64,000 nucleotides of DNA. It comes from Glaucostegus cemiculus (Eukaryota). Positions 1 through 64,000 of this stretch are shown here, piece by piece. The notes beneath the pieces were generated by a model that did not search any database, was not told the origin of the DNA, and was given only the letters and a program-made list of their open reading frames with translations. The stretch spans positions 1,178,001-1,242,000 of the forward strand of contig CDPCPM010000018.1 of the NCBI GenBank assembly GCA_976551045.1. Reading direction: 5' to 3'. The position numbers and the translations under genes are program-made. Numbering within the stretch: the stretch's first letter is position 1; every line of letters begins with the position of its first letter.

Positions 1-159
1 ATCATGATATTATAATAGTGATGATCCAGGTGCAAAGCTAAAAGATTCAAACTGGTTGAGAAGTCCTTTATCTTCATCATGTTCTGAAAAGACAGTTGAT
101 CCACTCACAAGCCAAGTGACATAAAACCTATCAGAGATTAAATGACCTTTGATCTGCAG

Positions 160-246
160 CTTCTGATAAATGTGCAAACAACACATCAGATTGTCAACAA
201 ATCTGCCCGGACACATACTCAATTCTGATCTTCGCTTCAGCAACAA
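160..246 (+). pseudogene. Decayed cbEGF exon remnant
   Basis: ctgcag followed by tgataaatgtgcaaacaacacatcagattgtcaacaaatctgc, then degenerate. Confidence 0.6.
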
Positions 247-690
247 TTGTTGTGGGCAATTTAGCCCATACTGCCTGCTCCATCATACATTTTAACAATA
301 GAAGGAAATGTAAAAGGGAGAGAAAAATGTTAATAGCTGAAGGAAAGTAAAGTGTCACTATGTTTATACATGAGTTTGTGAATTACAGATTGTGAAGTTC
401 TATTTTTCAAGATGCCTTCCATTTCCCCAAAAGGATATTTAAAACTACATATTACAGTGACAGAAAAGAAAAACAGAGCCAAGAGTGTCATGCAATCAGC
501 TGATTATGCAATGCATGGTCAAAGTCATACTTTTGAGGAAGGCATGTGTATTGATTGACTTGCAAGTATAAAGAAACATCATACACTGTATAGTATTTCA
601 GGATATTGAGAGACAAAGCGTCAGTTCGCAATTACAAATGACATGAAATTAATTGGATTAAAGTGAGATGTGTTCCATTATGCACTGCAG

Positions 691-816
691 ACATCAATGA
701 ATGTGCAACCAACACATCAAACTGTCAACAAATCTGCACCAACACAATCGGAAGCTTCCTGTGCAGTTGTAACCCTGGCTTCAGTGTCAATGTGACCAAT
801 GCTTCGATTTGTGATG
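691..816 (+). CDS. cbEGF exon A (B-like upstream flank)
   Basis: AG/GT, 126 bp. Confidence 0.85.
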
Positions 817-3800
817 GTAGGAATATGCAAAGTCATTGTTTCCAGCAGATTGCAAAGAATATTGAATGTGGCAGTTGGGTCCCATAGATTCTCCTACTCT
901 CTGAACGAAATGAATTCTGCTACCGCAACAATGAAAGATACAGAATATCAGTTCATCCTCAGTCAGTTATCACTATTGAGATATTTCTGCAGCAGAAAGA
1001 ATATTAAATTGAAGGAAAATCAAAATATCTGAAGGAATGAAAGTTTCCACAATTATTAATCCTGTGTTTTTGAATTCCAAATTGTGAATTGCCAATTTAC
1101 ACAATGGCTTGTATTTCACAAAAGACAGTGTAAAGTGTGCAGGCATTCTGACGTGAATGATCATCGTAGTGAAGAGTGTCATGGGCTCAGGTGGTTAAGT
1201 TGTGTCATGTCAAAGTAATACTTTTGAGGAAGGTAATGCAAGTATTGTCATGCACCTGTAAAGTCATATCATATTCTCCATACTCTGTCACCATATTGAG
1301 CAAAAAAGTTTCAGCCGGCAATTACAAATGACATAAATGTGATTGGATAAAAGTGATTGAGATGTCGTTCCATTATTCCCCGTAGACATTGATGAATGTG
1401 CAACCAACACATCAAACTGTCAACAAATTTGCAGCAACACAATTGGAAGCTTCCTTTGCGGATGTAATCCAGGCTACAGTATCAACGTGACCAATAGTTC
1501 AGTTTGTGATGGTGAGATATTTCCCAATCATTTATTTTCTCAGACTTGGAAAATAATATTAAATGTGTCATTTAAAGTTAAGGTGGTCCAGGAATGAACA
1601 CAGTCACATAAATATTGGATAAATGGCTAAGGCTTTTTCTTTCGATTCCACTGTGCAGCGAAAACTTTACTTCTGTTCAATTGTAAAAGTCAGGGACCTC
1701 TATCTGACCATTGGTTGCAAAAGATCAAAATTCGTTTCATGTTATCCTGTGAATTATAAAAGTAGAAGAGGCAGTATGTCATAACACAGCCATATCAGCA
1801 AAGGAAATGTAAACTTCAAACTACTCTGTTGCCAACGATGAATGTCACGTAGATTGTATATATTCAGCTGGTAATGGTGTGTAATATAGGGGAAATATAT
1901 TTTGAGAATCATTGCTCTGTACTCTGTATTGTTACTGTGCAGGGCATCCTTAAGTCTATTGTAAAGTTTCCACAATTTTTAATCCTGTGTTTTTGAATTC
2001 CAAATTGTGAATTTCCAATTTACACAATGGCTTGTATTTCACCAAAGACAGTGTAAGATGTGTAGGCATTCTGATGTGAATGATCATTGTAGTGAAGAGT
2101 GTCATGGGCTCACGTGGTTAAAGTTGTGTCATGTCAAAGTAATACTTTTGAGGAAGGCAATGCAAGTATTGTCATGCACCTGTAAAGACATATCATATCC
2201 TCCATACTCTGTCACCATATTGAGCAACAAAGTTTCAGCCGGCCATTACAAATGACAAAAAAGTGATTGGATAAAAGTGATTGAGATGTCGTTCCATTAT
2301 TCCCCGCAGACATCGATGAATGTGCAACCAACACATCAAACTGTCAACAAATTTGCAGCAACACAATTGGAAGCTTCCTTTGCGGATGTAATCCAGGCTT
2401 CAGCATCAATGTGACCAATAGTTCAGTTTGTGATGGTGAGATATTTCCCAATCATTTAATTGCTCAGACTTGGAAAATAACATTAAAAGTGCTATTTAAA
2501 GTTAAGGTGGTCCAGGAATGAATACAGTAACATTAATATTGGATGAAAGGCTAGAGATATTCCTTTTGATTCAACTGTGTTGCGAAAACTTTATTTACAA
2601 CGTGGTAACAGGCCCTTTCGGCCCAATGAGTCTGCGCCACCCATTTTAAACCCCCAAATTAACCTACCCGTACGTCTTTTAGAATGTGGGAGGAAACCGA
2701 AGCACCCGGAGGAAACCCACGCAGACACGGGAGGACGTACAAACTCCTTACAGTCAGCGCCGGGAATCGAACCCCAATCGCTGGCGCTGTAACAGCGTCG
2801 CGCTAACCACTATGCTATCGTGCCACCCCCAAATGAATGCAGTCACATTAAATTGGATGAAAGGCTAGATATTTTTCTTTTGATTCCACTGTGCAGTGAA
2901 AACTTTACTTCAGTTCAATTGTAAAAGTCAGGGACCTCTAACCGACCATTGGTTGCAAAAGATTAAAATTCGTTTCATGTTATCCTGTGAAATATAAAAG
3001 TAGAAGCGGCAATGTCACATAGATTCAATAAACGTAGCTGGAGATGGATTGTAATATCATGGAAATATATTTTGAGTATCATTGCTCTCTACAGTTGTTA
3101 CTGTGCAGGGCATCCTTAACGCCATTGTAGAGCATAACATTTATTGAGAGACTTCCTGTTGGCACAAGGTAACTAGTAAGCAAGTGTTTGACAGGTCATT
3201 CACATTTTTCCTCCAGACATTGATGAATGTGCAACCAACACATCGAACTGTCAACAAATCTGCACCAACACAATCGGAAGCTTCCTGTGCAGTTGTAACC
3301 CTGGCTTCAGTGTCAACGTGACCAATGCTTCGATTTGTGATGGTAGGAATATACAAAGTCATATTTTCCAGCAGATTGCAAAGAATATTGAATGTGGCAG
3401 TTGGGTCCCATAGATTCTCCGACTCTCTGAACCAAATGAATACTGCTAGCGCAACAATGAAAGATCAAGAATATCATTCCATCCTCAGTCAGTTTTCACT
3501 ATTGAGATATTTCTGCAGCAGAAGATGAATGTCAGATAGATTGCATAAATCAGCTGGTGATGGTTTGTAATATCAGGAAAGTATCTTTTGAGAATCATTG
3601 ATCTGCACTTTGCATTGTTACTGCGGAGGGCATCCTTAAGTCTATTGTAGAGCAGAACATTTATTCAGAGACTTCCTGTTGACAGAAGGTAACTCGTAAG
3701 CAAGTGTTTGTCAGGTCATTGACTTCTTTTCCTCCAGACATTGATGAATGTGCAACCAACACATCGAACTGTCAACAAATCTGCACCAACACAATCGGAA

Positions 3801-6800
3801 GCTTCCTGTGCAGTTGTAACCCTGGCTTCAGTGTCAACGTGACCAATTCTTCGATTTGTGATGGTAGGAATATGCAAATTCATAGTTTCCAGCAGATTGT
3901 AAAGAATATTGAATGTGGCAGTTGCGTCGCGTAGATTCCCCTACTCTCTGAACCAAATGAATTCTGCTACCGCATCAATGAAAGATAAAGAATATCAGTT
4001 CATCCTCAGTTAGTTTTCACTATTGAGATATTTCTGCAGCAGAAAGAATATTAAAAAATAAGGGAAAATCATAATATCAGAAGGAAGGAAAGATTCCACA
4101 ATTTCTAATCCTGTGTTTTTGAATTCCAAATTGTGAATTTCCAATTTACACAATGGCTTGTATTTCACGAAAGACAGTGTAAGATGTGTAGGCATTCTGA
4201 CGTGAATGATCATCGTAGTGAAGAGTGTCATGGACTCAGGTGGTTAAGTTGTGTCATGTCAAAGTAATACTTTTGAGGAAGGTAATGCAAGTATTGTCAG
4301 GCACCTGTAAAGACATGTCATATTCTCCATACTCTGTCACCCTATTGAGCAACAAATTTTCAGCCGGCAATTGCAAATGACATAAAAGTGGTTGGATAAA
4401 AGTGATTGAGATATTGTTCCATTATTCCCCGTAGACATAAATGAATGTTCAACCAACACATCAAACTGTCAACAAATTTGCAGCAACACAAATGGAAGCT
4501 TCCTTTGTGGATGTAATCTAGGCTTCAGCATCAATTGTGACCAATAGTTCAGTTTGTGATGATGAGATATTTCCCAAGACATTTATTTTCTCTGACTTGG
4601 AAAATAAAATTGAATGTGTCATTTAAAGTCAAGGTGGTCCAGGAATGAACAGTCACATTAAAATTGGATGAAAGGCTAGAGATTCTCCTTTTGATTCCAC
4701 TGTGCAGCGAAAACTTTAATTCAGTTGAATTGTAAAAGTCAGGGACCTCCAACCGACCATTGGCTGTAAAAGATCAAAATTCGTTTCATGTTATCCTGTG
4801 AATGATAAAAGTAGAAGCGGCAATGTCACATAGATTCAATAAACTTAGCTGGTGATGGTTTGTATTATAATGGAAATATATTTTGAGTATCATTGCTCAC
4901 TACTGTTGTTACTATGCAGGGCATCCTTAAGTCTATTGTAGAGCATAACATTTATTGAGAGACTTCCTGTTGGCATAAGGTATCAAGTAAGCAAGTGTTT
5001 GACAGGTCATTCACATTTTTCCTCCAGACATTGATGAATGTGCAACCAACACATCGAACTGTCAACAAATCTGCACCAACACAATCGGAAGCTTCCTGTG
5101 CAGTTGTAACCCTGGCTTCAGTGTCAACGTGACCAGTGCTTCAATTTGTGATGGTAGGAATATGCAAAGTCATAGTTTCCAGCAGATAGCAAAGAATATT
5201 GAATGTGGCATTTGTGTCCCATAGATTCTCCTACTCTCTGAACCAAATGAATTCTGCTAGCGCAACAATGAAAGATAAAAAATATCATTTCATCCTCAGT
5301 CAGTTTTCACTATTGAGATATTTCTGCAGCAGAAAGAATATCAACAAATACAGGAAAATCATAATATCGGAAGGAAGGAAAGTTTATGCTATTTCTAATC
5401 CTGTGTTTTTGAATTCCAAATTGTGAATTTCCAATTTACACAATGGCTTGTATTTCACGAAAGGCAGTATAAGATGTATAGGCATTCTGACGTGAATGAT
5501 CATCGTAGTGAAGAGTGTCATGGTCTCAGGTGGTTAAGTTGTGTCATGTCAAATTAATACTTCTGAGGAAGGCAATGCATGTATTGTCATGCACCTGTAA
5601 AGACATATCATATTCTCCATACTCTGTCACCATATTGAGCAACAAAGTTTCAGCCGGCAATTACAAATGACATAAAAGTGATTGGATAAAAGTGATTGAG
5701 ATGTCGTTCCATTATTCCCCGCAGACTTCGATGAATGTGCAACCAACACATCAAGCTGTCAACAAATTTGCAGCAACACAATTGGAAGCTTCCTTTGCGG
5801 ATGTAATCCAGGCTACAGCATCAATGTGACCAATAGTTCAGTTTGTGATGGTGAGATATTTCCCAACCATTTATTTTCTCTGATTTGGAAAATAAAATTG
5901 AATGTGTCATTTAAAGTCAAGGTGGTCCAGGAATGAACACTGTCACATTAAAATTGGATGAAAGGCTAGAGATTATCCTTTTAATTCAACTGTGCAGTGA
6001 AAACTCTAATTCAGTTCAATTGTAAAAGTCAGGGACGTCTAACCAACCATTGGTTGCAAAATATCAAAATTCGTTTCTTGTCATCCTGTGAATGATAAAA
6101 GTAAAAGCGGCAATGTCACATAGATTCAATAAACTTAGCTGCTGATGGTTAGTATTATAATGGAAATATATTTTGAGAATCATTGCTCTCTACTGTTGTT
6201 ACTGTGCAGGGCATCCTTCACGCCATTGTTGGGCAGAATATTTATTGAGAGACTTCCTGTTGGCATAAGGTAACTAGTAAGCAAGTGTTTGACAGGTCAT
6301 TCACATTTTTCCTCCAGACATTGATGAATGTGCAACCAACACATCGAACTGTCAACAAATCTGCACCAACACAATCGGAAGCTTCCTGTGCAGTTGTAAC
6401 CCTGGCTTCAGTGTCAACATGACCAATGCTTCGATTTGTGATGGTAGGTAAATGCAAATTCATAGTTTCCAGCAGATTGCAAAGAATAGTGAATGTGGCA
6501 GTTGGGTCCCATTGATTCTCCTACTCTCTGAACCAAATGATTTCTGCTCCCGCAACAATGAAAGATAAAGAATATCATTCCATCCTCAGTCAGTTTTCAG
6601 TACTGAGATATTTCTGCAGCAAAAGATGAATGTCACATAGATTGCATAAATCAGCTGGTGATGGTTTGTAACATCATGGAAGCATCTTTTGAGAATCATT
6701 GCTCTGTACTCTGCATTGTTAATGTGCAGGGCATCCTTAAGTCTATTGTAGAGCAGAACATTTATTGCGAGACTTCCTGTTGGCAGAAGGTAACTAGTAA

Positions 6801-9800
6801 GCAAGTGTTTGACAGGTCATTCACTTCTTTTCCTCCAGACATTGATGAATGTGCAACCAACACATCAAACTGTCAACAAATCTGCACCAACACAATCGGA
6901 AGCTTCCTGTGCAATTGTAACCCTGGCTTCAGTGTCAACGTGACCAATGCTTCGATTTGTGATGGTAGGAATACGCAAATTGATAGTTTCCAGCAAATTG
7001 CAAAGAATATTGAATGTGGCAGTTGGGTCCCATAGATTCTCCTACTCTCTGAACCAAATTAATTCTGCTACCACAACAATGAAAGATACAGAATATCAGT
7101 TCATCCTCAGTCAGTTTTCACTGTTGAGATATATCTGCAGCAGAAAGAATATTAAAAAATAAAGGAAAATCAAAATATCGGAAGGAAGGACAGTTTCCCC
7201 AATTTTTAATCCTGTGTTTTTGAATTCCAAATTGTGAATTTCCAATTTATACAATGGCTTGTATTTCACGAAAGACAGTGTAAAGTGTGTAGGCATTCTG
7301 ACATGATTGATCATCGTAGTGTAGAGTGTCATGGGCTCAGGTGGTTAAGTTGTGTCATGTCAAAGTAATACTTTTGAGGAACGCAATGCAAGTATTGTCA
7401 TGCAGCTGTAAAGACATATCATATTCTCCATACTCTGTCACCATATTGAGCAACAAAGATTCAGCCGGCAATTACAAATGACATAAAAGTGATTGGATAA
7501 AAGTGATTGAGATGTCGTTCCATTATTCCCTGCAGACATTGATGAATGTGCAACCAACACATCAAACTGTCAACAAATTTGCAGCAATTCAATTGGAAGC
7601 TTCCTTTGCGGATGTAATCCAGGCTACAGTATCAACGTGACCAATAGTTCAGTTTGTGATGATGAGATATTTCCCAACCATTGATTTTCTCAGACTTGGA
7701 AAATAACATTAAATGTGTCATTTAAAGTTAAGGTGGTCCAGGAATGAACACAGTCACATAAATATTGGATAAATAGCTAGAGCTTTTTCTTTCGATTCCA
7801 CTGTGCAGTGAAAACTTTACTTCAGTTCAATTGTAAAACTCAGGGACCTCTATCTGAACATTGGTTGCAAAAGATCAAAATTCGTTTTATGATATCCCAT
7901 GAATTATCAAAGTACTCTGTTGCAAATGATGAACGTCACATAGATTGTATATATTCAGCTGGTAATGGTGTGTAATATAGGGGAAATATATTTTGAGAAT
8001 CATTGCTCTGTACTCTGCATCGTTACTGTGCAGGGCATCCTTAAGGCTATTGTAGAGCAGAACATTTATTGAGAGACTTCCTGTTGGCAGAAGGTAACAA
8101 GTAAGCAATTCTTTGACAGGTCATTGACTTCTTTTCCTCCAGACATTGATGAATGTGCAACCAACACATCGAACTGTCAACAAATCTGCACCAACACAAT
8201 CGGAAGCTTCCTGTGCAGTTGTAACCCTGGCTTCAGTGTCAACGTGACCAATACTTTGATTTGTGACGGTAGGAATATATAAAGTCATAGCTTCCAGCAG
8301 ATTGCAAAGGGCTCTACTCATTAGAGAGGAGGAGGATGAGAGGGGACTTGATAGAGGTGTTTAAGATATTGAGAGGAATAGATAGAGTTAATAGTCAGCG
8401 CCTCTTTCCCAGAGCGCAGATGCTCAAGACGAGAGGGCATGCCTTTAAGATAATAGGTGGAAAGTATAGGGGAGATGTCAGAGGGAAGTTTTTCACCCAG
8501 AGAGTAGTTGGTACATGGAATGCACTGCCTGGGGTGGTAGTGGAGGTAGATACGTTGGACAGGTTTAAGAGATTGTTAGATAAGCACATGGAAGAATGTG
8601 GAATAGTAGGATATGAGGGTGGAAAGAGTTAGTTTGGGAGATGTTTGTAGGATGGCACAGCTTGATGGGCCGAAGGGCCTGTTCTGTGCTGTATTGTTCT
8701 ATTGTTCTATTGTTCTGTTGTTCTAATATTGAATGTGGCAGTTGGGTCCCATAGATTCTCCTACTCTCTGAACCAAATGAATTCTGCTACCGCAACAATG
8801 AAAGATACAGAATATCAGTTCATCCTCAGTCAGTTTTCACTATTGAGATATTTCTGCAGCAGAAAGAATATTAAAAAATGAAGGAAAATCATAATATCTG
8901 AAGGAAGGAATGTTTCCACAATTTTTAATCCTGTGTTTTTGGATTCCTAATTGTGAATTTCCAATTTACACAATGGCTTGTATTTCACGAAAGAGAGTGT
9001 AAGATGTGTAGGCATTCTGACGTGAATGATCATCGTAGTGAAGAGTGTCATGGGCTCACGTGGTTAAGTTGTGTCATGTCAAAGTAATACTTCTGAGAAA
9101 AGCAATGCAAGTATTGTCATGCACCTGTAAAGATAAATATCATACTCCCCATACTCTGTCACCATATTGAGCAACAAAGTTTCAGCCGGCAATTACAAGT
9201 GACATAAAAGTGATTGGATAAAAGTGATTGAGATGTCGTTCCATTATTCCCCGCAGACATCGATGAATGTGCAACCAACACATCAAACTGTCAACAAATT
9301 TGCAGCAACACAATTGGAAGCTTCCTTTGCGGATGTAATCCAGGCTACAGCATCAATGTGACCAATAGTTCAGTTTGTGATGGTGAGATATTTCCCAATC
9401 ATTTATTTTCTCAGACTTAAAATATAACATTAAATGTGTCGTTTAAAGTTAAGGTGGTCCAGCCATGAATACAGTCACATTAATATTGGATGTAAGGCTA
9501 GAGATTTTTATTTTGATTAAACTGTGCAGCGAAAACTTTACTTCAGTTCAATTGTAAAAGTTAGGGACCTCTATCCGACCATTGGTTGCAAAAGGTCAAA
9601 TTTCGTTTTATGTTATCCCGTGAATTATAGAAGTAGAAGCGGCAGTATGTCATAACACAGCCATATCGGCAAAGGAACTGTAAACTTTAAAGTACTCTGT
9701 TGCCAATGATGAATGTCACGTAGATTGTATATATTCAGCTGGTAATGGTGTGTAATATATGGGAAATATATTCTTTCTTTTTCAATCTTTTTATTGATAA

Positions 9801-12800
9801 CAAATCAATACAGGTTAAGATATATAACAACAATGTTTCACATGTATTATAGAAATATCAAGTAATAATTGTAGTTAATCATGAAAAAAGCGATAAAGTA
9901 TGATATATATAAAAGAAAGTTCCAAGAATCTCTCGGTTCATAAGTGTAATGTAAAAGATAGAAAAGAAAAAGATTTGTTATATGATTAGAAAAAAATACC
10001 CCCCAAAAAAACCCAAATCAATAAAAAAAGATCAGAATAATATAGAGTAAATTAAACCGAAAATGAATTTAAAAAAAGGACAAAAAAACCAAAACAATGA
10101 AAAAAAAAACTGGGCTAAAATTTTCAACAGAAATAGAGCAATATGATGTAGTCAGCTCTGTTTCTCTAAATTTAAAAAAAAAAGTTGTAGAAGGGGAAAC
10201 TACAACATATGGAAGTATTGAACAATGGACTCCAAATAGCTTCAAGCTTAAGCTAAGAATCAACAGTACCACTCCTAATTTTTTCCAAATTAAGACATGA
10301 TATATTTTGAGAGAACCATTGAAAGGAGGTAGGGGGTATTGGATTCTTCCATTTAAGCAGAATGGCTCGTTTGGCCATCAATGTAACAAAAGCAATCATA
10401 CAGTTAGCAGAAGCAGGTAAATGGCCAGACTTTATCCATGGAAATCCAAAAATTGCAGTAATAGGGTGAGGTTGTAAATCGATCTTCAATACATCAGAAA
10501 TTATATTAAAAATGTCTTTCCAATATTTTCGCAAATAAGGACATATATATTTTGAGAAACATTGCTCTGTACTCTGCATTGTTACTGTGCAGGGCATCCT
10601 TACGTCTAATGTAGAACATAACATTTGTTGAGAGACTTCCTGTTGGCATAAGGTAACAACTAAGCAAGTGTTTGACAGGTCATTCACTTCTTTTCCTCCA
10701 GACATTGATGAATGTGCAACCAACACATCAAACTGTCAACAAATCTGCACCAACACAATCGGAAGCTTCCTGTGCAGTTGTAACCCAGGCTTCAGTGTCA
10801 ACGTGACCAATGCTTCGATATGTGATGGTAGGAATATGCAAAGTCATAGTTTCCAGCAGATTGCAAAGAATATTCAATGTGGCAGAAGGGTCCCATAGAT
10901 TCTCCTACTCTCTGAACCAAATTAATTCTGCTACCGCAACAATGAATGATAAAGAATATCAGTTCATCCTCAGTCAGTTTTCACTATTGAGATATTTCTG
11001 CAGCAGAAAGAATATTAAAAAATAAAGGAAAATCAAAATATCAGAAGGAAGGACAGTTTCCACAATTTTTAATCCTGTGTTTTTGAATTCCAAATTGTGA
11101 ATTGCCAATTTACACAATGGCTTGTATTTCATGAAAGACAGTGGAAAGTGTGTAGGCATTCTGACGTGAATGATCATCGTAGTGAAGAGTGTCATGGGCT
11201 CAGGTGGTTAAGTTGTGTCATGTCAAAGTAATACTTTTGAGGAACGCAATGCAAGTATTGTCATGCAGCTGTAAAGACATATCATATTCTCCATACTCTG
11301 TCACCATATTGAGCAACAAATTTTCAGCCGGCAATTACAAATGACATAAAAGTGATTGGATAAAAGTGATTGAGATGTCGTTCCATTATTCCCTGCAGAC
11401 ATTGATGAATGTGCAACCAATACATCAAACTGTCAACAAATTTGCAGCAACACAATTGGAAGCTTCCTTTGTGGATGTAATCCAGGCTACAGCATCAATG
11501 TGACCAATAGTTCAGTTTGTGATGGTGAGATATTTCCCAACCATTTATTTTCTCAGACTTGGAAAATAACATTAAATGTGTCATTTAAAGTTAAGGTGGT
11601 CCAGGAATGAACACAGTCACATAAATATTGGATAAATGGCTAGAGCTTTACCTTTCGAATCCACTGTGCAGTGAAAACCTTACTTCAGTTCATTTGTAAA
11701 AGTCAGGGACCTGTATCCGAACATTGGTTGCAAAAGATCAAAATTCGTTTCATGTTATCCTGTGAATGGTAAAAGTAGAAGCGGCAGTATGTTATAACAC
11801 AGCCATATCAGTCAAGGAAATGTAAACTTCAGAGTACTCTGTTGCCAACGATGAATGTCACGTAGATTGTATATATTCAGCTGGTGATGGTGTGTAATAT
11901 AGGGGAAATATATTTTGAGAATCATTGCTCTGTACTCTGCATCGTTACTGTGCAGGGCACCTTAAGGATATTGCAGAGCATAACATTTATTGAGAGACTT
12001 CCTGCTGGCAGAAGGTAACTGGTAAGCAAGTGTTTGACAGGTCATTGAGTTCTTTTCCTCCAGACATTGATGAATGTGCAAGCAACACATCGAACTGTCA
12101 ACAAATCTGCACCAACACAATCGGAAGCTTCCTGTGCAGTTGTAACCCTGGCTTCAGTGTCAACGTGACCAATGCTTTGTTTTGTGATGGTAGGAATATG
12201 CAAAGTCATAGTTTCCAGCAGATTGCAAAGCATATTGAATGTGGCAGTTGGGTCCCATAGATTCTCCTACTCTCTGAACCAAATGAATTCTGCTACCGCA
12301 ACAATGAAAGATACAGAATGTCAGTTCATCCTCAGTCAGTTTTCACTATAGAGATATTTCTGCAGCAGAAAATGAATGTCACATAGATTGGATAAACTCA
12401 GCTAGTAATGGTTTGTAATATCATGGAAGTATCTTTTGAGAATCATTGCTCTGTACTCTGCATTGTTACTGTGCAGGGCTTCCTTAAGTCTATTGTAGAG
12501 CAGAACATTTATTGAGAGACTTCCTGTTGGCAGAAGGTAACTAGTAAGCAATTCTTTAACAGGTCATTGACTTCTTTTCCTCCAGACATTGATGAATGTG
12601 CAACCAACACATCGAACTGTCAACAAATCTGCACCAACACAATCGGAAGCTTCCTGTGCAGTTGTAACCCTGGCTTCAGTGCCAACGTGACCAATGCTTT
12701 CATTGGTGATGGTAGGAATATGCAAAGTCATAGTTTCCAGCAGATTGCAAAGAATATTCAATGTGGCAGTTGGTCCCACAGATTCTCCAACTCTCTCAAC

Positions 12801-15800
12801 CAAATGAATTCTGCTACCGCAACAATGAAAGATAAAGAAATCAGTTCATCCTCAGTCAGTTTTCACTATTGAGATATTTCTGCAGCAGAAAGAATATTAA
12901 AGAATAAAGGAAAATCATTATATCTAAAGGAAGGAACGTTTCCATAATTTTTAATCCTGTGTTTTTGAATTCCTAATTGTGAATTTCCAATATACACAAT
13001 GGCTTGTATTTCACGAAAGACAGTGTAAGGTGTGTAGGCACTCTGACGTGAATGACCATCGTAGTGAAGAGTGTCATGGGCTCATGTGATTAAGTTGTGT
13101 CATGTCAAAGTAATACTTTTGAGGAAGGCAATGCAAGTATTGTCATGCACCTGTAAAGACATATCATATCCTCCATAATCTGTCACCTTATTGAGCAAAA
13201 ACGTTTCAGCCAGCAATAACAAATGACATAAAAGTGATTGGATAATAGTGATTGAGATCTCGTACCATTATTCCCCGTAGACATCGATGAATGTGCAACC
13301 AACACATCAAACTGTCAACAAATTTGCAGCAACACAATTGGAAGCTTCCTTTGCGGATGTAATCCAGGCTACAGCATCAATGTGACCAATAGTTCAGTTT
13401 GTGATGGTGAGATATTTCCCAATCATTTATTTTCTCAGACTTAAAATATAACATTAAATGTGTCATTTAAAGTCAAGGTGGTCCAGGAATGAACACAGTC
13501 ACATTAAAATTGGATGAAAGGCTGGAGATTTTCCTTTCGATTCCTCTGTGCAGCCAAAAATTTAATTCAGTTCAATTGTAAAAGTCCTGGACCTCTATCT
13601 GACCATTGGTTGCAAAAGATCAAAATTCGTTTCATGTTATCCTGTGAATTATAAAAGAAGAAGTGGCTATGTCAAATAAATTCAATAAACTTAGCTGCTG
13701 ATGGTTTTTATTATAATGGAAATATAGTTTGAGAATCATTGCTCTCTACTGTTGTTACTGTGCAGGGCATCCTTCACGCCATTGTAGAGCATAACATTTA
13801 TTGAGAGTCTTACTGTTGGCATAATGTAACTAGTAAGCAAGTGTTTGACAGGTCATTCACATTTTTTCTCCAGACATTGATGAATGTGCAACCAACACAT
13901 CGAACTGTCAACAAATCTGCACCAACACAATCGGAAGCTTCCTGTGCAGTTGTAACCCTGGCTTCAGTGTCAACGTGACCAATGCTTCGATTTGTGATGG
14001 TAGGAATACACAAATTGATAGTTTCCAGCAAATTGCAAAGAATATTGAATGTGGCAGTTGGGTCCCATAGATTCTCCTACTCTCTGAACCAAATGAATTC
14101 TGCTACCGCAACAATGAAAGATACAGAATATCAGTTCATCCTCAGTCAGTTTTCACTATTGAGATATTTCTGCAGCAGAAAGAATATTAAAAATTAAGGA
14201 AAATTATAATATCTGAAGGAATGAATGTTTCCACAATTTTTAATTCCGTTTTTGAATTCCAAATTGTGAATTTCCAATTTACACAATGGCTTGTATTTCA
14301 CGAGAGACAGTGTAAGATCAGTAGGCATTCAGACGTGAATGATCATCGTAGTGAAGAGTGTCATGGGCTCAGAATGTTAATTTGTGTCATGTCAAAATTA
14401 TACTTCTGAGAAAAGGCTATGCAAATATTGTCATGCACCTGTAAAGACATATCATATTCTCCATACTCTGTCACCATATTGAGCAAAAAAGTTTCAGCCG
14501 GCAATTACAAGTGACATAAATGTGATTGGATAAAAGTGACTGAGATGTCGTTCCATTATTCCCCGCAGACATCGATGAATGTGCAACCAACACATCAAAC
14601 TGTCAACAAATTTGCAGCAACACAATTGGAAGCTTCCTTTGCGGATGTAATCCAGGCTACAGCATCAATGTGACCAATAGTTCAGTTTGTGATGGTGAGA
14701 TATTTCCCAAACATTTATTTTCTCTGACATGGAAAATAAAATAGAATGTGTCATTTAAAGTCAAGGTGGTCCAGGAATGAACACAGTCACATTAAAATTG
14801 GATGAAAGACTAGAGATTTTCCTTTCGATTCCTCTGTGCAGCCAAAAATTTCATTCAGTTCAATTGCAAAAGTCCTGCACCTCTATCTGACCATTCATTA
14901 CAAAAGATCAAAATTCGTTTAATGTTATCCTGTGAATTATAAAAGTAGAAGCGGCAATGTCACATAGATTCAATAAGCGTAGCGGGTGATGGAATGTAAT
15001 ATCATGGAAATATATTTTGAGTATCATTGTTCTCTACTGTTGTTACTGTGCAGGGCATCCTTCACGCCATTGTAGAGCATAACATTTATTGAGAGACTTC
15101 CTGTTGGCATAAGGTAACTAGTAAGCAAGTGTTTGACAGGTCATTCACATTTTTCCTCCAGACATTGATGAATGTGCAACCAACACATCGAACTGTCAAC
15201 AAATCTGCACCAACACAATCGGAAGCTTCCTGTGCAGTTGTAACCCTGGCTTCAGTGTCGACGTGACCAATGCTTCGATTTGTGATGGTAGGAATATGCA
15301 AATTCATAGTTTCCAGCAGATTGCAAAGAATATTGAATGTGGTAGTTGGGTTGCATAGATTCTCCTACTCTCTGAAGCAAATGAATTCTGCTACCGCAAC
15401 AATGAAAGATACAGAATATCAGTTCATCCTCAGTCAGTTTTCACTATTGAGATATTTCTGCAGCAGAAAGAATATTAAAAAATAAAGGAAAATTATAATA
15501 TCTGTAGGAATGAATGTTTCCACAATTTTTAATCCTGTGTTTTTGAATTCTAAATTGTGAATTTCCAATTTACAGAATGGCTTGTATTTCACGAGAGACA
15601 GTGTAAGATGTGTAGGCATTCTGACGTGAATGATCATCGTAGTGAAGAGTGTCATGGGCTCAGGATGTTAATTTGTGTCATGTCAAATTTATACTTCTGA
15701 GAAAAGGCTATGCAAATATTGTCATGCACCTGTAAAGACATATCATATTCTCCATACTCTGTCACCATATTGAGCAAAAAAGTTTCAGCCAGCAATTACA

Positions 15801-18800
15801 AGTGACATAAATGTGATTGGATAAAAGTGATTGAGATGTCGTTCCATTATTCCCCGCAGACATCGATGAATGTGCAACCAACACATCAAACTGTCAACAA
15901 AATTGCAGCAACACAATTGGAAGCTTCCTTTGCGGATGTAATCCAGGCTACAGCATCAATGTGACCAATAGTTCAGTTTGTGATGGTGAGATATTTCCCA
16001 ACCATTTATTTTCTCTGACATGGAAAATATAACTGAATGTGTCATTTAAAGTCAAGGTGGTCCAGGAATGAACACAGTCACATTAAAATTGGATGAAAGG
16101 CTAGAGATTTTCCTTTCGATTCCTCTGTGCAGCCAAAAATTTAATTCAGTTCAATTGTAAAAGTCCTGGACCTCTATCTGACCATTGGTTGCAAAAGATC
16201 AAAATTCGTTTCATGTTATCCTGTGAATTATAAAAGTAGAAGTGGCTATGTCAAATAAATTCAATAAACTTAGCTGCTGATGGATTTTATTATAATGGAA
16301 ATATATTTTGAGAATCATTGTTCTCTACTGTTGTTACTGTGCAGGGCATCCTTCAAGCCATTGTAGAGCATAACATATATTGAGAGACTTCCTGTTGGCA
16401 TAAGGTAACTAGTAAGCAAGTATTTGACAGGTCATTCACATTTTTCCTCCAGACATTAATGAATGTGCAACCAACACATCGAGCTGTCAACAAATCTGCA
16501 CCAACACAATCGGAAGCTTCCTGTGCAGATGTAACCCTGGCTTCAGTGTCAACGTGACCAATGCTTCGATTTGTGATGGTAGGAATATGCAAAGTCATAG
16601 TTTCCAGCAGATTGCAAAGAATATTGAATGTGGCAGTTGGGTCCCATAGATTCTCCTACTCTCTGAACCAAATGAATTCTGCTAGCGCAACAATGAAAGA
16701 TACAGAATATCAGTTCATCCTCAGTCAGTTTTCACTATTGAGATATTTCTGCAGCAGAAAGAATATTAACAATTAAGGAAAATTATAATATCTGAAGGAA
16801 TGAATGTTTGCACAATTTTCAATCCTGTGTTTTTGAATTCCAAATTGAGAATTTCCAATTTACACAATGGCTTGTATTTCACGAAAGACAGTGTAAGATG
16901 TGTAGGCATTCTGACGTGAATGATCATCGTAGTGAAGAGTGTCATGGGCTCAGGATGTTAATTTGTGTCATGTCAAATTTATACTTCTGAGAAAAGGCTA
17001 TGCAAATATTGTCATGCACCTGTAAAGACATATCATATTCTCCATACTCTGTCACCATATTGAGCAAAAAAGTTTCAGCCAGCAATTACAAGTGACATAA
17101 ATGTGATTGGATAAAAGTGATTGAGATGTCGTTCCATTATTCCCCGCAGACATCGATGAATGTGCAACCAACACATCAAACTGTCAACAAAATTGCAGCA
17201 ACACAATTGGAAGCTTCCTTTGCGGATGTAATCCAGGCTACAGCATCAATGTGACCAATAGTTCAGTTTGTGATGGTGAGATATTTCCCAACCATTTATT
17301 TTCTCTGACATGGAAAATATAACTGAATGTGTCATTTAAAGTCAAGGTGGTCCAGGAATGAACACAGTCACATTAAAATTGGATGAAAGGCTAGAGATTT
17401 TCCTTTCGATTCCTCTGTGCAGCCAAAAATTTAATTCAGTTCAATTGTAAAAGTCCTGGACCTCTATCTGACCATTGGTTGCAAAAGATCAAAATTCGTT
17501 TCATGTTATCCTGTGAATTATAAAAGTAGAAGTGGCTATGTCAAATAAATTCAATAAACTTAGCTGCTGATGGATTTTATTATAATGGAAATATATTTTG
17601 AGAATCATTGTTCTCTACTGTTGTTACTGTGCAGGGCATCCTTCAAGCCATTGTAGAGCATAACATATATTGAGAGACTTCCTGTTGGCATAAGGTAACT
17701 AGTAAGCAAGTATTTGACAGGTCATTCACATTTTTCCTCCAGACATTAATGAATGTGCAACCAACACATCGAGCTGTCAACAAATCTGCACCAACACAAT
17801 CGGAAGCTTCCTGTGCAGATGTAACCCTGGCTTCAGTGTCAACGTGACCAATGCTTCGATTTGTGATGGTAGGAATATGCAAAGTCATAGTTTCCAGCAG
17901 ATTGCAAAGAATATTGAATGTGGCAGTTGGGTCCCATAGATTCTCCTACTCTCTGAACCAAATGAATTCTGCTAGCGCAACAATGAAAGATACAGAATAT
18001 CAGTTCATTCTCAGTCAGTTTTCACTATTGAGATATTTCTGCAGCAGAAAGAATATTAACAATTAAGGAAAATTATAATATCTGAAGGAATGAATGTTTG
18101 CACAATTTTCAATCCTGTGTTTTTGAATTCCAAATTGAGAATTTCCAATTTACACAATGGCTTGTATTTCACGAAAGACAGTGTAAGATGTGTAGGCATT
18201 CTGACGTGAATGATCATCGTAGTGAAGAGTGTCATGGGCTCAGGATGTTAATTTGTGTCATGTCAAATTAATACTTCTGAGGAAGGCTATGCAAGTATTG
18301 TCATGCACCTGTAAAGACATATCATATCCTCAATACTCTGTCACCATATTGAGCAAAAAAGTTTCAGCCGGCAATTACAAGTGACATAAATGTGATTGGA
18401 TAAAAGTGATTGAGATGTCGTTCCATTATTCCCCGCAGACATCGATGAATGTGCAACCAACACATCAAACTGTCAACAAATTTGCAGCAACACAATTGGA
18501 AGCTTCCTTTGCGGATGTAATCCAGGCTACAGCATCAATGTGACCAATAGTTCAGTTTGTGATGGTGAGTTATTTCCCAACCATTTATTTTCTCTGACAT
18601 GGAAAATAAAATAGAATGTGTCATTTAAAGTCAAGGTGGTCCAGGAATGAACACAGTCACATTAAAATTGGATGAAAGACTAGAGATTTTCCTTTCGATT
18701 CCTCTGTGCAGCCAAAAATTTAATTCAGTTCAATTGCAAAAGACCTGCATCTCTATCTGACCATTCATTGCAAAAGATCAAAATTCGTTTCATGTTATCC

Positions 18801-21800
18801 TGTGAATTATAAAAGTAGAAGCGGCAATGTCAAATAGATTCAATAAGCGTAGCGGGTGATGGAATGTAATATCATGGAAATATATTTTGAGTATCATTGT
18901 TCTCTACTGTTGTTACTGTGCAGGGCATCCTTCACGCCATTGTAGAGCATAACATTTATTGAGAGACTTCCTGTTGGCATAAGGTAACTAGTAAGCAAGT
19001 GTTTGACATGTCATTCACATTTTTCCTCCAGACATTGATGAATGTGCAACCAACACATCGAACTGTCAACAAATCTGCACCAACACAATCGGAAGCTTCC
19101 TGTGCAGTTGTAACCCTGGCTTCAGTGTCAACGTGACCAATGCTTCGATTTGTGATGGTAGGAATATGCAAATTCATAGTTTCCAGCAGATTGCAAAGAA
19201 TATTGAATGTGGTAGTTGGGTTGCATAGATTCTCCTACTCTCTGAACCAAATGAATTCTGCTAGCGCAACAATGAAAGATACAGAATATCAGTTCATCCT
19301 CAGTCAGTTTTCACTATTGAGATATTTCTGCAGCAGAAAGAATATTAAAAAATAAAGGAAAATTATAATATCTGTAGGAATGAATGTTTCCACAATTTTT
19401 AATCCTGTGTTTTTGAATTCTAAATTGTGAATTTCCAATTTACAGAATGGCTTGTATTTCACGAGAGACAGTGTAAGATGTGTAGGCATTCTGACGTGAA
19501 TGATCATCGTAGTGAAGAGTGTCATGGGCTCAGGATGTTAATTTGTGTCATGTCAAATTTATACTTCTGAGAAAAGGCAATGCAAATATTGTCATGCAAC
19601 TGTAAAGACATATCATATTCTCCATACTCTGTCACCATATTGAGCAAAAAAGTTTCAGCCAGCAATTACAAGTGACATAAATGTGATTGGATAAAAGTGA
19701 TTGAGATGTCGTTCCATTATTCCCCGCAGACATCGATGAATGTGCAACCAACACATCAAACTGTCAACAAAATTGCAGCAACACAATTGGAAGCTTCCTT
19801 TGCGGATGTAATCCAGGCTACAGCATCAATGTGACCAATAGTTCAGTTTGTGATGGTGAGATATTTCCCAACCATTTATTTTCTCTGACATGGAAAATAT
19901 AACTGAATGTGTCATTTAAAGTCAAGGTGGTCCAGGAATGAACACAGTCACATTAAAATTGGATGAAAGGCTAGAGATTTTCCTTTCGATTCCTCTGTGC
20001 AGCCAAAAATTTAATTCAGTTCAATTGTAAAAGTCCTGGACCTCTATCTGACCATTGGTTGCAAAAGATCAAAATTCATTTCATGTTATCCTGTGAATTA
20101 TAAAAGTAGAAGTGGCTATGTCAAATAAATTCAATAAACTTAGCTGGTGATGGTTTTTATTATAATGGAAATATAGTTTGAGAATCATTGTTCTCTACTG
20201 TTGTTACTGTGCAGGGCATCCTTCAAGCCATTGTAGAGCATAACATTTATTGAGAGACTTCCTGTTGGCATAAGGTAACTAGTAAGCAAGTGTTTGACAG
20301 GTCATTCACATTTTTCCTCCAGACATTAATGAATGTGCAACCAACACATCGAGCTGTCAACAAATCTGCACCAACACAATCGGAAGCTTCCTGTGCAGAT
20401 GTAACCCTGGCTTCAGTGTCAACGTGACCAATGCTTCGATTTGTGATGGTAGGAATATGCAAAGTCATAGTTTCCAGCAGATTGCAAAGAATATTGAATG
20501 TGGCAGTTGGGTCCCATAGATTCTCCTACTCTCTGAACCAAATGAATTCTGCTAGCGCAACAATGAAAGATACAGAATATCAGTTCATCCTCAGTCAGTT
20601 TTCACTATTGAGATATTTCAGCAGAAGAAGATGAATGTCAGATAGATTGCATAAATCAGCTGGTGATGGTTTGTAAATTCATGGAAGCATCTTTTGAGAA
20701 TCATTGCTCTGTACTCTGCCTTGTTAATGTGCAGGGCATCCTTAAGTCTACTGTAGAGCAGAACAGTTATTGAGAGACTTCCTGTTGGCAGAAGGTAACT
20801 AGTAAGCAAGTGTTTGACAGGTCATTCACATTTTTCCTCCAGACATTGATGAATGTGCAACCAACACATCGAACTGTCAACAAATCTGCACCAACACAAT
20901 CGGAAGCTTCCTGTGCAGTTGTAACCCTGGCTTCAGTGTCAACGTGACCAATGCTTCGATTTGTGATGGTAGGAATACACAAATTGATAGTTTCCAGCAA
21001 ATTGCAAAGAATATTGAATGTGGCAGTTGGGTCCCATAGATTCTCCTACTCTCTGAACCAAATGAATTCTGCTACCGCAACAATGAAAGATACAGAATAT
21101 CAGTTCATCCTCAGTCAGTTTTAACTATTGAGATATTTCTGCAGCAGAAAGAATATTAAAAATTAAGGAAAATTATAATATCTGAAGGAATGAATGTTTC
21201 CACAATTTTTAATTCCGTGATTTTGAATTCCAAATTGTGAATTTCCAATTTACACAATGGCTTGTATTTCACGAGAGACAGTGTAAGATCTGTAGGCATT
21301 CAGACGTGAATGATCATCGTAGTGAAGAGTGTCATGGGCTCAGAATGTTAATTTGTGTCATGTCAAATTTATACTTCTGAGAAAAGGCTATGCAAATATT
21401 GTCATGCACCTGTAAAGACATATCATATTCTCCATACTCTGTCACCATATTGAGCAAAAAAGTTTCAGCCGGCAATTACAAGTGACATAAATGTGATTGG
21501 ATAAAAGTGATTGAGATGTCGTTCCATTATTCCCCGCAGACATCGATGAATGTGCAACCAACACATCAAACTGTCAACAAATTTGCAGCAACACAATTGG
21601 AAGCTTCCTTTGCGGATGTAATCCAGGCTACAGCATCAATGTGACCAATAGTTCAGTTTGTGATGGTGAGTTATTTCCCAAACATTTATTTTCTCTGACA
21701 TGGAAAATAAAATAGAATGTGTCATTTAAAGTCAAGGTGGTCCAGGAATGAACACAGTCACATTAAAATTGGATGAAAGACTAGAGATTTTCCTTTCGAT

Positions 21801-24800
21801 TCCTCTGTGCAGCCAAAAATTTAATTCAGTTCAATTGCAAAAGTCCTGCACCTCTATCTGACCATTCATTGCAAAAGATCAAAATTCGTTTCATGTTATC
21901 CTGTGAATTATAAAAGTAGAAGTGGCTATGTCAAATAAATTCAATAAACTTAGCTGCTGATGGTTTTTATTATAATGGAAATATATTTTGAGAATCATTG
22001 TTCTCTACTGTTGTTACTGTCCAGGGCATCCTTCACGCCATTGTAGAGCATAACATATATTGAGAGACTTCCTGTTGGCATAAGGTAACTAGTAAGCAAG
22101 TGTTTGACAGGTCATTCACATTTTTCCTCCAGACATTGATGAATGTGCAACCAACACATCGAACTGTCAACAAATCTGCACCAACACAATCGGAAGCTTC
22201 CTGTGCAGATGTAACCCTGGCTTCAGTGTCAACGTGACCAATGCTTCGATTTGTGATGGTAGGAATATGCAAAGTCATAGTTTCCAGCAGATTGCAAAGA
22301 ATATTGAATGTGGCAGTTGGGTCCCATAGATTCTCCTACTCTCTGAACCAAATGAATTCTGCTGGCGCAACAATGAAAGATATAGAATATCAGTTCATCC
22401 TCAGTCAGTTTTCACTATTGAGATATTTCTGCAGCAGAAAGAATATTAACAATTAAGGAAAATTATATTATCTGAAGGAATGAATGTTTGCACAATTTTC
22501 AATCCTGTGTTTTTGAATTCCAAATTGAGAATTTCCAATTTACACAATGGCTTGTATTTCACGAAAGACAGTGTAAGATGTGTAGGCTTTCTGACGTGAA
22601 TGATCATCGTAGTGAAGAGTGTCGTGGGCTCAGGATGTTAATTTGTGTCATGTCAAATTAATACTTCTGAGGAAGGCTATGCAAGTATTGTCATGCACCT
22701 GTAAAGACATATCATATTCTCCATACTCTGTCACCATATTGAGCAAAAAAGTTTCAGCCGGCAATTACAAGTGACATAAAGGTGATTGGATAAAAGTGAT
22801 TGAGATGTCGTTCCATTATTCCCCGCAGACATCGATGAATGTGCAACCAACACATCAAACTGTCAACAAAATTGCAGCAACACAATTGGAAGCTTCCTTT
22901 GCGGATGTAATCCAGGCTACAGCATCAATGTGACCAATAGTTCAGTTTGTGATGGTGAGATATTTCCCAACCATTTATTTTCTCTGACATGGAAAATATA
23001 ACTGAATGTGTCATTTAAAGTCAAGGTGGTCCAGGACTGAACACAGTCACATTAAAATTGGATGAAAGGCTAGAGATTTTCCTTTCGATTCCTCTGTGCA
23101 GCCAAAAATTTAATTCAGTTCAATTGTAAAAGTCCTGGACCTCTATCTGACCATTGGTTGCAAAAGATCAAAATTCGTTTCATGTTATCCTGTGAATTAT
23201 AAAAGTAGAAGTGGCTATGTCAAATAAATTCAATAAACTTAGCTGCTGATGGTTTTTATTATAATGGAAATATATTTTGAGAATCATTGCTCTCTACTGT
23301 TGTTACTGTGCAGGGCATCTTTCACGCCATTGTAGAGCATAACATTTATTGAGAGTCTTCCTGTTGGCATAATGTAACTAGTAAGCAAGTGTTTGACAGG
23401 TCATTCACATTTTTTCTCTAGACATTGATGAATGTGCAACCAACACATCGAACTGTCAACAAATTTGCACCAACACAATCGAAAGCTTCCTGTGCAGTTG
23501 TAACCCTGGCTTCAGTGTCAACGTGACCAATGCTTCGATTTGTGATGGTAGGAATATGCAAAGTCATAGTTTCAGGCAGATTGCAAAGAATATTGAATGT
23601 GGCAGTTGGGTCCCATAGATTCTCCTACACTCTGAACCAAATGATTTCTGCTACCGCAACAATGAAAGATACAGAATATCAGTTCATCCTCAGTCAGTTT
23701 TCACTATTGAGATATTTCAGCTGAAGAAGATGAATGTCAGATAGATTGCATAAATCAGCTGGTGATGGTTTGTAAATTCATGGAAGCATCTTTTGAGAAT
23801 CATTGCTCTGTACTCTGCCTTGTTAATGTGCAGGGCATCCTTAAGTCTATTGTAGAGCAGAACAGTTATTGAGAGACTTCCTGTTGGCAGAAGGTAACTA
23901 GTAAGCAAGTGTTTGACAGGTCATTCACATTTTTTCTCCAGACATTGATGAATGTGCAACCAACACATCGAACTGTCAACAAATCTGCACCAACACAATC
24001 GGAAGCTTCCTGTGCAGTTGTAACCCTGGCTTCAGTGTCAACGTGACCAATGCTTCGATTTGTGATGGTAGGAATATGCAAATTCATAGTTTCCAGCAGA
24101 TTGCAAAGAATATTGAATGTGGTAGTTGGGTTGCATAGATTCTCCTACTCTCTGAACCAAATTAATTCTGCTACCGCAACAATGAAAGATACAGAATATC
24201 AGTTCATCCTCAGTCAGTTTTCACTATTGAGATATTTCTGCAGCAGAAAGAATATTAAAAAATAAAGGAAAATTATAATATCTGTAGGAATGAATGTTTC
24301 CACAATTTTTAATCCTGTGTTTTTGAATTCTAAATTGTGAATTTCCAATTTACAGAATGGCTTGTATTTCACGAGAGACAGTGTAAGATGTGTAGGCATT
24401 CTGAAGTGAATGATCATCGTAGTGAAGAGTGTCATGGGCTCAGGATGTTAATTTGTGTCATGTCAAATTTATACTTCTGAGAAAAGGCTATGCAAATATT
24501 GTCATGCACCTGTAAAGACATATCATATTCTCCATACTCTGTCACCATATTGAGCAAAAAAGTTTCAGCCAGCAATTACAAGTGACATAAATGTGATTGG
24601 ATAAAAGTGATTGAGATGTCGTTCCATTATTCCCCGCAGACATCGATGAATGTGCAACCAACACATCAAACTGTCAACAAAATTGCAGCAACACAATTGG
24701 AAGCTTCCTTTGCGGATGTAATCCAGGCTACAGCATCAATGTGACCAATAGTTCAGTTTGTGATGGTGAGATATTTCCCAACCATTTATTTTCTCTGACA

Positions 24801-27800
24801 TGGAAAATATAACTGAATGTGTCATTTAAAGTCAAGGTGGTCCAGGAATGAACACAGTCACATTAAAATTGGATGAAAGGCTAGAGATTTTCCTTTCGAT
24901 TCCTCTGTGCAGCCAAAAATTTAATTCAGTTCAATTGTAAAAGTCCTGGACCTCTATCTGACCATTGGTTGCAAAAGATCAAAATTCGTTTCATGTTATC
25001 CTGTGAATTATAAAAGTAGAAGTGGCTATGTCAAATAAATTCAATAAACTTAGCTGCTGATGGATTTTATTATAATGGAAATATATTTTGAGAATCATTG
25101 TTCTCTACTGTTGTTACTGTGCAGGGCATCCTTCAAGCCATTGTAGAGCATAACATATATTGAGAGACTTCCTGTTGGCATAAGGTAACTAGTAAGCAAG
25201 TATTTGACAGGTCATTCACATTTTTCCTCCAGACATTAATGAATGTGCAACCAACACATCGAGCTGTCAACAAATCTGCACCAACACAATCGGAAGCTTC
25301 CTGTGCAGATGTAACCCTGGCTTCAGTGTCAACGTGACCAATGCTTCGATTTGTGATGGTAGGAATATGCAAAGTCATAGTTTCCAGCAGATTGCAAAGA
25401 ATATTGAATGTGGCAGTTGGGTCCCATAGATTCTCCTACTCTCTGAACCAAATGAATTCTGCTAGCGCAACAATGAAAGATACAGAATATCAGTTCATTC
25501 TCAGTCAGTTTTCACTATTGAGATATTTCTGCAGCAGAAAGAATATTAACAATTAAGGAAAATTATAATATCTGAAGGAATGAATGTTTGCACAATTTTC
25601 AATCCTGTGTTTTTGAATTCCAAATTGAGAATTTCCAATTTACACAATGGCTTGTATTTCACGAAAGACAGTGTAAGATGTGTAGGCATTCTGACGTGAA
25701 TGATCATCGTAGTGAAGAGTGTCATGGGCTCAGGATGTTAATTTGTGTCATGTCAAATTAATTCTTCTGAGGAAGGCTATGCAAGTATTGTCATGCACCT
25801 GTAAAGACATATCATATCCTCAATACTCTGTCACCATATTGAGCAAAAAAGTTTCAGCCGGCAATTACAAGTGACATAAATGTGATTGGATAAAAGTGAT
25901 TGAGATGTCGTTCCATTATTCCCCGCAGACATCGATGAATGTGCAACCAACACATCAAACTGTCAACAAATTTGCAGCAACACAATTGGAAGCTTCCTTT
26001 GCGGATGTAATCCAGGCTACAGCATCAATGTGACCAATAGTTCAGTTTGTGATGGTGAGTTATTTCCCAACCATTTATTTTCTCTGACATGGAAAATAAA
26101 ATAGAATGTGTCATTTAAAGTCAAGGTGGTCCAGGAATGAACACAGTCACATTAAAATTGGATGAAAGACTAGAGATTTTCCTTTCGATTCCTCTGTGCA
26201 GCCAAAAATTTAATTCAGTTCAATTGCAAAAGACCTGCATCTCTATCTGACCATTCATTGCAAAAGATCAAAATTCGTTTCATGTTATCCTGTGAATTAT
26301 AAAAGTAGAAGCGGCAATGTCAAATAGATTCAATAAGCGTAGCGGGTGATGGAATGTAATATCATGGAAATATATTTTGAGTATCATTGTTCTCTACTGT
26401 TGTTACTGTGCAGGGCATCCTTCACGCCATTGTAGAGCATAACATTTATTGAGAGACTTCCTGTTGGCATAAGGTAACTAGTAAGCAAGTGTTTGACATG
26501 TCATTCACATTTTTCCTCCAGACATTGATGAATGTGCAACCAACACATCGAACTGTCAACAAATCTGCACCAACACAATCGGAAGCTTCCTGTGCAGTTG
26601 TAACCCTGGCTTCAGTGTCAACGTGACCAATGCTTCGATTTGTGATGGTAGGAATATGCAAATTCATAGTTTCCAGCAGATTGCAAAGAATATTGAATGT
26701 GGTAGTTGGGTTGCATAGATTCTCCTACTCTCTGAACCAAATGAATTCTGCTAGCGCAACAATGAAAGATACAGAATATCAGTTCATCCTCAGTCAGTTT
26801 TCACTATTGAGATATTTCTGCAGCAGAAAGAATATTAAAAAATAAAGGAAAATTATAATATCTGTAGGAATGAATGTTTCCACAATTTTTAATCCTGTGT
26901 TTTTGAATTCTAAATTGTGAATTTCCAATTTACAGAATGGCTTGTATTTCACGAGAGACAGTGTAAGATGTGTAGGCATTCTGACGTGAATGATCATCGT
27001 AGTGAAGAGTGTCATGGGCTCAGGATGTTAATTTGTGTCATGTCAAATTTATACTTCTGAGAAAAGGCAATGCAAATATTGTCATGCAACTGTAAAGACA
27101 TATCATATTCTCCATACTCTGTCACCATATTGAGCAAAAAAGTTTCAGCCAGCAATTACAAGTGACATAAATGTGATTGGATAAAAGTGATTGAGATGTC
27201 GTTCCATTATTCCCCGCAGACATCGATGAATGTGCAACCAACACATCAAACTGTCAACAAAATTGCAGCAACACAATTGGAAGCTTCCTTTGCGGATGTA
27301 ATCCAGGCTACAGCATCAATGTGACCAATAGTTCAGTTTGTGATGGTGAGATATTTCCCAACCATTTATTTTCTCTGACATGGAAAATATAACTGAATGT
27401 GTCATTTAAAGTCAAGGTGGTCCAGGAATGAACACAGTCACATTAAAATTGGATGAAAGGCTAGAGATTTTCCTTTCGATTCCTCTGTGCAGCCAAAAAT
27501 TTAATTCAGTTCAATTGTAAAAGTCCTGGACCTCTATCTGACCATTGGTTGCAAAAGATCAAAATTCATTTCATGTTATCCTGTGAATTATAAAAGTAGA
27601 AGTGGCTATGTCAAATAAATTCAATAAACTTAGCTGGTGATGGTTTTTATTATAATGGAAATATAGTTTGAGAATCATTGTTCTCTACTGTTGTTACTGT
27701 GCAGGGCATCCTTCAAGCCATTGTAGAGCATAACATATATTGAGAGACTTCCTGTTGGCATAAGGTAACTAGTAAGCAAGTGTTTGACAGGTCATTCACA

Positions 27801-30800
27801 TTTTTTCTCCAGACATTGATGAATGTGCAACCAACACATCGAACTGTCAACAAATCTGCACCAACACAATCGGAAGCTTCCTGTGCAGTTGTAACCCTGG
27901 CTTCAGTGTCAACGTGACCAATGCTTCGATATGTGATGGTAGGAATATGCAAAGTCATAGTTTCAGGCAGATTGCAAAGAATATTGAATGTGGCAGTTGG
28001 GTCCCATAGATTCTCCTACTCTCTGAACCAAATGAATTCTGCTAGCGCAACAATGAAAGATACAGAATATCAGTTCATCCTCAGTCAGTTTTCACTATTG
28101 AGATATTTCAGCAAAGAAGATGAATGTCAGATAGATTGCATAAATCAGCTGGTGATGGTTTGTAAATTCATGGAAGCATCTTTTGAGAATCATTGCTCTG
28201 TACTCTGCCTTGTTAATGTGCAGGGCATCCTTAAGTCTATTGTAGAGCAGAACAGTTATTGAGAGACTTCCTGTTGGCAGAAGGTAACTAGTAAGCAAGT
28301 GCTTGACAGGTCATTCACATTTTTCCTCCAGACATTGATGAATGTGCAACCAACACATCGAACTGTCAACAAATCTGCACCAACACAATCGGAAGCTTCC
28401 TGTGCAGTTGTAACCCTGGCTTCAGTGTCAACGTGACCAATGCTTCGATTTGTGATGGTAGGAATACACAAATTGATAGTTTCCAGCAAATTGCAAAGAA
28501 TATTGAATGTGGCAGTTGGGTCCCATAGATTCTCCTACTCTCTGAACCAAATGAATTCTGCTACCGCAACAATGAAAGATACAGAATATCAGTTCATCCT
28601 CAGTCAGTTTTCACTATTGAGATATTTCAGCAGAAGAAGATGAATGTCAGATAGATTGCATAAATCAGCTGGTGATGGTTTGTAAATTCATGGAAGCATC
28701 TTTTGAGAATCATTGCTCTGTACTCTGCCTTGTTAATGTGCAGGGCATCCTTAAGTCTACTGTAGAGCAGAACAGTTATTGAGAGACTTCCTGTTGGCAG
28801 AAGGTAACTAGTAAGCAAGTGTTTGACAGGTCATTCACATTTTTCCTCCAGACATTGATGAATGTGCAACCAACACATCGAACTGTCAACAAATCTGCAC
28901 CAACACAATCGGAAGCTTCCTGTGCAGTTGTAACCCTGGCTTCAGTGTCAACGTGACCAATGCTTCGATTTGTGATGGTAGGAATACACAAATTGATAGT
29001 TTCCAGCAAATTGCAAAGAATATTGAATGTGGCAGTTGGGTCCCATAGATTCTCCTACTCTCTGAACCAAATGAATTCTGCTACCGCAACAATGAAAGAT
29101 ACAGAATATCAGTTCATCCTCAGTCAGTTTTAACTATTGAGATATTTCTGCAGCAGAAAGAATATTAAAAATTAAGGAAAATTATAATATCTGAAGGAAT
29201 GAATGTTTCCACAATTTTTAATTCCGTGTTTTTGAATTCCAAATTGTGAATTTCCAATTTACACAATGGCTTGTATTTCACGAGAGACAGTGTAAGATCT
29301 GTTGGCATTCAGACGTGAATGATCATCGTAGTGAAGAGTGTCATGGGCTCAGAATGTTAATTTGTGTCATGTCAAATTTATACTTCTGAGAAAAGGCTAT
29401 GCAAATATTGTCATGCACCTGTAAAGACATATCATATTCTCCATACTCTGTCACCATATTGAGCAAAAAAGTTTCAGCCGGCAATTACAAGTGACATAAA
29501 TGTGATTGGATAAAAGTGATTGAGATGTCGTTCCATTATTCCCCGCAGACATCGATGAATGTGCAACCAACACATCAAACTGTCAACAAATTTGCAGCAA
29601 CACAATTGGAAGCTTCCTTTGCGGATGTAATCCAGGCTACAGCATCAATGTGACCAATAGTTCAGTTTGTGATGGTGAGATATTTCCCAAACATTTATTT
29701 TCTCTGATATGGAAAATAAAATAGAATGTGTCATTTAAAGTCAAGGTGGTCCAGGAATGAACACAGTCACATTAAAATTGGATGAAAGACTAGAGATTTT
29801 CCTTTCGATTCCTCTGTGCAGCCAAAAATTTAATTCAGTTCAATTGCAAAAGTCCTGCACCTCTATCTGACCATTCATTGCAAAAGATCAAAATTCGTTT
29901 CATGTTATCCTGTGAATTATAAAAGTAGAAGCGGCAATGTCACAAAGATTCAATAAGCGTAGCGGGTGATGGAATGTAATATCATGGAAATATATTTTGA
30001 GTATCATTGTTCTCTACTGTTGTTACTGTGCAGGGCATCCTTCACGCCATTGTAGAGCATAACATTTATTGAGAGACTTCCTGTTGGCATAAGGTAACTG
30101 GTAAGCAAGTGTTTGACATGTCATTCACATTTTTCCTCCAGACATTGATGAATGTGCAACCAACACATCGAACTGTCAACAAATCTGCACCAACACAATC
30201 GGAAGCTTCCTGTGCAGTTGTAACCCTGGCTTCAGTGTCAACGTGACCAATGCTTCGATTTGTGATGGTAGGAATATGCAAATTCATAGTTTCCAGCAGA
30301 TTTAAAGCATATTGAATGTGGCAGTTGGGTCCCATAGATTCTCCTGCTCTCTGAACCAAATGAATTCTGCTACCGCAACAATGAAAGATACAGAATATCA
30401 GTTCATCCTCAGTCAGTTTTCACTATTGAGATATTTCTGCAGCAGAAAGAATATTAAAAAATAAAGGAAAATTATAATATCTGTAGGAATGAATGTTTCC
30501 ACAATTTTTAATCCTGTGTTTTTGAATTCTAAATTGTGAATTTCCAATTTACAGAATGGCTTATATTTCACGAGAGACAGTGTAAGATGTGTAGGCATTC
30601 TGACGTGAATGATCATCGTAGTGAAGAGTGTCATGGGCTCAGGATGTTAATTTGTGTCATGTCAAATTAATACTTCTGAGGAAGGCTATGCAAGTATTGT
30701 CATGCACCTGTAAAGACATATCATATCCTCAATACTCTGTCACCATATTGAGCAAAAAAGTTTCAGCCGGCAATTACAAGTGACATAAATGTGATTGGAT

Positions 30801-33800
30801 AAAAGTGATTGAGATGTCGTTCCATTATTCCCCGCAGACATCGATGAATGTGCAACCAACACATCAAACTGTCAACAAAATTGCAGCAACACAATTGGAA
30901 GCTTCCTTTGCGGATGTAATCCAGGCTACAGCATCAATGTGACCAATAGTTCAGTTTGTGATGGTGAGATATTTCCCAACCATTTATTTTCTCTGACATG
31001 GAAAATATAACTGAATGTGTCATTTAAAGTCAAGGTGGTCCAGGAATGAACACAGTTACATTAAAATTGGATGAAAGGCTAGAGATTTTCCTTTCGATTC
31101 CTCTGTGCAGCCAAAAATTTAATTCAGTTCAATTGTAAAAGTCCTGGACCTCTATCTGACCATTGGTTGCAAAAGATCAAAATTCGTTTCATGTTATCCT
31201 GTGAATTATAAAAGTAGAAGTGGCTATGTCAAATAAATTCAATAAACTTAGCTGGTGATGGATTTTATTATAATGGAAATATATTTTGAGAATCATTGCT
31301 CTCTACTGTTGTTACTGTGCAGGGCATCCTTCACGCCATTGTAGAGCATAACATTTATTGAGAGTCTTCCTGTTGGCATAATGTAACTAGTAAGCAAGTG
31401 TTTGACAGGTCATTCACATTTTTTCTCCAGACATTGATGAATGTGCAACCAACACATCGAACTGTCAACAAATCTGCACCAACACAATCGGAAGCTTCCT
31501 GTGCAGTTGTAACCCTGGCTTCAGTGTCAACGTGACCAATGCTTCGATATGTGATGGTAGGAATATGCAAAGTCATAGTTTCAGGCAGATTGCAAAGAAT
31601 ATTGAATGTGGCAGTTGGGTCCCATAGATTCTCCTACTCTCTGAACCAAATGAATTCTGCTAGCGCAACAATGAAAGATACAGAATATCAGTTCATCCTC
31701 AGTCAGTTTTCACTATTGAGATATTTCAGCAAAGAAGATGAATGTCAGATAGATTGCATAAATCAGCTGGTGATGGTTTGTAAATTCATGGAAGCATCTT
31801 TTGAGAATCATTGCTCTGTACTCTGCCTTGTTAATGTGCAGGGCATCCTTAAGTCTATTGTAGAGCAGAACAGTTATTGAGAGACTTCCTGTTGGCAGAA
31901 GGTAACTAGTAAGCAAGTGCTTGACAGGTCATTCACATTTTTCCTCCAGACATTGATGAATGTGCAACCAACACATCGAACTGTCAACAAATCTGCACCA
32001 ACACAATCGGAAGCTTCCTGTGCAGTTGTAACCCTGGCTTCAGTGTCAACGTGACCAATGCTTCGATTTGTGATGGTAGGAATACACAAATTGATAGTTT
32101 CCAGCAAATTGCAAAGAATATTGAATGTGGCAGTTGGGTCCCATAGATTCTCCTACTCTCTGAACCAAATGAATTCTGCTACCGCAACAATGAAAGATAC
32201 AGAATATCAGTTCATCCTCAGTCAGTTTTCACTATTGAGATATTTCTGCAGCAGAAAGAATATTAAAAATTAAGGAAAATTATAATATCTGAAGGAATGA
32301 ATGTTTCCACAATTTTTAATTCCGTGTTTTTGAATTCCAAATTGTGAATTTCCAATTTACACAATGGCTTGTATTTCACGAGAGACAATGTAAGATCTGT
32401 AGGCATTCAGACGTGAATGATCATCGTAGTGAAGAGTGTCATGGGCTCAGAATGTTAATTTGTGTCATGTCAAATTTATACTTCTGAGAAAAGGCTATGC
32501 AAGTATTGTCATGCACCTGTAAAGACATATCATATTCTCCATACTCTGTCACCATATTGAGCAAAAAAGTTTCAGCCGGCAATTACAAGTGACATAAATG
32601 TGATTAGATAAAAGTGATTGAGATGTCGTTCCATTATTCCCCGCAGACATCGATGAATGTGCAACCAACACATCAAACTGTCAACAAATTTGCAGCAACA
32701 CAATTGGAAGCTCCTTTTGCAGATGTAATCCAGGCTTCAGCATCAATGTGACCAATAGTTCAGTTTGTGATGGTGAGATATTTCCCAACCATTTATTTTC
32801 TCTGACATGGAAAATAAAATTGAATGTGTCATTTAAAGTCAAGGTGGTCCAGGAATGAACACAGTCACATTAAAATTGGATGAAAGACTAGAGATTTTCC
32901 TTTCGATTCCTCTGTGCAGCCAAAAATTTAATTCAGTTCAATTGTAAAAGTCTATCTGACCATTGGTTGCAAAAGATCAAAATTCGTTTCATGTTATCCT
33001 GTGAATTATAAAAGTAGAAGCGGCAATGTCAAATAAATTCAATAAACTTAGCTGGTGATGGTTTTTATTATAATGGAAATATAGTTTGAGAATCATTGCT
33101 CTCTACTGTTGTTACTGTGCAGGGCATCCTTCACGCCATTGTAGAGCATAACATTTATTGAGAGACTTCCTGTTGGCATAAGGTAACTAGTAAGCAAGTG
33201 TTTGACAGGTCATTCACATTTTTCCTCCAGACATTAATGAATGTGCAACCAACACATCGAACTGTCAACAAATCTGCACCAACACAATCGGAAGCTTCCT
33301 GTGCAGTTGTAACCCTGGCTTCACTGTCAACGTGACCAATGCTTCGATTTGTGATGGTAGGAATATGCAAAGTCATAGTTTCCAGCAGATTGCAAAGAAT
33401 ATTGAATGTGGCAGTTGGGTCCCATAGATTCTCCTACTCTCTGAACCAAATGAATTCTGCTACCGCAACAATGAAAGATAGAGAATATCAGTTCATCCTC
33501 AGTCAGTTTTCACTATTGAGATATTTCTGCAGCAGAAAGAATATTAACAATTAAGGAAAATTATAATATCTGAAGGAATGAATGTTTGCACAATTTTCAA
33601 TCCTGTGTTTTTGAATTCCAAATTGAGAATTTCCAATTTACTCAATGGCTTGTATTTCACGAAAGACAGTGTAAGATGTGTAGGCATTCTGACGTGAATG
33701 ATCATCGTAGTGAAGAGTGTCATGGGCTCAGGATGTTAATTTGTGTCATGTCAAATTAATACTTCTGAGGAAGGCTATGCAAGTATTGTCATGCACCTGT

Positions 33801-35239
33801 AAAGACATATCTTATTCTCCATACTCTGTCACCATATTGAGCAAAAAAGTTTCAGCCGGCAATTACAAGTGACATAAATGTGATTGGATAAAAGTGATTG
33901 AGATGTCGTTCCATTATTCCCCGCAGACATCGATGAATGTGCAACCAACACATCAAACTGTCAACAAAATTGCAGCAACACAATTGGAAGCTTCCTTTGC
34001 GGATGTAATCCAGGCTACAGCATCAATGTGACCAATAGTTCAGTTTGTGATGGTGAGATATTTCCCAACCATTTATTTTCTCTGACATGGAAAATATAAC
34101 TGAATGTGTCATTTAAAGTCAAGGTGGTCCAGGTTTGAACACAGTCACATTAAAATTGGATGAAAGGCTAGAGATTTTCCTTTCGATTCCTCTGTGCAGC
34201 CAAAAATTTAATTCAGTTCAATTGTAAAAGTCCTGGACCTCTATCTGAGCATTGGTTGCAAAAGATCAAAATTCGTTTCATGTTATCCTGTGAATTATAA
34301 AAGTAGAAGTGGCTATGTCAAATAAATTCAATAAACTTAGCTGCTGATGGTTTTTATTATAATGGAAATATAGTTTGAGAATCATTGCTCTCTACTGTTG
34401 TTACTGTGCAGGGCATCCTTCACGCCATTGTAGAGCATAACATTTATTGAGAGTCTTCCTCTTGGCATAATGTAACTAGTAAGCAAGTGTTTGACATGTC
34501 ATTCACATTTTTTCTCCAGACATTGATGAATGTGCAACCAACACATCGAACTGTCAACAAATCTGCACCAATAGAATCGGAAGCTTCCTGTGCAGTTGTA
34601 ACCCTGGCTTCAGTGTCAACGTGACCAATGCTTCGATTTGTGATGGTAGGAATATGCAAAGTCATAGTTTCAGGCAGATTGCAAAGAATATTGAATGTGG
34701 CAGTTGGGTCCCATAGATTCTCCTACTCTCTGAACCAAATGAATTCTGCTAGCGCAACAATGAAAGATACAGAATATCAGTTCATATTCAGTCAGTTTTC
34801 ACTATTGAGATATTTCTGCAGCAGAAAGAATATTAAAAATTAAGGAAAATTATAATATCTGAAGGAATGAATGTTTCCACAATTTTTAATCCTGTGTTTT
34901 TGAATTCCAAATTGTGAATTTCCAATTTACAGAATGGCTTGTATTTCACGAGAGACAGTGTAAGATGTGTAGGCATTCTGATGTGAATGATCATCGTAGT
35001 GAAGAGTGTCAAGGGCTCAGGATGTTAATTCGTGTCATGTCAAATTAATACTTCTGAGGAAGACAATGCAACTATTCTCATGCACCTGTAAAGACATATC
35101 ATATTCTCCATACTGTTATGAAGTAGCTTACTATAGGCCAATATCCCTTTTAGATGGGACATCGTGAGTGTGTGCAACGTATTACGTCAACAGAAGATAA
35201 GACTAACGTGATGAGGTCATTACAAGAAAGAAAAAGATA

Positions 35240-35270
<31 letters not shown>

Positions 35271-38200
35271 TGGAAAGAGAGAAGAAGGAGAGATGGCAGC
35301 TTGTTTTGTTTCTGTCGATGGATGAAGGACAGTAACTGTGTTTGTCACTATAATCCGTGGATGGATTTCTGGAGTAGTCCAGTGGAGTTCACTTTGTCGG
35401 TAACCTGTAGAAGGGCACAGGTGTTTGCGTGGACAACCACATTTTGGATGCTCTTCAGAGTGGCAGATACTGTGGAACAAAGTGACGGAATTCACTTTGC
35501 TGCTAACCTGTAGAAGAACGCAGGTATTTGCATGCACATTCACGATCAAGGAGTTTTCGGGGTGAGAAAGTCACTACCGAGTAAGCCCTGAAGTGTCATT
35601 TGAGTTTCGAGTGGAACATTCGGATTTCGTGAATCCTCTCTAATCTCTCTCTATATCTATGTTTTGTCTTTGGTGGACGGTGCTTGTGAAGAAGCCTTTA
35701 TTTGTGTCATCTTACGGCTTACTGAACTGAACTTGAAGATCTAATTCCTGGACTTTGAGTTTAGGAATTCGACACGCACACACGACGAGTAGTTTTGGGG
35801 TTATAGTTTAAGATTCTAACATTTTATTGTGTACTAATATACTAACTTTTTATTCTTATTTTACGTATTATCAGATGTAGTTATTAATAAAGTAGTTTTA
35901 ACACTGAAGTACGACTTGGTGTGCTTCTTTTGTTGCTGGTTTCGTAACAAAATTGGGGGCTCGTCCGGGATCTTCCCAAGATTAATGAGTGTCGTTCTGG
36001 GATCCAGTCCAAAGATTTGGCTTGCAGTCAAACTTAAGACTGGTACTGGAGGTCTGAGTTTGGACATTGGGGTTGGTCCAATACATTTTCTTAATTGGCG
36101 TGTGTGTGGAAACCAGTAGCAATGGAGGTGTTTATGAAAAAACCCACCCCAAGTGGATTGCAGAGAATGAAGAAGTCTGAATTATTAATTCTTGCTACAG
36201 AGCTAAAACTTACGACAGTAACACAATCTATGAGAAAAGCAGATATCCAGAAAATAATAGCTGGTCATTATGTGAAGATGCAAGTGTTTGAAGAGGGAGT
36301 AGTAAAACAATTTCCTGGCAGTGAACAAGCGATTTCTGATGCCCAAATTCAGTTAGCAAAGATAGAGGCAGAAACAAAACAAGCTGCCATCTCTCCTTCT
36401 TCTCTCTTTCCATCTGTCTGTCTCTCTCTCTCTCTCTTATCTTTTTCTTTCTTGTAATGACCTCATCACGTTAGTCTTATCTTCTGTTGACGTAATACGT
36501 TGCACACACACACAATGTCCCATCTAAAAGGGATATTGGCCTATAGTAAGCTACTTCGTAACAATACTCTGTCACCATATTGAGCAAAAAAGTTTCAGCC
36601 GGCAATTACAAGTGACATAAATGTGATTGGATAAAAGTGATTGAGATGTCGTTCCATTATTCCCCGCAGACATCGATGAATGTGCAACCAACACATCAAA
36701 CTGTCAACAAATTTGCAGCAACACAACTGGAAGCTTCTTTTGCGGATGTAATCCAGGCTACAGCATCAATGTGACCAATAGTTCAGTTTGTGATGGTGAG
36801 ATATTTCCCAACCATTTATTTTCTCTGACATGGAAAATATAATTGAATGTGTCATTTAAAGTCAAGGTGGTCCAGGAATGAACACAGTCACATTAAAATT
36901 GGATGAAAGGCTAGAGATTTTCCTTTCGATTCCTCTGTGCAGCCAAAAATTTAATTCAGTTCAATTGTCAAAGTCCAGGACCTCTATCTGACCATTGGTT
37001 ACAAAAGATCAAAATTCGTTTCATGTTATCCTGTGAATCATAAAAGTAGAAGCTGCAATGTCAAATAAATTCAATAAACTTAGCTGGTGATGGTTTTTAT
37101 TATAATGGAAATGTATTTTGAGAATCATTGCCCTCTACTGTTGTTACTGTGCAGGGCATCCTTCACACCATTGTAGAGCATAACATTTATTGAGAGACTT
37201 CCTGTTGGCATAAGGTAACGAGTAAGCAAGTGTTTGACAGGTCATTCACATTTTTCCTCCAGACATTGATGAATGTGCAACCAACACATCGAACTGTCAA
37301 CAAATCTGCACCAACACAATCGGAAGCTTCCTGTGCAGTTGTAACCCTGGCTTCAGTGTCAACGTGACCAATGCTTCGATTTGTGATGGTAGGAATACGC
37401 AAATAGATAGTTTCCAGCAAATTGCAAAGAATATTGAATGTGGCAGTTGGGTCCCATAGATTCTCCTACTCTCTGAACCAAATGAATTCTGCTCCCGCAA
37501 CAATGAAAGATACAGAATAACAGTTCATCCTCAGTCAGTTTTCACTATTGAAATATTTCTGCAGCCGAAAGAATATTAAAAAATAAAGGAAAATTATAAT
37601 ATCTGAAGGAATGAAACTTTCCACAATTTTTAATCCTGTGTTTTTGAATTCCAAATTGTGAATTTCCAATTTACACAATGGCTTGTATTTCACGAGAGAC
37701 AGTGTAAGATGTGTAGGCATTCTGACGTGAATGATCATCGTAGTGAAGAGTGTCATTGGCACAGGATGTTAATTTGTGTCATGTCAAATTGATACTTCTC
37801 AGGAAGACAATGCAACTATTGTCATGCACCTGTAAAGACATATCATATTCTCCATACTCTGTCACCATATTGAGCAAAAAAGTTTCAGCCGGCAATTACA
37901 AGTGACATAAATGTGATTGGATAAAAGTGATTGAGATGTCGTTCCATTATACCCCGCAGACATCGATGAATGTGCAACCAACACATCAAACTGTCAACAA
38001 AATTGCAGCAACACAATTGGAAGCTTCCTTTGCGGATGTAATCCAGGCTACAGCATCAATGTGACCAATAGTTCAGTTTGTGATGGTGAGATATTTCCCA
38101 ACCATTTATTTTCTCTGACATGGAAAATATAACTGAATGTGTCATTTAAAGTCAAGGTGGTCCAGGAATGAACACAGTCACATTAAAATTGGATGAAAGG

Positions 38201-41200
38201 CTAGAGATTTTCCTTTCGATTCCTCTGTGCAGCCAAAAATTTAATTCAGTTCAATTGTAAAAGTCCTGGACCTCTATCTGACCATTGGTTGCAAAAGATC
38301 AAAATTCGTTTCATGTTATCCTGTGAATTATAAAAGTAGAAGTGGCTATGTCAAATAAATTCAATAAACTTAGCTGCTGATGGTTTTTATTATAATGGAA
38401 ATATAGTTTGAGAATCATTGCTCTCTACTGTTGTTACTGTGCAGGGCATCCTTCACGCCATTGTAGAGCATAACATTTATTGAGAGTCTTCCTCTTGGCA
38501 TAATGTAACTAGTAAGCAAGTGTTTGACACGTCATTCACATTTTTTCTCCAGACATTGATGAATGTGCAACCAACACATCGAACTGTCAACAAATCTGCA
38601 CCAACACAATCGGAAGCTTCCTGTGCAGTTGTAACCCTGGCTTCAGTGTCAACGTGACCAATGCTTCGATTTGTGATGGTAGGAATATGCAAAGTCATAG
38701 TTTCAGGCAGATTGCAAAGAATATTGAATGTGGCAGTTGGGTCCCATAGATTCTCCTACTCTCTGAACCAAATGAATTCTGCTACCGCAACAATGAAAGA
38801 TACAGAATATCAGTTCATCCTCAGTCAGTTTTCACTATTGAGATATTTCTGCAGCAGAAAGAATATTAAAAATTAAGGAAAATTATAATATCTGAAGGAA
38901 TGAATGTTTCCACAATTTTTAATCCTGTGTTTTTGAATTCCAAATTGTGAATTTCCAATTTACAGAATGGCTTGTATTTCACGAGAGACAGTGTAAGATG
39001 TGTAGGCATTCTGATGTGAATGATCATCGTAGTGAAGAGTGTCAAGGGCTCAGGATGTTAATTTGTGTCATGTCAAATTAATACTTCTGAGGAAGACAAT
39101 GCAACTATTCTCATGCACCTGTAAAGACATATCATATTCTCCATACTGTTATGAAGTAGCTTACTATAGGCCAATATCCCTTTTAGATGGGACATCGTGT
39201 GTGTGTGCAACGTATTACGTCAACAGAAGATAAGACTAACGTGATGAGGTCATTACAAGAAAGAAAAAGATAAGAGAGAGAGAGAGAGAGACAGACAGAT
39301 GGAAAGAGAGAAGAAGGAGAGATGGCAGCTTGTTTTGTTTCTGTCGATGGATGAAGGACAGTAACTGTGTTTGTCACTATAATCCGTGGATGGATTTCTG
39401 GAGTAGTCCAGTGGAGTTCACTTTGTCGGTAACCTGTAGAAGGGCACAGGTGTTTGCGTGGACAACCACATTTTGGATGCTCTTCAGAGTGGCAGATACT
39501 GTGGAACAAAGTGACGGAATTCACTTTGCTGCTAACCTGTAGAAGAACGCAGGTATTTGCATGCACATTCACGATCAAGGAGTTTTCGGGGTGAGAAAGT
39601 CACTACCGAGTAAGCCCTGAAGTGTCATTTGAGTTTCGAGTGGAACATTCGGATTTCATGAATCCTCTCTAATCTCTCTCTATATCTATGTTTTGTCTTT
39701 GGTGGACGGTGCTTGTGAAGAAGCCTTTATTTGTGTCATCTTACGGCTTACTGAACTGAACTTGAAGATCTAATTCCTGGACTTTGAGTTTAGGAATTCG
39801 ACACGCACACACGACGAGTAGTTTTGGGGTTATAGTTTAAGATTCTAACATTTTATTGTGTACTAATATACTAACTTTTTATTCTTATTTTACGTATTAT
39901 CAGATGTAGTTATTAATAAAGTAGTTTTAACACTGAAGTACGACTTGGTGTGCTTCTTTTGTTGCTGGTTTCGTAACAAAATTGGGGGCTCGTCCGGGAT
40001 CTTCCCAAGATTAATGAGTGTCGTTCTGGGATCCAGTCCAAAGATTTGGCTTGCAGTCAAACTTAAGACTGGTACTGGAGGTCTGAGTTTGGACATTGGG
40101 GTTGGTCCAATACATTTTCTTAATTGGCGTGTGTGTGGAAACCAGTAGCAATGGAGGTGTTTATGAAAAAACCCACCCCAAGTGGATTGCAGAGAATGAA
40201 GAAGTCTGAATTATTAATTCTTGCTACAGAGCTAAAACTTACGACAGTAACACAATCTATGAGAAAAGCAGATATCCAGAAAATAATAGCTGGTCATTAT
40301 GTGAAGATGCAAGTGTTTGAAGAGGGAGTAGTAAAACAATTTCCTGGCAGTGAACAAGCGATTTCTGATGCCCAAATTCAGTTAGCAAAGATAGAGGCAG
40401 AAACAAAACAAGCTGCCATCTCTCCTTCTTCTCTCTTTCCATCTGTCTGTCTCTCTCTCTCTCTCTTATCTTTTTCTTTCTTGTAATGACCTCATCACGT
40501 TAGTCTTATCTTCTGTTGACGTAATACGTTGCACACACACACAATGTCCCATCTAAAAGGGATATTGGCCTATAGTAAGCTACTTCGTAACAATACTCTG
40601 TCACCATATTGAGCAAAAAAGTTTCAGCCGGCAATTACAAGTGACATAAATGTGATTGGATAAAAGTGATTGAGATGTCGTTCCATTATTCCCCGCAGAC
40701 ATCGATGAATGTAAAACCAACACATCAAACTGTCAACAAATTTGCAGCAACACAATTGGAAGCTTCTTTTGCGGATGTAATCCAGGCTACAGCATCAATG
40801 TGACCAATAGTTCAGTTTGTGATGGTGAGATATTTCCCAACCATTTATTTTCTCTGACATGGAAAATATAATTGAATGTGTCATTTAAAGTCAAGGTGGT
40901 CCAGGAATGAACACAGTCACATTAAAATTGGATGAAAGGCTAGAGATTTTCCTTTCGATTCCTCTGTGCAGCCAAAAATTTAATTCAGTTCAATTGTAAA
41001 AGTCCTGGACCTCTATCTGACCATTGGTTGCAAAAGATCAAAATTCGTTTCATGTTATCCTGTAGAAGCGGCAATGTCAAATAAATTCAATAAACTTAGC
41101 TGGTGATGGTTTTTATTATACTGGAAATATATTTTGAGAATCATTGCACTCTACTGTTGTTACTGTGCAGGGCATCCTTCACGCCATTGTAGAGCATAAC

Positions 41201-44200
41201 ATTTATTGAGAGACTTCCTGTTGGCATAAGGTAACTAGTAAGCAAGTGTTTGACAGGTCATTCACATTTTTCCTCCAGACATTGATGAATGTGCAACCAA
41301 CACATCGAACTGTCAACAAATCTGCACCAACACAATCGGAAGCTTCCTGTGCAGTTGTAACCCTGGCTTCAGTGTCAACGTGACCAATGCTTCGATTTGT
41401 GATGGTAGGAATACGCAAATAGATAGTTTCCAGCAAATTGCAAAGAATATTGAATGTGGCAGTTGGGTCCCATAGGTTCTCCTACTCTCTGAACCAAATG
41501 AATTCTGCTAGCGCAACAATGAAAGATACAGAATATCAGTTCATCCTCAGTCAGTTTTAACTATTGAGATATTTCTGCAGCAGAAAGAATATTAACAATT
41601 AAGGAAAATTATAATATCTGAAGGAATGAACGTTTGCACAATTTTTAATCCTGTGTTTTTGAATTCCAAATTGAGAATTTCCAATTTACACAATGGCTTG
41701 TATTTCACGAAAGACAGTGTAAGATGTGTAGGCATTCTGACGTGAATGATAATCGTAGTGAAGAGTGTCATGGGCTCAGGATGTTAATTTGTGTCATGTC
41801 AAATTAATACTTCTGAGGAAGGCTATGCAAGAATTGTCATGCACCTGTAAAGACATATCATATTCTCCATACTCTGTCACCATATTGAGCAAAAAAGATT
41901 CAGCCGGCAATTACAAGTGACATAAATGTGATTGGATAAAAGTGATTGAGTTGTCGTTCCATTATTCCCCGCAGACATCGATGAATGTGCAACCAACACA
42001 TCAAACTGTCAACAAATTTGCAGCAACACAATTGGAAGCTTCTTTTGCGGATGTAATCCAGGCTACAGCATCAATGTGACCAATAGTTCAGTTTGTGATG
42101 GTGAGATATTTCCCAACCATTTATTTTCTCTGACATGGAAAATATAATTGAATGTGTCATTTAAAGTCAAGGTGGTCCAGGAATGAACACAGTCACATTA
42201 AAATTGGATGAAAGGCTAGAGATTTTCCTTTCGATTCCTCTGTGCAGCCAAAAATTTAATTCAGTTCAATTGTCAAAGTCCAGGACCTCTATCTGACCAT
42301 TGGTTACAAAAGATCAAAATTCGTTTCATGTTATCCTGTGAATCATAAAAGTAGAAGCTGCAATGTCAAATAAATTCAATAAACTTAGCTGGTGATGGTT
42401 TTTATTATAATGGAAATGTATTTTGAGAATCATTGCCCTCTACTGTTGTTACTGTGCAGGGCATCCTTCACGCCATTGTAGAGCATAACATTTATTGAGA
42501 GACTTCCTGTTGGCATAAGGTAACGAGTAAGCAAGTGTTTGACAGGTCATTCACATTTTTCCTCCAGACATTGATGAATGTGCAACCAACACATCGAACT
42601 GTCAACAAATCTGCACCAACACAATCGGAAGCTTCCTGTGCAGTTGTAACCCTGGCTTCAGTGTCAACGTGACCAATGCTTCGATTTGTGATGGTAGGAA
42701 TACGCAAATAGATAGTTTCCAGCAAATTGCAAAGAATATTGAATGTGGCAGTTGGGTCCCATAGATTCTCCTACTCTCTGAACCAAATGAATTCTGCTCC
42801 CGTAACAATGAAAGATACAGAATAACAGTTCATCCTCAGTCAGTTTTCACTATTGAGATATTTCTGCAGCCGAAAGAATATTAAAAATTAAGGAAAATTA
42901 TAATATCTGAAGGAATGAACGTTTGCACAATTTTTAATCCTGTGTTTTTGAATTCCAAATTGAGAATTTCCAATTTACACAATGGCTTGTATTTCACGAA
43001 AGACAGTGTAAGATGTGTAGGCATTCTGACGTGAATGATCATCGTAGTGAAGAGTGTCATGGGCTCAGGATGTTAATTTGTGTCATGTCAAATTTATACT
43101 TCTGAGGAAGGCTATGCAAGTATTGTCATGCACCTGTAAAGACATATCATATTCTCCATACTCTGTCACCATATTGAGCAAAAAAGTTTCAGCCGGCAAT
43201 TACAAGTGACATAAATGTGATTGGATAAAAGTGATTGAGATGTCGTTCCATTATTCCCCGCAGACATCGATGAATGTGCAACCAACACATCAAACTGTCA
43301 ACAAAATTGCAGCAACACAATTGGAAGCTTCCTTTGCGGATGTAATCCAGGCTACAGCATCAATGTGACCAATAGTTCAGTTTGTGATGGTGAGATATTT
43401 CCCAACCATTTATTTTCTCTGACATGGAAAATATAACTGAATGTGTCATTTAAAGTCAAGGTGGTCCAGGAATGAACACAGTCACATGAAAATTGGATGA
43501 AAGGCTAGAGATTTTCCTTTCGATTCCTCTGTGCAGCCAAAAATTTAATTCAGTTCAATTGTAAAAGTCCTGGACCTCTATCTGACCATTGGTTACAAAA
43601 GATCAAAATTCGTTTCGTGTTATCCTGTGAATCATAAAAGTAGAAGCTGCAATGTCAAATAAATTCAATAAACTTAGCTGGTGATGGTTTTTACTATAAT
43701 GGAAATGTATTTTGAGAATCATTGCTCTCTACTGTTGTTACTGTGCAGGGCATCCTTCACGCCATTGTAGAGCATAACATTTATTGAGAGACTTCCTGTT
43801 GGCATAAGGTAATGAGTAAGCAAGTGTTTGACAGGTCATTCACATTTTTCCTCCAGACATTGATGAATGTGCAACCAACACATCGAACTGTCAACAAATC
43901 TGCACCAACACAATCGGAAGCTTCCTGTGCAGTTGTAACCCTGGCTTCAGTGTCAACGTGACCAATGCTTCGATTTGTGATGGTAGGAATACGCAAATAG
44001 ATAGTTTCCAGCAAATTGCAAAGAATATTGAATGTGGCAGTTGGGTCCCATAGATTCTCCTACTCTCTGAACCAAATGAATTCTGCGAGCGCAACAATGA
44101 AAGATACAGAATATCAGTTCATCCTCAGTCAGTTTTCACTACTGAGATATTTCTGCAGCAGAAAGAATATTAAAAATTAAGGAAAATTATAGTATCTGAA

Positions 44201-47200
44201 GGAATGAAAGTTTGCACAATTTTTAATCCTGTGTTTTTGAATTCCAATTTGAGAATTTCCAATTTACACAATGGCTTGTATTTCACGAAAGACAGTGTAA
44301 GATGTGTAGGCATTCTGACGTGAATGATCATGGTAGTGAAGAGTGTCATGGGCTCAGGATGTTAATTTGTGTCATGTCAAATTTATACTTCTGAGGAAGA
44401 CAATGCAACTATTGTCATGCACCTGTAAAGACATATCATATTCTCCATACTCTGTCACCATATTGAGCAAAAAAGTTTCAGCCGGCAATTACAAGTGACA
44501 TAAATGTGATTGGATAAAAGTGATTGAGATGTCGTTCCATTATTCCCCGCAGACATCGATGAATGTGCAACCAACACATCAAACTGTCAACAAATTTGCA
44601 GCAACACAATTGGAAGCTTCCTTTGCGGATGTAATCCAGGCTACAACATCAATGTGACCAATAGTTCAGTTTGTGATGGTGAGATATTTCCCAACCATTT
44701 ATTTTCTCTGACATGGAAAATATAATTGAATGTGTCATTTAAAGTCAAGGTGGTCCAGGAATGAACACAGTCACATTAAAATTGGATGAAAGGCTAGAGA
44801 TTTTCCTTTCGATTCCTCTGTGCGGCCAAAAATTTAATTCAGTTCAATTGTAAAAGTCCTGGACCTCAATCTGACCATTGGTTACAAGAGATCAAAATTC
44901 GTTTCATGTTATCCTGTGAATTATAAAAGTAGAAGCGGCAATGTCAAATAAATTCAATAAACTTAGCTGGTGATGGTTTTTATTATAATGGAAATATATT
45001 TTGAGAATCATTGCTCTCTACTGTTGTTACTGTGCAGGGCATCCTTCACGCCATTGTAGAGCATAACATTTATTGAGAGACTTCCTGGTGGCATAATGTA
45101 ACTAGTAAGCAAGTGTTTGACAGGTCATTCACATTTTTCCTCCAGACATTGATGAATGTGCAACCAACACATCGAACTGTCAACAAATCTGCACCAACAC
45201 AATCGGAAGCTTCCTGTGCAGTTGTAACCCTGGCTTCAGTGTCAACGTGACCAATGCTTCGATTTGTGATGGTAGGAATATGCAAAGTCATAGTTTCCAG
45301 CAGAGTGTAAAGAATATTGAATGTGGCATTTGCGTCGCGTAGATTCCCCTACTCTCTGAACCAAGTGAATTCTGCTACCACGTCAATGAAAGATACAGAA
45401 TATCAGTTCATCCTCAGTTAGTTTTCACTATTGAGATATTTCCGCAGCAGAAATAATATTAAAAAATAAAGGAAAATCATAATATGAGAAGGAAGGAAAG
45501 TTTCCACAATTTCTAATCCTGTGTTTTTGAATTCCAAATTGTGAATCTCCAATTTACACAATGGCTTGTATTTCACCAAAGACAGTGTAAGATGTGTAGG
45601 CATTCTGAAGTGAATGATCATTGTAGTGAAGAGTGTCGTGGGCTCACGTGGTTAAGTTGTGTCATGTCAAAGTAATACTTTTGTGGAAGGTAATGCAAGT
45701 ATTGTCAGGCACCTGTAAAGACATATCATATTCTCCATACTCTGTCACCCTATTGAGCAACAAATTTTCAGCCGGCAATTACAAAAGACATAAAAGTGAT
45801 TGGATAAAAGTGATTGAGAAATCGTTCCATTATTCCCCGTAGACATCGATGAATGTACAACCAACACATCAAAGTGTCAACAAATTTGCAGCAACACAAT
45901 TGGAAGCTTCCTTTGCGGATGTAATCCAGGCTTCAGCATCAATGTGACCAATAGTTCAGTTTGTGATGATGATATATTTCCCAAGACATTTATTTTCTCT
46001 GACTTGGAAAATAAAATTCAATGTGTCATTTAAAGTCAAGGTGGTACAGGAATGAACACAGTCACATTAAAATTGGATGAAAGGCTAGAGATTCTCCTTT
46101 AGATTCCACTGTGCAGCGAAAACTTTAATTCAGTTGAATTGTAAAAGTCAGGGACCTCTAACTGACCATTGGCTGCAAAAGATCAAAATTCGTTTAATGT
46201 TATCCTGTGAATGATAAAAGTAGAAGCGGCAATGTCACATCGATTCAATAAACTTAGCTGGTGATGGTTTTTATTATAATGAAAATATATTTTGAGAATC
46301 ATTGCTCGCTACTGTTGTTACTGTGCAGGGCATCCTTAACGCCATTGTAGAGCATAACATTTATTGAGAGACTTCCTGTTGGCATAAGGTAACTCGTAAG
46401 CAAGTGGTTGACAGGTCATTCACATTTTTCCTCCAGACATTGATGAATGTGTAACCAACACATCGAACTGTCAACAAATCTGCACCAACACAATTGGAAG
46501 CTTCCTGTGCAGTTGTAACCCTGGCTTCAGTGTCAACATGACCAATGCTTCGATTTGTGATGGTAGGTATATGCAAAGTCATAGTTTCCAGCAGATTGTA
46601 AAGAATATTGAATGTGGCAGTTGGGTCCCATAGGTTCTCCTACTCTCTGAACCAAATGAATTCTGCTAGCGCTACAATGAATGATAAAGAATATCAGTTC
46701 ATCCTCAGTCAGTTTTCACTATTGAGATATTTCTGCAGCAGAAGGAATATTAAAATATAAAGGAAAATTATAATATCTGAAGGAATGAAAGTTTCCACAA
46801 TTTTTATTCCTGTGTTTTTGAATTCCAAATTGTGAATTTCCAATTTACACAATGGCTTGTATTTCACGAAAGACAGTGTAAGATGTGTAGGCATTCTGAC
46901 GTGAATGATCATCGTAGTTAAGAGTGTCATGGGCTCAGGATGTTAATTTGTGTCATCTCAAGTTAATACTTCTGTGGAAGACAATGCAAGTATTGTCATG
47001 CATCTGTAAAGACATATCATATTCTCCATACTCTGTCACCAGATTGAGCAACAAAGTTTCAGCCGGCCTTTACAAATGACATAAAAGTGATTAGATAAAA
47101 GTGATTGAGATGTCGTTCCATTATTCCCCGCAGACATCGATGAATGTGCAACCAACACATCAAACTGTCAACAAATTTGCAGCAACACAATTGGAAGCTT

Positions 47201-50200
47201 CCTTTGCGGATGTAATCCAGGCTACAGCATCAATGTGACCAATAGTTCATTTTGTGATGGTGAGGTATTTCCCAAACATTTATTTTCTCTGACTTGGAAA
47301 ATCAAATTGCATATGTCGCTTAAACTAAAGTGGTCCTGGAATGAATACAGTCACATTAAAATTGGATGAAAGGCTAGAGAATTTCCTTTTTATTCCACTG
47401 TGCAGCGAAAACTTTACTTCAGTTCAATTGTAAAAGTCAGGGACCTCTAACCCACCATTGGTTACAAAAGATCAAAATTTGTTTCATGTTATCCTGTGAA
47501 TGATAAAAGTAGAAGCGGCAATGACACATAGATTCAATAAACGTAGCTGGTGATGGTTTGTAATATCATGGAAATATATTTTGAGAATTATTGCTCTCTA
47601 CTGTTGTTACTATGCAGGGCATCCTTATGGCTATTGTAGAGCATAACATTTATTGAGAGACTTCCTGTTGGCATAAGGTAACTCGTAAGCAAGTGTTTGA
47701 CAGGTCATTGACTTCTTTTCCTCCAGACATTGATGAATGTGCAACCAACACATCGAACTGTCAACAAATCTGCACCAACACAATCGGAAGCTTCCTGTGC
47801 AGTTGTAACCCTGGCTTCAGTGTCAACGTGACCAATGCTTCGATTTGTGATGGTAGGAATATGCAAATTCATAGTTTCCAGCAGAGTGTAAAGAATATTG
47901 AATGTGGCAGTTGCGTCGCGTAGATTCCCCTACTCTCTGAACCAAGTGAATTCTGCTACCGCGTCAATGAAAGATAAAGAATATCAGTTCATCCTCAGTT
48001 AGTTTTCACTATTGAGATATTTCCGCAGCAGAAATAATATTAAAAACTAAAGGAAAATCATAATATCAGAAGGAAGGAAAGTTTCCACAATTTCTAATAC
48101 GGTGTTTTTGAATTCCATATTGTGGATATCCAATTTACACAATGGCTTGTATTTCATGAAAGACAGTGTAAGATGTGTAGGCATTCTGAAGTGAATGATC
48201 ATCGTAGTGAAGAGTGTCATGGGCTCAGGTGGTTAAGTTGTCTCATGTCAAAGTAATACTTTTGAGGAAGGTAATGCAAGTATTGTCTTGCACCTGTAAA
48301 GACATATCCTATTCTCCATTGTCTGTCACCATATAGAGCAACAAAGTTTCAGCCGGCAATTACAAATGACATAAAAGTGATTGGATGTTCAGTTTGTGAT
48401 GGTGAGATATTTCCCAACCATTTATTTTCTCAGACTTGTAAAATGAAATTGAATGTGTCGTTTAAAGTCAAGGTAGTCCAGGAATGAACACATTCTCATT
48501 AAAATTGGATGAAAGGCTAGAGATTTTCCTTTTGATTCCACTGTGCAGCGAAAACTTTACTTCAGTTCAATTGTAAAAGTCAGGGACCTCTAACCGACCA
48601 TTGGTTGCAAAAGATCAAAATTCGTTTCATGTTATCCTGTGAATGATAAAAGTAGCAGCGGCAATATCACATAGATTCAATAAGCTTAGCTAGTGATGGT
48701 TTGTAATATCATGGAAATATATTTTGAGAATCATTGCTCTGTACTCTGCATTGTTACTGTGCAGGGCATCCTTAAGTCTATTGTAGAGCAGAACATTTAC
48801 TGAGAGACTTCCTGTTGGCAGAATGTAACTAGTAAGCAAGTGTTTGACTGGTTATTGACTTCTTATCCTCCAGACATTGTTGAATGTGCAACCAACACAT
48901 TGAACTGTCAACAAATCTGCACCAACACAATCGGAAGCTTCCTGTGCAGTTGTAACCCTGGCTTCAGTGTTAACGTGACCAATGCTTCGATTTGTGATGG
49001 TAGGAATATGCAAATTCATAGTTTCCAGCAGATTGCATAGAATATTGAACGTGGCAGTTGGGTCCCATAGATTCTCCCTCTATCTGAACCACGTGAATTC
49101 TGCTACCGCAACAATGAAAGATAAAGAATATCAGTTCATCCTCAGTCAGTTTTCACTATTGAGATATTTCTGCAGCAGAAAATGAATGTCACATAGATTG
49201 CATAAATCAGTTGGTGATGGTTTGTAATATCATGGAAGTATCTTTTGAGAATCATTGCTCTGTACTCTGCATTGTTACTGTGCAGGGTATCCGTAAGTCA
49301 ATAGTAGAGCAGGACATTTACTGAGAGACTTCCTGTTGGCATAAGGTAACTCGTAAGCAAGTGTTTGACAGGTCATTGACTTCTTTTTCTCCAGACATTG
49401 ATGAATGTGCAACCAACACATCGAACTGTCAACAAATCTGCACCAACACAATCGGAAGCTTCCTGTGCAGTTGTAACCCTGGCTTCAGTGTCAACGTGAC
49501 CAATGCTTCGATTTGTGATGGTAGGAATATGCAAATTCATAGTTTCCAGCAGAGTGTAAAGAATATTGAATGTGGCAGTTGCATCGCGTAGATTCCCCTA
49601 CTCTCTGAACCAAGTGAATTCTGCTACCGCGTCAATGAAAGATAGAGAATATCAGTTCATCCTCAGTTAGTTTTCACTATTGAGATATTTCCGCAGCAGA
49701 AATAATATTAAAAAATAAAGGAAAATCATAATATCAGAAGGAAGGAAAGTTTCCACAATTTCTAATCCTGTGTTTTTGAATTCCAAATTGTGAATCTCCA
49801 ATTTACACAATGGCTTGTATTTCACCAAAGACAGTGTAAGATGTGTAGGCATTCTGACGTGAATGATCATCGTAGTGAAGAGTGTCATGGGCTCACGTGG
49901 TTAAGTTGTGTCATGTCAAAGTAATACTTTTGAGGAAGGTAATTCAAGTATTGTCAGGCACCTGTAAAGACATATCATATTCTCCATACTCTGTCACCCT
50001 ATTGAGCAACAAATTTTCAGCCGGCAATTACAATAGACATAAAAGTGATTGGATAAAAGTGATTGAGAAATCGTTCCATTATTCCCCGTAGACATCGATG
50101 AATGTTCAACCAACACATCAAAGTGTCAACAAATTTGCAGCAACACAATTGGAAGCTTCTTTTGCGGATGTAATCCAGGCTTCAGCATCAATGTGACCAA

Positions 50201-53200
50201 TAGTTCAGTTTGTGATGATGATATATTTCCCAATACATTTATTTTCTCTGACTTGTAAAATAAAATTCAATGTGTCATTTAAAGTCAAGGTGGTCCAGCA
50301 ATGAACACAGTCACATTAAAATTGGATGAAAGGCTAGAGATTCTCCTTTAGATTCCACTGTGCAGTGAAAACTTTAATTCAGTTGAATTGTAAAAGTCAG
50401 GGACCTCTAACCGACCATTGGCTGCAAAAGATCAAAATTCGTTTCATGTTATCCTGTGAATTATAAAAGTAGAAGCGGCAATGTCACATCGATTCAATAA
50501 ACTTAGCTGGTGATGGTTTGTATTATAATGGAAATATATTTTGAGAATCATTGCTCTCTACTGTTGTTACTGTGCAGGGCATCCTTAACGCCATTGTAGA
50601 GCATAACATTTATTCAGAGACTTCCTGTTGGCATAAGGTAACTAGTAAGCAAGTGTTTGACAGGTCATTCACATTTTTCCTCCAGACATTGATGAATGTG
50701 CAACCAACACATCGAACTGTCAACAAATCTGCACCAACACAATCGGAAGCTTCCTGTGCAGTTGTAACCCTGGCTTCAGTGTCAACATGACCAATGCTTC
50801 GATTTGTGATGGTAGGAATATGAAAATTCATAGTTTCCAGCAGATTTATAGCATATTGAATGTGGCAGTTGGGTCCCATAGATTCTCCTGCTCTCTGAAC
50901 CAAATGAATTCTGCTACCGCAACAATGAAAGATACAGAATATCAGTTCATCCTCAGTCAGTTTTCACTATTGAGATATTTCTGCAGCAGAAAGAATATTA
51001 AAAAATAAAGGAAAATCACAATATCTGAAGGAATGAAAGTTTCCACAATATTTAATCCTGTGTTTTTAAATCCACATTTTGGATTTCCAATTTATGCAAT
51101 GGCTTGTATTTCATGAAAGACAGTGTAAGATGTGTAGGCACTCATACGTGAATGTTCATCGTAGTGAAGAGTGTCATGGGCTCCCGTGGTTCAGTGGTGT
51201 CATGTCAAATTAATACTTTTGAGGAAGGCAATGCAAGTATTGTCATGCACCTGTAAAGTCATATCATATCCTCCATACTCTGTCACCATATTGAACAACA
51301 AAGTTTCAGCCGGCAATTACAAATGACATAAAAGTGAATGGATAAATGTGATTGAGATGTCGTTTCATTATTCCCCGCAGACATCGATGAATGTGCAACC
51401 AACACATCAAACTGTCAACAAATTTGCAGCAACACAATTGGAAGCTTCCTTTGCGGATGTAATCCAGGCTACAGCATCAATGTGACCAATAGTTCAGTTT
51501 GTGATGGTGAGATATTTCCCAATCATTTATTTTCTCAGACTTGGAAAATAACATTAAATGTGTCGTTTAACGTTAAGGTGGTCCAGGAATGAATACAGTC
51601 ACATTAAAATTGGATGAAAGGCCAGACATTTTTATTTTGATTCCACAGTGCAGCTAAAACTTTACTTCAGTTGAATTGTAAAAGTTAGAGACCTCTATCC
51701 GACCATTGTTTGCAAAAGATGAAAATTCGTTTTATGTTATCCTGTGAATTATAAAAGTAGAAGCGGCAGTATGTCATAACACAGCCATATCAGCCAAGGA
51801 AATGTAAATGTTTAAGTACTCTGTTGCCAATGATGAATGTCACGTAGATTGTGAATATTCGGCTCGTAATGGTGTGTAATATAGGGGAAATATATTTTGA
51901 GAATCATTGCTCTGTACTCTGCATTGTTACTGTGCAGATCATCTTTAAGGCTATTGTAGAGCACAACATTTATTGAGAGACTTCCTGTTGGCATAAGGTA
52001 ACTAGTAAGCAATGTTTGACAGGTCATTCACTTCTTTTTCTCCAGACATTGATGAATGTGCAACCAACACATTGAACTGTCAACAAATCTGCACCAACAC
52101 GATCGGAAGCTTCCTGTGCAGTTGTAACTCTGGCTTCAGTGTCAGTGTGACCAATGATTCGATTTGTGATGGTAGGTATATATATAGTCATAGTTTCCAG
52201 CAGATTGCATAGAATATTGAATGTGGCAGTTTGGTCCCATAGATTCTCCTACTGTATAAACCAAATGAATTCTGCTACCATAACAATGAATGATAAAGAA
52301 TATCAGTTCTTCTTCTGTCAGTCTTCACTTTAGAGATGTTTGTGCAGCAGAACAAATATTAAATAATAAAGGTAAATATTAACATCTGAAGGACTGAAGG
52401 CTTCCTTTGCGGATGTAATCCAGGCTTCAGCATCAACGTGACCAATAGTTCCGTTTGTGATGGTGAGATGTTTCGCAGTTCTTTTCTTGTATTTGCAAAA
52501 TCAAATTGAAGAAATTTGAAATTGTGGTGGACCACTTTTGAAATTGAGATGGACCAGGAATGAAGTTAGTCACATTAATATTTGATGAAAAAGGATACTT
52601 CTTTCTCTGTAATGCTATGGCCTAGTTATTAATTTAATGCTGAATTAATTTTGAAAATCAAAGTATAATGTTTTATCTTATGGTAGTTAAGAATCTAAAT
52701 TCTCTGCATGTTACCCTGTGAAATACAACTGCAATTCACTTCATTACTGCCATTTTACCAAACGGTATGGAAACTTCAATGTACTCTGTTGCCATTCTGA
52801 ACATAGAGAATAGTGGCACAAAGTCAGTTCATAATGGTTTATATTGTCACGGAAATATAGTTGAGAAGCACTGCTCCATACAGTGTGTTGCCACTGTACA
52901 GGGCATCCTGAAATCTATTGTAGATCAGAATGTTAATTGAGAAAGTTCCTGCTGGCAAAGGGAAATGCTAAACAAATGTTTGATATGTCATGCACTTCTT
53001 TTCCTCTAGACATTGATGAATGTGCCACCAACATATCCAACTGTCAACAAATCTGCACCAACACAATCGGAAGCTTCATTTGCAGTTGTAATCCTGGGTT
53101 CTGCAGCAACCTGGACAACCCTTCAATTTGTGATGGTAGTAATTTACAAGCTCATTGTTTCTCACAGAGTGCAAAGAATATTAAATGTGGTAATTGGGCC

Positions 53201-56200
53201 ACATAGGTTATTGTGCCCTGTGAACTAAATGAATTCGGGCACCTTAATAATGAATTAAGAAGAATATCAGTTCATTCTAAGTGAATATTCACTATAGATA
53301 TGTTTCTAATTTCCAGTTTTTATTTCTGAGTCAGTGAATTTCAAATTGTGAATTTCCATTTTTCAATATTTCTTGAATTTCACCAAAGGCAATTTATAAT
53401 TTTCAAGTACTGTGACTTTAATGATCAATGTAACCAAGAATGTCATGTACTCACTTGGTTATTTTGTGTGATGTCAAAGTAATTTTTTTGAGGTAGGCAG
53501 GTGTATTGATTACTTTGCACCTGTTAAGGCACATCATATTCTCTGTAGTATTTCATGATATTGAGAGACAAAATTTCAGCTGTCAAATACAAATGACATA
53601 AAAGTGATTGGATAAAAGTGATTGAGATGTTGTTCCACTATTCACTGCAGACATCGATGAATGCGCAACCAACACATCAAACTGTCAACAAGTCTGCACC
53701 AACACAATTGGAAGCTTCATGTGCAGTTGTAATCCAGGCTTCAGCATCAACGTGACCAATACTTCAGTTTGTGTTGGTGAGGTTATGCCCAAACATTTAT
53801 TTTCTCAGATTTTGAAATTGAAGTTTAATGTGTCTTTTGAAATTGAGGTGGTCCAGAAATGAATTTAGTCACATTAATATTTGATGAAAAATGATATATT
53901 TTCTTTCTCTGTGATATTTCAGTGCAGCAATAAATATACTACAGCTTAGTTTTAAGACTCACGGAAAAATGTCCTACCTTATGGTTGGTAAACTTCAAAA
54001 AACTTTTAAAGTTTACCTCTGAATTATAATGTAATACCTGCAGTTTATAATAATACTGGCATTTCACCAAAGGCTAAGTAAAATTCAAATTACTTTGTTG
54101 CCAATGATCAATGTCACAAAGGTGGCTTAAACTCAGCTGGTAGTGGTTTGTAAAGCCATGGAAATGTATTTTGAGAAGCATTGTTCCATACACTGGATTG
54201 TCACTGTGCAGGGCAACCTTAAATCCATTGTAGATCAGAAGATTTATTGAGAGAGTTCCTGCTGGGAAAGGGCAAATGCTAAGCAAGTATTTGATATGTC
54301 ATTCACTTCTTTCCCTCCAGACATTGATATTAAGAAATAGATGTAAATGATAATATCTGAAGGAAGTTATATTTCCACAATTATTATTCATGAGTCAGCA
54401 AATTCAAAAATCATGAACTTCCATTTTACAGCATTCGTTGAATTTCACCAAAGGCAGTTTAACATGTGAAAGTACTGTGACGTTAATGATCAAGATGTCC
54501 AAGAGTGTCATGCACTCACCTGGTTGTGTTTTGCAATGTCAAAGTAAGACCTTTGAGGAAGGCAGGTGTAAGGATTGTCTTGAACCTGTAAATTCACATT
54601 ATATTCTCTATAGCTTTTCACGATAGTATGAGAGAAAATTTCAGCTGGTAAACAATGACACAGAAGTGATTGGAAAGAAGTGAATGAGACGTCATTCCTT
54701 TATTCCCTGCACACATCGATGAATGCGCAACCAACACATCAAACTGTCAGAATTAGAATCAGAATTAGAATCAGTTTTATTGTCACAACCATATACACAT
54801 ATACAGTATGCATAGGAGCGAGATACCGTCCTCCACAGGTGCACGTCACATTAAGTATTAAACAGAAGAGACACACAGACACACATTGAAAAAGAACATT
54901 AAAACCACGAAAATGAATTTAAATTCTGCAGCTTAAATAAATAGTTTTAAAATGAGTGAACCGTCAACAAATCTGCACCAACACAATTGGAAGCTTCATG
55001 TGCAGTTGTAAACCAGGCTTCAGCGTCAACATGAACAATACTTCAGTTTGTAATGGTGAGATGTTTCACAAATATATCTTCTTTCAAGTGTGGAAAATAA
55101 AATTTAATGTGTCTTTTAAAACTGAGGTAGTTCAGAAATGAATCTTATGTCTCATTAATGCAATATGTCATTCAATCAACTCATCGAAATGTGAACAAAT
55201 CTGCACCAACACAATCGGAAGCTTGCTGCACAGTGGCTTCAGCACCAACGTGACCAGTACTTAGATTTGTGATGGAAGGAAGTGGCAAACTCTGTTTCTC
55301 ATACATTGCAAAGAATATTCAATGTGGCAGTTGGGCCTCATAGATTATTGTGCCCTGTGAACTAATTTGATTCTGATATCAGTTGATCCTCAATGTGCCT
55401 TCAATATAGAGTTGTCTCTATGGCAAAAGGAATATTCAGAAATAGAGGTAAATGATAATATCTGAAGGAAGGTAAATTTCAACAATTTTTATTCATGAGT
55501 CAGTGAATTTCAAACTGTGAATTTCCATTTTCAACACTGCTTGAATATCACCAAAGGCAGTTTATATAGTGTGATGTTAGTGATCAAAGTAGCCAAGAGT
55601 GCCATACACTCACCCGGTTATGTTATGCAATGTCAAAGTAATACTCTTGTGGAAGGCAGGTGTATTGATAGTCTTGCCCCTGTAAAGATACATCATACAG
55701 GCTGAAGATAATCAATACTATTTCATAACATTAAGAGACAAATTTTTAGTTGGCAAAGACAAATGACATAAAAATGATTGGATAAAAGTGATTGGATAAA
55801 AGTGATTGAGATGTTGTTCCGTTATGTACTGCAGATATCGATGAATGTGCAACAAAAACATCAAACTGTCAACAAATTTGCAGCAACACAATTGGAAGTT
55901 TCATGTGCAGTTGTAATCCAGGCTTCAGCATCAACGTGACCAATAGTTCAGTTTGTGATGGTGAGATGTTTCCTAAACATTAATTTTTTTGGATATGGAA
56001 AATAAAATTTAATGTGTCTTTTAAACCTGTGAACCAGAAGTGAATTTTAGTCATGTTAATATTGGAAAACAATATCTTTTCTTTCTCTGTGACTCTGCAG
56101 TATAGTCACTAATCCTTGACAGTTTAATTTTAAAAATCAAGGTAAAATGTCCTACCTGATGGTATTTAAACTTCTAAAATCTCTTCATGTTATCCTGTGA

Positions 56201-59200
56201 AATAACAGATTTGTTATAATGGGTGATTTCAACTTCCCAAATATAGATTGGGACATGCTTAGTGCCAAAGGTTTAGAAGGGAACAAGTTTGTTAAATATG
56301 TCCAGGATGGATTCCTGACGCAGTATGTTGATAGGCCAACTAGAGGGAATGCCGTGTTGGATCTAGTTTTAGGAAATGAACTGGGACAGCTGAGCGATCT
56401 ACTGGTGGGTGAGCATTTGGGGGACAGTGATCATTGCTCCATAACCTTTAGAATTGTCATGGACAGGTTTAGGTGCAGAGAGGACAGGAAGATATTTAAT
56501 TGGGGAAGGGCGGACTATGCAGCTATAAGGAGAGAACTTGGGGGTGTAAATTGGGAAGTCCTTTTTGTAGGGAAATGTACTATGGAGATGTGGATGATGT
56601 TCAGGGATCTTTTACAGGATGTTAGGGATAAATATGTCCCGGCGAGACAGAGAAGGAATGGCAGGGTGAAGGAACTGTGGGTGACCAGAGAGGTGGAACG
56701 ACTGGTTAGGAGGAAGAAGGCAGTGTACGTAAGGTGTAAGCAGCAAGGCTCAGACAGGGCCCGTGAGGAATATAGTGTAGTGAAGAAGGAACTTAAGAAA
56801 GGACTGAGAAGAGCTAGAAGGGGACATGAAAAGACCTTGGCTAGTAGGTTTAAGGAAAATCCCAAGGCTTTTTTCTCGTACGTGAAGGGCAGAAGGATGG
56901 ATAGGGTAAAGGTAGGTCCGATTAAAGACAAAGGTGGGAGGATGTGCCTGGAGGCGGTGGAAGTAGGAGAGGTTCTAAATGAATACTTCTCTTCAGTATT
57001 CACCAAGGTGTCTTGATGACGTGGTAGAGAGTACTGGTAAGGGTAATGTTCTCGACTATGTTATCAAGAGGGAGGATGTGTAGAAGTTGTTAAATAATAT
57101 CAAGACAGGTAAGTCTCCGGGGCCTGATGGTATATTCCCCAGGCTGCTTCAAGAGGCGAGGGGGGAAACTGTTGATCCACTGGTGAGGATCTTTGTTGTC
57201 CACAGGGATGGTGCTGGAGGATTGGCAGGTAGCAAATGTTGTCCCCTTGTTCAAGAAAGTTAGTAGGGATAGTCCAGCGAATTACAGACCGGTGAGTCTC
57301 ACGTCTGTGGTGGGTAAGCTGTTAGAAAGGATTCTTAGGGATAGGATCTATGAACATCTGGAAAGTTGATTAGGGACAGTCAGCATGGCTTTGTGAAGGG
57401 AAGATCTTGCCTCACGAGCCTGATAGAATTCTTTGAGGAGGTGACGAGGAAGCTTGATGAGGGCAGTGCAGTGGATGTGGTCTACATAGATTCTAGTAAG
57501 GCGTTCGATAAGGTTCCTCATGGTAGGCTTCTTCAGAAGGGCAGAGGGTCAAGGCATCCAGAGAAGATTGGCTGTGTGGATCAGGAATCGGCTTGCTTGT
57601 AGAAAGCAGAGGGTTGTGGTGGAGGGAGTGCCCTCGGATTGGAGGACTGTGACTAGTGGTGTCCCGCAGGGATCGATTCTGGGACCTCTACTCTTTGTTA
57701 TATTTATAGATGACTTAGATGAAGGGGTGGAAGGATGGGTTAGTAAATTTGTGGATGACACCAAGATCGGCGGTGTGGTGGATAGTGTGGAGGACTGTCA
57801 GAGCTTACAGAGGGATATTGATAGGACGCAGAGCTGGGCGGACAGGTGTCAGATGGAGTCTAATCTGAAGATGTGTGAGGTGGTGCACTTTGGTAGGACA
57901 AACTCCATGGCAGAGTACAAGGTAAATGGCAAGATACTTGGCAGCGTAGAGAGCAGAGGGATCTGGGGGTTCATATCAACAGTTCACTCAAAGTTGCCTC
58001 GCAGCTGGATAGGGCAGTTAAGAAGGCTTATGGGATGCTAGCTTTTATAAATCATGGGATTGAGTTCAAGAGCAGAGAGGTGATGGTGCTGCTTTACAAA
58101 ACTCTATTTAGACCGCACTTAGAGTATTGTGTTAAGTTCTGGTCACCACATTATAGGAAGGATGTGGAGGTGTTGGAGAGGGTACAGAGGCAAATTACCA
58201 GGATGATGCCTGGATTAGAGGGTATGGAATATGAAGAGAGGCTTAAGGTGCTAGGGCTTTACTCGTTGGAGAGGAGGAGGATAAGAAGAGACTTGATAGA
58301 GGTGTATAAAATATTGAGAGGAATAGATAGAGTAGACAGCCAGTGCCTCTTTCCCAGGGCACAGATACTCAAGATGAGAGGGAATGGCTTTAAGGTATTG
58401 GGTGGAAAGTTCAGGGGAGATGTCAGAGGGAAGTTTTTCACCCAGAGAGTGGTTGGCACATGGAATGCGCTGCCTGGGGTGGTGGTGGAGGCAGATACAT
58501 TGGACAAGTTCAAGAGATTGTTAGATAGGCATATGGAGGAATGTGGGATAGAGGGATATGTGGGAGGAAAGAGTTAGATCGTGTGAGGTTTGATGGACAA
58601 CACAACATGGTGGGCCGAAGGGCCTGTTTAGTGCTGTATTGTTCTACGGTTCTATGGAAGTATAAATATAGTTGTAGTGTATAATAATTTTGCCATTTCA
58701 CCAAAGTGTATGTAAACTTCAAAGCACTCTGATCATTGATGAATTTCATGAAGAGTGGCACATACTTAGTTGGTAATGGTCCTAATCTCAGGGAAATATT
58801 TTTGAGAAACACTGCTCCATACCCTGTGTTGACACTATACAGTGCATCCTGCAATCTCATAGATCAGAACATTAATTGGCAGAGTTTCTGTTGGCAAAGG
58901 CAAATGCTAAGCAAGTGTTTGATTGTCATGCACTCCTTTTCCTCCAGACATCGATGAATGTGACACCACCACATCAAACTGTCAACAAGTCTGCACCAAC
59001 ACAATCGGAAGTTTCATGTGCAGTTGTAACCCTGGCTTCAGCATCAACATGTCCGATACTTCGCGTTGTGATGGTGGGATATTTTCCAAATATATATTTT
59101 CTCAGATTTTGGAAATAATATTTAATGTGGTAGTTCATTCTGGATTTGAATACTGAGGCAGTCCGGAAATGAATTTTAGTCACCTTAATATTGAATGAAA

Positions 59201-62200
59201 AATGATTCATTTCTTCCCCTGTGATACCTCATAATAGTGATATGTTACCACAGAAATATTTATTAAAATCATGTTAAAATGTCATATATTATGACAGTTA
59301 AACTTCTAATATCTATTCATGTTATCCTGTGAAATATTAATCTTATACCAGCAGTATATAATAATTGTGCCACTTCACCAAAGGGTATGTAAACTTTACA
59401 ACATTGATTATTGGCATTAAAGTATTTTGAAGAGTGGCACACACTCACTTGGTAATGATGTGTAATGTCAGGAAAATATAGTTGAGAATCACTGCTCCAT
59501 ACACAGTGCTGCCACTGTACAGTGCATTCTGAAATCTATTGTGGATCAGAACATCAATGGACAGAGTTTCTGTTGATGAAGGCAAATTCTAAGCAAGTTT
59601 AAAATGTCATTCACTCCTTTTCCTCCAGACGTCGATGAATGTGCAACCAACACATCGAACTGTCAACAAATCTGTACCAACACGATTGGAAGCTTCATCT
59701 GCAGTTGTAACCCTGGCTTCAGCATCAATGTGTCCAATACTTCGCTTTGTGATGGTGGGATGTTTTGCAAACTCATGTTTTCTCAGATTCAGTAAAAAAA
59801 AAATTTAATGTGGCAGCTCTGACTGTCTTTTAAAAATGAGATGTTCCTAAAATCACAAAAAGTCACCTTAAAATTGGATGAAATTGGATATCATTTCTTT
59901 TTTTCTGTGATACATCACAGCAGTGATATGTTACCACAGAATTAATTATTAAAATCAATGTAGAATCTCATATCTTATGGTTTATAAACTTCTAAAATCT
60001 CTTGAAGGAAAAAAAACAAGATGCTGGAGGAACTCAGCAGGTTAGGCAGCATCCATGGAGAAAAGCAGTCAACGTTTTGGGTCAGGACCCTTCTTCAGGA
60101 CTTAAGATAGGAAAAGGGGAAAACAAAGCAGTGATAGTTGGACAAAAGAAGGGAGGCAGGGTGGGCACAAGGTGGTGATAAGTAGATACAGCTAAGAGGT
60201 AGTGATAAGCAAATGTGGGGGAGGAGGGGAGAGCAGATCCAGCAGGGGATGGGTCAAAGCTATTGAGGCAGGCGCCCCATGGGGAGAGGGGAGGAGAAAA
60301 AAGTGATAGGCTAGGAAATGGAAAAAATTAGAAGATGCATGGTGGGGGTCGGAGGGGATGGTTTACTTAAGGTGGGAGAATTCAATGTTCATGCCATTAG
60401 GCTGTAAGGTCCCAATCAGGGTAAACTGTTGAATGTTTAGCAAGTAAATCTTCCACAATTCTTCACATTACCCTGTGAAATCTGGTAATGAAACCTGAAT
60501 TTTTCAATATTTTGACCATTTCACCATAGGGTATAAAATCTTGATAGTACTGTGATGCCAATGATCAAAATTAGCAATGATTGGCACAAACTCAGCTGGT
60601 AATGTAATGTCAAAGCAATATTTTTGAGAAACACAGTTCCATATACCATGTTGCCTCTGGACGGTGACATCCTGTAGTCTTTTATAGATCAGAATATTAA
60701 CTGACAGTCATTCAGTTGGGAAAAACAAACAATGTTGACCTTTGACCTCCCAACCTTCATCCCCCCCCCCCCACTAAAAACACACACACACACACTCTGA
60801 CTATCCCCAATTTTTATGTTACTTCCATGGCAATCTTTGTTGCTGTACTGCGATGGGCAAGGATCTTATAAGCGCTGACACACTATCAGTTGGCAATGAC
60901 ACAGCAGCTGCGAGCTCTGGATTGACATCCTGCAGAGATTCCATTTTAGCGCATGAATGGGAGTGCTAAATGCCGTAGCAACATTCTTCATTTATTTTTG
61001 GTCAATTTTGTGTATTTTGGGGGGAAATGGAAGATATTAGCAACACCTACAGCACACATTTCATGCACCAAGATGGTGAACTCCAGTTTCTCAGGTTATA
61101 CATTCTGTAATAAGAATATTATATTGCAGAATTGAGTCATTCTTGTCATTAAGGAGGTTGAAAGTTTTGACTATATCATAACCTTTCTAAAAAAAGTTTG
61201 CAGTTCCTGAGTTTCAATTTCTCAATGAAATTGTCATATGATATGCATATTGTCTTGAAAGTTCTATATTGATAAAGTTATGTGAAGAAAATAATAACCA
61301 ATAGTAGTCATTTGATATCTGGCTTTGCCTTGCTGGGAGGCAGTGGTCATGGGGTCAGTCAGTCCTTTCAGAGTAACCTAAGCAAATAAATGGAGTGCAA
61401 TGGAGTTTAAGATATTGAGAGGAATAGATAGAGTTAATAGTCAGCGCCTCTTTCCCAGAGTGCAGATGCTCAAGACGAGAGGGCATGCCTTTAAGATAAT
61501 AGGTGAAAAGTATAGTGGAGATGTCAGAGGGAAGTTTTTCACCCAGAGAGTGGTTGGTGCATGGAATGCACTGCCTGGGGTGGTAGTGGAGGTAGATACG
61601 TTGGACAGGTTTAAGAGATTGTTAGATAAGCACATGGAAGAATGTGGAATAGTAGGATATGAGGGTGGAAAGAGTTAGTTTGGGAGATGTTTGTAGGATG
61701 GCACAGCTTGATGGGCCGAAGGGCCTGTTCTGTGCTGTATTGTTCTATTGTTCTATTGTTTGTTCATTTCGAACTCGGTACAGAGAACCACAATTCACCA
61801 GTGGTAAAGCAGGTGAATGCTTACTATGATCAGTAGGCTGTCAGTCAGGTGGGCTGCTTGGTACTGGATGATGTTGACTTTATTGAAAATTATTTCAGGA
61901 CTCATCCAGACAAGTGGAAAGAAGACAGGATGGCATCCCCAAACCCATGGATTCCAATGCATGATAAATTAGGAGGAGAGTCACTGGTTTGGGAATGGGA
62001 GGTGGTTGAGTGGCCGAGAATTGGAAGTAGGGTTGGCAGCAGAACTGAGGGTTGGTTCCTGATGATCAGAAGATATGTCAGCGATCATGGGTCTGGAGCA
62101 GAGGGTTGAGGTGAGGATTTCTTCAGGAGTTTTGTGGTTGTAGGGGATGATTACAGGTGGTGGCTGTTAGATTGGTAGTCATAGGTGGGAGTGGGGGTTG

Positions 62201-62640
62201 TGAACAGATGATGACTGATTGATCAGTAGATGGTGGGCAGCATCAGCAGATTGGTTGTAGGATGGTTCAGCTGAGGGTCATAAGTTTCAGAGGCATAGGT
62301 GTGGAGAACCAAAAGAGATCCAAGCAAGAACCTACCTTAGACAAAGTCAAACAGTTTATAGTCCACTAACCCATGAATTTTGTGTCCTTGTGCATTCAAG
62401 AGTTATTTCAAATTCTGATAAAATGCTGAAGGCAAATCAGTGAATTGCTAGGAATATCAAGAAATCTTAACATCATATAGCCTGATCCCAAGGTAACTAA
62501 TTAACGAGTTTCATTTCCAGATATCGATGAATGTGCAAACAGATCAACTTGTCAACAAAATTGCAAAAATACAATTGGAAGTTTTGAATGCAGCTGTGAT
62601 GATTTCTTCAGCATCAACAAAGACAATTTGTCATGTGATG
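691..62640 (+). CDS. Internal portion of a giant multi-exon gene for an extracellular protein with ~76 tandem calcium-binding EGF domains (fibrillin-like/mucin-like EGF-array protein); 5' and 3' ends not visible
   Basis: Repeated AG|ACATYGATGAATGT...TGTGATG|GT exons of 126 bp, phase 1-1. Translation has the D-I-D-E-C calcium motif, 6 Cys and C-x-N-x-x-G-S-F-x-C-x-C. Count: 42 type A, 28 intact type B, 6 divergent. No signal peptide, TM segment or stop-containing exon seen. Confidence 0.9.
1386..1511 (+). CDS. cbEGF exon B
   Basis: AG/GT, 126 bp, [42 protein letters not shown]. Confidence 0.85.
2310..2435 (+). CDS. cbEGF exon B
   Basis: AG/GT, 126 bp. Confidence 0.85.
2591..2830 (-). mobile_element. 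tRNA-derived V-SINE (HE1-like)
   Basis: Minus strand: A-box-like tagcatagtggt, B-box ggttcgattcc, V-domain gtctgcgtgggtttcctccgggtgcttcggtttcctcccaca, 3' tail gggccgaaagggcctgtt shared with the CR1 LINE 3' ends in this window. Confidence 0.9.
3217..3342 (+). CDS. cbEGF exon A
   Basis: AG/GT, 126 bp. Confidence 0.85.
3738..3863 (+). CDS. cbEGF exon A
   Basis: AG/GT, 126 bp. Confidence 0.85.
4435..4561 (+). pseudogene. Inactivated cbEGF exon B
   Basis: +1 insertion (tcaattgtga), donor GT>AT, several missense changes. Confidence 0.85.
5028..5153 (+). CDS. cbEGF exon A
   Basis: AG/GT, 126 bp. Confidence 0.85.
5725..5850 (+). CDS. cbEGF exon B
   Basis: AG/GT, 126 bp. Confidence 0.85.
6318..6443 (+). 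CDS. cbEGF exon A
   Basis: AG/GT, 126 bp. Confidence 0.85.
6839..6964 (+). CDS. cbEGF exon A
   Basis: AG/GT, 126 bp. Confidence 0.85.
7536..7661 (+). pseudogene. cbEGF exon B with lost donor
   Basis: tgtgatg|atgaga instead of |gtgaga; frame otherwise open. Confidence 0.75.
8143..8268 (+). CDS. cbEGF exon A
   Basis: AG/GT, 126 bp. Confidence 0.85.
8310..8724 (+). mobile_element. 5'-truncated CR1-clade (HER1-like) LINE 3' end
   Basis: [13 protein letters not shown]...FFTQRVV..WNALP ORF2 C-terminus and (TTGTTCTA)n tail; interrupts consensus attgcaaag|aatattgaatg with no TSD. Confidence 0.93.
9257..9382 (+). CDS. cbEGF exon B
   Basis: AG/GT, 126 bp. Confidence 0.85.
9773..10544 (-). mobile_element. 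5'-truncated L1-clade LINE 3' end
   Basis: [12 protein letters not shown]...AIFG...[16 protein letters not shown]...W...LNLEK resembles an L1 ORF2 C-terminus; AATAAA and A-rich tail on minus strand; 7-bp TSD ATATATT (9766-9772 and 10545-10551). Confidence 0.85.
10702..10827 (+). CDS. cbEGF exon A
   Basis: AG/GT, 126 bp. Confidence 0.85.
11399..11524 (+). CDS. cbEGF exon B
   Basis: AG/GT, 126 bp. Confidence 0.85.
12064..12189 (+). CDS. cbEGF exon A
   Basis: AG/GT, 126 bp. Confidence 0.85.
12586..12711 (+). CDS. cbEGF exon A lacking Cys6 (C>G)
   Basis: AG/GT, 126 bp, ends NAFIGD. Confidence 0.7.
13281..13406 (+). CDS. cbEGF exon B
   Basis: AG/GT, 126 bp. Confidence 0.85.
13874..13999 (+). 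CDS. cbEGF exon A
   Basis: AG/GT, 126 bp. Confidence 0.85.
14569..14694 (+). CDS. cbEGF exon B
   Basis: AG/GT, 126 bp. Confidence 0.85.
15162..15287 (+). CDS. cbEGF exon A
   Basis: AG/GT, 126 bp. Confidence 0.85.
15860..15985 (+). CDS. cbEGF exon B
   Basis: AG/GT, 126 bp. Confidence 0.85.
16453..16578 (+). CDS. cbEGF exon A
   Basis: AG/GT, 126 bp. Confidence 0.85.
17150..17275 (+). CDS. cbEGF exon B
   Basis: AG/GT, 126 bp. Confidence 0.85.
17743..17868 (+). CDS. cbEGF exon A
   Basis: AG/GT, 126 bp. Confidence 0.85.
18439..18564 (+). CDS. cbEGF exon B
   Basis: AG/GT, 126 bp. Confidence 0.85.
19032..19157 (+). CDS. cbEGF exon A
   Basis: AG/GT, 126 bp. Confidence 0.85.
19730..19855 (+). 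CDS. cbEGF exon B
   Basis: AG/GT, 126 bp. Confidence 0.85.
20323..20448 (+). CDS. cbEGF exon A
   Basis: AG/GT, 126 bp. Confidence 0.85.
20843..20968 (+). CDS. cbEGF exon A
   Basis: AG/GT, 126 bp. Confidence 0.85.
21540..21665 (+). CDS. cbEGF exon B
   Basis: AG/GT, 126 bp. Confidence 0.85.
22133..22258 (+). CDS. cbEGF exon A
   Basis: AG/GT, 126 bp. Confidence 0.85.
22829..22954 (+). CDS. cbEGF exon B
   Basis: AG/GT, 126 bp. Confidence 0.85.
23422..23547 (+). CDS. cbEGF exon A (NTIES variant)
   Basis: AG/GT, 126 bp. Confidence 0.8.
23942..24067 (+). CDS. cbEGF exon A
   Basis: AG/GT, 126 bp. Confidence 0.85.
24640..24765 (+). CDS. cbEGF exon B
   Basis: AG/GT, 126 bp. Confidence 0.85.
25233..25358 (+). 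CDS. cbEGF exon A
   Basis: AG/GT, 126 bp. Confidence 0.85.
25929..26054 (+). CDS. cbEGF exon B
   Basis: AG/GT, 126 bp. Confidence 0.85.
26522..26647 (+). CDS. cbEGF exon A
   Basis: AG/GT, 126 bp. Confidence 0.85.
27220..27345 (+). CDS. cbEGF exon B
   Basis: AG/GT, 126 bp. Confidence 0.85.
27813..27938 (+). CDS. cbEGF exon A
   Basis: AG/GT, 126 bp. Confidence 0.85.
28332..28457 (+). CDS. cbEGF exon A
   Basis: AG/GT, 126 bp. Confidence 0.85.
28852..28977 (+). CDS. cbEGF exon A
   Basis: AG/GT, 126 bp. Confidence 0.85.
29549..29674 (+). CDS. cbEGF exon B
   Basis: AG/GT, 126 bp. Confidence 0.85.
30142..30267 (+). CDS. cbEGF exon A
   Basis: AG/GT, 126 bp. Confidence 0.85.
30838..30963 (+). 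CDS. cbEGF exon B
   Basis: AG/GT, 126 bp. Confidence 0.85.
31431..31556 (+). CDS. cbEGF exon A
   Basis: AG/GT, 126 bp. Confidence 0.85.
31950..32075 (+). CDS. cbEGF exon A
   Basis: AG/GT, 126 bp. Confidence 0.85.
32647..32772 (+). CDS. cbEGF exon B (GSSFCRC variant)
   Basis: AG/GT, 126 bp. Confidence 0.8.
33231..33356 (+). CDS. cbEGF exon A
   Basis: AG/GT, 126 bp. Confidence 0.85.
33927..34052 (+). CDS. cbEGF exon B
   Basis: AG/GT, 126 bp. Confidence 0.85.
34520..34645 (+). CDS. cbEGF exon A
   Basis: AG/GT, 126 bp. Confidence 0.85.
35954..35971 (+). promoter_or_regulatory. tRNA-Pro primer binding site
   Basis: TGGGGGCTCGTCCGGGAT, 4 nt after the LTR-terminal CA; matches the classical tRNA-Pro PBS. 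Confidence 0.92.
36122..36457 (+). pseudogene. Truncated Gag N-terminus reading into the inverted LTR segment
   Basis: [30 protein letters not shown]...RKADIQKII downstream of the PBS; resembles Gmr1-type Gag N-termini from memory. Confidence 0.65.
36670..36795 (+). CDS. cbEGF exon B
   Basis: AG/GT, 126 bp. Confidence 0.85.
37263..37388 (+). CDS. cbEGF exon A
   Basis: AG/GT, 126 bp. Confidence 0.85.
37960..38085 (+). CDS. cbEGF exon B
   Basis: AG/GT, 126 bp. Confidence 0.85.
38553..38678 (+). CDS. cbEGF exon A
   Basis: AG/GT, 126 bp. Confidence 0.85.
39147..40592 (+). mobile_element. Fold-back LTR retrotransposon derivative, copy 2 (LTR 39147-39978, PBS 39983-40000, gag start 40151, inverted arm 40398-40592)
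   Basis: Near-identical to 35114-36563, same intron position, same ATAC TSD. Confidence 0.88.
40699..40824 (+). CDS. cbEGF exon B
   Basis: AG/GT, 126 bp. Confidence 0.85.
41279..41404 (+). CDS. cbEGF exon A
   Basis: AG/GT, 126 bp. Confidence 0.85.
41975..42100 (+). CDS. cbEGF exon B
   Basis: AG/GT, 126 bp. Confidence 0.85.
42568..42693 (+). CDS. cbEGF exon A
   Basis: AG/GT, 126 bp. Confidence 0.85.
43264..43389 (+). CDS. cbEGF exon B
   Basis: AG/GT, 126 bp. Confidence 0.85.
43857..43982 (+). CDS. cbEGF exon A
   Basis: AG/GT, 126 bp. Confidence 0.85.
44553..44678 (+). CDS. cbEGF exon B
   Basis: AG/GT, 126 bp. Confidence 0.85.
45146..45271 (+). CDS. cbEGF exon A
   Basis: AG/GT, 126 bp. 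Confidence 0.85.
45843..45968 (+). pseudogene. cbEGF exon B with lost donor
   Basis: tgtgatg|atgata. Confidence 0.8.
46437..46562 (+). CDS. cbEGF exon A
   Basis: AG/GT, 126 bp. Confidence 0.85.
47134..47259 (+). CDS. cbEGF exon B
   Basis: AG/GT, 126 bp. Confidence 0.85.
47727..47852 (+). CDS. cbEGF exon A
   Basis: AG/GT, 126 bp. Confidence 0.85.
48387..48401 (+). pseudogene. Remnant of exon B (acceptor and most of exon deleted)
   Basis: gtgattggat joined directly to gttcagtttgtgatg|gtgag. Confidence 0.8.
48874..48999 (+). CDS. cbEGF exon A (DIVEC variant)
   Basis: AG/GT, 126 bp. Confidence 0.8.
49395..49520 (+). CDS. cbEGF exon A
   Basis: AG/GT, 126 bp. Confidence 0.85.
50092..50217 (+). 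pseudogene. cbEGF exon B with lost donor
   Basis: tgtgatg|atgata. Confidence 0.8.
50686..50811 (+). CDS. cbEGF exon A
   Basis: AG/GT, 126 bp. Confidence 0.85.
51381..51506 (+). CDS. cbEGF exon B
   Basis: AG/GT, 126 bp. Confidence 0.85.
52046..52171 (+). CDS. cbEGF exon A
   Basis: AG/GT, 126 bp. Confidence 0.85.
52397..52462 (+). pseudogene. 3' half of exon B (5' half and upstream intron deleted)
   Basis: gcttcctttgcggatgtaatccaggc...tgtgatg|gtgag fused to intron sequence. Confidence 0.8.
53010..53135 (+). CDS. Divergent cbEGF exon
   Basis: AG/GT; [42 protein letters not shown] (extra Cys). Confidence 0.75.
53651..53776 (+). CDS. Divergent cbEGF exon
   Basis: AG/GT, 126 bp, 6 Cys. Confidence 0.82.
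54713..55055 (+). pseudogene. cbEGF exon disrupted by an insertion; acceptor AG>AC
   Basis: ctgcac|acatcgatgaatgc...aactgtca [insert] aaccgtcaacaaatctgc...tgtaatg|gtgag. Confidence 0.8.
54750..54958 (-). mobile_element. Non-LTR retroelement 3' tail (Rex/Babar-like)
   Basis: (AGAATY)n tail + ttttattgtca (AATAAA on minus strand); 8-bp TSD-like aactgtca/aaccgtca. Confidence 0.6.
55177..55275 (+). pseudogene. Decayed cbEGF exon remnant
   Basis: caaatctgcaccaacacaatcggaagctt with internal deletion, no acceptor, donor lost. Confidence 0.7.
55835..55960 (+). CDS. Divergent cbEGF exon
   Basis: AG/GT, 126 bp, 6 Cys. Confidence 0.85.
56205..58655 (+). mobile_element. CR1-clade LINE, 5'-truncated, disrupted ORF2 (endonuclease C-part + reverse transcriptase)
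   Basis: [20 protein letters not shown] (EN); [26 protein letters not shown] (RT); WNALP C-terminus; frameshifts and stops; gggccgaagggcctgtt 3' UTR. Confidence 0.95.
58948..59073 (+). CDS. Divergent cbEGF exon
   Basis: AG/GT; [42 protein letters not shown]. Confidence 0.85.
59629..59754 (+). CDS. Divergent cbEGF exon
   Basis: AG/GT; [42 protein letters not shown]. Confidence 0.85.
60008..60419 (-). mobile_element. Penelope-like element 3' fragment
   Basis: Minus strand [18 protein letters not shown] (60364-60419) resembles the PLE GIY-YIG C-terminal motif; followed by a pyrimidine-rich UTR and a hammerhead-like motif. Confidence 0.75.
61404..61760 (+). mobile_element. CR1-clade LINE 3' fragment, near-identical to 8310-8724
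   Basis: [18 protein letters not shown]...WNALP; same 3' UTR and tail. Confidence 0.93.
61850..61920 (-). mobile_element. Possible old, degraded LINE RT fragment
   Basis: ctggatgatgttga...actcatccagacaagtgga resembles antisense of a PLAWMS...LDTIQ-type motif. Confidence 0.3.
62521..62640 (+). CDS. Most divergent cbEGF exon (120 bp), outside the homogenised array
   Basis: tttccag|AT...gatg|gtaaag; [40 protein letters not shown]. Confidence 0.88.
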
Positions 62641-63411
62641 GTAAAGTTTATTTGCATATTTCAAATTAAATAAGAACTGTAATTTGTTGCACATTCTAGC
62701 TACAGTACACAAATAGCATCCAAGTTAACGTTGCAGCTTTAATGTTTGAATGTGAAATTTCTATAGTGATTTTAAGGCAGCCATTTGATATGCCTTCATT
62801 CAAGGCATGAATGAATTGAGAGAAAATTATTAAATCATTGTTAAAAGCATAAGTATGTTAATTTACCCGATCACACCAGCATTCATGTAAATTGGCATAT
62901 GACAGACATGACTACTGAATTTGTTCATCTTGACAGTTCACAGCATTGGATTATTTTCTGCAGGAATATCATTATTTCAGTTGCAAATAATGCAACTAAA
63001 GCCTGGAACTGTGGTGAATGTAGCCAAGGCAGAATTGATGGGGTTCACCTTAGTGCGATATGAAGTTGGAAAGAACCCCTTGAATCTGCTTTTGCATTAA
63101 ACACAGAAATCTGGAAGTTGCTTTGAGTGATATCTTCATATTGTATACTTGCAGCTGCATTAAGACAGAATCTGTCATTGATGGTGTCATCTTGAGATAA
63201 CACAGTAGATCTATGGGACTGTCTCTCATCAGAAGCATGTAATCAGTCCTTTCGATACATTCTAGCACATTGATGGACTATAAGACTTAAAGTCCTTTTC
63301 TACACAGAAGCACAATGGCAAATGTTTGAGCTCATAATACAACAGTCAAACATTTGATAGTTTTTGCTTGAAGTGCAATGAGGGTTGATGCATCTATTGG
63401 GTGCTGCATGA

Positions 63412-63928
63412 CAGAATCAGAGTCAGGTTTATTATCACTGTCTTATATCATGAGAAATCTGTTGTTTTACAGCAGCTGTACAGTGCAAAGACATAAAAAA
63501 TTATGAATGACAAAGTAAGTAAATAGTGCATGAAAAAAAGAACAATGAGATAGTGTTCAAGGGTTCATGGAGCATTCAGAAATCTGATGGTGGAAGAGAA
63601 GAAGCTGTTCCTGAATCATTGAGAGTGGGTCTTCAGGCTCCTGTGCCTTATCCCTGATGGTAGTAATGAGGAGAGGGCATGTCTCAGATGGTGACAGTCC
63701 TTAATGGTGGATGCTGTCTTCTTGAGGCACTGCCTCTTGAAGTTGTCCTCGACGATGGGGAGGGTTGTGCCCGCGATGGATTTGGTTGAGTCTGCGACCA
63801 TCTGCAGCCTCTTGCAATCTTGTGCATTGGAGTCTTCATAACAGGCTGTGATGCAACCAGTCAGAATGCTCTCTGCCGTATATCTATAGAAATTTTCAAG
63901 AGTCTTTGGTGACATACCAAATCTCCAA
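63412..63928 (-). mobile_element. Rex1/Babar-clade non-LTR retrotransposon 3' fragment
   Basis: LENFYRYTAESILTGCITA...LLPSGIRHRS C-terminal motif; agaatcagagtcaggtttatt tail. Confidence 0.85.
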
Positions 63929-63933
63929 AAGGC

Positions 63934-64000
63934 CATAAGACATAGGAGTAGAATTAGGCCATTTGGCCTATTGTGTCTGTTCCTCCATTTGATCATGGCT
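63934..64000 (-). mobile_element. 3' end of another CR1-type LINE/SINE running out of the window
   Basis: cataagacataggagtagaattaggccatt, a typical reverse-complemented elasmobranch CR1 tail. Confidence 0.6.

Follow-up and report, generated by a model that had tools for sequence, protein, structure and literature searches.

A calcium-binding EGF exon array that is probably the middle of a secreted mucin gene at the MUC4/TNK2 locus of Glaucostegus cemiculus

What kind of gene carries dozens of near-identical calcium-binding EGF (cbEGF) exons in an unbroken row, is the row real, and does it look as if it were maintained as protein? These questions are raised by a stretch of 64,000 nucleotides of Glaucostegus cemiculus DNA (contig CDPCPM010000018.1, hereafter C18, positions 1178001-1242000; referred to as the window), which was analysed together with a surrounding region of 854 kb containing no N, in an assembly of 2.85 Gb. 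Coordinates without the C18 prefix are positions in the window.

A blastn search with the first array exon gave 85 matches within the window, and in a six-frame scan all 78 EGF patterns lay on the + strand (0 on the - strand). There were 80 full-length cbEGF exons, 76 of them with AG..GT borders and an open frame, amounting to 9,570 nt or 3,190 codons. Blastn combined with a splice-site check thereby reproduced exactly the count of the original prediction (80 full-length, 76 intact, 9,570 nt, ~3190 aa). Seventy-five of the intact exons were 126 nt each, stop-free and bounded by AG..GT; the 76th was a divergent final exon of 120 nt. In four full-length copies (4435, 7536, 45843 and 50092) the donor was AT in place of GT, the first of them having +1 nt as well, and five partial remnants were recognized (160, 52337, 54713, 54930 and 55158). 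As had been predicted, no other domain exon was recognized between the array EGF exons, the spacing consisting of intron repeats and inserts only. In a genome-wide search, all 84 matches to an array exon fell at the array locus (150 of 531 candidates were scored). The features of the window are:

1..690, + strand: intron end linking the array to the upstream part of the gene, outside the window
160..285, + strand: decayed EGF exon remnant ahead of the first intact copy (partial blastn match)
691..52171, + strand: homogeneous core of 70 intact 126-nt cbEGF exons of types A and B, with four donor-dead B-type copies
4435..4561, + strand: dead EGF copy, frameshift of +1 nt, donor AT
7536..7661, + strand: dead EGF copy, frame open, donor AT
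34646..40698, no strand: two enlarged introns (34646-36669 and 38679-40698), each with an interspersed element of ~830 bp
45843..45968, + strand: dead EGF copy, frame open, donor AT
50092..50217, + strand: dead EGF copy, frame open, donor AT
52337..59754, + strand: divergent 3' edge with five intact cbEGF exons (53010, 53651, 55835, 58948 and 59629) and four broken remnants
~56200-58650: LINE-type insertion in the divergent 3' edge
62521..62640, + strand: final and most divergent cbEGF exon, 120 nt, AG..GT
62641..64000, + strand: intron start leading to a tail exon outside the window

At 54713-55055, an insertion of ~200 bp splits one EGF exon in two, and its acceptor is gone too. For 52001-62000, no RNA data set was listed as containing the sequence, which says nothing about expression; the LINE in this interval probably accounts for the entries with small shares.

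cbEGF domains are marked by six Cys, a start of the form D-x-D/N-E-C and the motif C-x-N-x4-F/Y-x-C. The consensus was present in 73 of the 75 126-nt exons, all six Cys likewise in 73/75 and the hydroxylation motif in 74/75; each of four exons tested scored above the curated cut-off of Pfam EGF_CA (PF07645; 35.6-41.1 bits against 27). The split codon at the splice junction encoded Asp before all 76 EGF exons, including the join from the Thr/Ser/Pro-rich (PTS) mucin exons described below. The array contained 225 N-X-S/T N-glycosylation sequons, about three per domain. In the loop between the third and fourth Cys, the pattern C-x-N-T-x-G-S-F/Y-x-C was found in 72/75 exons; we take it to be a POGLUT2/3 O-glucosylation site.

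Donor sequence divided the exons into types A (n=45) and B (n=30). Nucleotide identity was 98.1% among A exons, 98.5% among B exons and 84.9% between the types, and 37 distinct sequences occurred among 75 exons. The repeat consisted mainly of A-B units, each ~1,290 bp long; where A followed A, the step was ~520 bp. The two enlarged introns were 99.5% identical over 2,024 nt, insert included, which indicates that unit duplication continued after the insertion. Divergent and broken EGF copies clustered at the 3' edge of the array; a homogeneous centre with decayed edges is the pattern that would be expected of unequal crossing-over. Since the units are near-identical and their copy number rests on one assembly, the array might be suspected of being a shorter one that the assembler over-expanded. 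This is extremely improbable, because the longest exact repeat inside the EGF array was 1,973 bp, the array introns were 93-95% identical and nearly all distinct (A-to-B introns in 22 of 23 cases), and unique insertions and dead copies were interspersed in the array, in a region free of N. Judged by repeat length and intron distinctness, the EGF array looks real.

We then compared exon and intron change for signs of selection. Between A and B exons dN/dS was 0.13, and it ranged from 0.12 to 0.60 in ten pairs of older copies. Exons (98%) resembled one another more closely than introns did (93-95%). The 70 young copies held 53 distinct variants, in which changes to Cys, to Ca ligands or to stops numbered 4 as against 11.0 expected (P=0.008; expected counts computed with an assumed kappa of 4). 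Synonymous changes were not significantly enriched (18 as against 14.3 expected, P=0.16), and other missense changes were not depleted (31 as against 27.7). No stop or indel was found in the 76 splice-intact exons, as compared with 14 distinct indels in 1,431 intron columns; the absence of exon indels is weak evidence alone, as only ~2.5 were expected. All four damaged full-length copies lacked a donor, and a stop disqualified none of the full-length copies whose splice sites were intact. The array thus looks as though it has been selected as protein, by purifying selection.

The original prediction had proposed a mucin-like, an adhesion-GPCR-like or a matrix protein as the bearer of the array and had pointed to the flanks for an identification. 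The features found outside the window are:

C18:1024409-1063580: tandem paralog with a homologous signal exon, ~15 PTS exons, three intact and one decayed cbEGF exon, a tail exon and a predicted short last exon
C18:1092054-1092132, + strand: signal-peptide exon, 79 nt (blastn with the paralog's signal exon, E 4.6e-4)
C18:1123246-1176820, + strand: 33-38 PTS mucin exons, phase 1-1, ~2,000-2,200 aa
C18:1247795-1247925, + strand: tail exon, 41 aa followed by TGA, with AATAAA ~480 nt downstream
C18:1287363-1288387: likely pseudogene fragment with decayed remnants of PTS and EGF exons, located between the window gene and a MUC4-like gene
C18:1458634-1494553: second cbEGF array in the MUC4-like neighbour, 31 splice-intact near-identical exons of another sequence type
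C18:1676548-1775000: further MUC4-like gene with a signal-exon candidate, NIDO-AMOP-VWD, EGFs and a transmembrane (TM) exon
C18:1817909-1830000, - strand: TNK2/ACK1 kinase exons, tail-to-tail with the MUC4-like genes (E 5e-49 against PDB ACK1 chains)

Upstream, the signal exon and the PTS exon array bore out the mucin-like option. The signal exon was 46% identical to the N-terminus of the paralog and 42% identical to that of a catshark relative. Thirty-three PTS exons comprised 6,072 nt and 2,024 aa, with 69% T/S/P, and a looser rule gave 38 exons. Signal and PTS exons were intact and in phase with the EGF array, and broken PTS and EGF copies flanked both arrays. At C18:1148000-1167000, a LINE-type insertion has been tripled together with the PTS repeat unit, and exact repeats there reach at least 6 kb.

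Downstream, the tail was 51% identical to the paralog tail and to the catshark tail, each, and only two copies were found in the genome. The tail exon exceeds that of the paralog by 1 nt, and the homologous last exon has AT at its acceptor; the last ~18 residues consequently differ from the paralog. The exon ends in a donor-like site that is conserved in the paralog, and an in-frame TGA precedes this donor. The final EGF exon and the tail exon, in the same unique surroundings, were also covered by contigs of two other organisms (4 of 13 runs on the unique 3' flank; the contigs are DNA-like only). Across the T-run of the tail exon one contig was gap-free but extended only ~20 letters beyond; another contig had one gap, not necessarily within this run. 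Pfam returned 0 families at E<=1 for the tails of the window gene and the paralog, and the tail had 0 matches among 1.84 billion representative sequences. A tail search of the Atlas gave unnamed clusters only, one with the ferredoxin-fold family PF03147 in 20% of its members, which is a lead only. EGFs dominated the matches of a PDB profile search, and an AlphaFold2 model of catshark P0010 had a pLDDT of 40. The tail did not align significantly with the membrane-proximal exons of the neighbours (P 0.29-0.82) or with a SEA-bearing protein (P 0.67). A description of the tail as SEA-like was dropped: Pfam gave 0, no candidates emerged, and shuffle tests were not significant.

Exon and TM scans, together with tblastn using the neighbours' C-terminal exons, revealed no convincing TM exon, second half of a SEA domain or homologue of the last EGF within 100 kb beyond the tail. 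Nor was a GAIN/7TM, ZP, TB or transmembrane exon recognized in 100 kb after the array by these scans, which are heuristic rather than domain profiles and could miss short or weak exons. Modules of the NIDO, AMOP and VWD types were absent from the window gene by tblastn, all three such modules of the region lying downstream. The flanks therefore yielded an upstream signal exon and none of the NIDO/AMOP/VWD, SEA, GAIN/7TM or ZP domains within the gene. Neither the adhesion-GPCR-like option nor a fibrillin-like matrix protein was supported by these scans, and the catshark relative likewise ends at the same tail.

Among the nearest known counterparts is an uncharacterized protein of the catshark Scyliorhinus torazame (XP_072330233-242 / scyTo_0015748), which shares a homologous signal peptide, PTS sequence and the tail (51%), and has no TM. 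Among the 20 matches listed, the best EGF identity was that of catshark P0010 (scyTo_0015748), at 85%. The RefSeq models P0027 and P0028 (gene of XP_072330233-242) run from signal through PTS and one cbEGF to the same tail and a stop, and the catshark tail is as short as that of the window gene. The cbEGF is of the same type, 33-36 of 41 residues being identical to type A. The catshark gene has one EGF in P0027/P0028 and two in an older model, with isoforms of 346-398 aa, whereas the window gene has 76 EGFs and ~5,300 aa. Because the paralog (three EGFs) and the catshark gene (one EGF) share the signal, the EGF type and the tail, the 76-exon expansion appears to be lineage-specific. With one or two such EGFs in the catshark models and three in the tandem paralog, the predicted lineage-specific, satellite-like expansion is supported. 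The broken flanking copies and the remnant at C18:1287-1288 kb show that gene decay occurs at this locus.

Further downstream lay ~117 PTS exons, the 31-copy cbEGF array, three NIDO-AMOP-VWD modules, two TM exons and TNK2/ACK1. The three modules were located by tblastn at C18:1515-1752 kb, with single-exon Pfam matches below curated cut-offs, and TM exons were found only at C18:1653325 and 1773925. The signal-exon candidate of the MUC4-like neighbour lies at C18:1343082. A single giant gene running from the paralog through the window gene into the MUC4-like genes was considered and rejected, each having its own signal-exon candidate. Within C18:1343082-1655000, no TM or signal exon was seen between the first NIDO-AMOP-VWD-EGF module and a 1.5-kb PTS exon at 1593852; two MUC4 modules may therefore stand in tandem within a single gene, ahead of the TM exon at 1653325. 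The neighbour's 31-copy array has exact repeats of at least 6 kb, which makes its copy number less secure. In a tree of 20 EGF exons, the window copies grouped with the third EGF of the paralog (89/97, drawn open), apart from the neighbour's array; this grouping indicates that the two arrays arose from different exons. On the other side of the paralog, at C18:978003-1016554, LRR exons (Pfam LRR_6) lie on the + strand, with a frame on the - strand that we presume to be a NACHT-like, NLR-type piece. Linkage of muc4 and tnk2 has been described in Chondrichthyes (PMC11599192, in the part of the article available), and the available part of a human 3q29 gene list gives MUC20, MUC4, TNK2 and TFRC (PMC7793333). 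The window gene adjoins the MUC4-like genes on the side away from TNK2, which is the MUC20 position. Given MUC4-like genes and TNK2 as neighbours, and by comparison with the human order, the window gene and its paralog occupy the MUC20 slot.

We favour, with a probability of roughly two in three, the explanation that the 76 exons form the central part of a single mucin gene, composed of a signal exon, a Thr/Ser-rich array, the EGF array and a short tail, with no TM exon found. Its product, if expressed, would be a secreted protein of ~5,300 residues that joins a predicted O-glycan brush to a predicted Ca2+-stiffened, N-glycosylated EGF rod. A phase 1-1 EGF exon would be a frame-neutral module, so that unequal crossing-over between A-B units could multiply one ancestral EGF. 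It may have raised the number of EGFs from the one to three seen in relatives, keeping the centre homogeneous while the edges decayed. Splicing would restore the first Ca2+-ligand Asp at each junction; the domains in tandem would therefore take up Ca2+ and pack together as a semi-rigid rod. The rise per cbEGF domain is 2.5-3 nm, and the predicted rod is ~200 nm long. With about three N-glycan sites per domain, it could form a second, stiff glycan brush in mucus or in an epithelial coat, the presumed tissue setting. Donor-less copies would be skipped without a change of frame, so that protein length could also vary by splicing.

Other readings share part of this evidence. The gene might be a recently dead or dying paralog and the array selfish tandem DNA, with signs of selection inherited from the ancestral A and B exons. 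The altered tail, the lost acceptor of the last exon, the lack of a significant synonymous excess among young copies, the decayed remnants nearby and an intact paralog that could take over the function all fit this reading. We nevertheless consider it unlikely: Cys, Ca-ligand and stop changes are deficient among the young copies themselves, the signal exon and the PTS exons remain intact, the catshark gene also has so short a tail, and the freedom of the 76 exons from stops and indels points, if weakly, the same way. A product that is expressed with only a subset of EGF exons in most transcripts, the array being a cassette for length variation rather than one 76-domain rod, is about as improbable. 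No mutually exclusive design was evident and donors and acceptors were uniform across copies, against which stand the free skippability of exons that are all phase 1-1 and multiples of three, the several catshark isoforms, and the same idea as proposed, in the accessible part of the report, for the multi-exon PTS region of chicken Muc13 (PMC1552070).

A further reading takes the array as a membrane-anchored stalk, its transcript continuing into a TM exon that escaped detection or into the MUC4-like gene downstream. The conserved donor-like site of the tail exon and the TM exons of the MUC4-like neighbours would suit such a stalk. With the in-frame TGA ahead of that donor, nothing of the membrane-proximal kind detected in the next 100 kb, a signal-exon candidate belonging to the next gene itself and catshark models that end at the tail, this is very improbable, and the product is likely not a membrane stalk.

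A wider interpretation is tentative and, in our view, rather doubtful. It holds that the secreted mucin gene favoured above is the cartilaginous-fish counterpart of MUC20, which would have retained a cbEGF from its ancestor and made of it an N-glycan rod with 76 units and 225 sequons. The rod would be a second type of bottlebrush, stiff and Ca2+-switchable, with its length set by exon copy number and skipping. The MUC4-like neighbour would have done likewise independently, with 31 copies of a different EGF, which would suggest that selection has favoured very long coats at this locus.

If expressed, the gene would give a vertebrate mucin of ~5,300 aa, the longest part of which would be near-identical cbEGFs following one another without a break, with about three N-glycan sites per domain. 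Being an (A-B)n polymer throughout, the rod would allow the stiffening of EGF tandems by Ca2+ and N-glycans to be studied cleanly in a natural system. Exon-level VNTR growth appears to have taken place twice, independently, within one MUC4 cluster, and the window gene may offer a route to the origin of MUC20. Annotation easily collapses such genes or leaves them 'uncharacterized'.

How does the gene compare with known systems? MUC4 and MUC4-like genes (NIDO-AMOP-VWD-EGF-TM) share with it the cluster, the TNK2 linkage and the order of PTS followed by cbEGF, extending to the neighbour's 31-copy array; they differ in that the window gene is without NIDO, AMOP, VWD and a TM exon. MUC20 is usually classed as membrane-associated, and we know of no EGF in it; the tail of the window gene presumably resembles the MUC20 C-terminus. 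The likeness to MUC20 is one of position; a difference is that TNK2 here lies tail-to-tail with the MUC4-like genes. MUC20 has the same genomic slot and, in the part of the source available, is a mucin of the PTS kind whose C-terminus is described as functional (PMC12906183). The chicken Muc13 PTS region, in the part of the report available, has one near-identical exon per repeat unit, with splicing-based control of length proposed (PMC1552070); unlike the window gene, Muc13 has SEA and TM domains, adjoins HEG and has no EGF array. The SEA mucins MUC13, MUC3 and MUC1 carry a SEA domain, and none was found in the tail of the window gene. Fibrillin and LTBP have TB (8-Cys) domains between cbEGF runs, of which none was recognized in the spacing between the array exons, and adhesion GPCRs (ADGRE) have GAIN and 7TM after their EGFs, of which none was recognized after the array.

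A literature search found no account of this gene or design, supplements, where mucin inventories could list it, being outside its scope; a search with the catshark tail motif returned 0 papers, and 'EGF' occurred 0 times in the main text available of a shark skin proteomics study (PMC10707392) and of an account of mucin evolution (PMC4948705). Structural secretions are known that contain disulfide modules in very long rows: Dumpy (308 EGF modules) and CREMP (81 modules; 10.1101/2025.09.16.676614), and octovafibrin (29 EGF) and fibrillin (up to 47 EGF; PMC10336842), as given in the available parts of these sources. The record length implied by the original prediction was therefore overstated. 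According to the same parts, Dumpy combines several domain types in a mosaic, each CREMP module holds two disulfides, and the EGFs of octovafibrin, which has lectin ends, do not bind Ca2+; none of the four is described there as a PTS mucin in which near-identical cbEGFs follow one another uninterrupted. As read from its exons, the window gene has the architecture of a mucin and the motifs of cbEGF, and it is not MUC4, an adhesion GPCR, a fibrillin or, by any test run, a SEA mucin. Longer EGF arrays, such as the 308 modules of Dumpy, are known already; what is new is a predicted secreted-mucin variant with extreme cbEGF exon expansion at the MUC4/TNK2 locus.

Follow-up and report, generated by a model that had tools for sequence, protein, structure and literature searches.

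A tandem array of symmetric cbEGF exons in a probable elasmobranch mucin gene

The window (the whole 64-kb stretch of DNA analysed) is likely the middle of a secreted, mucin-like gene of an elasmobranch (shark or ray), as judged from its exons and flanks. In the explanation that we regard as probable, this secreted mucin gene holds 75 intact, frame-preserving exons for calcium-binding EGF (cbEGF) domains, which were expanded by unequal crossover and homogenised by exon-centred gene conversion. The exon anatomy, the gene order, the symmetric phases, the mosaic structure of the repeat units and the low diversity of the exons were all directly observed. While the frame symmetry as such is textbook knowledge, the value of the locus lies in the gene, apparently an uncharacterised shark-and-ray mucin, and in its evolution.

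Anatomy of the exon array

A blastn search with one exon returned 85 matches in the 64-kb window, all 85 on the + strand. Inside 691-59754 lie 83 of these matches, representing 82 copies, as those at 54713 and 54930 are halves of a single copy (Table 1). A copy was scored as intact when it comprised 126 nt, with AG before, GT after and an open phase-1 frame. This applies to 75 of the 82 copies (45 A-like and 30 B-like), among which 37 distinct sequences and no indels were found. Most of the array is built from a 1.29-kb unit consisting of an A exon, a ~570-nt intron, a B exon and a ~467-nt intron; the two introns do not align to each other, and in the A-A steps of the array the intervening intron measures ~394 nt. 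Classes A and B differ by six residues, mostly conservatively. An exon fragment was also noticed at about position 160, 5' of the array.

The original prediction described all exons as 126-nt phase-1 cassettes, which is correct for the 75 intact copies and incorrect for the seven broken ones. The predicted borders of intact exons (AG/AY at the start, G/GT at the end, length divisible by 3) were recovered, with 74 copies starting AC, one starting AT and all 75 ending in G; the pattern is genuine and well outside chance expectation. Since the phases are symmetric in 75/75 intact copies, any skipped subset or in-register crossover indeed stays in frame. Each intact copy is a class 1-1 symmetric module, i.e. 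one domain per exon with a phase-1 intron on either side and a length divisible by 3. Catshark models that include or lack the EGF exon confirm the codon split at the exon boundary. Moreover, 44/44 other cbEGF exons found in the gene cluster are phase 1-1, and no phase-0 or phase-2 start occurs among the cbEGF exons found there. Frame symmetry is a known class 1-1 property and not special to this array.

The exons encode cbEGF domains, for which calcium binding is predicted. Pfam family PF07645 (EGF_CA) matched 4/4 exons tested with 37.6-42 bits at a cut-off of 27. With the motifs taken in their familiar definitions, six cysteines are present in 73, the N-terminal acidic calcium ligands in 74 and the beta-hydroxylation consensus in 74 of the 75 intact copies. 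The tandem pair of catshark was modelled (pLDDT 67), and the predicted structure matches EGF repeats of LRP2, Notch1, fibrillin-1 and EMR2, and the top sequence match among solved structures is of the CD97/ADGRE5-EMR2 type.

Donors read GTAGGA in 39/45 A and GTGAGA in 25/30 B exons, and the acceptors read TTTTCCTCCAG in 33/45 A and ATTCCCCGCAG in 24/30 B exons. Class specificity of the splice sites thus holds as a majority pattern and breaks down as a strict rule, as the acceptor of the exon at 691, itself of A type, is B-like. The difference arises because each exon was copied with its own introns in the A-B unit; class-wise regulation of A and B, which had also been proposed as a possibility, finds no support in it. 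A GT>AT donor change is found in four of the seven broken copies, and no cryptic donor above 2 bits was detected within -60 to +120 nt of these four sites. Copies with a dead donor would have to drop out during splicing, a point in favour of skipping. The copy at 52337 is devoid of its 5' half, the 54713/54930 copy is split by an insertion, and the copy at 55158 is decayed.

Table 1 Features of the array and its host gene (window positions unless a flanking sequence is named)
Feature	Position	Strand	Remarks
Signal-peptide exon, intact	L002:4054-4132		Matches the paralogue's signal exon
Tandem array, 82 copies of 126-nt cbEGF exon, 75 intact	691..59754	+	blastn; Pfam EGF_CA, 40-42 bits
Modal class A exon	3217..3342	+	Peptide common to 21/75 intact copies; three N-glycosylation sequons
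B copy, dead donor G/AT, 1-nt insertion, stops	4435..4561	+	Pseudoexon
B copy, dead donor G/AT	7536..7661	+	Frame open
Modal class B exon	9257..9382	+	18/126 nt different from A: 10.5 synonymous, 7.5 non-synonymous
Recently homogenised core	12586..45271	+	
B copy, dead donor G/AT	45843..45968	+	Intron haplotype of the unit as in the unit holding 4435
B copy, dead donor G/AT	50092..50217	+	Haplotype same as 45843
Older 3' edge	52337..55274	+	Broken copies amid intact diverged ones (53010, 53651)
Last cbEGF exon, intact	62521..62640	+	Divergent, 120 nt, phase 1-1; 3' of the 691-59754 array
C-terminal exon (stub)	L011:5795-5925		About 7 kb past 62521-62640, outside the window

Host gene and its relatives

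The flanks provide the gene order, which starts with a signal-peptide exon and continues with arrayed symmetric Thr/Ser/Pro exons, the cbEGF array and a short C-terminal exon. Upstream lie 14 such Thr/Ser/Pro exons of 192 nt and 14 of 177 nt, all 28 symmetric and open, plus others. A signal peptide with a long Thr/Ser/Pro domain identifies a mucin in the broad sense. From this order and from shark models, we infer that signal, Thr/Ser/Pro and cbEGF exons belong to one transcript. The C-terminal exon measures 131 nt (130 nt in the paralogue) and has its stop 3 nt before a donor-like GT; short-read contigs, possibly from the assembled sample itself, agree. The encoded stub of ~42 residues is unclassified, with no family in Pfam (E up to 1), PDB or Atlas and no matches in a word search with one stub. 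A likeness to the C-terminal tails of fish C-type lectins obtained only a below-threshold Atlas row and was set aside. The designation “secreted” is based on finding no exon past the stub and on the predicted models, whose ends differ.

Other families are set apart by their domains. For the NIDO-AMOP-VWD block and the transmembrane helix, bullfrog MUC4 finds its matches no earlier than C18:1.51 Mb, in neighbouring genes; proteins with TB (8-cysteine) domains, which mark fibrillin and LTBP, gave no TB match in window or flanks; and GPS/7TM matches, as expected of EGF-TM7 (ADGRE) receptors, were found only upstream (C18:907-921 kb), before both signal exons. The closest sequences are the shark and skate proteins XP_072330233-42 (catshark), XP_059506809 (zebra shark) and XP_078266272 (skate), predicted models with no described function; the skate model and the older ones from catshark show 76-88% identity to the repeat. 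The catshark RefSeq models show the same order of signal, Thr/Ser/Pro, cbEGF and C-terminal stub, and the zebra shark model contains cbEGF and stub; in both species the stub is like that of the array gene. A paralogue at C18:1.02-1.06 Mb shares the gene order and has 3 intact cbEGF exons. As the shark homologue models contain 1-2 cbEGF domains, the listed shark and skate proteins together 1-3 and the adjacent paralogue 3, against 75 intact ones here, the array is attributed to a lineage-specific expansion. The adjoining MUC4 gene (C18:1.34-1.64 Mb) carries a single 126-nt cbEGF exon of the array type, with 62% identity to the repeat of catshark, and its own separate exon array (30 copies found). 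In total, the cluster contains at least five expanded exon arrays, of Thr/Ser/Pro type in three genes and of cbEGF type in two. No description of the gene family or the array was found in the open-access literature searched, and the main text of a shark skin proteome paper (PMC10707392) has no mention of mucin-4, fibrillin or EGF.

Diversity of the repeat units and alternative explanations

The genome data comprise one assembly and two short-read runs of one sample, and the diversity figures refer to 24-25 canonical A-B units only. Identity reaches 99.9% in two unit pairs, 17743/25233 and 19032/26522, at an offset of 7,490 bp, which reflects a higher-order duplication. Together with the few such exons in homologues and paralogue, this bears out the original prediction of germline copy-number change. 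Overall, units are 0.1-10% apart, with unit-specific insertions, and form mosaic haplotypes; the four-gamete test was failed by 2,307 of 8,256 site pairs, a sign of recombination. Near-identical tandem units of exon plus intron with signs of unequal exchange are what domain-level VNTR genes of the LPA KIV-2 and DMBT1 type show. Short-read contig depth was 47-94 for collapsed exons and about 3-4 for unique flanks; it is no measure of copy number.

Diversity within the units amounts to 0.015-0.021 in exons and 0.058-0.067 in introns, and only 0.008 at fourfold sites (P about 0.0006 on the assumption of independent sites); diversity in exons, fourfold sites included, is 3-7 times lower than in the introns of their units. 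Two old intron lineages diverge by 12-22% far from the exon, by 6% in the last 70 nt of intron and by 1.5% in the exon. The contrast thus fades over about 70 nt of acceptor-side intron, and a sharp jump is seen at the donors. Low exon diversity with a ~70-nt intron fade fits exon-anchored gene conversion. The contrast is absent in a younger upstream array (0.006 vs 0.005) and weak in the MUC4 array (0.021 vs 0.030). Between A and B, pN/pS is about 0.18; the recent variants (18 synonymous, 35 non-synonymous) reveal no significant purifying selection (P 0.06-0.16). Results on exons as crossover hot spots were inconsistent, and no hot spot was seen. Conversion of A to B was unsupported, with A/B differences spread along the exon. 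RNA-templated (cDNA) conversion would account for the homogenised synonymous sites and for the jump in diversity right at the donors, but is disfavoured by the alleles common across ~70 nt of acceptor-side intron and by the lack of precise intron loss in 84 intervals.

Expansion and conversion within a functional gene have to be weighed against other readings. Cells might use the array as a regulated ruler, choosing the number of EGF exons, or A versus B, and thereby adjusting a spacer in length or composition. The frame safety is real. The predicted catshark model X6 joins a Thr/Ser/Pro exon straight to the stub, the EGF exon being skipped in frame, and other catshark models, likewise predictions, differ by in-frame stretches. 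Moreover, CD97 isoforms with 3-5 EGF repeats bind differently, according to the account in PMC9101421, and with a simple matrix A donors are weaker than B donors (2.5 vs 4.4 bits). Still, we consider such a ruler unlikely: the class-specific sites follow from copying of the dimer with its introns, a choice between classes so similar in residues would alter little, 37 distinct sequences in 75 copies leave little for exon-specific regulation, and splicing is described as minor in DMBT1 in the data taken from PMC9038570. Similarly unlikely is a decaying or dead gene, in which recombination would let the array drift once function was lost, the uniform exons being left over from earlier conversion. 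The stop and the 1-nt length difference of the C-terminal exon, the 7/82 broken copies, piN at or above piS among recent variants and broken EGF exons 40 kb downstream would agree with decay. Conversely, the signal exon is intact, all 28 repeated Thr/Ser/Pro exons are open, none of the 75 EGF exons with intact splice sites has a stop or indel, and the only full copy with a frameshift is one whose donor is dead. Furthermore, 13 distinct indels were counted in introns and 1 in exons, and three shark models likewise end 8-14 residues past the same conserved point.

The stub might instead be the first exon of an SEA-like domain in a membrane-tethered mucin whose transmembrane exons were missed, with the EGF array as a stalk holding the mucin domain away from the cell. 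Mucins of this type (MUC1/3/13/17) have a complete SEA domain with cleavage motif, followed by the transmembrane helix. The donor-like GT bounding the stub is conserved in both paralogues, the adjoining MUC4 is of the membrane kind, and gene-model ends may be read-through artefacts. However, a scan of the flanks, in which exons may have been missed, gave no convincing SEA-motif or transmembrane exon, the stub is without a Pfam match, comparison of the paralogues revealed no further conserved exon behind it, and the stop precedes the donor-like GT; tethering appears quite improbable. That the assembler inflated a small number of exons is hardly credible: many units are >99% alike, but the spread of their differences, their mosaic haplotypes and unit-specific insertions argue against it, and short-read contigs bridge unique junctions at the edge of the array with 0-1 differences.

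For the favoured secreted mucin, unequal crossover between A-B units likely lengthened the EGF stretch, and gene conversion centred on exons likely kept it uniform. With most intact exons spliced in, the predicted protein would reach about 5,400 residues: about 2,200 residues of O-glycosylated mucin, then about 76 cbEGF domains with 223 N-glycan sequons. Rods of cbEGF domains measure 2.9 nm per domain, and bound calcium would stiffen the EGF stretch into a rod of about 220 nm. Differences in length would lie chiefly between alleles and between species, on the pattern of LPA KIV-2 and DMBT1, and skipping would be mostly passive, with dead-donor copies dropped and the frame kept. A bolder reading, which we regard as doubtful, sees an undescribed elasmobranch mucin family that joins an O-glycan domain to a calcium-stiffened, N-glycan-coated EGF rod, both encoded by arrays of symmetric exons. 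In this view, allelic differences combined with regulated skipping would produce rods graded from no domain at all to about 76 (0-220 nm). The modules would stay interchangeable through exon-anchored conversion, and the neighbouring MUC4 would have undergone its own expansion of this design. The locus is a clear natural example in which homogenisation has gone faster in exons, also at their synonymous sites, than in the introns beside them, and the effect can be measured as it weakens into the intron. Should length prove polymorphic or spliced, the locus would offer a simple system for relating rod length to the mucus layer.

Comparison with known repeat systems

Among 196 proteins, a biased sample and not a census, the longest uninterrupted cbEGF run is 35 (40% mean identity), compared to about 76 here. 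In fibrillin, cbEGF runs are not known to exceed 12 domains. Fibrillin-1 shares with the array cbEGF pairs with a short linker, and calcium stiffens its runs into rods, a view qualified by newer data, as presented in PMC7545174. TB domains were not found here, and fibrillin repeats are diverged and their runs short. In the MUC4 genes (bullfrog mucin-4, P0035, and the neighbour), signal, Thr/Ser/Pro and 126-nt cbEGF type are as here, and the neighbour lies in the same cluster with exon arrays too; conversely, the array gene ends in its stub, with no NIDO, AMOP, VWD or transmembrane part found. In CD97/ADGRE5 and EMR2, as outlined in PMC9101421, tandem cbEGF exons are skipped in frame to give isoforms of differing EGF number. 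These place 3-5 distinct EGFs on a 7TM receptor, whereas about 76 near-identical ones with no GPS/7TM exon downstream are found here.

EGF-type mobile modules belong to class 1-1 and tend to undergo tandem duplication by unequal crossover and loss by fixed skipping (Patthy; PMC3927616). The array is the same in principle, a domain-sized exon between phase-1 introns, with copy number and near-identity at an extreme. The SRCR exons of DMBT1 (PMC9038570) and KIV-2 of LPA (PMC4378929), as characterised in these sources, likewise build secreted glycoproteins from near-identical domain exons plus introns in tandem, with genomic copy number setting length and paralogous variants spread by duplication or conversion. 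Here the unit is a cbEGF dimer, and 75 domains compare with 8-14 in DMBT1 and up to 40 units in LPA. In the experiments covered by PMC9038570, 4/5 long DMBT1 transcripts carry the genomic repeat number. DMBT1 is the closest tested analogue, and length there is mostly genetic, which by analogy would suggest the same for the array gene.

Composition and product of the exon array

A blastn search of the window with one array exon returned 85 matches, all on the + strand. The array (691-59754) holds 82 copies, and the original prediction of symmetric 126-nt phase-1 cassettes throughout was correct for 75 of these (45 A-like, 30 B-like), a copy being counted as intact when it is 126 nt long, preceded by AG, followed by GT and open in phase 1. 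It fails for seven broken copies: four B copies in which the final G is followed by AT replacing the donor (one of them additionally frameshifted), one half copy, one copy split by an insertion and one decayed copy. Intact copies start with AC (74/75) or AT (1/75), and the last base is G in 75/75. The class-specific splice sites were likewise recovered, with the predicted consensus present in 39/45 A donors, 25/30 B donors, 33/45 A acceptors and 24/30 B acceptors. A search of the animal's own genome for the array exon gave 87 candidates; 40 of the 87 were scored, and all 40 lie inside the window.

The encoded repeat is a calcium-binding EGF (cbEGF) domain, as the Pfam EGF_CA cut-off was passed by four of four array exons tested. 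Six cysteines occur in 73 of the 75 intact copies, and the acidic N-terminal ligands and hydroxylation consensus are retained in 74. The 75 repeats contain 223 N-glycosylation sequons. In 10 B copies (e.g. window 15860, 17150, 19730) Ile is replaced by Asn, a variant that has spread through the core and creates a fourth sequon. The most similar proteins belong to catshark (88%) and skate (76%), which marks the genome as that of an elasmobranch. The predicted structure of a catshark tandem pair (mean pLDDT 67) resembles EGF repeats of LRP2, Notch1, fibrillin-1 and EMR2.

Frame symmetry, the headline property, is already known and is not special to this array. In the surrounding cluster, all 14 single cbEGF exons and 30 MUC4 array copies found begin in phase 1, with a donor of matching phase past the last cysteine, the exon-end search being confined to phase 1; a control search found no phase-0 or phase-2 starts among them. 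According to Nagy and Patthy, class 1-1 domains in general are prone to being duplicated in tandem through unequal crossover and to being lost when skipping becomes fixed (PMC3927616).

The gene and its neighbours

The flanks examined comprise C18:878,001-1,178,000 and 1,242,001-1,742,000, C18 being the contig of the window.

Features of the window and its flanks (L numbers are flanking pieces of C18 with local coordinates)
Feature	Position	Remarks
Adhesion GPCR gene	C18:907,000-921,000 (L023-L025)	GPS and 7TM exons; upstream of mucin cluster
Paralogue of the window's gene	C18:1,024,400-1,063,300 (L035-L039)	Signal exon, Thr/Ser/Pro exon array, 3 intact and 1 broken cbEGF exon, 130-nt stub
Signal-peptide exon	L002:4054-4132	Upstream of window; intact, ends in phase 1
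Upstream array of the window's gene	C18:1,136,500-1,168,600 (L006-L010)	192/177-nt Thr/Ser/Pro exons; 1,663-bp dimer unit, >99% alike
Symmetric 120-nt exon	window 62521-62640	Intact; beyond array
Stub exon	downstream of window	131 nt, about 42 residues
MUC4-type cbEGF exon and decayed array-exon copy	L015:5942-6390	Former frameshifted; adjoining; 40 kb past stub
MUC4-like gene	C18:1,343,000-1,640,000 (L041-L072)	Two NIDO-AMOP-VWD blocks
cbEGF exons of MUC4-like gene	C18:1.458-1.495 Mb	Near-identical; 30 found (27 of 126 nt and 3 of 129 nt)
Second MUC4-like gene	C18:1,729,600-1,741,100 (L081-L082)	Fibronectin-III-like exon and EGF ahead of NIDO

The upstream Thr/Ser/Pro array comprises exons of two sizes, 192 and 177 nt, each present 14 times and every copy open and symmetric, plus several single exons; a LINE-like insert lengthens some of its units. 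Summed exons predict a protein of about 5,400 residues. In catshark RefSeq models the exon order is signal, Thr/Ser/Pro, one cbEGF and stub; the paralogue 150 kb upstream is organised in the same way and contains three intact cbEGF exons. Two cbEGFs followed by the stub are seen in an older catshark model and in one from zebra shark. Judged by its sequence, the window's gene is mucin-like and related to MUC4 yet distinct from it, because within the window and flanks NIDO, AMOP and VWD matches start only in the downstream MUC4-like gene. The latter carries a single 126-nt cbEGF exon of the array type and a separate cbEGF array of at least 30 copies; it also has short Thr/Ser/Pro exons arrayed over ~95 kb, including a 63-nt symmetric type. 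The fibronectin-III-like exon of the second MUC4-like gene is without a family match, and its label is our reading. The predicted catshark model P0190 joins these same fibronectin-III-like and EGF parts to the stub instead. The exon pair 40 kb past the stub is a relic of a MUC4-related segment.

Family and structure searches assigned no family to the stub, and neither comparison with the paralogue nor a scan of the flanks revealed an exon after it. The stub is 1 nt longer than that of the paralogue and its stop lies 3 nt ahead of a conserved donor-like GT; short-read contigs, which may come from the same sample as the assembly, show no gap here. As three shark models terminate 8-14 residues past the same conserved point, the stop may only alter the tail. 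A decaying gene, or missed exons beyond the stub, are possible.

Evolution and probable homogenisation of the array

The usual repeat unit comprises an A exon, a ~570-nt intron, a B exon and a ~467-nt intron. The two introns fail to align with each other, so the class-specific splice sites are the outcome of copying an A-B dimer, and in the chimeric copy at 691 the splice sites travel with the intron. A and B peptides differ at six residues, mostly conservatively, which leaves little for the proposed regulation by class to change. The 25 canonical units have a mean identity of 94.7% (minimum 89.7%), and in two pairs the units, 7,490 bp from each other, are 99.9% identical. Because the four-gamete test is failed by 2,307 of the 8,256 informative site pairs and haplotype switches occur inside units, the array is read as the product of recurrent unequal exchange and conversion. 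One haplotype carries three of the four dead donors, which thus probably derive from a single mutation that was copied; the later frameshift in one of these three is as would be expected for a skipped exon.

Several insertions were observed. Two copies of a ~1.45-kb element with ~200-bp terminal inverted repeats lie in A-B introns (window 35111-36566 and 39144-40595), likely a non-autonomous DNA transposon duplicated together with its unit. Intronic sequence at window ~2600-2830 is presumably a SINE-like insertion, and that at ~56200-58650 presumably a decayed CR1-type LINE. At window 52799, 7 intronic nt of the assembly are missing from both short-read runs, reflecting either a second allele or a discrepancy in the assembly. 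Among the canonical units, transversions exceed transitions in introns (232 vs 156) and the opposite holds in exons (14 vs 25).

Exons have a diversity of 0.015 (class A) and 0.021 (class B), compared with 0.058 and 0.067 for introns, and no 126-nt intron window matches the exons in uniformity. At fourfold sites diversity is 0.008; 29 such sites carry 3 alleles, vs 0.37 per site in introns (P about 0.0006; 0.013 for the comparison in the core alone, window 12586-45271), P values that are optimistic owing to linked sites. When 9 A exons behind the old A-A intron were compared with 24 behind the B-A intron, the two lineages diverged by 12-22% in sequence more than 70 nt away from the acceptor, by 6% over the 70 nt next to it and by 1.5% in the exon itself. 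Synonymous diversity (0.011-0.014) is not above non-synonymous diversity (0.016-0.019), and codon-level selection alone is therefore insufficient to explain the uniformity.

The best reading of these sequence comparisons is that DNA-level conversion anchored on exons would homogenise the array while introns drift apart. In this reading past selection held the exons alike, A and B exons differing with pN/pS of about 0.18. Against it, purifying selection is not significant in recent variants, linkage across exons revealed no consistent hot spot, and the exon/intron contrast is absent in the younger upstream array and weak in the MUC4 array. Exon-centred homogenisation would be the one real surprise of the locus.

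Length variation and comparison with known systems

Germline copy-number change, as originally predicted, has plainly occurred between lineages and paralogues. In favour of the predicted exon skipping, the catshark model X6 (a prediction) lacks the EGF exon with the frame kept, and CD97 isoforms with 3-5 EGFs are described as differing in binding properties (PMC9101421, in part). Conversely, in the excerpted DMBT1 study protein size variation is mostly explained by genomic copy number (r2 0.75) and four of five long transcripts have the genomic repeat number (PMC9038570); by analogy, size set mostly by the genome argues against a major role for skipping.

A cbEGF domain is 2.9 nm long, and about 76 of them would span about 220 nm. 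Since cbEGF runs with bound calcium form rods, a view qualified by newer data (PMC7545174, in part), the protein could plausibly serve as a spacer or scaffold in mucus, whereas a measuring function, as in the proposed molecular ruler, is conjecture. Glycans of shark and skate skin mucus are reported, in the excerpted text, as mainly O-linked with few N-glycans (PMC10532229), which does not speak for skin mucus as the principal location of a rod rich in N-glycans.

Literature searches found no paper on a shark or ray mucin family with an EGF array, and the main text of a shark skin proteome paper mentions neither mucin-4 nor fibrillin nor EGF (PMC10707392). In-frame deletions are treated for FBN1 (PMC10337287, in part), and PMC4378929 (in part) deals with LPA KIV-2, an analogue of the array. 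The locus is a new case of the domain-VNTR type, within an uncharacterised mucin family, and its array is an extreme instance of the kind known from LPA KIV-2 and DMBT1.

Follow-up and report, generated by a model that had tools for sequence, protein, structure and literature searches.

A fold-back element with two U3 ends in an EGF exon array, probably a single aberrant cDNA of an abundant Gypsy family

How can an insertion built from the parts of an LTR retrotransposon come to end in inverted repeats, as a DNA transposon does? This question is raised by a 1450-bp fold-back element at 35114-36563 of the window (the whole 64-kb stretch of DNA analysed here), flanked by ATAC on either side (35110-35113 and 36564-36567). 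The initial annotation had described it as an 836-bp LTR, a PBS and about 83 codons of gag, followed by the inverted first ~200 bp of the LTR, and had read these as retrotransposon parts rather than as a TIR transposon. Both the structure and this reading were confirmed here, the latter by the homology of the gag piece to SCAN-bearing Gypsy gags and by arms that consist of U3. The features are as follows.

34520..34645, + strand: host cbEGF exon, upstream of the element (EGF_CA PF07645, E 3.4e-10, one exon tested)
35110..35113, no strand: left target-site duplication (TSD), ATAC, single in the empty array sites
35114..35949, + strand: complete LTR of 836 bp, its ends forming a 9-bp terminal inverted repeat; the flanks after 35949 are diverse in public contigs
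35114..35314, + strand: left arm, bases 1-201 of the LTR, which served as template for the inverted copy (sequence comparison)
35954..35971, + strand: PBS, 18 nt, after a 4-nt spacer that follows the LTR (sequence)
36122..36373, + strand: start of a Gmr1-like Gypsy gag, first 83-84 codons, 63% identical to P0002/P0003 of Pristis pectinata
36369..36374, + strand: junction, 5-6 bases that fit both gag and the inverted LTR, a putative microhomology (alignment with gag relatives)
36369..36563, - strand: right arm, inverted LTR bases 1-201, 195 bp, terminating in the U3 att end (sequence comparison and contigs)
36564..36567, no strand: right TSD, ATAC (empty array sites)
36670..36795, + strand: host cbEGF exon, 106 bp downstream of the element (exon pattern)
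39147..40592, + strand: second copy of the whole element, 99.6% identical, with the same flanks and array position as the first

Compared with the reverse complement of the left arm, the right arm was 95.5% identical over 201 columns (E 2.5e-90), with three substitutions (positions 6, 50 and 54) and an AG tract that is 6 nt shorter on the right. The element ends exactly in TG..CA. Its PBS presumably matches tRNA-Pro, and its gag starts with an ATG at 36122, so placed that the junction at 36369 falls within codon 83; this gag piece ends upstream of SCAN, and SCAN, the zinc knuckle and pol are all absent from it. Judging from an AATAAA at 35886, inside the LTR, U3 probably makes up most of the 836 bp. 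The two direct LTRs and PPT by which canonical elements, TRIMs and LARDs are recognised are replaced here by one LTR and an inverted 195-bp stub. No purine tract lies ahead of the right arm, and without PPT and 3' R, both absent, the element is a dead end for normal retrotransposition as the standard LTR cycle describes it. The window contains two exact copies of the 28-nt junction, against none expected by chance, and an Rfam scan of the window gave no match. Within U3 (35384-35543), a 57-nt direct repeat (79%, 103-bp spacing), of which some contigs omit or repeat a unit, is possibly an enhancer duplication. In the predicted RNA of 35114-36563, the arms pair almost fully as a 195-bp duplex (MFE -651 kcal/mol, computed without a shuffle control).

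The surroundings of the element allowed its target site to be reconstructed. Positions 691-62640 of the window are a tandem array of near-identical calcium-binding EGF exons, rich in N-x-S/T sites and arranged in ~1.29-kb units of two alternating types. An exon-start pattern located 80 sites, 75 of them stop-free at 126 bp (one at 120 bp) and five for which the script found no donor. The element is intronic and has the same sense as the host gene. Matches to its left flank were found at 34 array sites, two filled and 32 empty, and 29 of the 32 empty ones carry one ATAC, the other three having diverged. Because these 29 sites hold a single ATAC, the second ATAC beside the element was gained by duplication, in a single insertion, so that the clean 4-bp TSD and the single insertion claimed at the outset both hold. 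A decayed LINE, which we take to be CR1-like, lies within an array intron at 56200-58620 (endonuclease and RT pieces), with a shorter related 3' piece near 61400-61750.

The same array accounts for the second copy, which, like the EGF nature of the array, the initial annotation had overlooked. Between the two copies of the element, the differences amount to two substitutions over ~1446 bases and one 4-nt AG indel. Their host units are mutual nearest neighbours (10 differences over 900 bases, against 23-27 for the next best) and group as sisters when all 34 array sites are placed in a tree, and the filled sites would lie 2579 bp, or two units, apart if the elements were removed. The second copy was made by a tandem duplication of ~4033 bp that spans two array units; it may also be an assembly artefact. 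As a sign of mobility it was rejected, given the same site, the same flanks and the sister units. The arms already differed at 2 of 195 positions before this host duplication, and the fold-back therefore predates it. The element copies are closer to each other (~0.14% apart) than their flanks are (~1%), as is expected if other array units convert the flanks and not the element.

The parent of the element was sought through its gag piece (83 residues), for which a full HMMER scan returned 38 relatives at E values up to 0.001. The best of them, P0002/P0003 (E 1e-23), come from Pristis pectinata, and others from Mobula and Hypanus; a species name was available for six of the nine relatives looked up. 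Together with the CR1-like LINE, these relatives suggest that the window comes from a cartilaginous fish, probably a ray. SCAN (PF02023) was detected in 4 of the 10 gag relatives scanned, and one relative, P0017, combines a protease with an integrase C-terminal domain, without RT. A SCAN-bearing gag is a feature of Gmr1-like Ty3/Gypsy elements according to the extract of a recent preprint (bioRxiv 10.1101/2025.03.03.638093), and these relatives fit a Gmr1-like Gypsy parent. Indeed, the gag N-terminus of the element is homologous to the SCAN-bearing gags of rays, and its TG..CA LTR, PBS and short TSD are likewise those of such elements; it is unlike them in having no pol, PPT or direct 3' LTR and in ending on the right in an inverted U3 stub. 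Word-index protein searches with the gag piece yielded nothing that passed, among 42 candidates for the longer search and one for the near search. A metagenome scan with P0003 gave one distant locus (28% identity) from 273 stretches, which was left unused. Exact patterns had no match in collections of viral contigs and of genome contigs, neither of which is expected to contain fish DNA. P0002-P0004 carry NCBI names of host proteins (calponin-homology or cilia-associated); they look like mis-annotated retrotransposon gag.

How the family behaves elsewhere was judged from public sequencing runs, five of which contain part of the stretch, two of them (from one sample) with 82% of its words. Positions 35315-36700 were compared with the contigs of runs X1, X2, X4 and X5, with X3 left out; X4 and X5 held LTR pieces only. 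Summed depth, which comes from contigs and is not copy number, was ~0.5 million for the LTR, ~0.1 million for PBS-gag and 40-190 for the host flank. In X1, the flanks at the two LTR ends were diverse (31 contigs with an agreement of 0.40, and 36 contigs with 0.42), and an ordinary LTR continuation was found ahead of 36369 in 25 contigs of X1 and 16 of X2. These diverse flanks and normal continuations indicate a parent family that is abundant and has ordinary direct LTRs, and whose U3 end forms the right arm. One X2 contig matched 137 flank bases exactly. Among the contigs listed, none crosses the fold-back junction or the gag continuation, and the depth of the junction bin is compatible with both a unique and a multi-copy junction.

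Single bases proved more informative than depth as such. At U3 position 26, both arms of both copies share a base, where 99.6-99.8% of the family depth has another, which leaves only 0.24-0.43% for the base of the arms. This shared rare base ties both arms to one source element and excludes two unrelated insertions. Both arms also share a minor base at U3 position 38 (~22% of family depth). More generally, near-private bases leave 0.1-0.4% of family depth (0.12-0.30% for three LTR bases), a residue that includes recurrent mutations too. Scaled by an LTR-to-gag ratio of ~5.4, copies of the exact element make up at most ~0.6-1.6% (roughly 1-2%) of gag-bearing copies, a rough ceiling that is based on 17 of the 40 entries listed and holds if the run organism is the source species or very close to it. 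A dominant fold-back family is thereby excluded, and a small one is not. Of 17 entries, 4 resemble CpG decay, too few and from too incomplete a list for dating the formation of the arms.

The contigs of X1 and X2 also contain single-contig joints (35953/36376, 35475/36492 and 35955/36197). Joints into an inverted U3 stub, distinct from that of the present element, were seen in 2 of the 12 entries listed, in one contig each and at a depth of 5-6. One of them links the LTR end and spacer to ~216 U3 bases; this stub exceeds the present arm, and the joint is therefore not a deletion of the present element. Such joints suggest other fold-back or inversion products of the parent family elsewhere in the run organism; they could also be nested antiparallel insertions or assembly chimeras.

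The junction itself bears on how the arm arose. The two closest gag relatives keep KIEAE across the break and then read R-E-Q, against T-K-Q in the window. Because KIEAE is kept through the break, the first five bases of the arm also read as the expected gag codons, and the sixth may fit as well; by a hand estimate, a five-base agreement between gag and arm has a chance of ~1 in 128. The proteins of these relatives, which belong to another species, thus support a microhomology of 5-6 nt, in line with the short one proposed earlier at the CAGAAA breakpoint in gag. In the same relatives, a repetitive coiled-coil tract begins at the break.

Taken together, we consider it probable that the element is a one-off: an aberrant cDNA, derived from an abundant Gmr1-like Gypsy family, that the integrase of this family inserted and that was later duplicated once with the host array. 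In a first step, after second-strand transfer, a plus strand (U3-R-U5-PBS) would have been extended into gag, with which the order of the parts agrees. At codon 83-84, its 3' end would then have slipped, via the 5-6-nt microhomology, onto U3 at about base 201 of a plus-strand template, which may have been the 5' end of the same strand or a surplus strong-stop DNA. Synthesis that ran off the end of this template would give an exact inverted U3 terminus by one switch. The result would bear two U3 att ends, joined to the host with a 4-bp stagger in what the TSD establishes as one event; the enzyme was presumably integrase. Host repair of one bad viral end usually leaves large duplications or deletions, according to the extract of PMC5041404, and the clean 4-bp TSD found here therefore favours integrase at both ends. 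Finally, the tandem duplication of two EGF-array units copied the element. The aberrant-cDNA reading needs an integrase that accepts a partly heteroduplex intermediate, for which the open-access and bioRxiv literature offered no paper. The arm difference at position 6, which falls within the 9-bp terminal repeat, also fits a rearrangement after insertion.

That rearrangement would start from a normal element with its ATAC TSD, in which host replication or repair later switched template twice, from gag to the opposite strand of the 5' LTR and thence back into the right flank by way of the 9-bp repeat in the 3' LTR, with loss of pol and the 3' LTR. The initial annotation had taken the single TSD to exclude any such event, which was an overstatement: the 9-bp terminal repeat is indeed present and includes the position-6 difference, and a second switch that passes through it preserves the TSD. 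Rare bases common to both arms would likewise be accounted for, and the array is recombination-active. Nevertheless, two coordinated switches are required, the second within 9 bases, and several kb have to be lost; as the arms have already diverged, the event would not be very recent, and no full-length allele accompanies the two filled sites among the 34, both of which are fold-back. On these grounds, we regard this course of events as unlikely.

Quite unlikely, in our judgement, is an origin from two donors or a palindromic intermediate, in which integrase joined two sister cDNAs, or a long fold-back dimer, to one host site by their U3 ends and the middle was then lost by microhomology-mediated end joining. 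Such a route accounts for the two U3 ends and the microhomology at the junction, and since it also leaves one TSD, the single TSD is no bar to it; sister cDNAs of one source would have the rare bases in common, and the longer inverted stub (~216 bases) of the joint described above is in its favour. It requires, however, a chromosome break and its repair, and to our knowledge two-donor integration is documented from in vitro work only. The sequence alone does not separate this origin from the slipped plus strand preferred here.

The third possibility, that non-autonomous inverted-LTR elements of this kind form a mobile family with few copies, is the one that the initial annotation had advanced as a new class, should the structure recur at other loci. 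Since no normal cycle is open to the element, any family would require movement at the DNA level, by integrase or by a Ginger-like transposase. TGTTA ends, TIR-like arms of ~200 bp and a 4-bp TSD lie within the Ginger range as given in the extract of PMC2836005. Against this, the sole second copy in the window is a host duplication with identical flanks, the near-private bases restrict it to the small share of gag-bearing copies given above, itself a rough ceiling, the target CATACT is neither that of Ginger1 (CCGG/CCGT) nor that of Ginger2 (RTATAY), and a transposase is not encoded, besides the missing PPT and 3' R. The evidence accordingly lends no support to a mobile class, and such a family appears very unlikely. 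Two independent insertions in opposite orientation, followed by an internal deletion, had been judged unlikely before and are exceedingly improbable, in spite of a family so abundant that nested or neighbouring copies must be common, given one TSD proven by empty sites and arms that agree in a base, that of U3 position 26, which accounts for no more than 0.4% of family depth.

The preferred origin, a single aberrant cDNA, has a direct importance that is modest, this being a single dead copy duplicated together with its host. It is nonetheless an unusually readable product of its kind, with a TSD proven by empty sites and both ends tied to one source by a shared rare base. On balance, two-U3 insertions are likely to form a recurrent class, each member a dead end. 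It is highly doubtful that fold-back during plus-strand synthesis routinely makes, in one step, a pair of integrase-competent TIRs from one LTR, and that the present element is a member of a small lineage which an integrase-type enzyme has mobilised again at the DNA level; if true, such a lineage would be a living conversion of an LTR element into a Ginger or MITE. Elements of this structure would be called DNA transposons by TIR finders and overlooked by LTR finders. As a speculation, a near-perfect 195-bp U3 hairpin in a host intron might give rise to silencing RNA directed at an abundant family. For the host, an array in which all exons were spliced would encode a very long EGF stalk, evolving in concert.

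Among known systems, DIRS elements are also retroelements with inverted terminal repeats; they use a tyrosine recombinase and are not known to leave an integrase-type TSD. An assignment to DIRS was rejected in view of the proven 4-bp TSD, the Gypsy gag and the PBS. Autointegration gives inversion circles, in which inverted retrotransposon DNA likewise forms before integration and an LTR terminus is joined to an internal site, in the extract of PMC7197481; it was rejected because the junction found here joins internal gag to internal U3. The 'inverted LTR' of PMC8786324 is, in its extract, an LTR in an lncRNA and not a fold-back structure.

Closer parallels come from defective HIV-1 and ASLV proviruses, where strand-transfer errors still integrate, with inversions at ~1-3% in one HIV set (extracts of PMC12657518 and PMC9278108), and where joining of an aberrant end to viral DNA is possible in both orientations (extract of PMC5041404). 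The fold-back element resembles these in being, probably, a template-switch error that nevertheless integrated (PMC12657518, PMC9278108, PMC5041404), and differs from them, as these extracts describe them, in its two U3 att ends and clean integrase TSD. In the open-access and bioRxiv literature, with older subscription literature outside this scope, no insertion with U3 at both ends and a clean TSD was found described.

The resemblance to Ginger1, Ginger2 and TDD is a matter of form. The extract of PMC2836005 gives these transposons TGTNR ends, TIRs of 40-270 bp and a 4-bp TSD, all of which the fold-back element has. It is unlike them in its target hexamer, CATACT, known from one site only, compared with CCGG/CCGT or RTATAY (PMC2836005), and in having no transposase, the start of gag being its sole identified coding part, and no dispersed copies in the window. 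In the same extract, the step from LTR to TIR is called unclear, and two separate LTRs in opposite orientation are proposed for it (PMC2836005). The arms described here are, by contrast, the U3 of a direct-LTR family, for which one source element suffices; TIR-like ends can thus come from a single LTR element, in a way simpler than the two insertions envisaged in that extract (PMC2836005).
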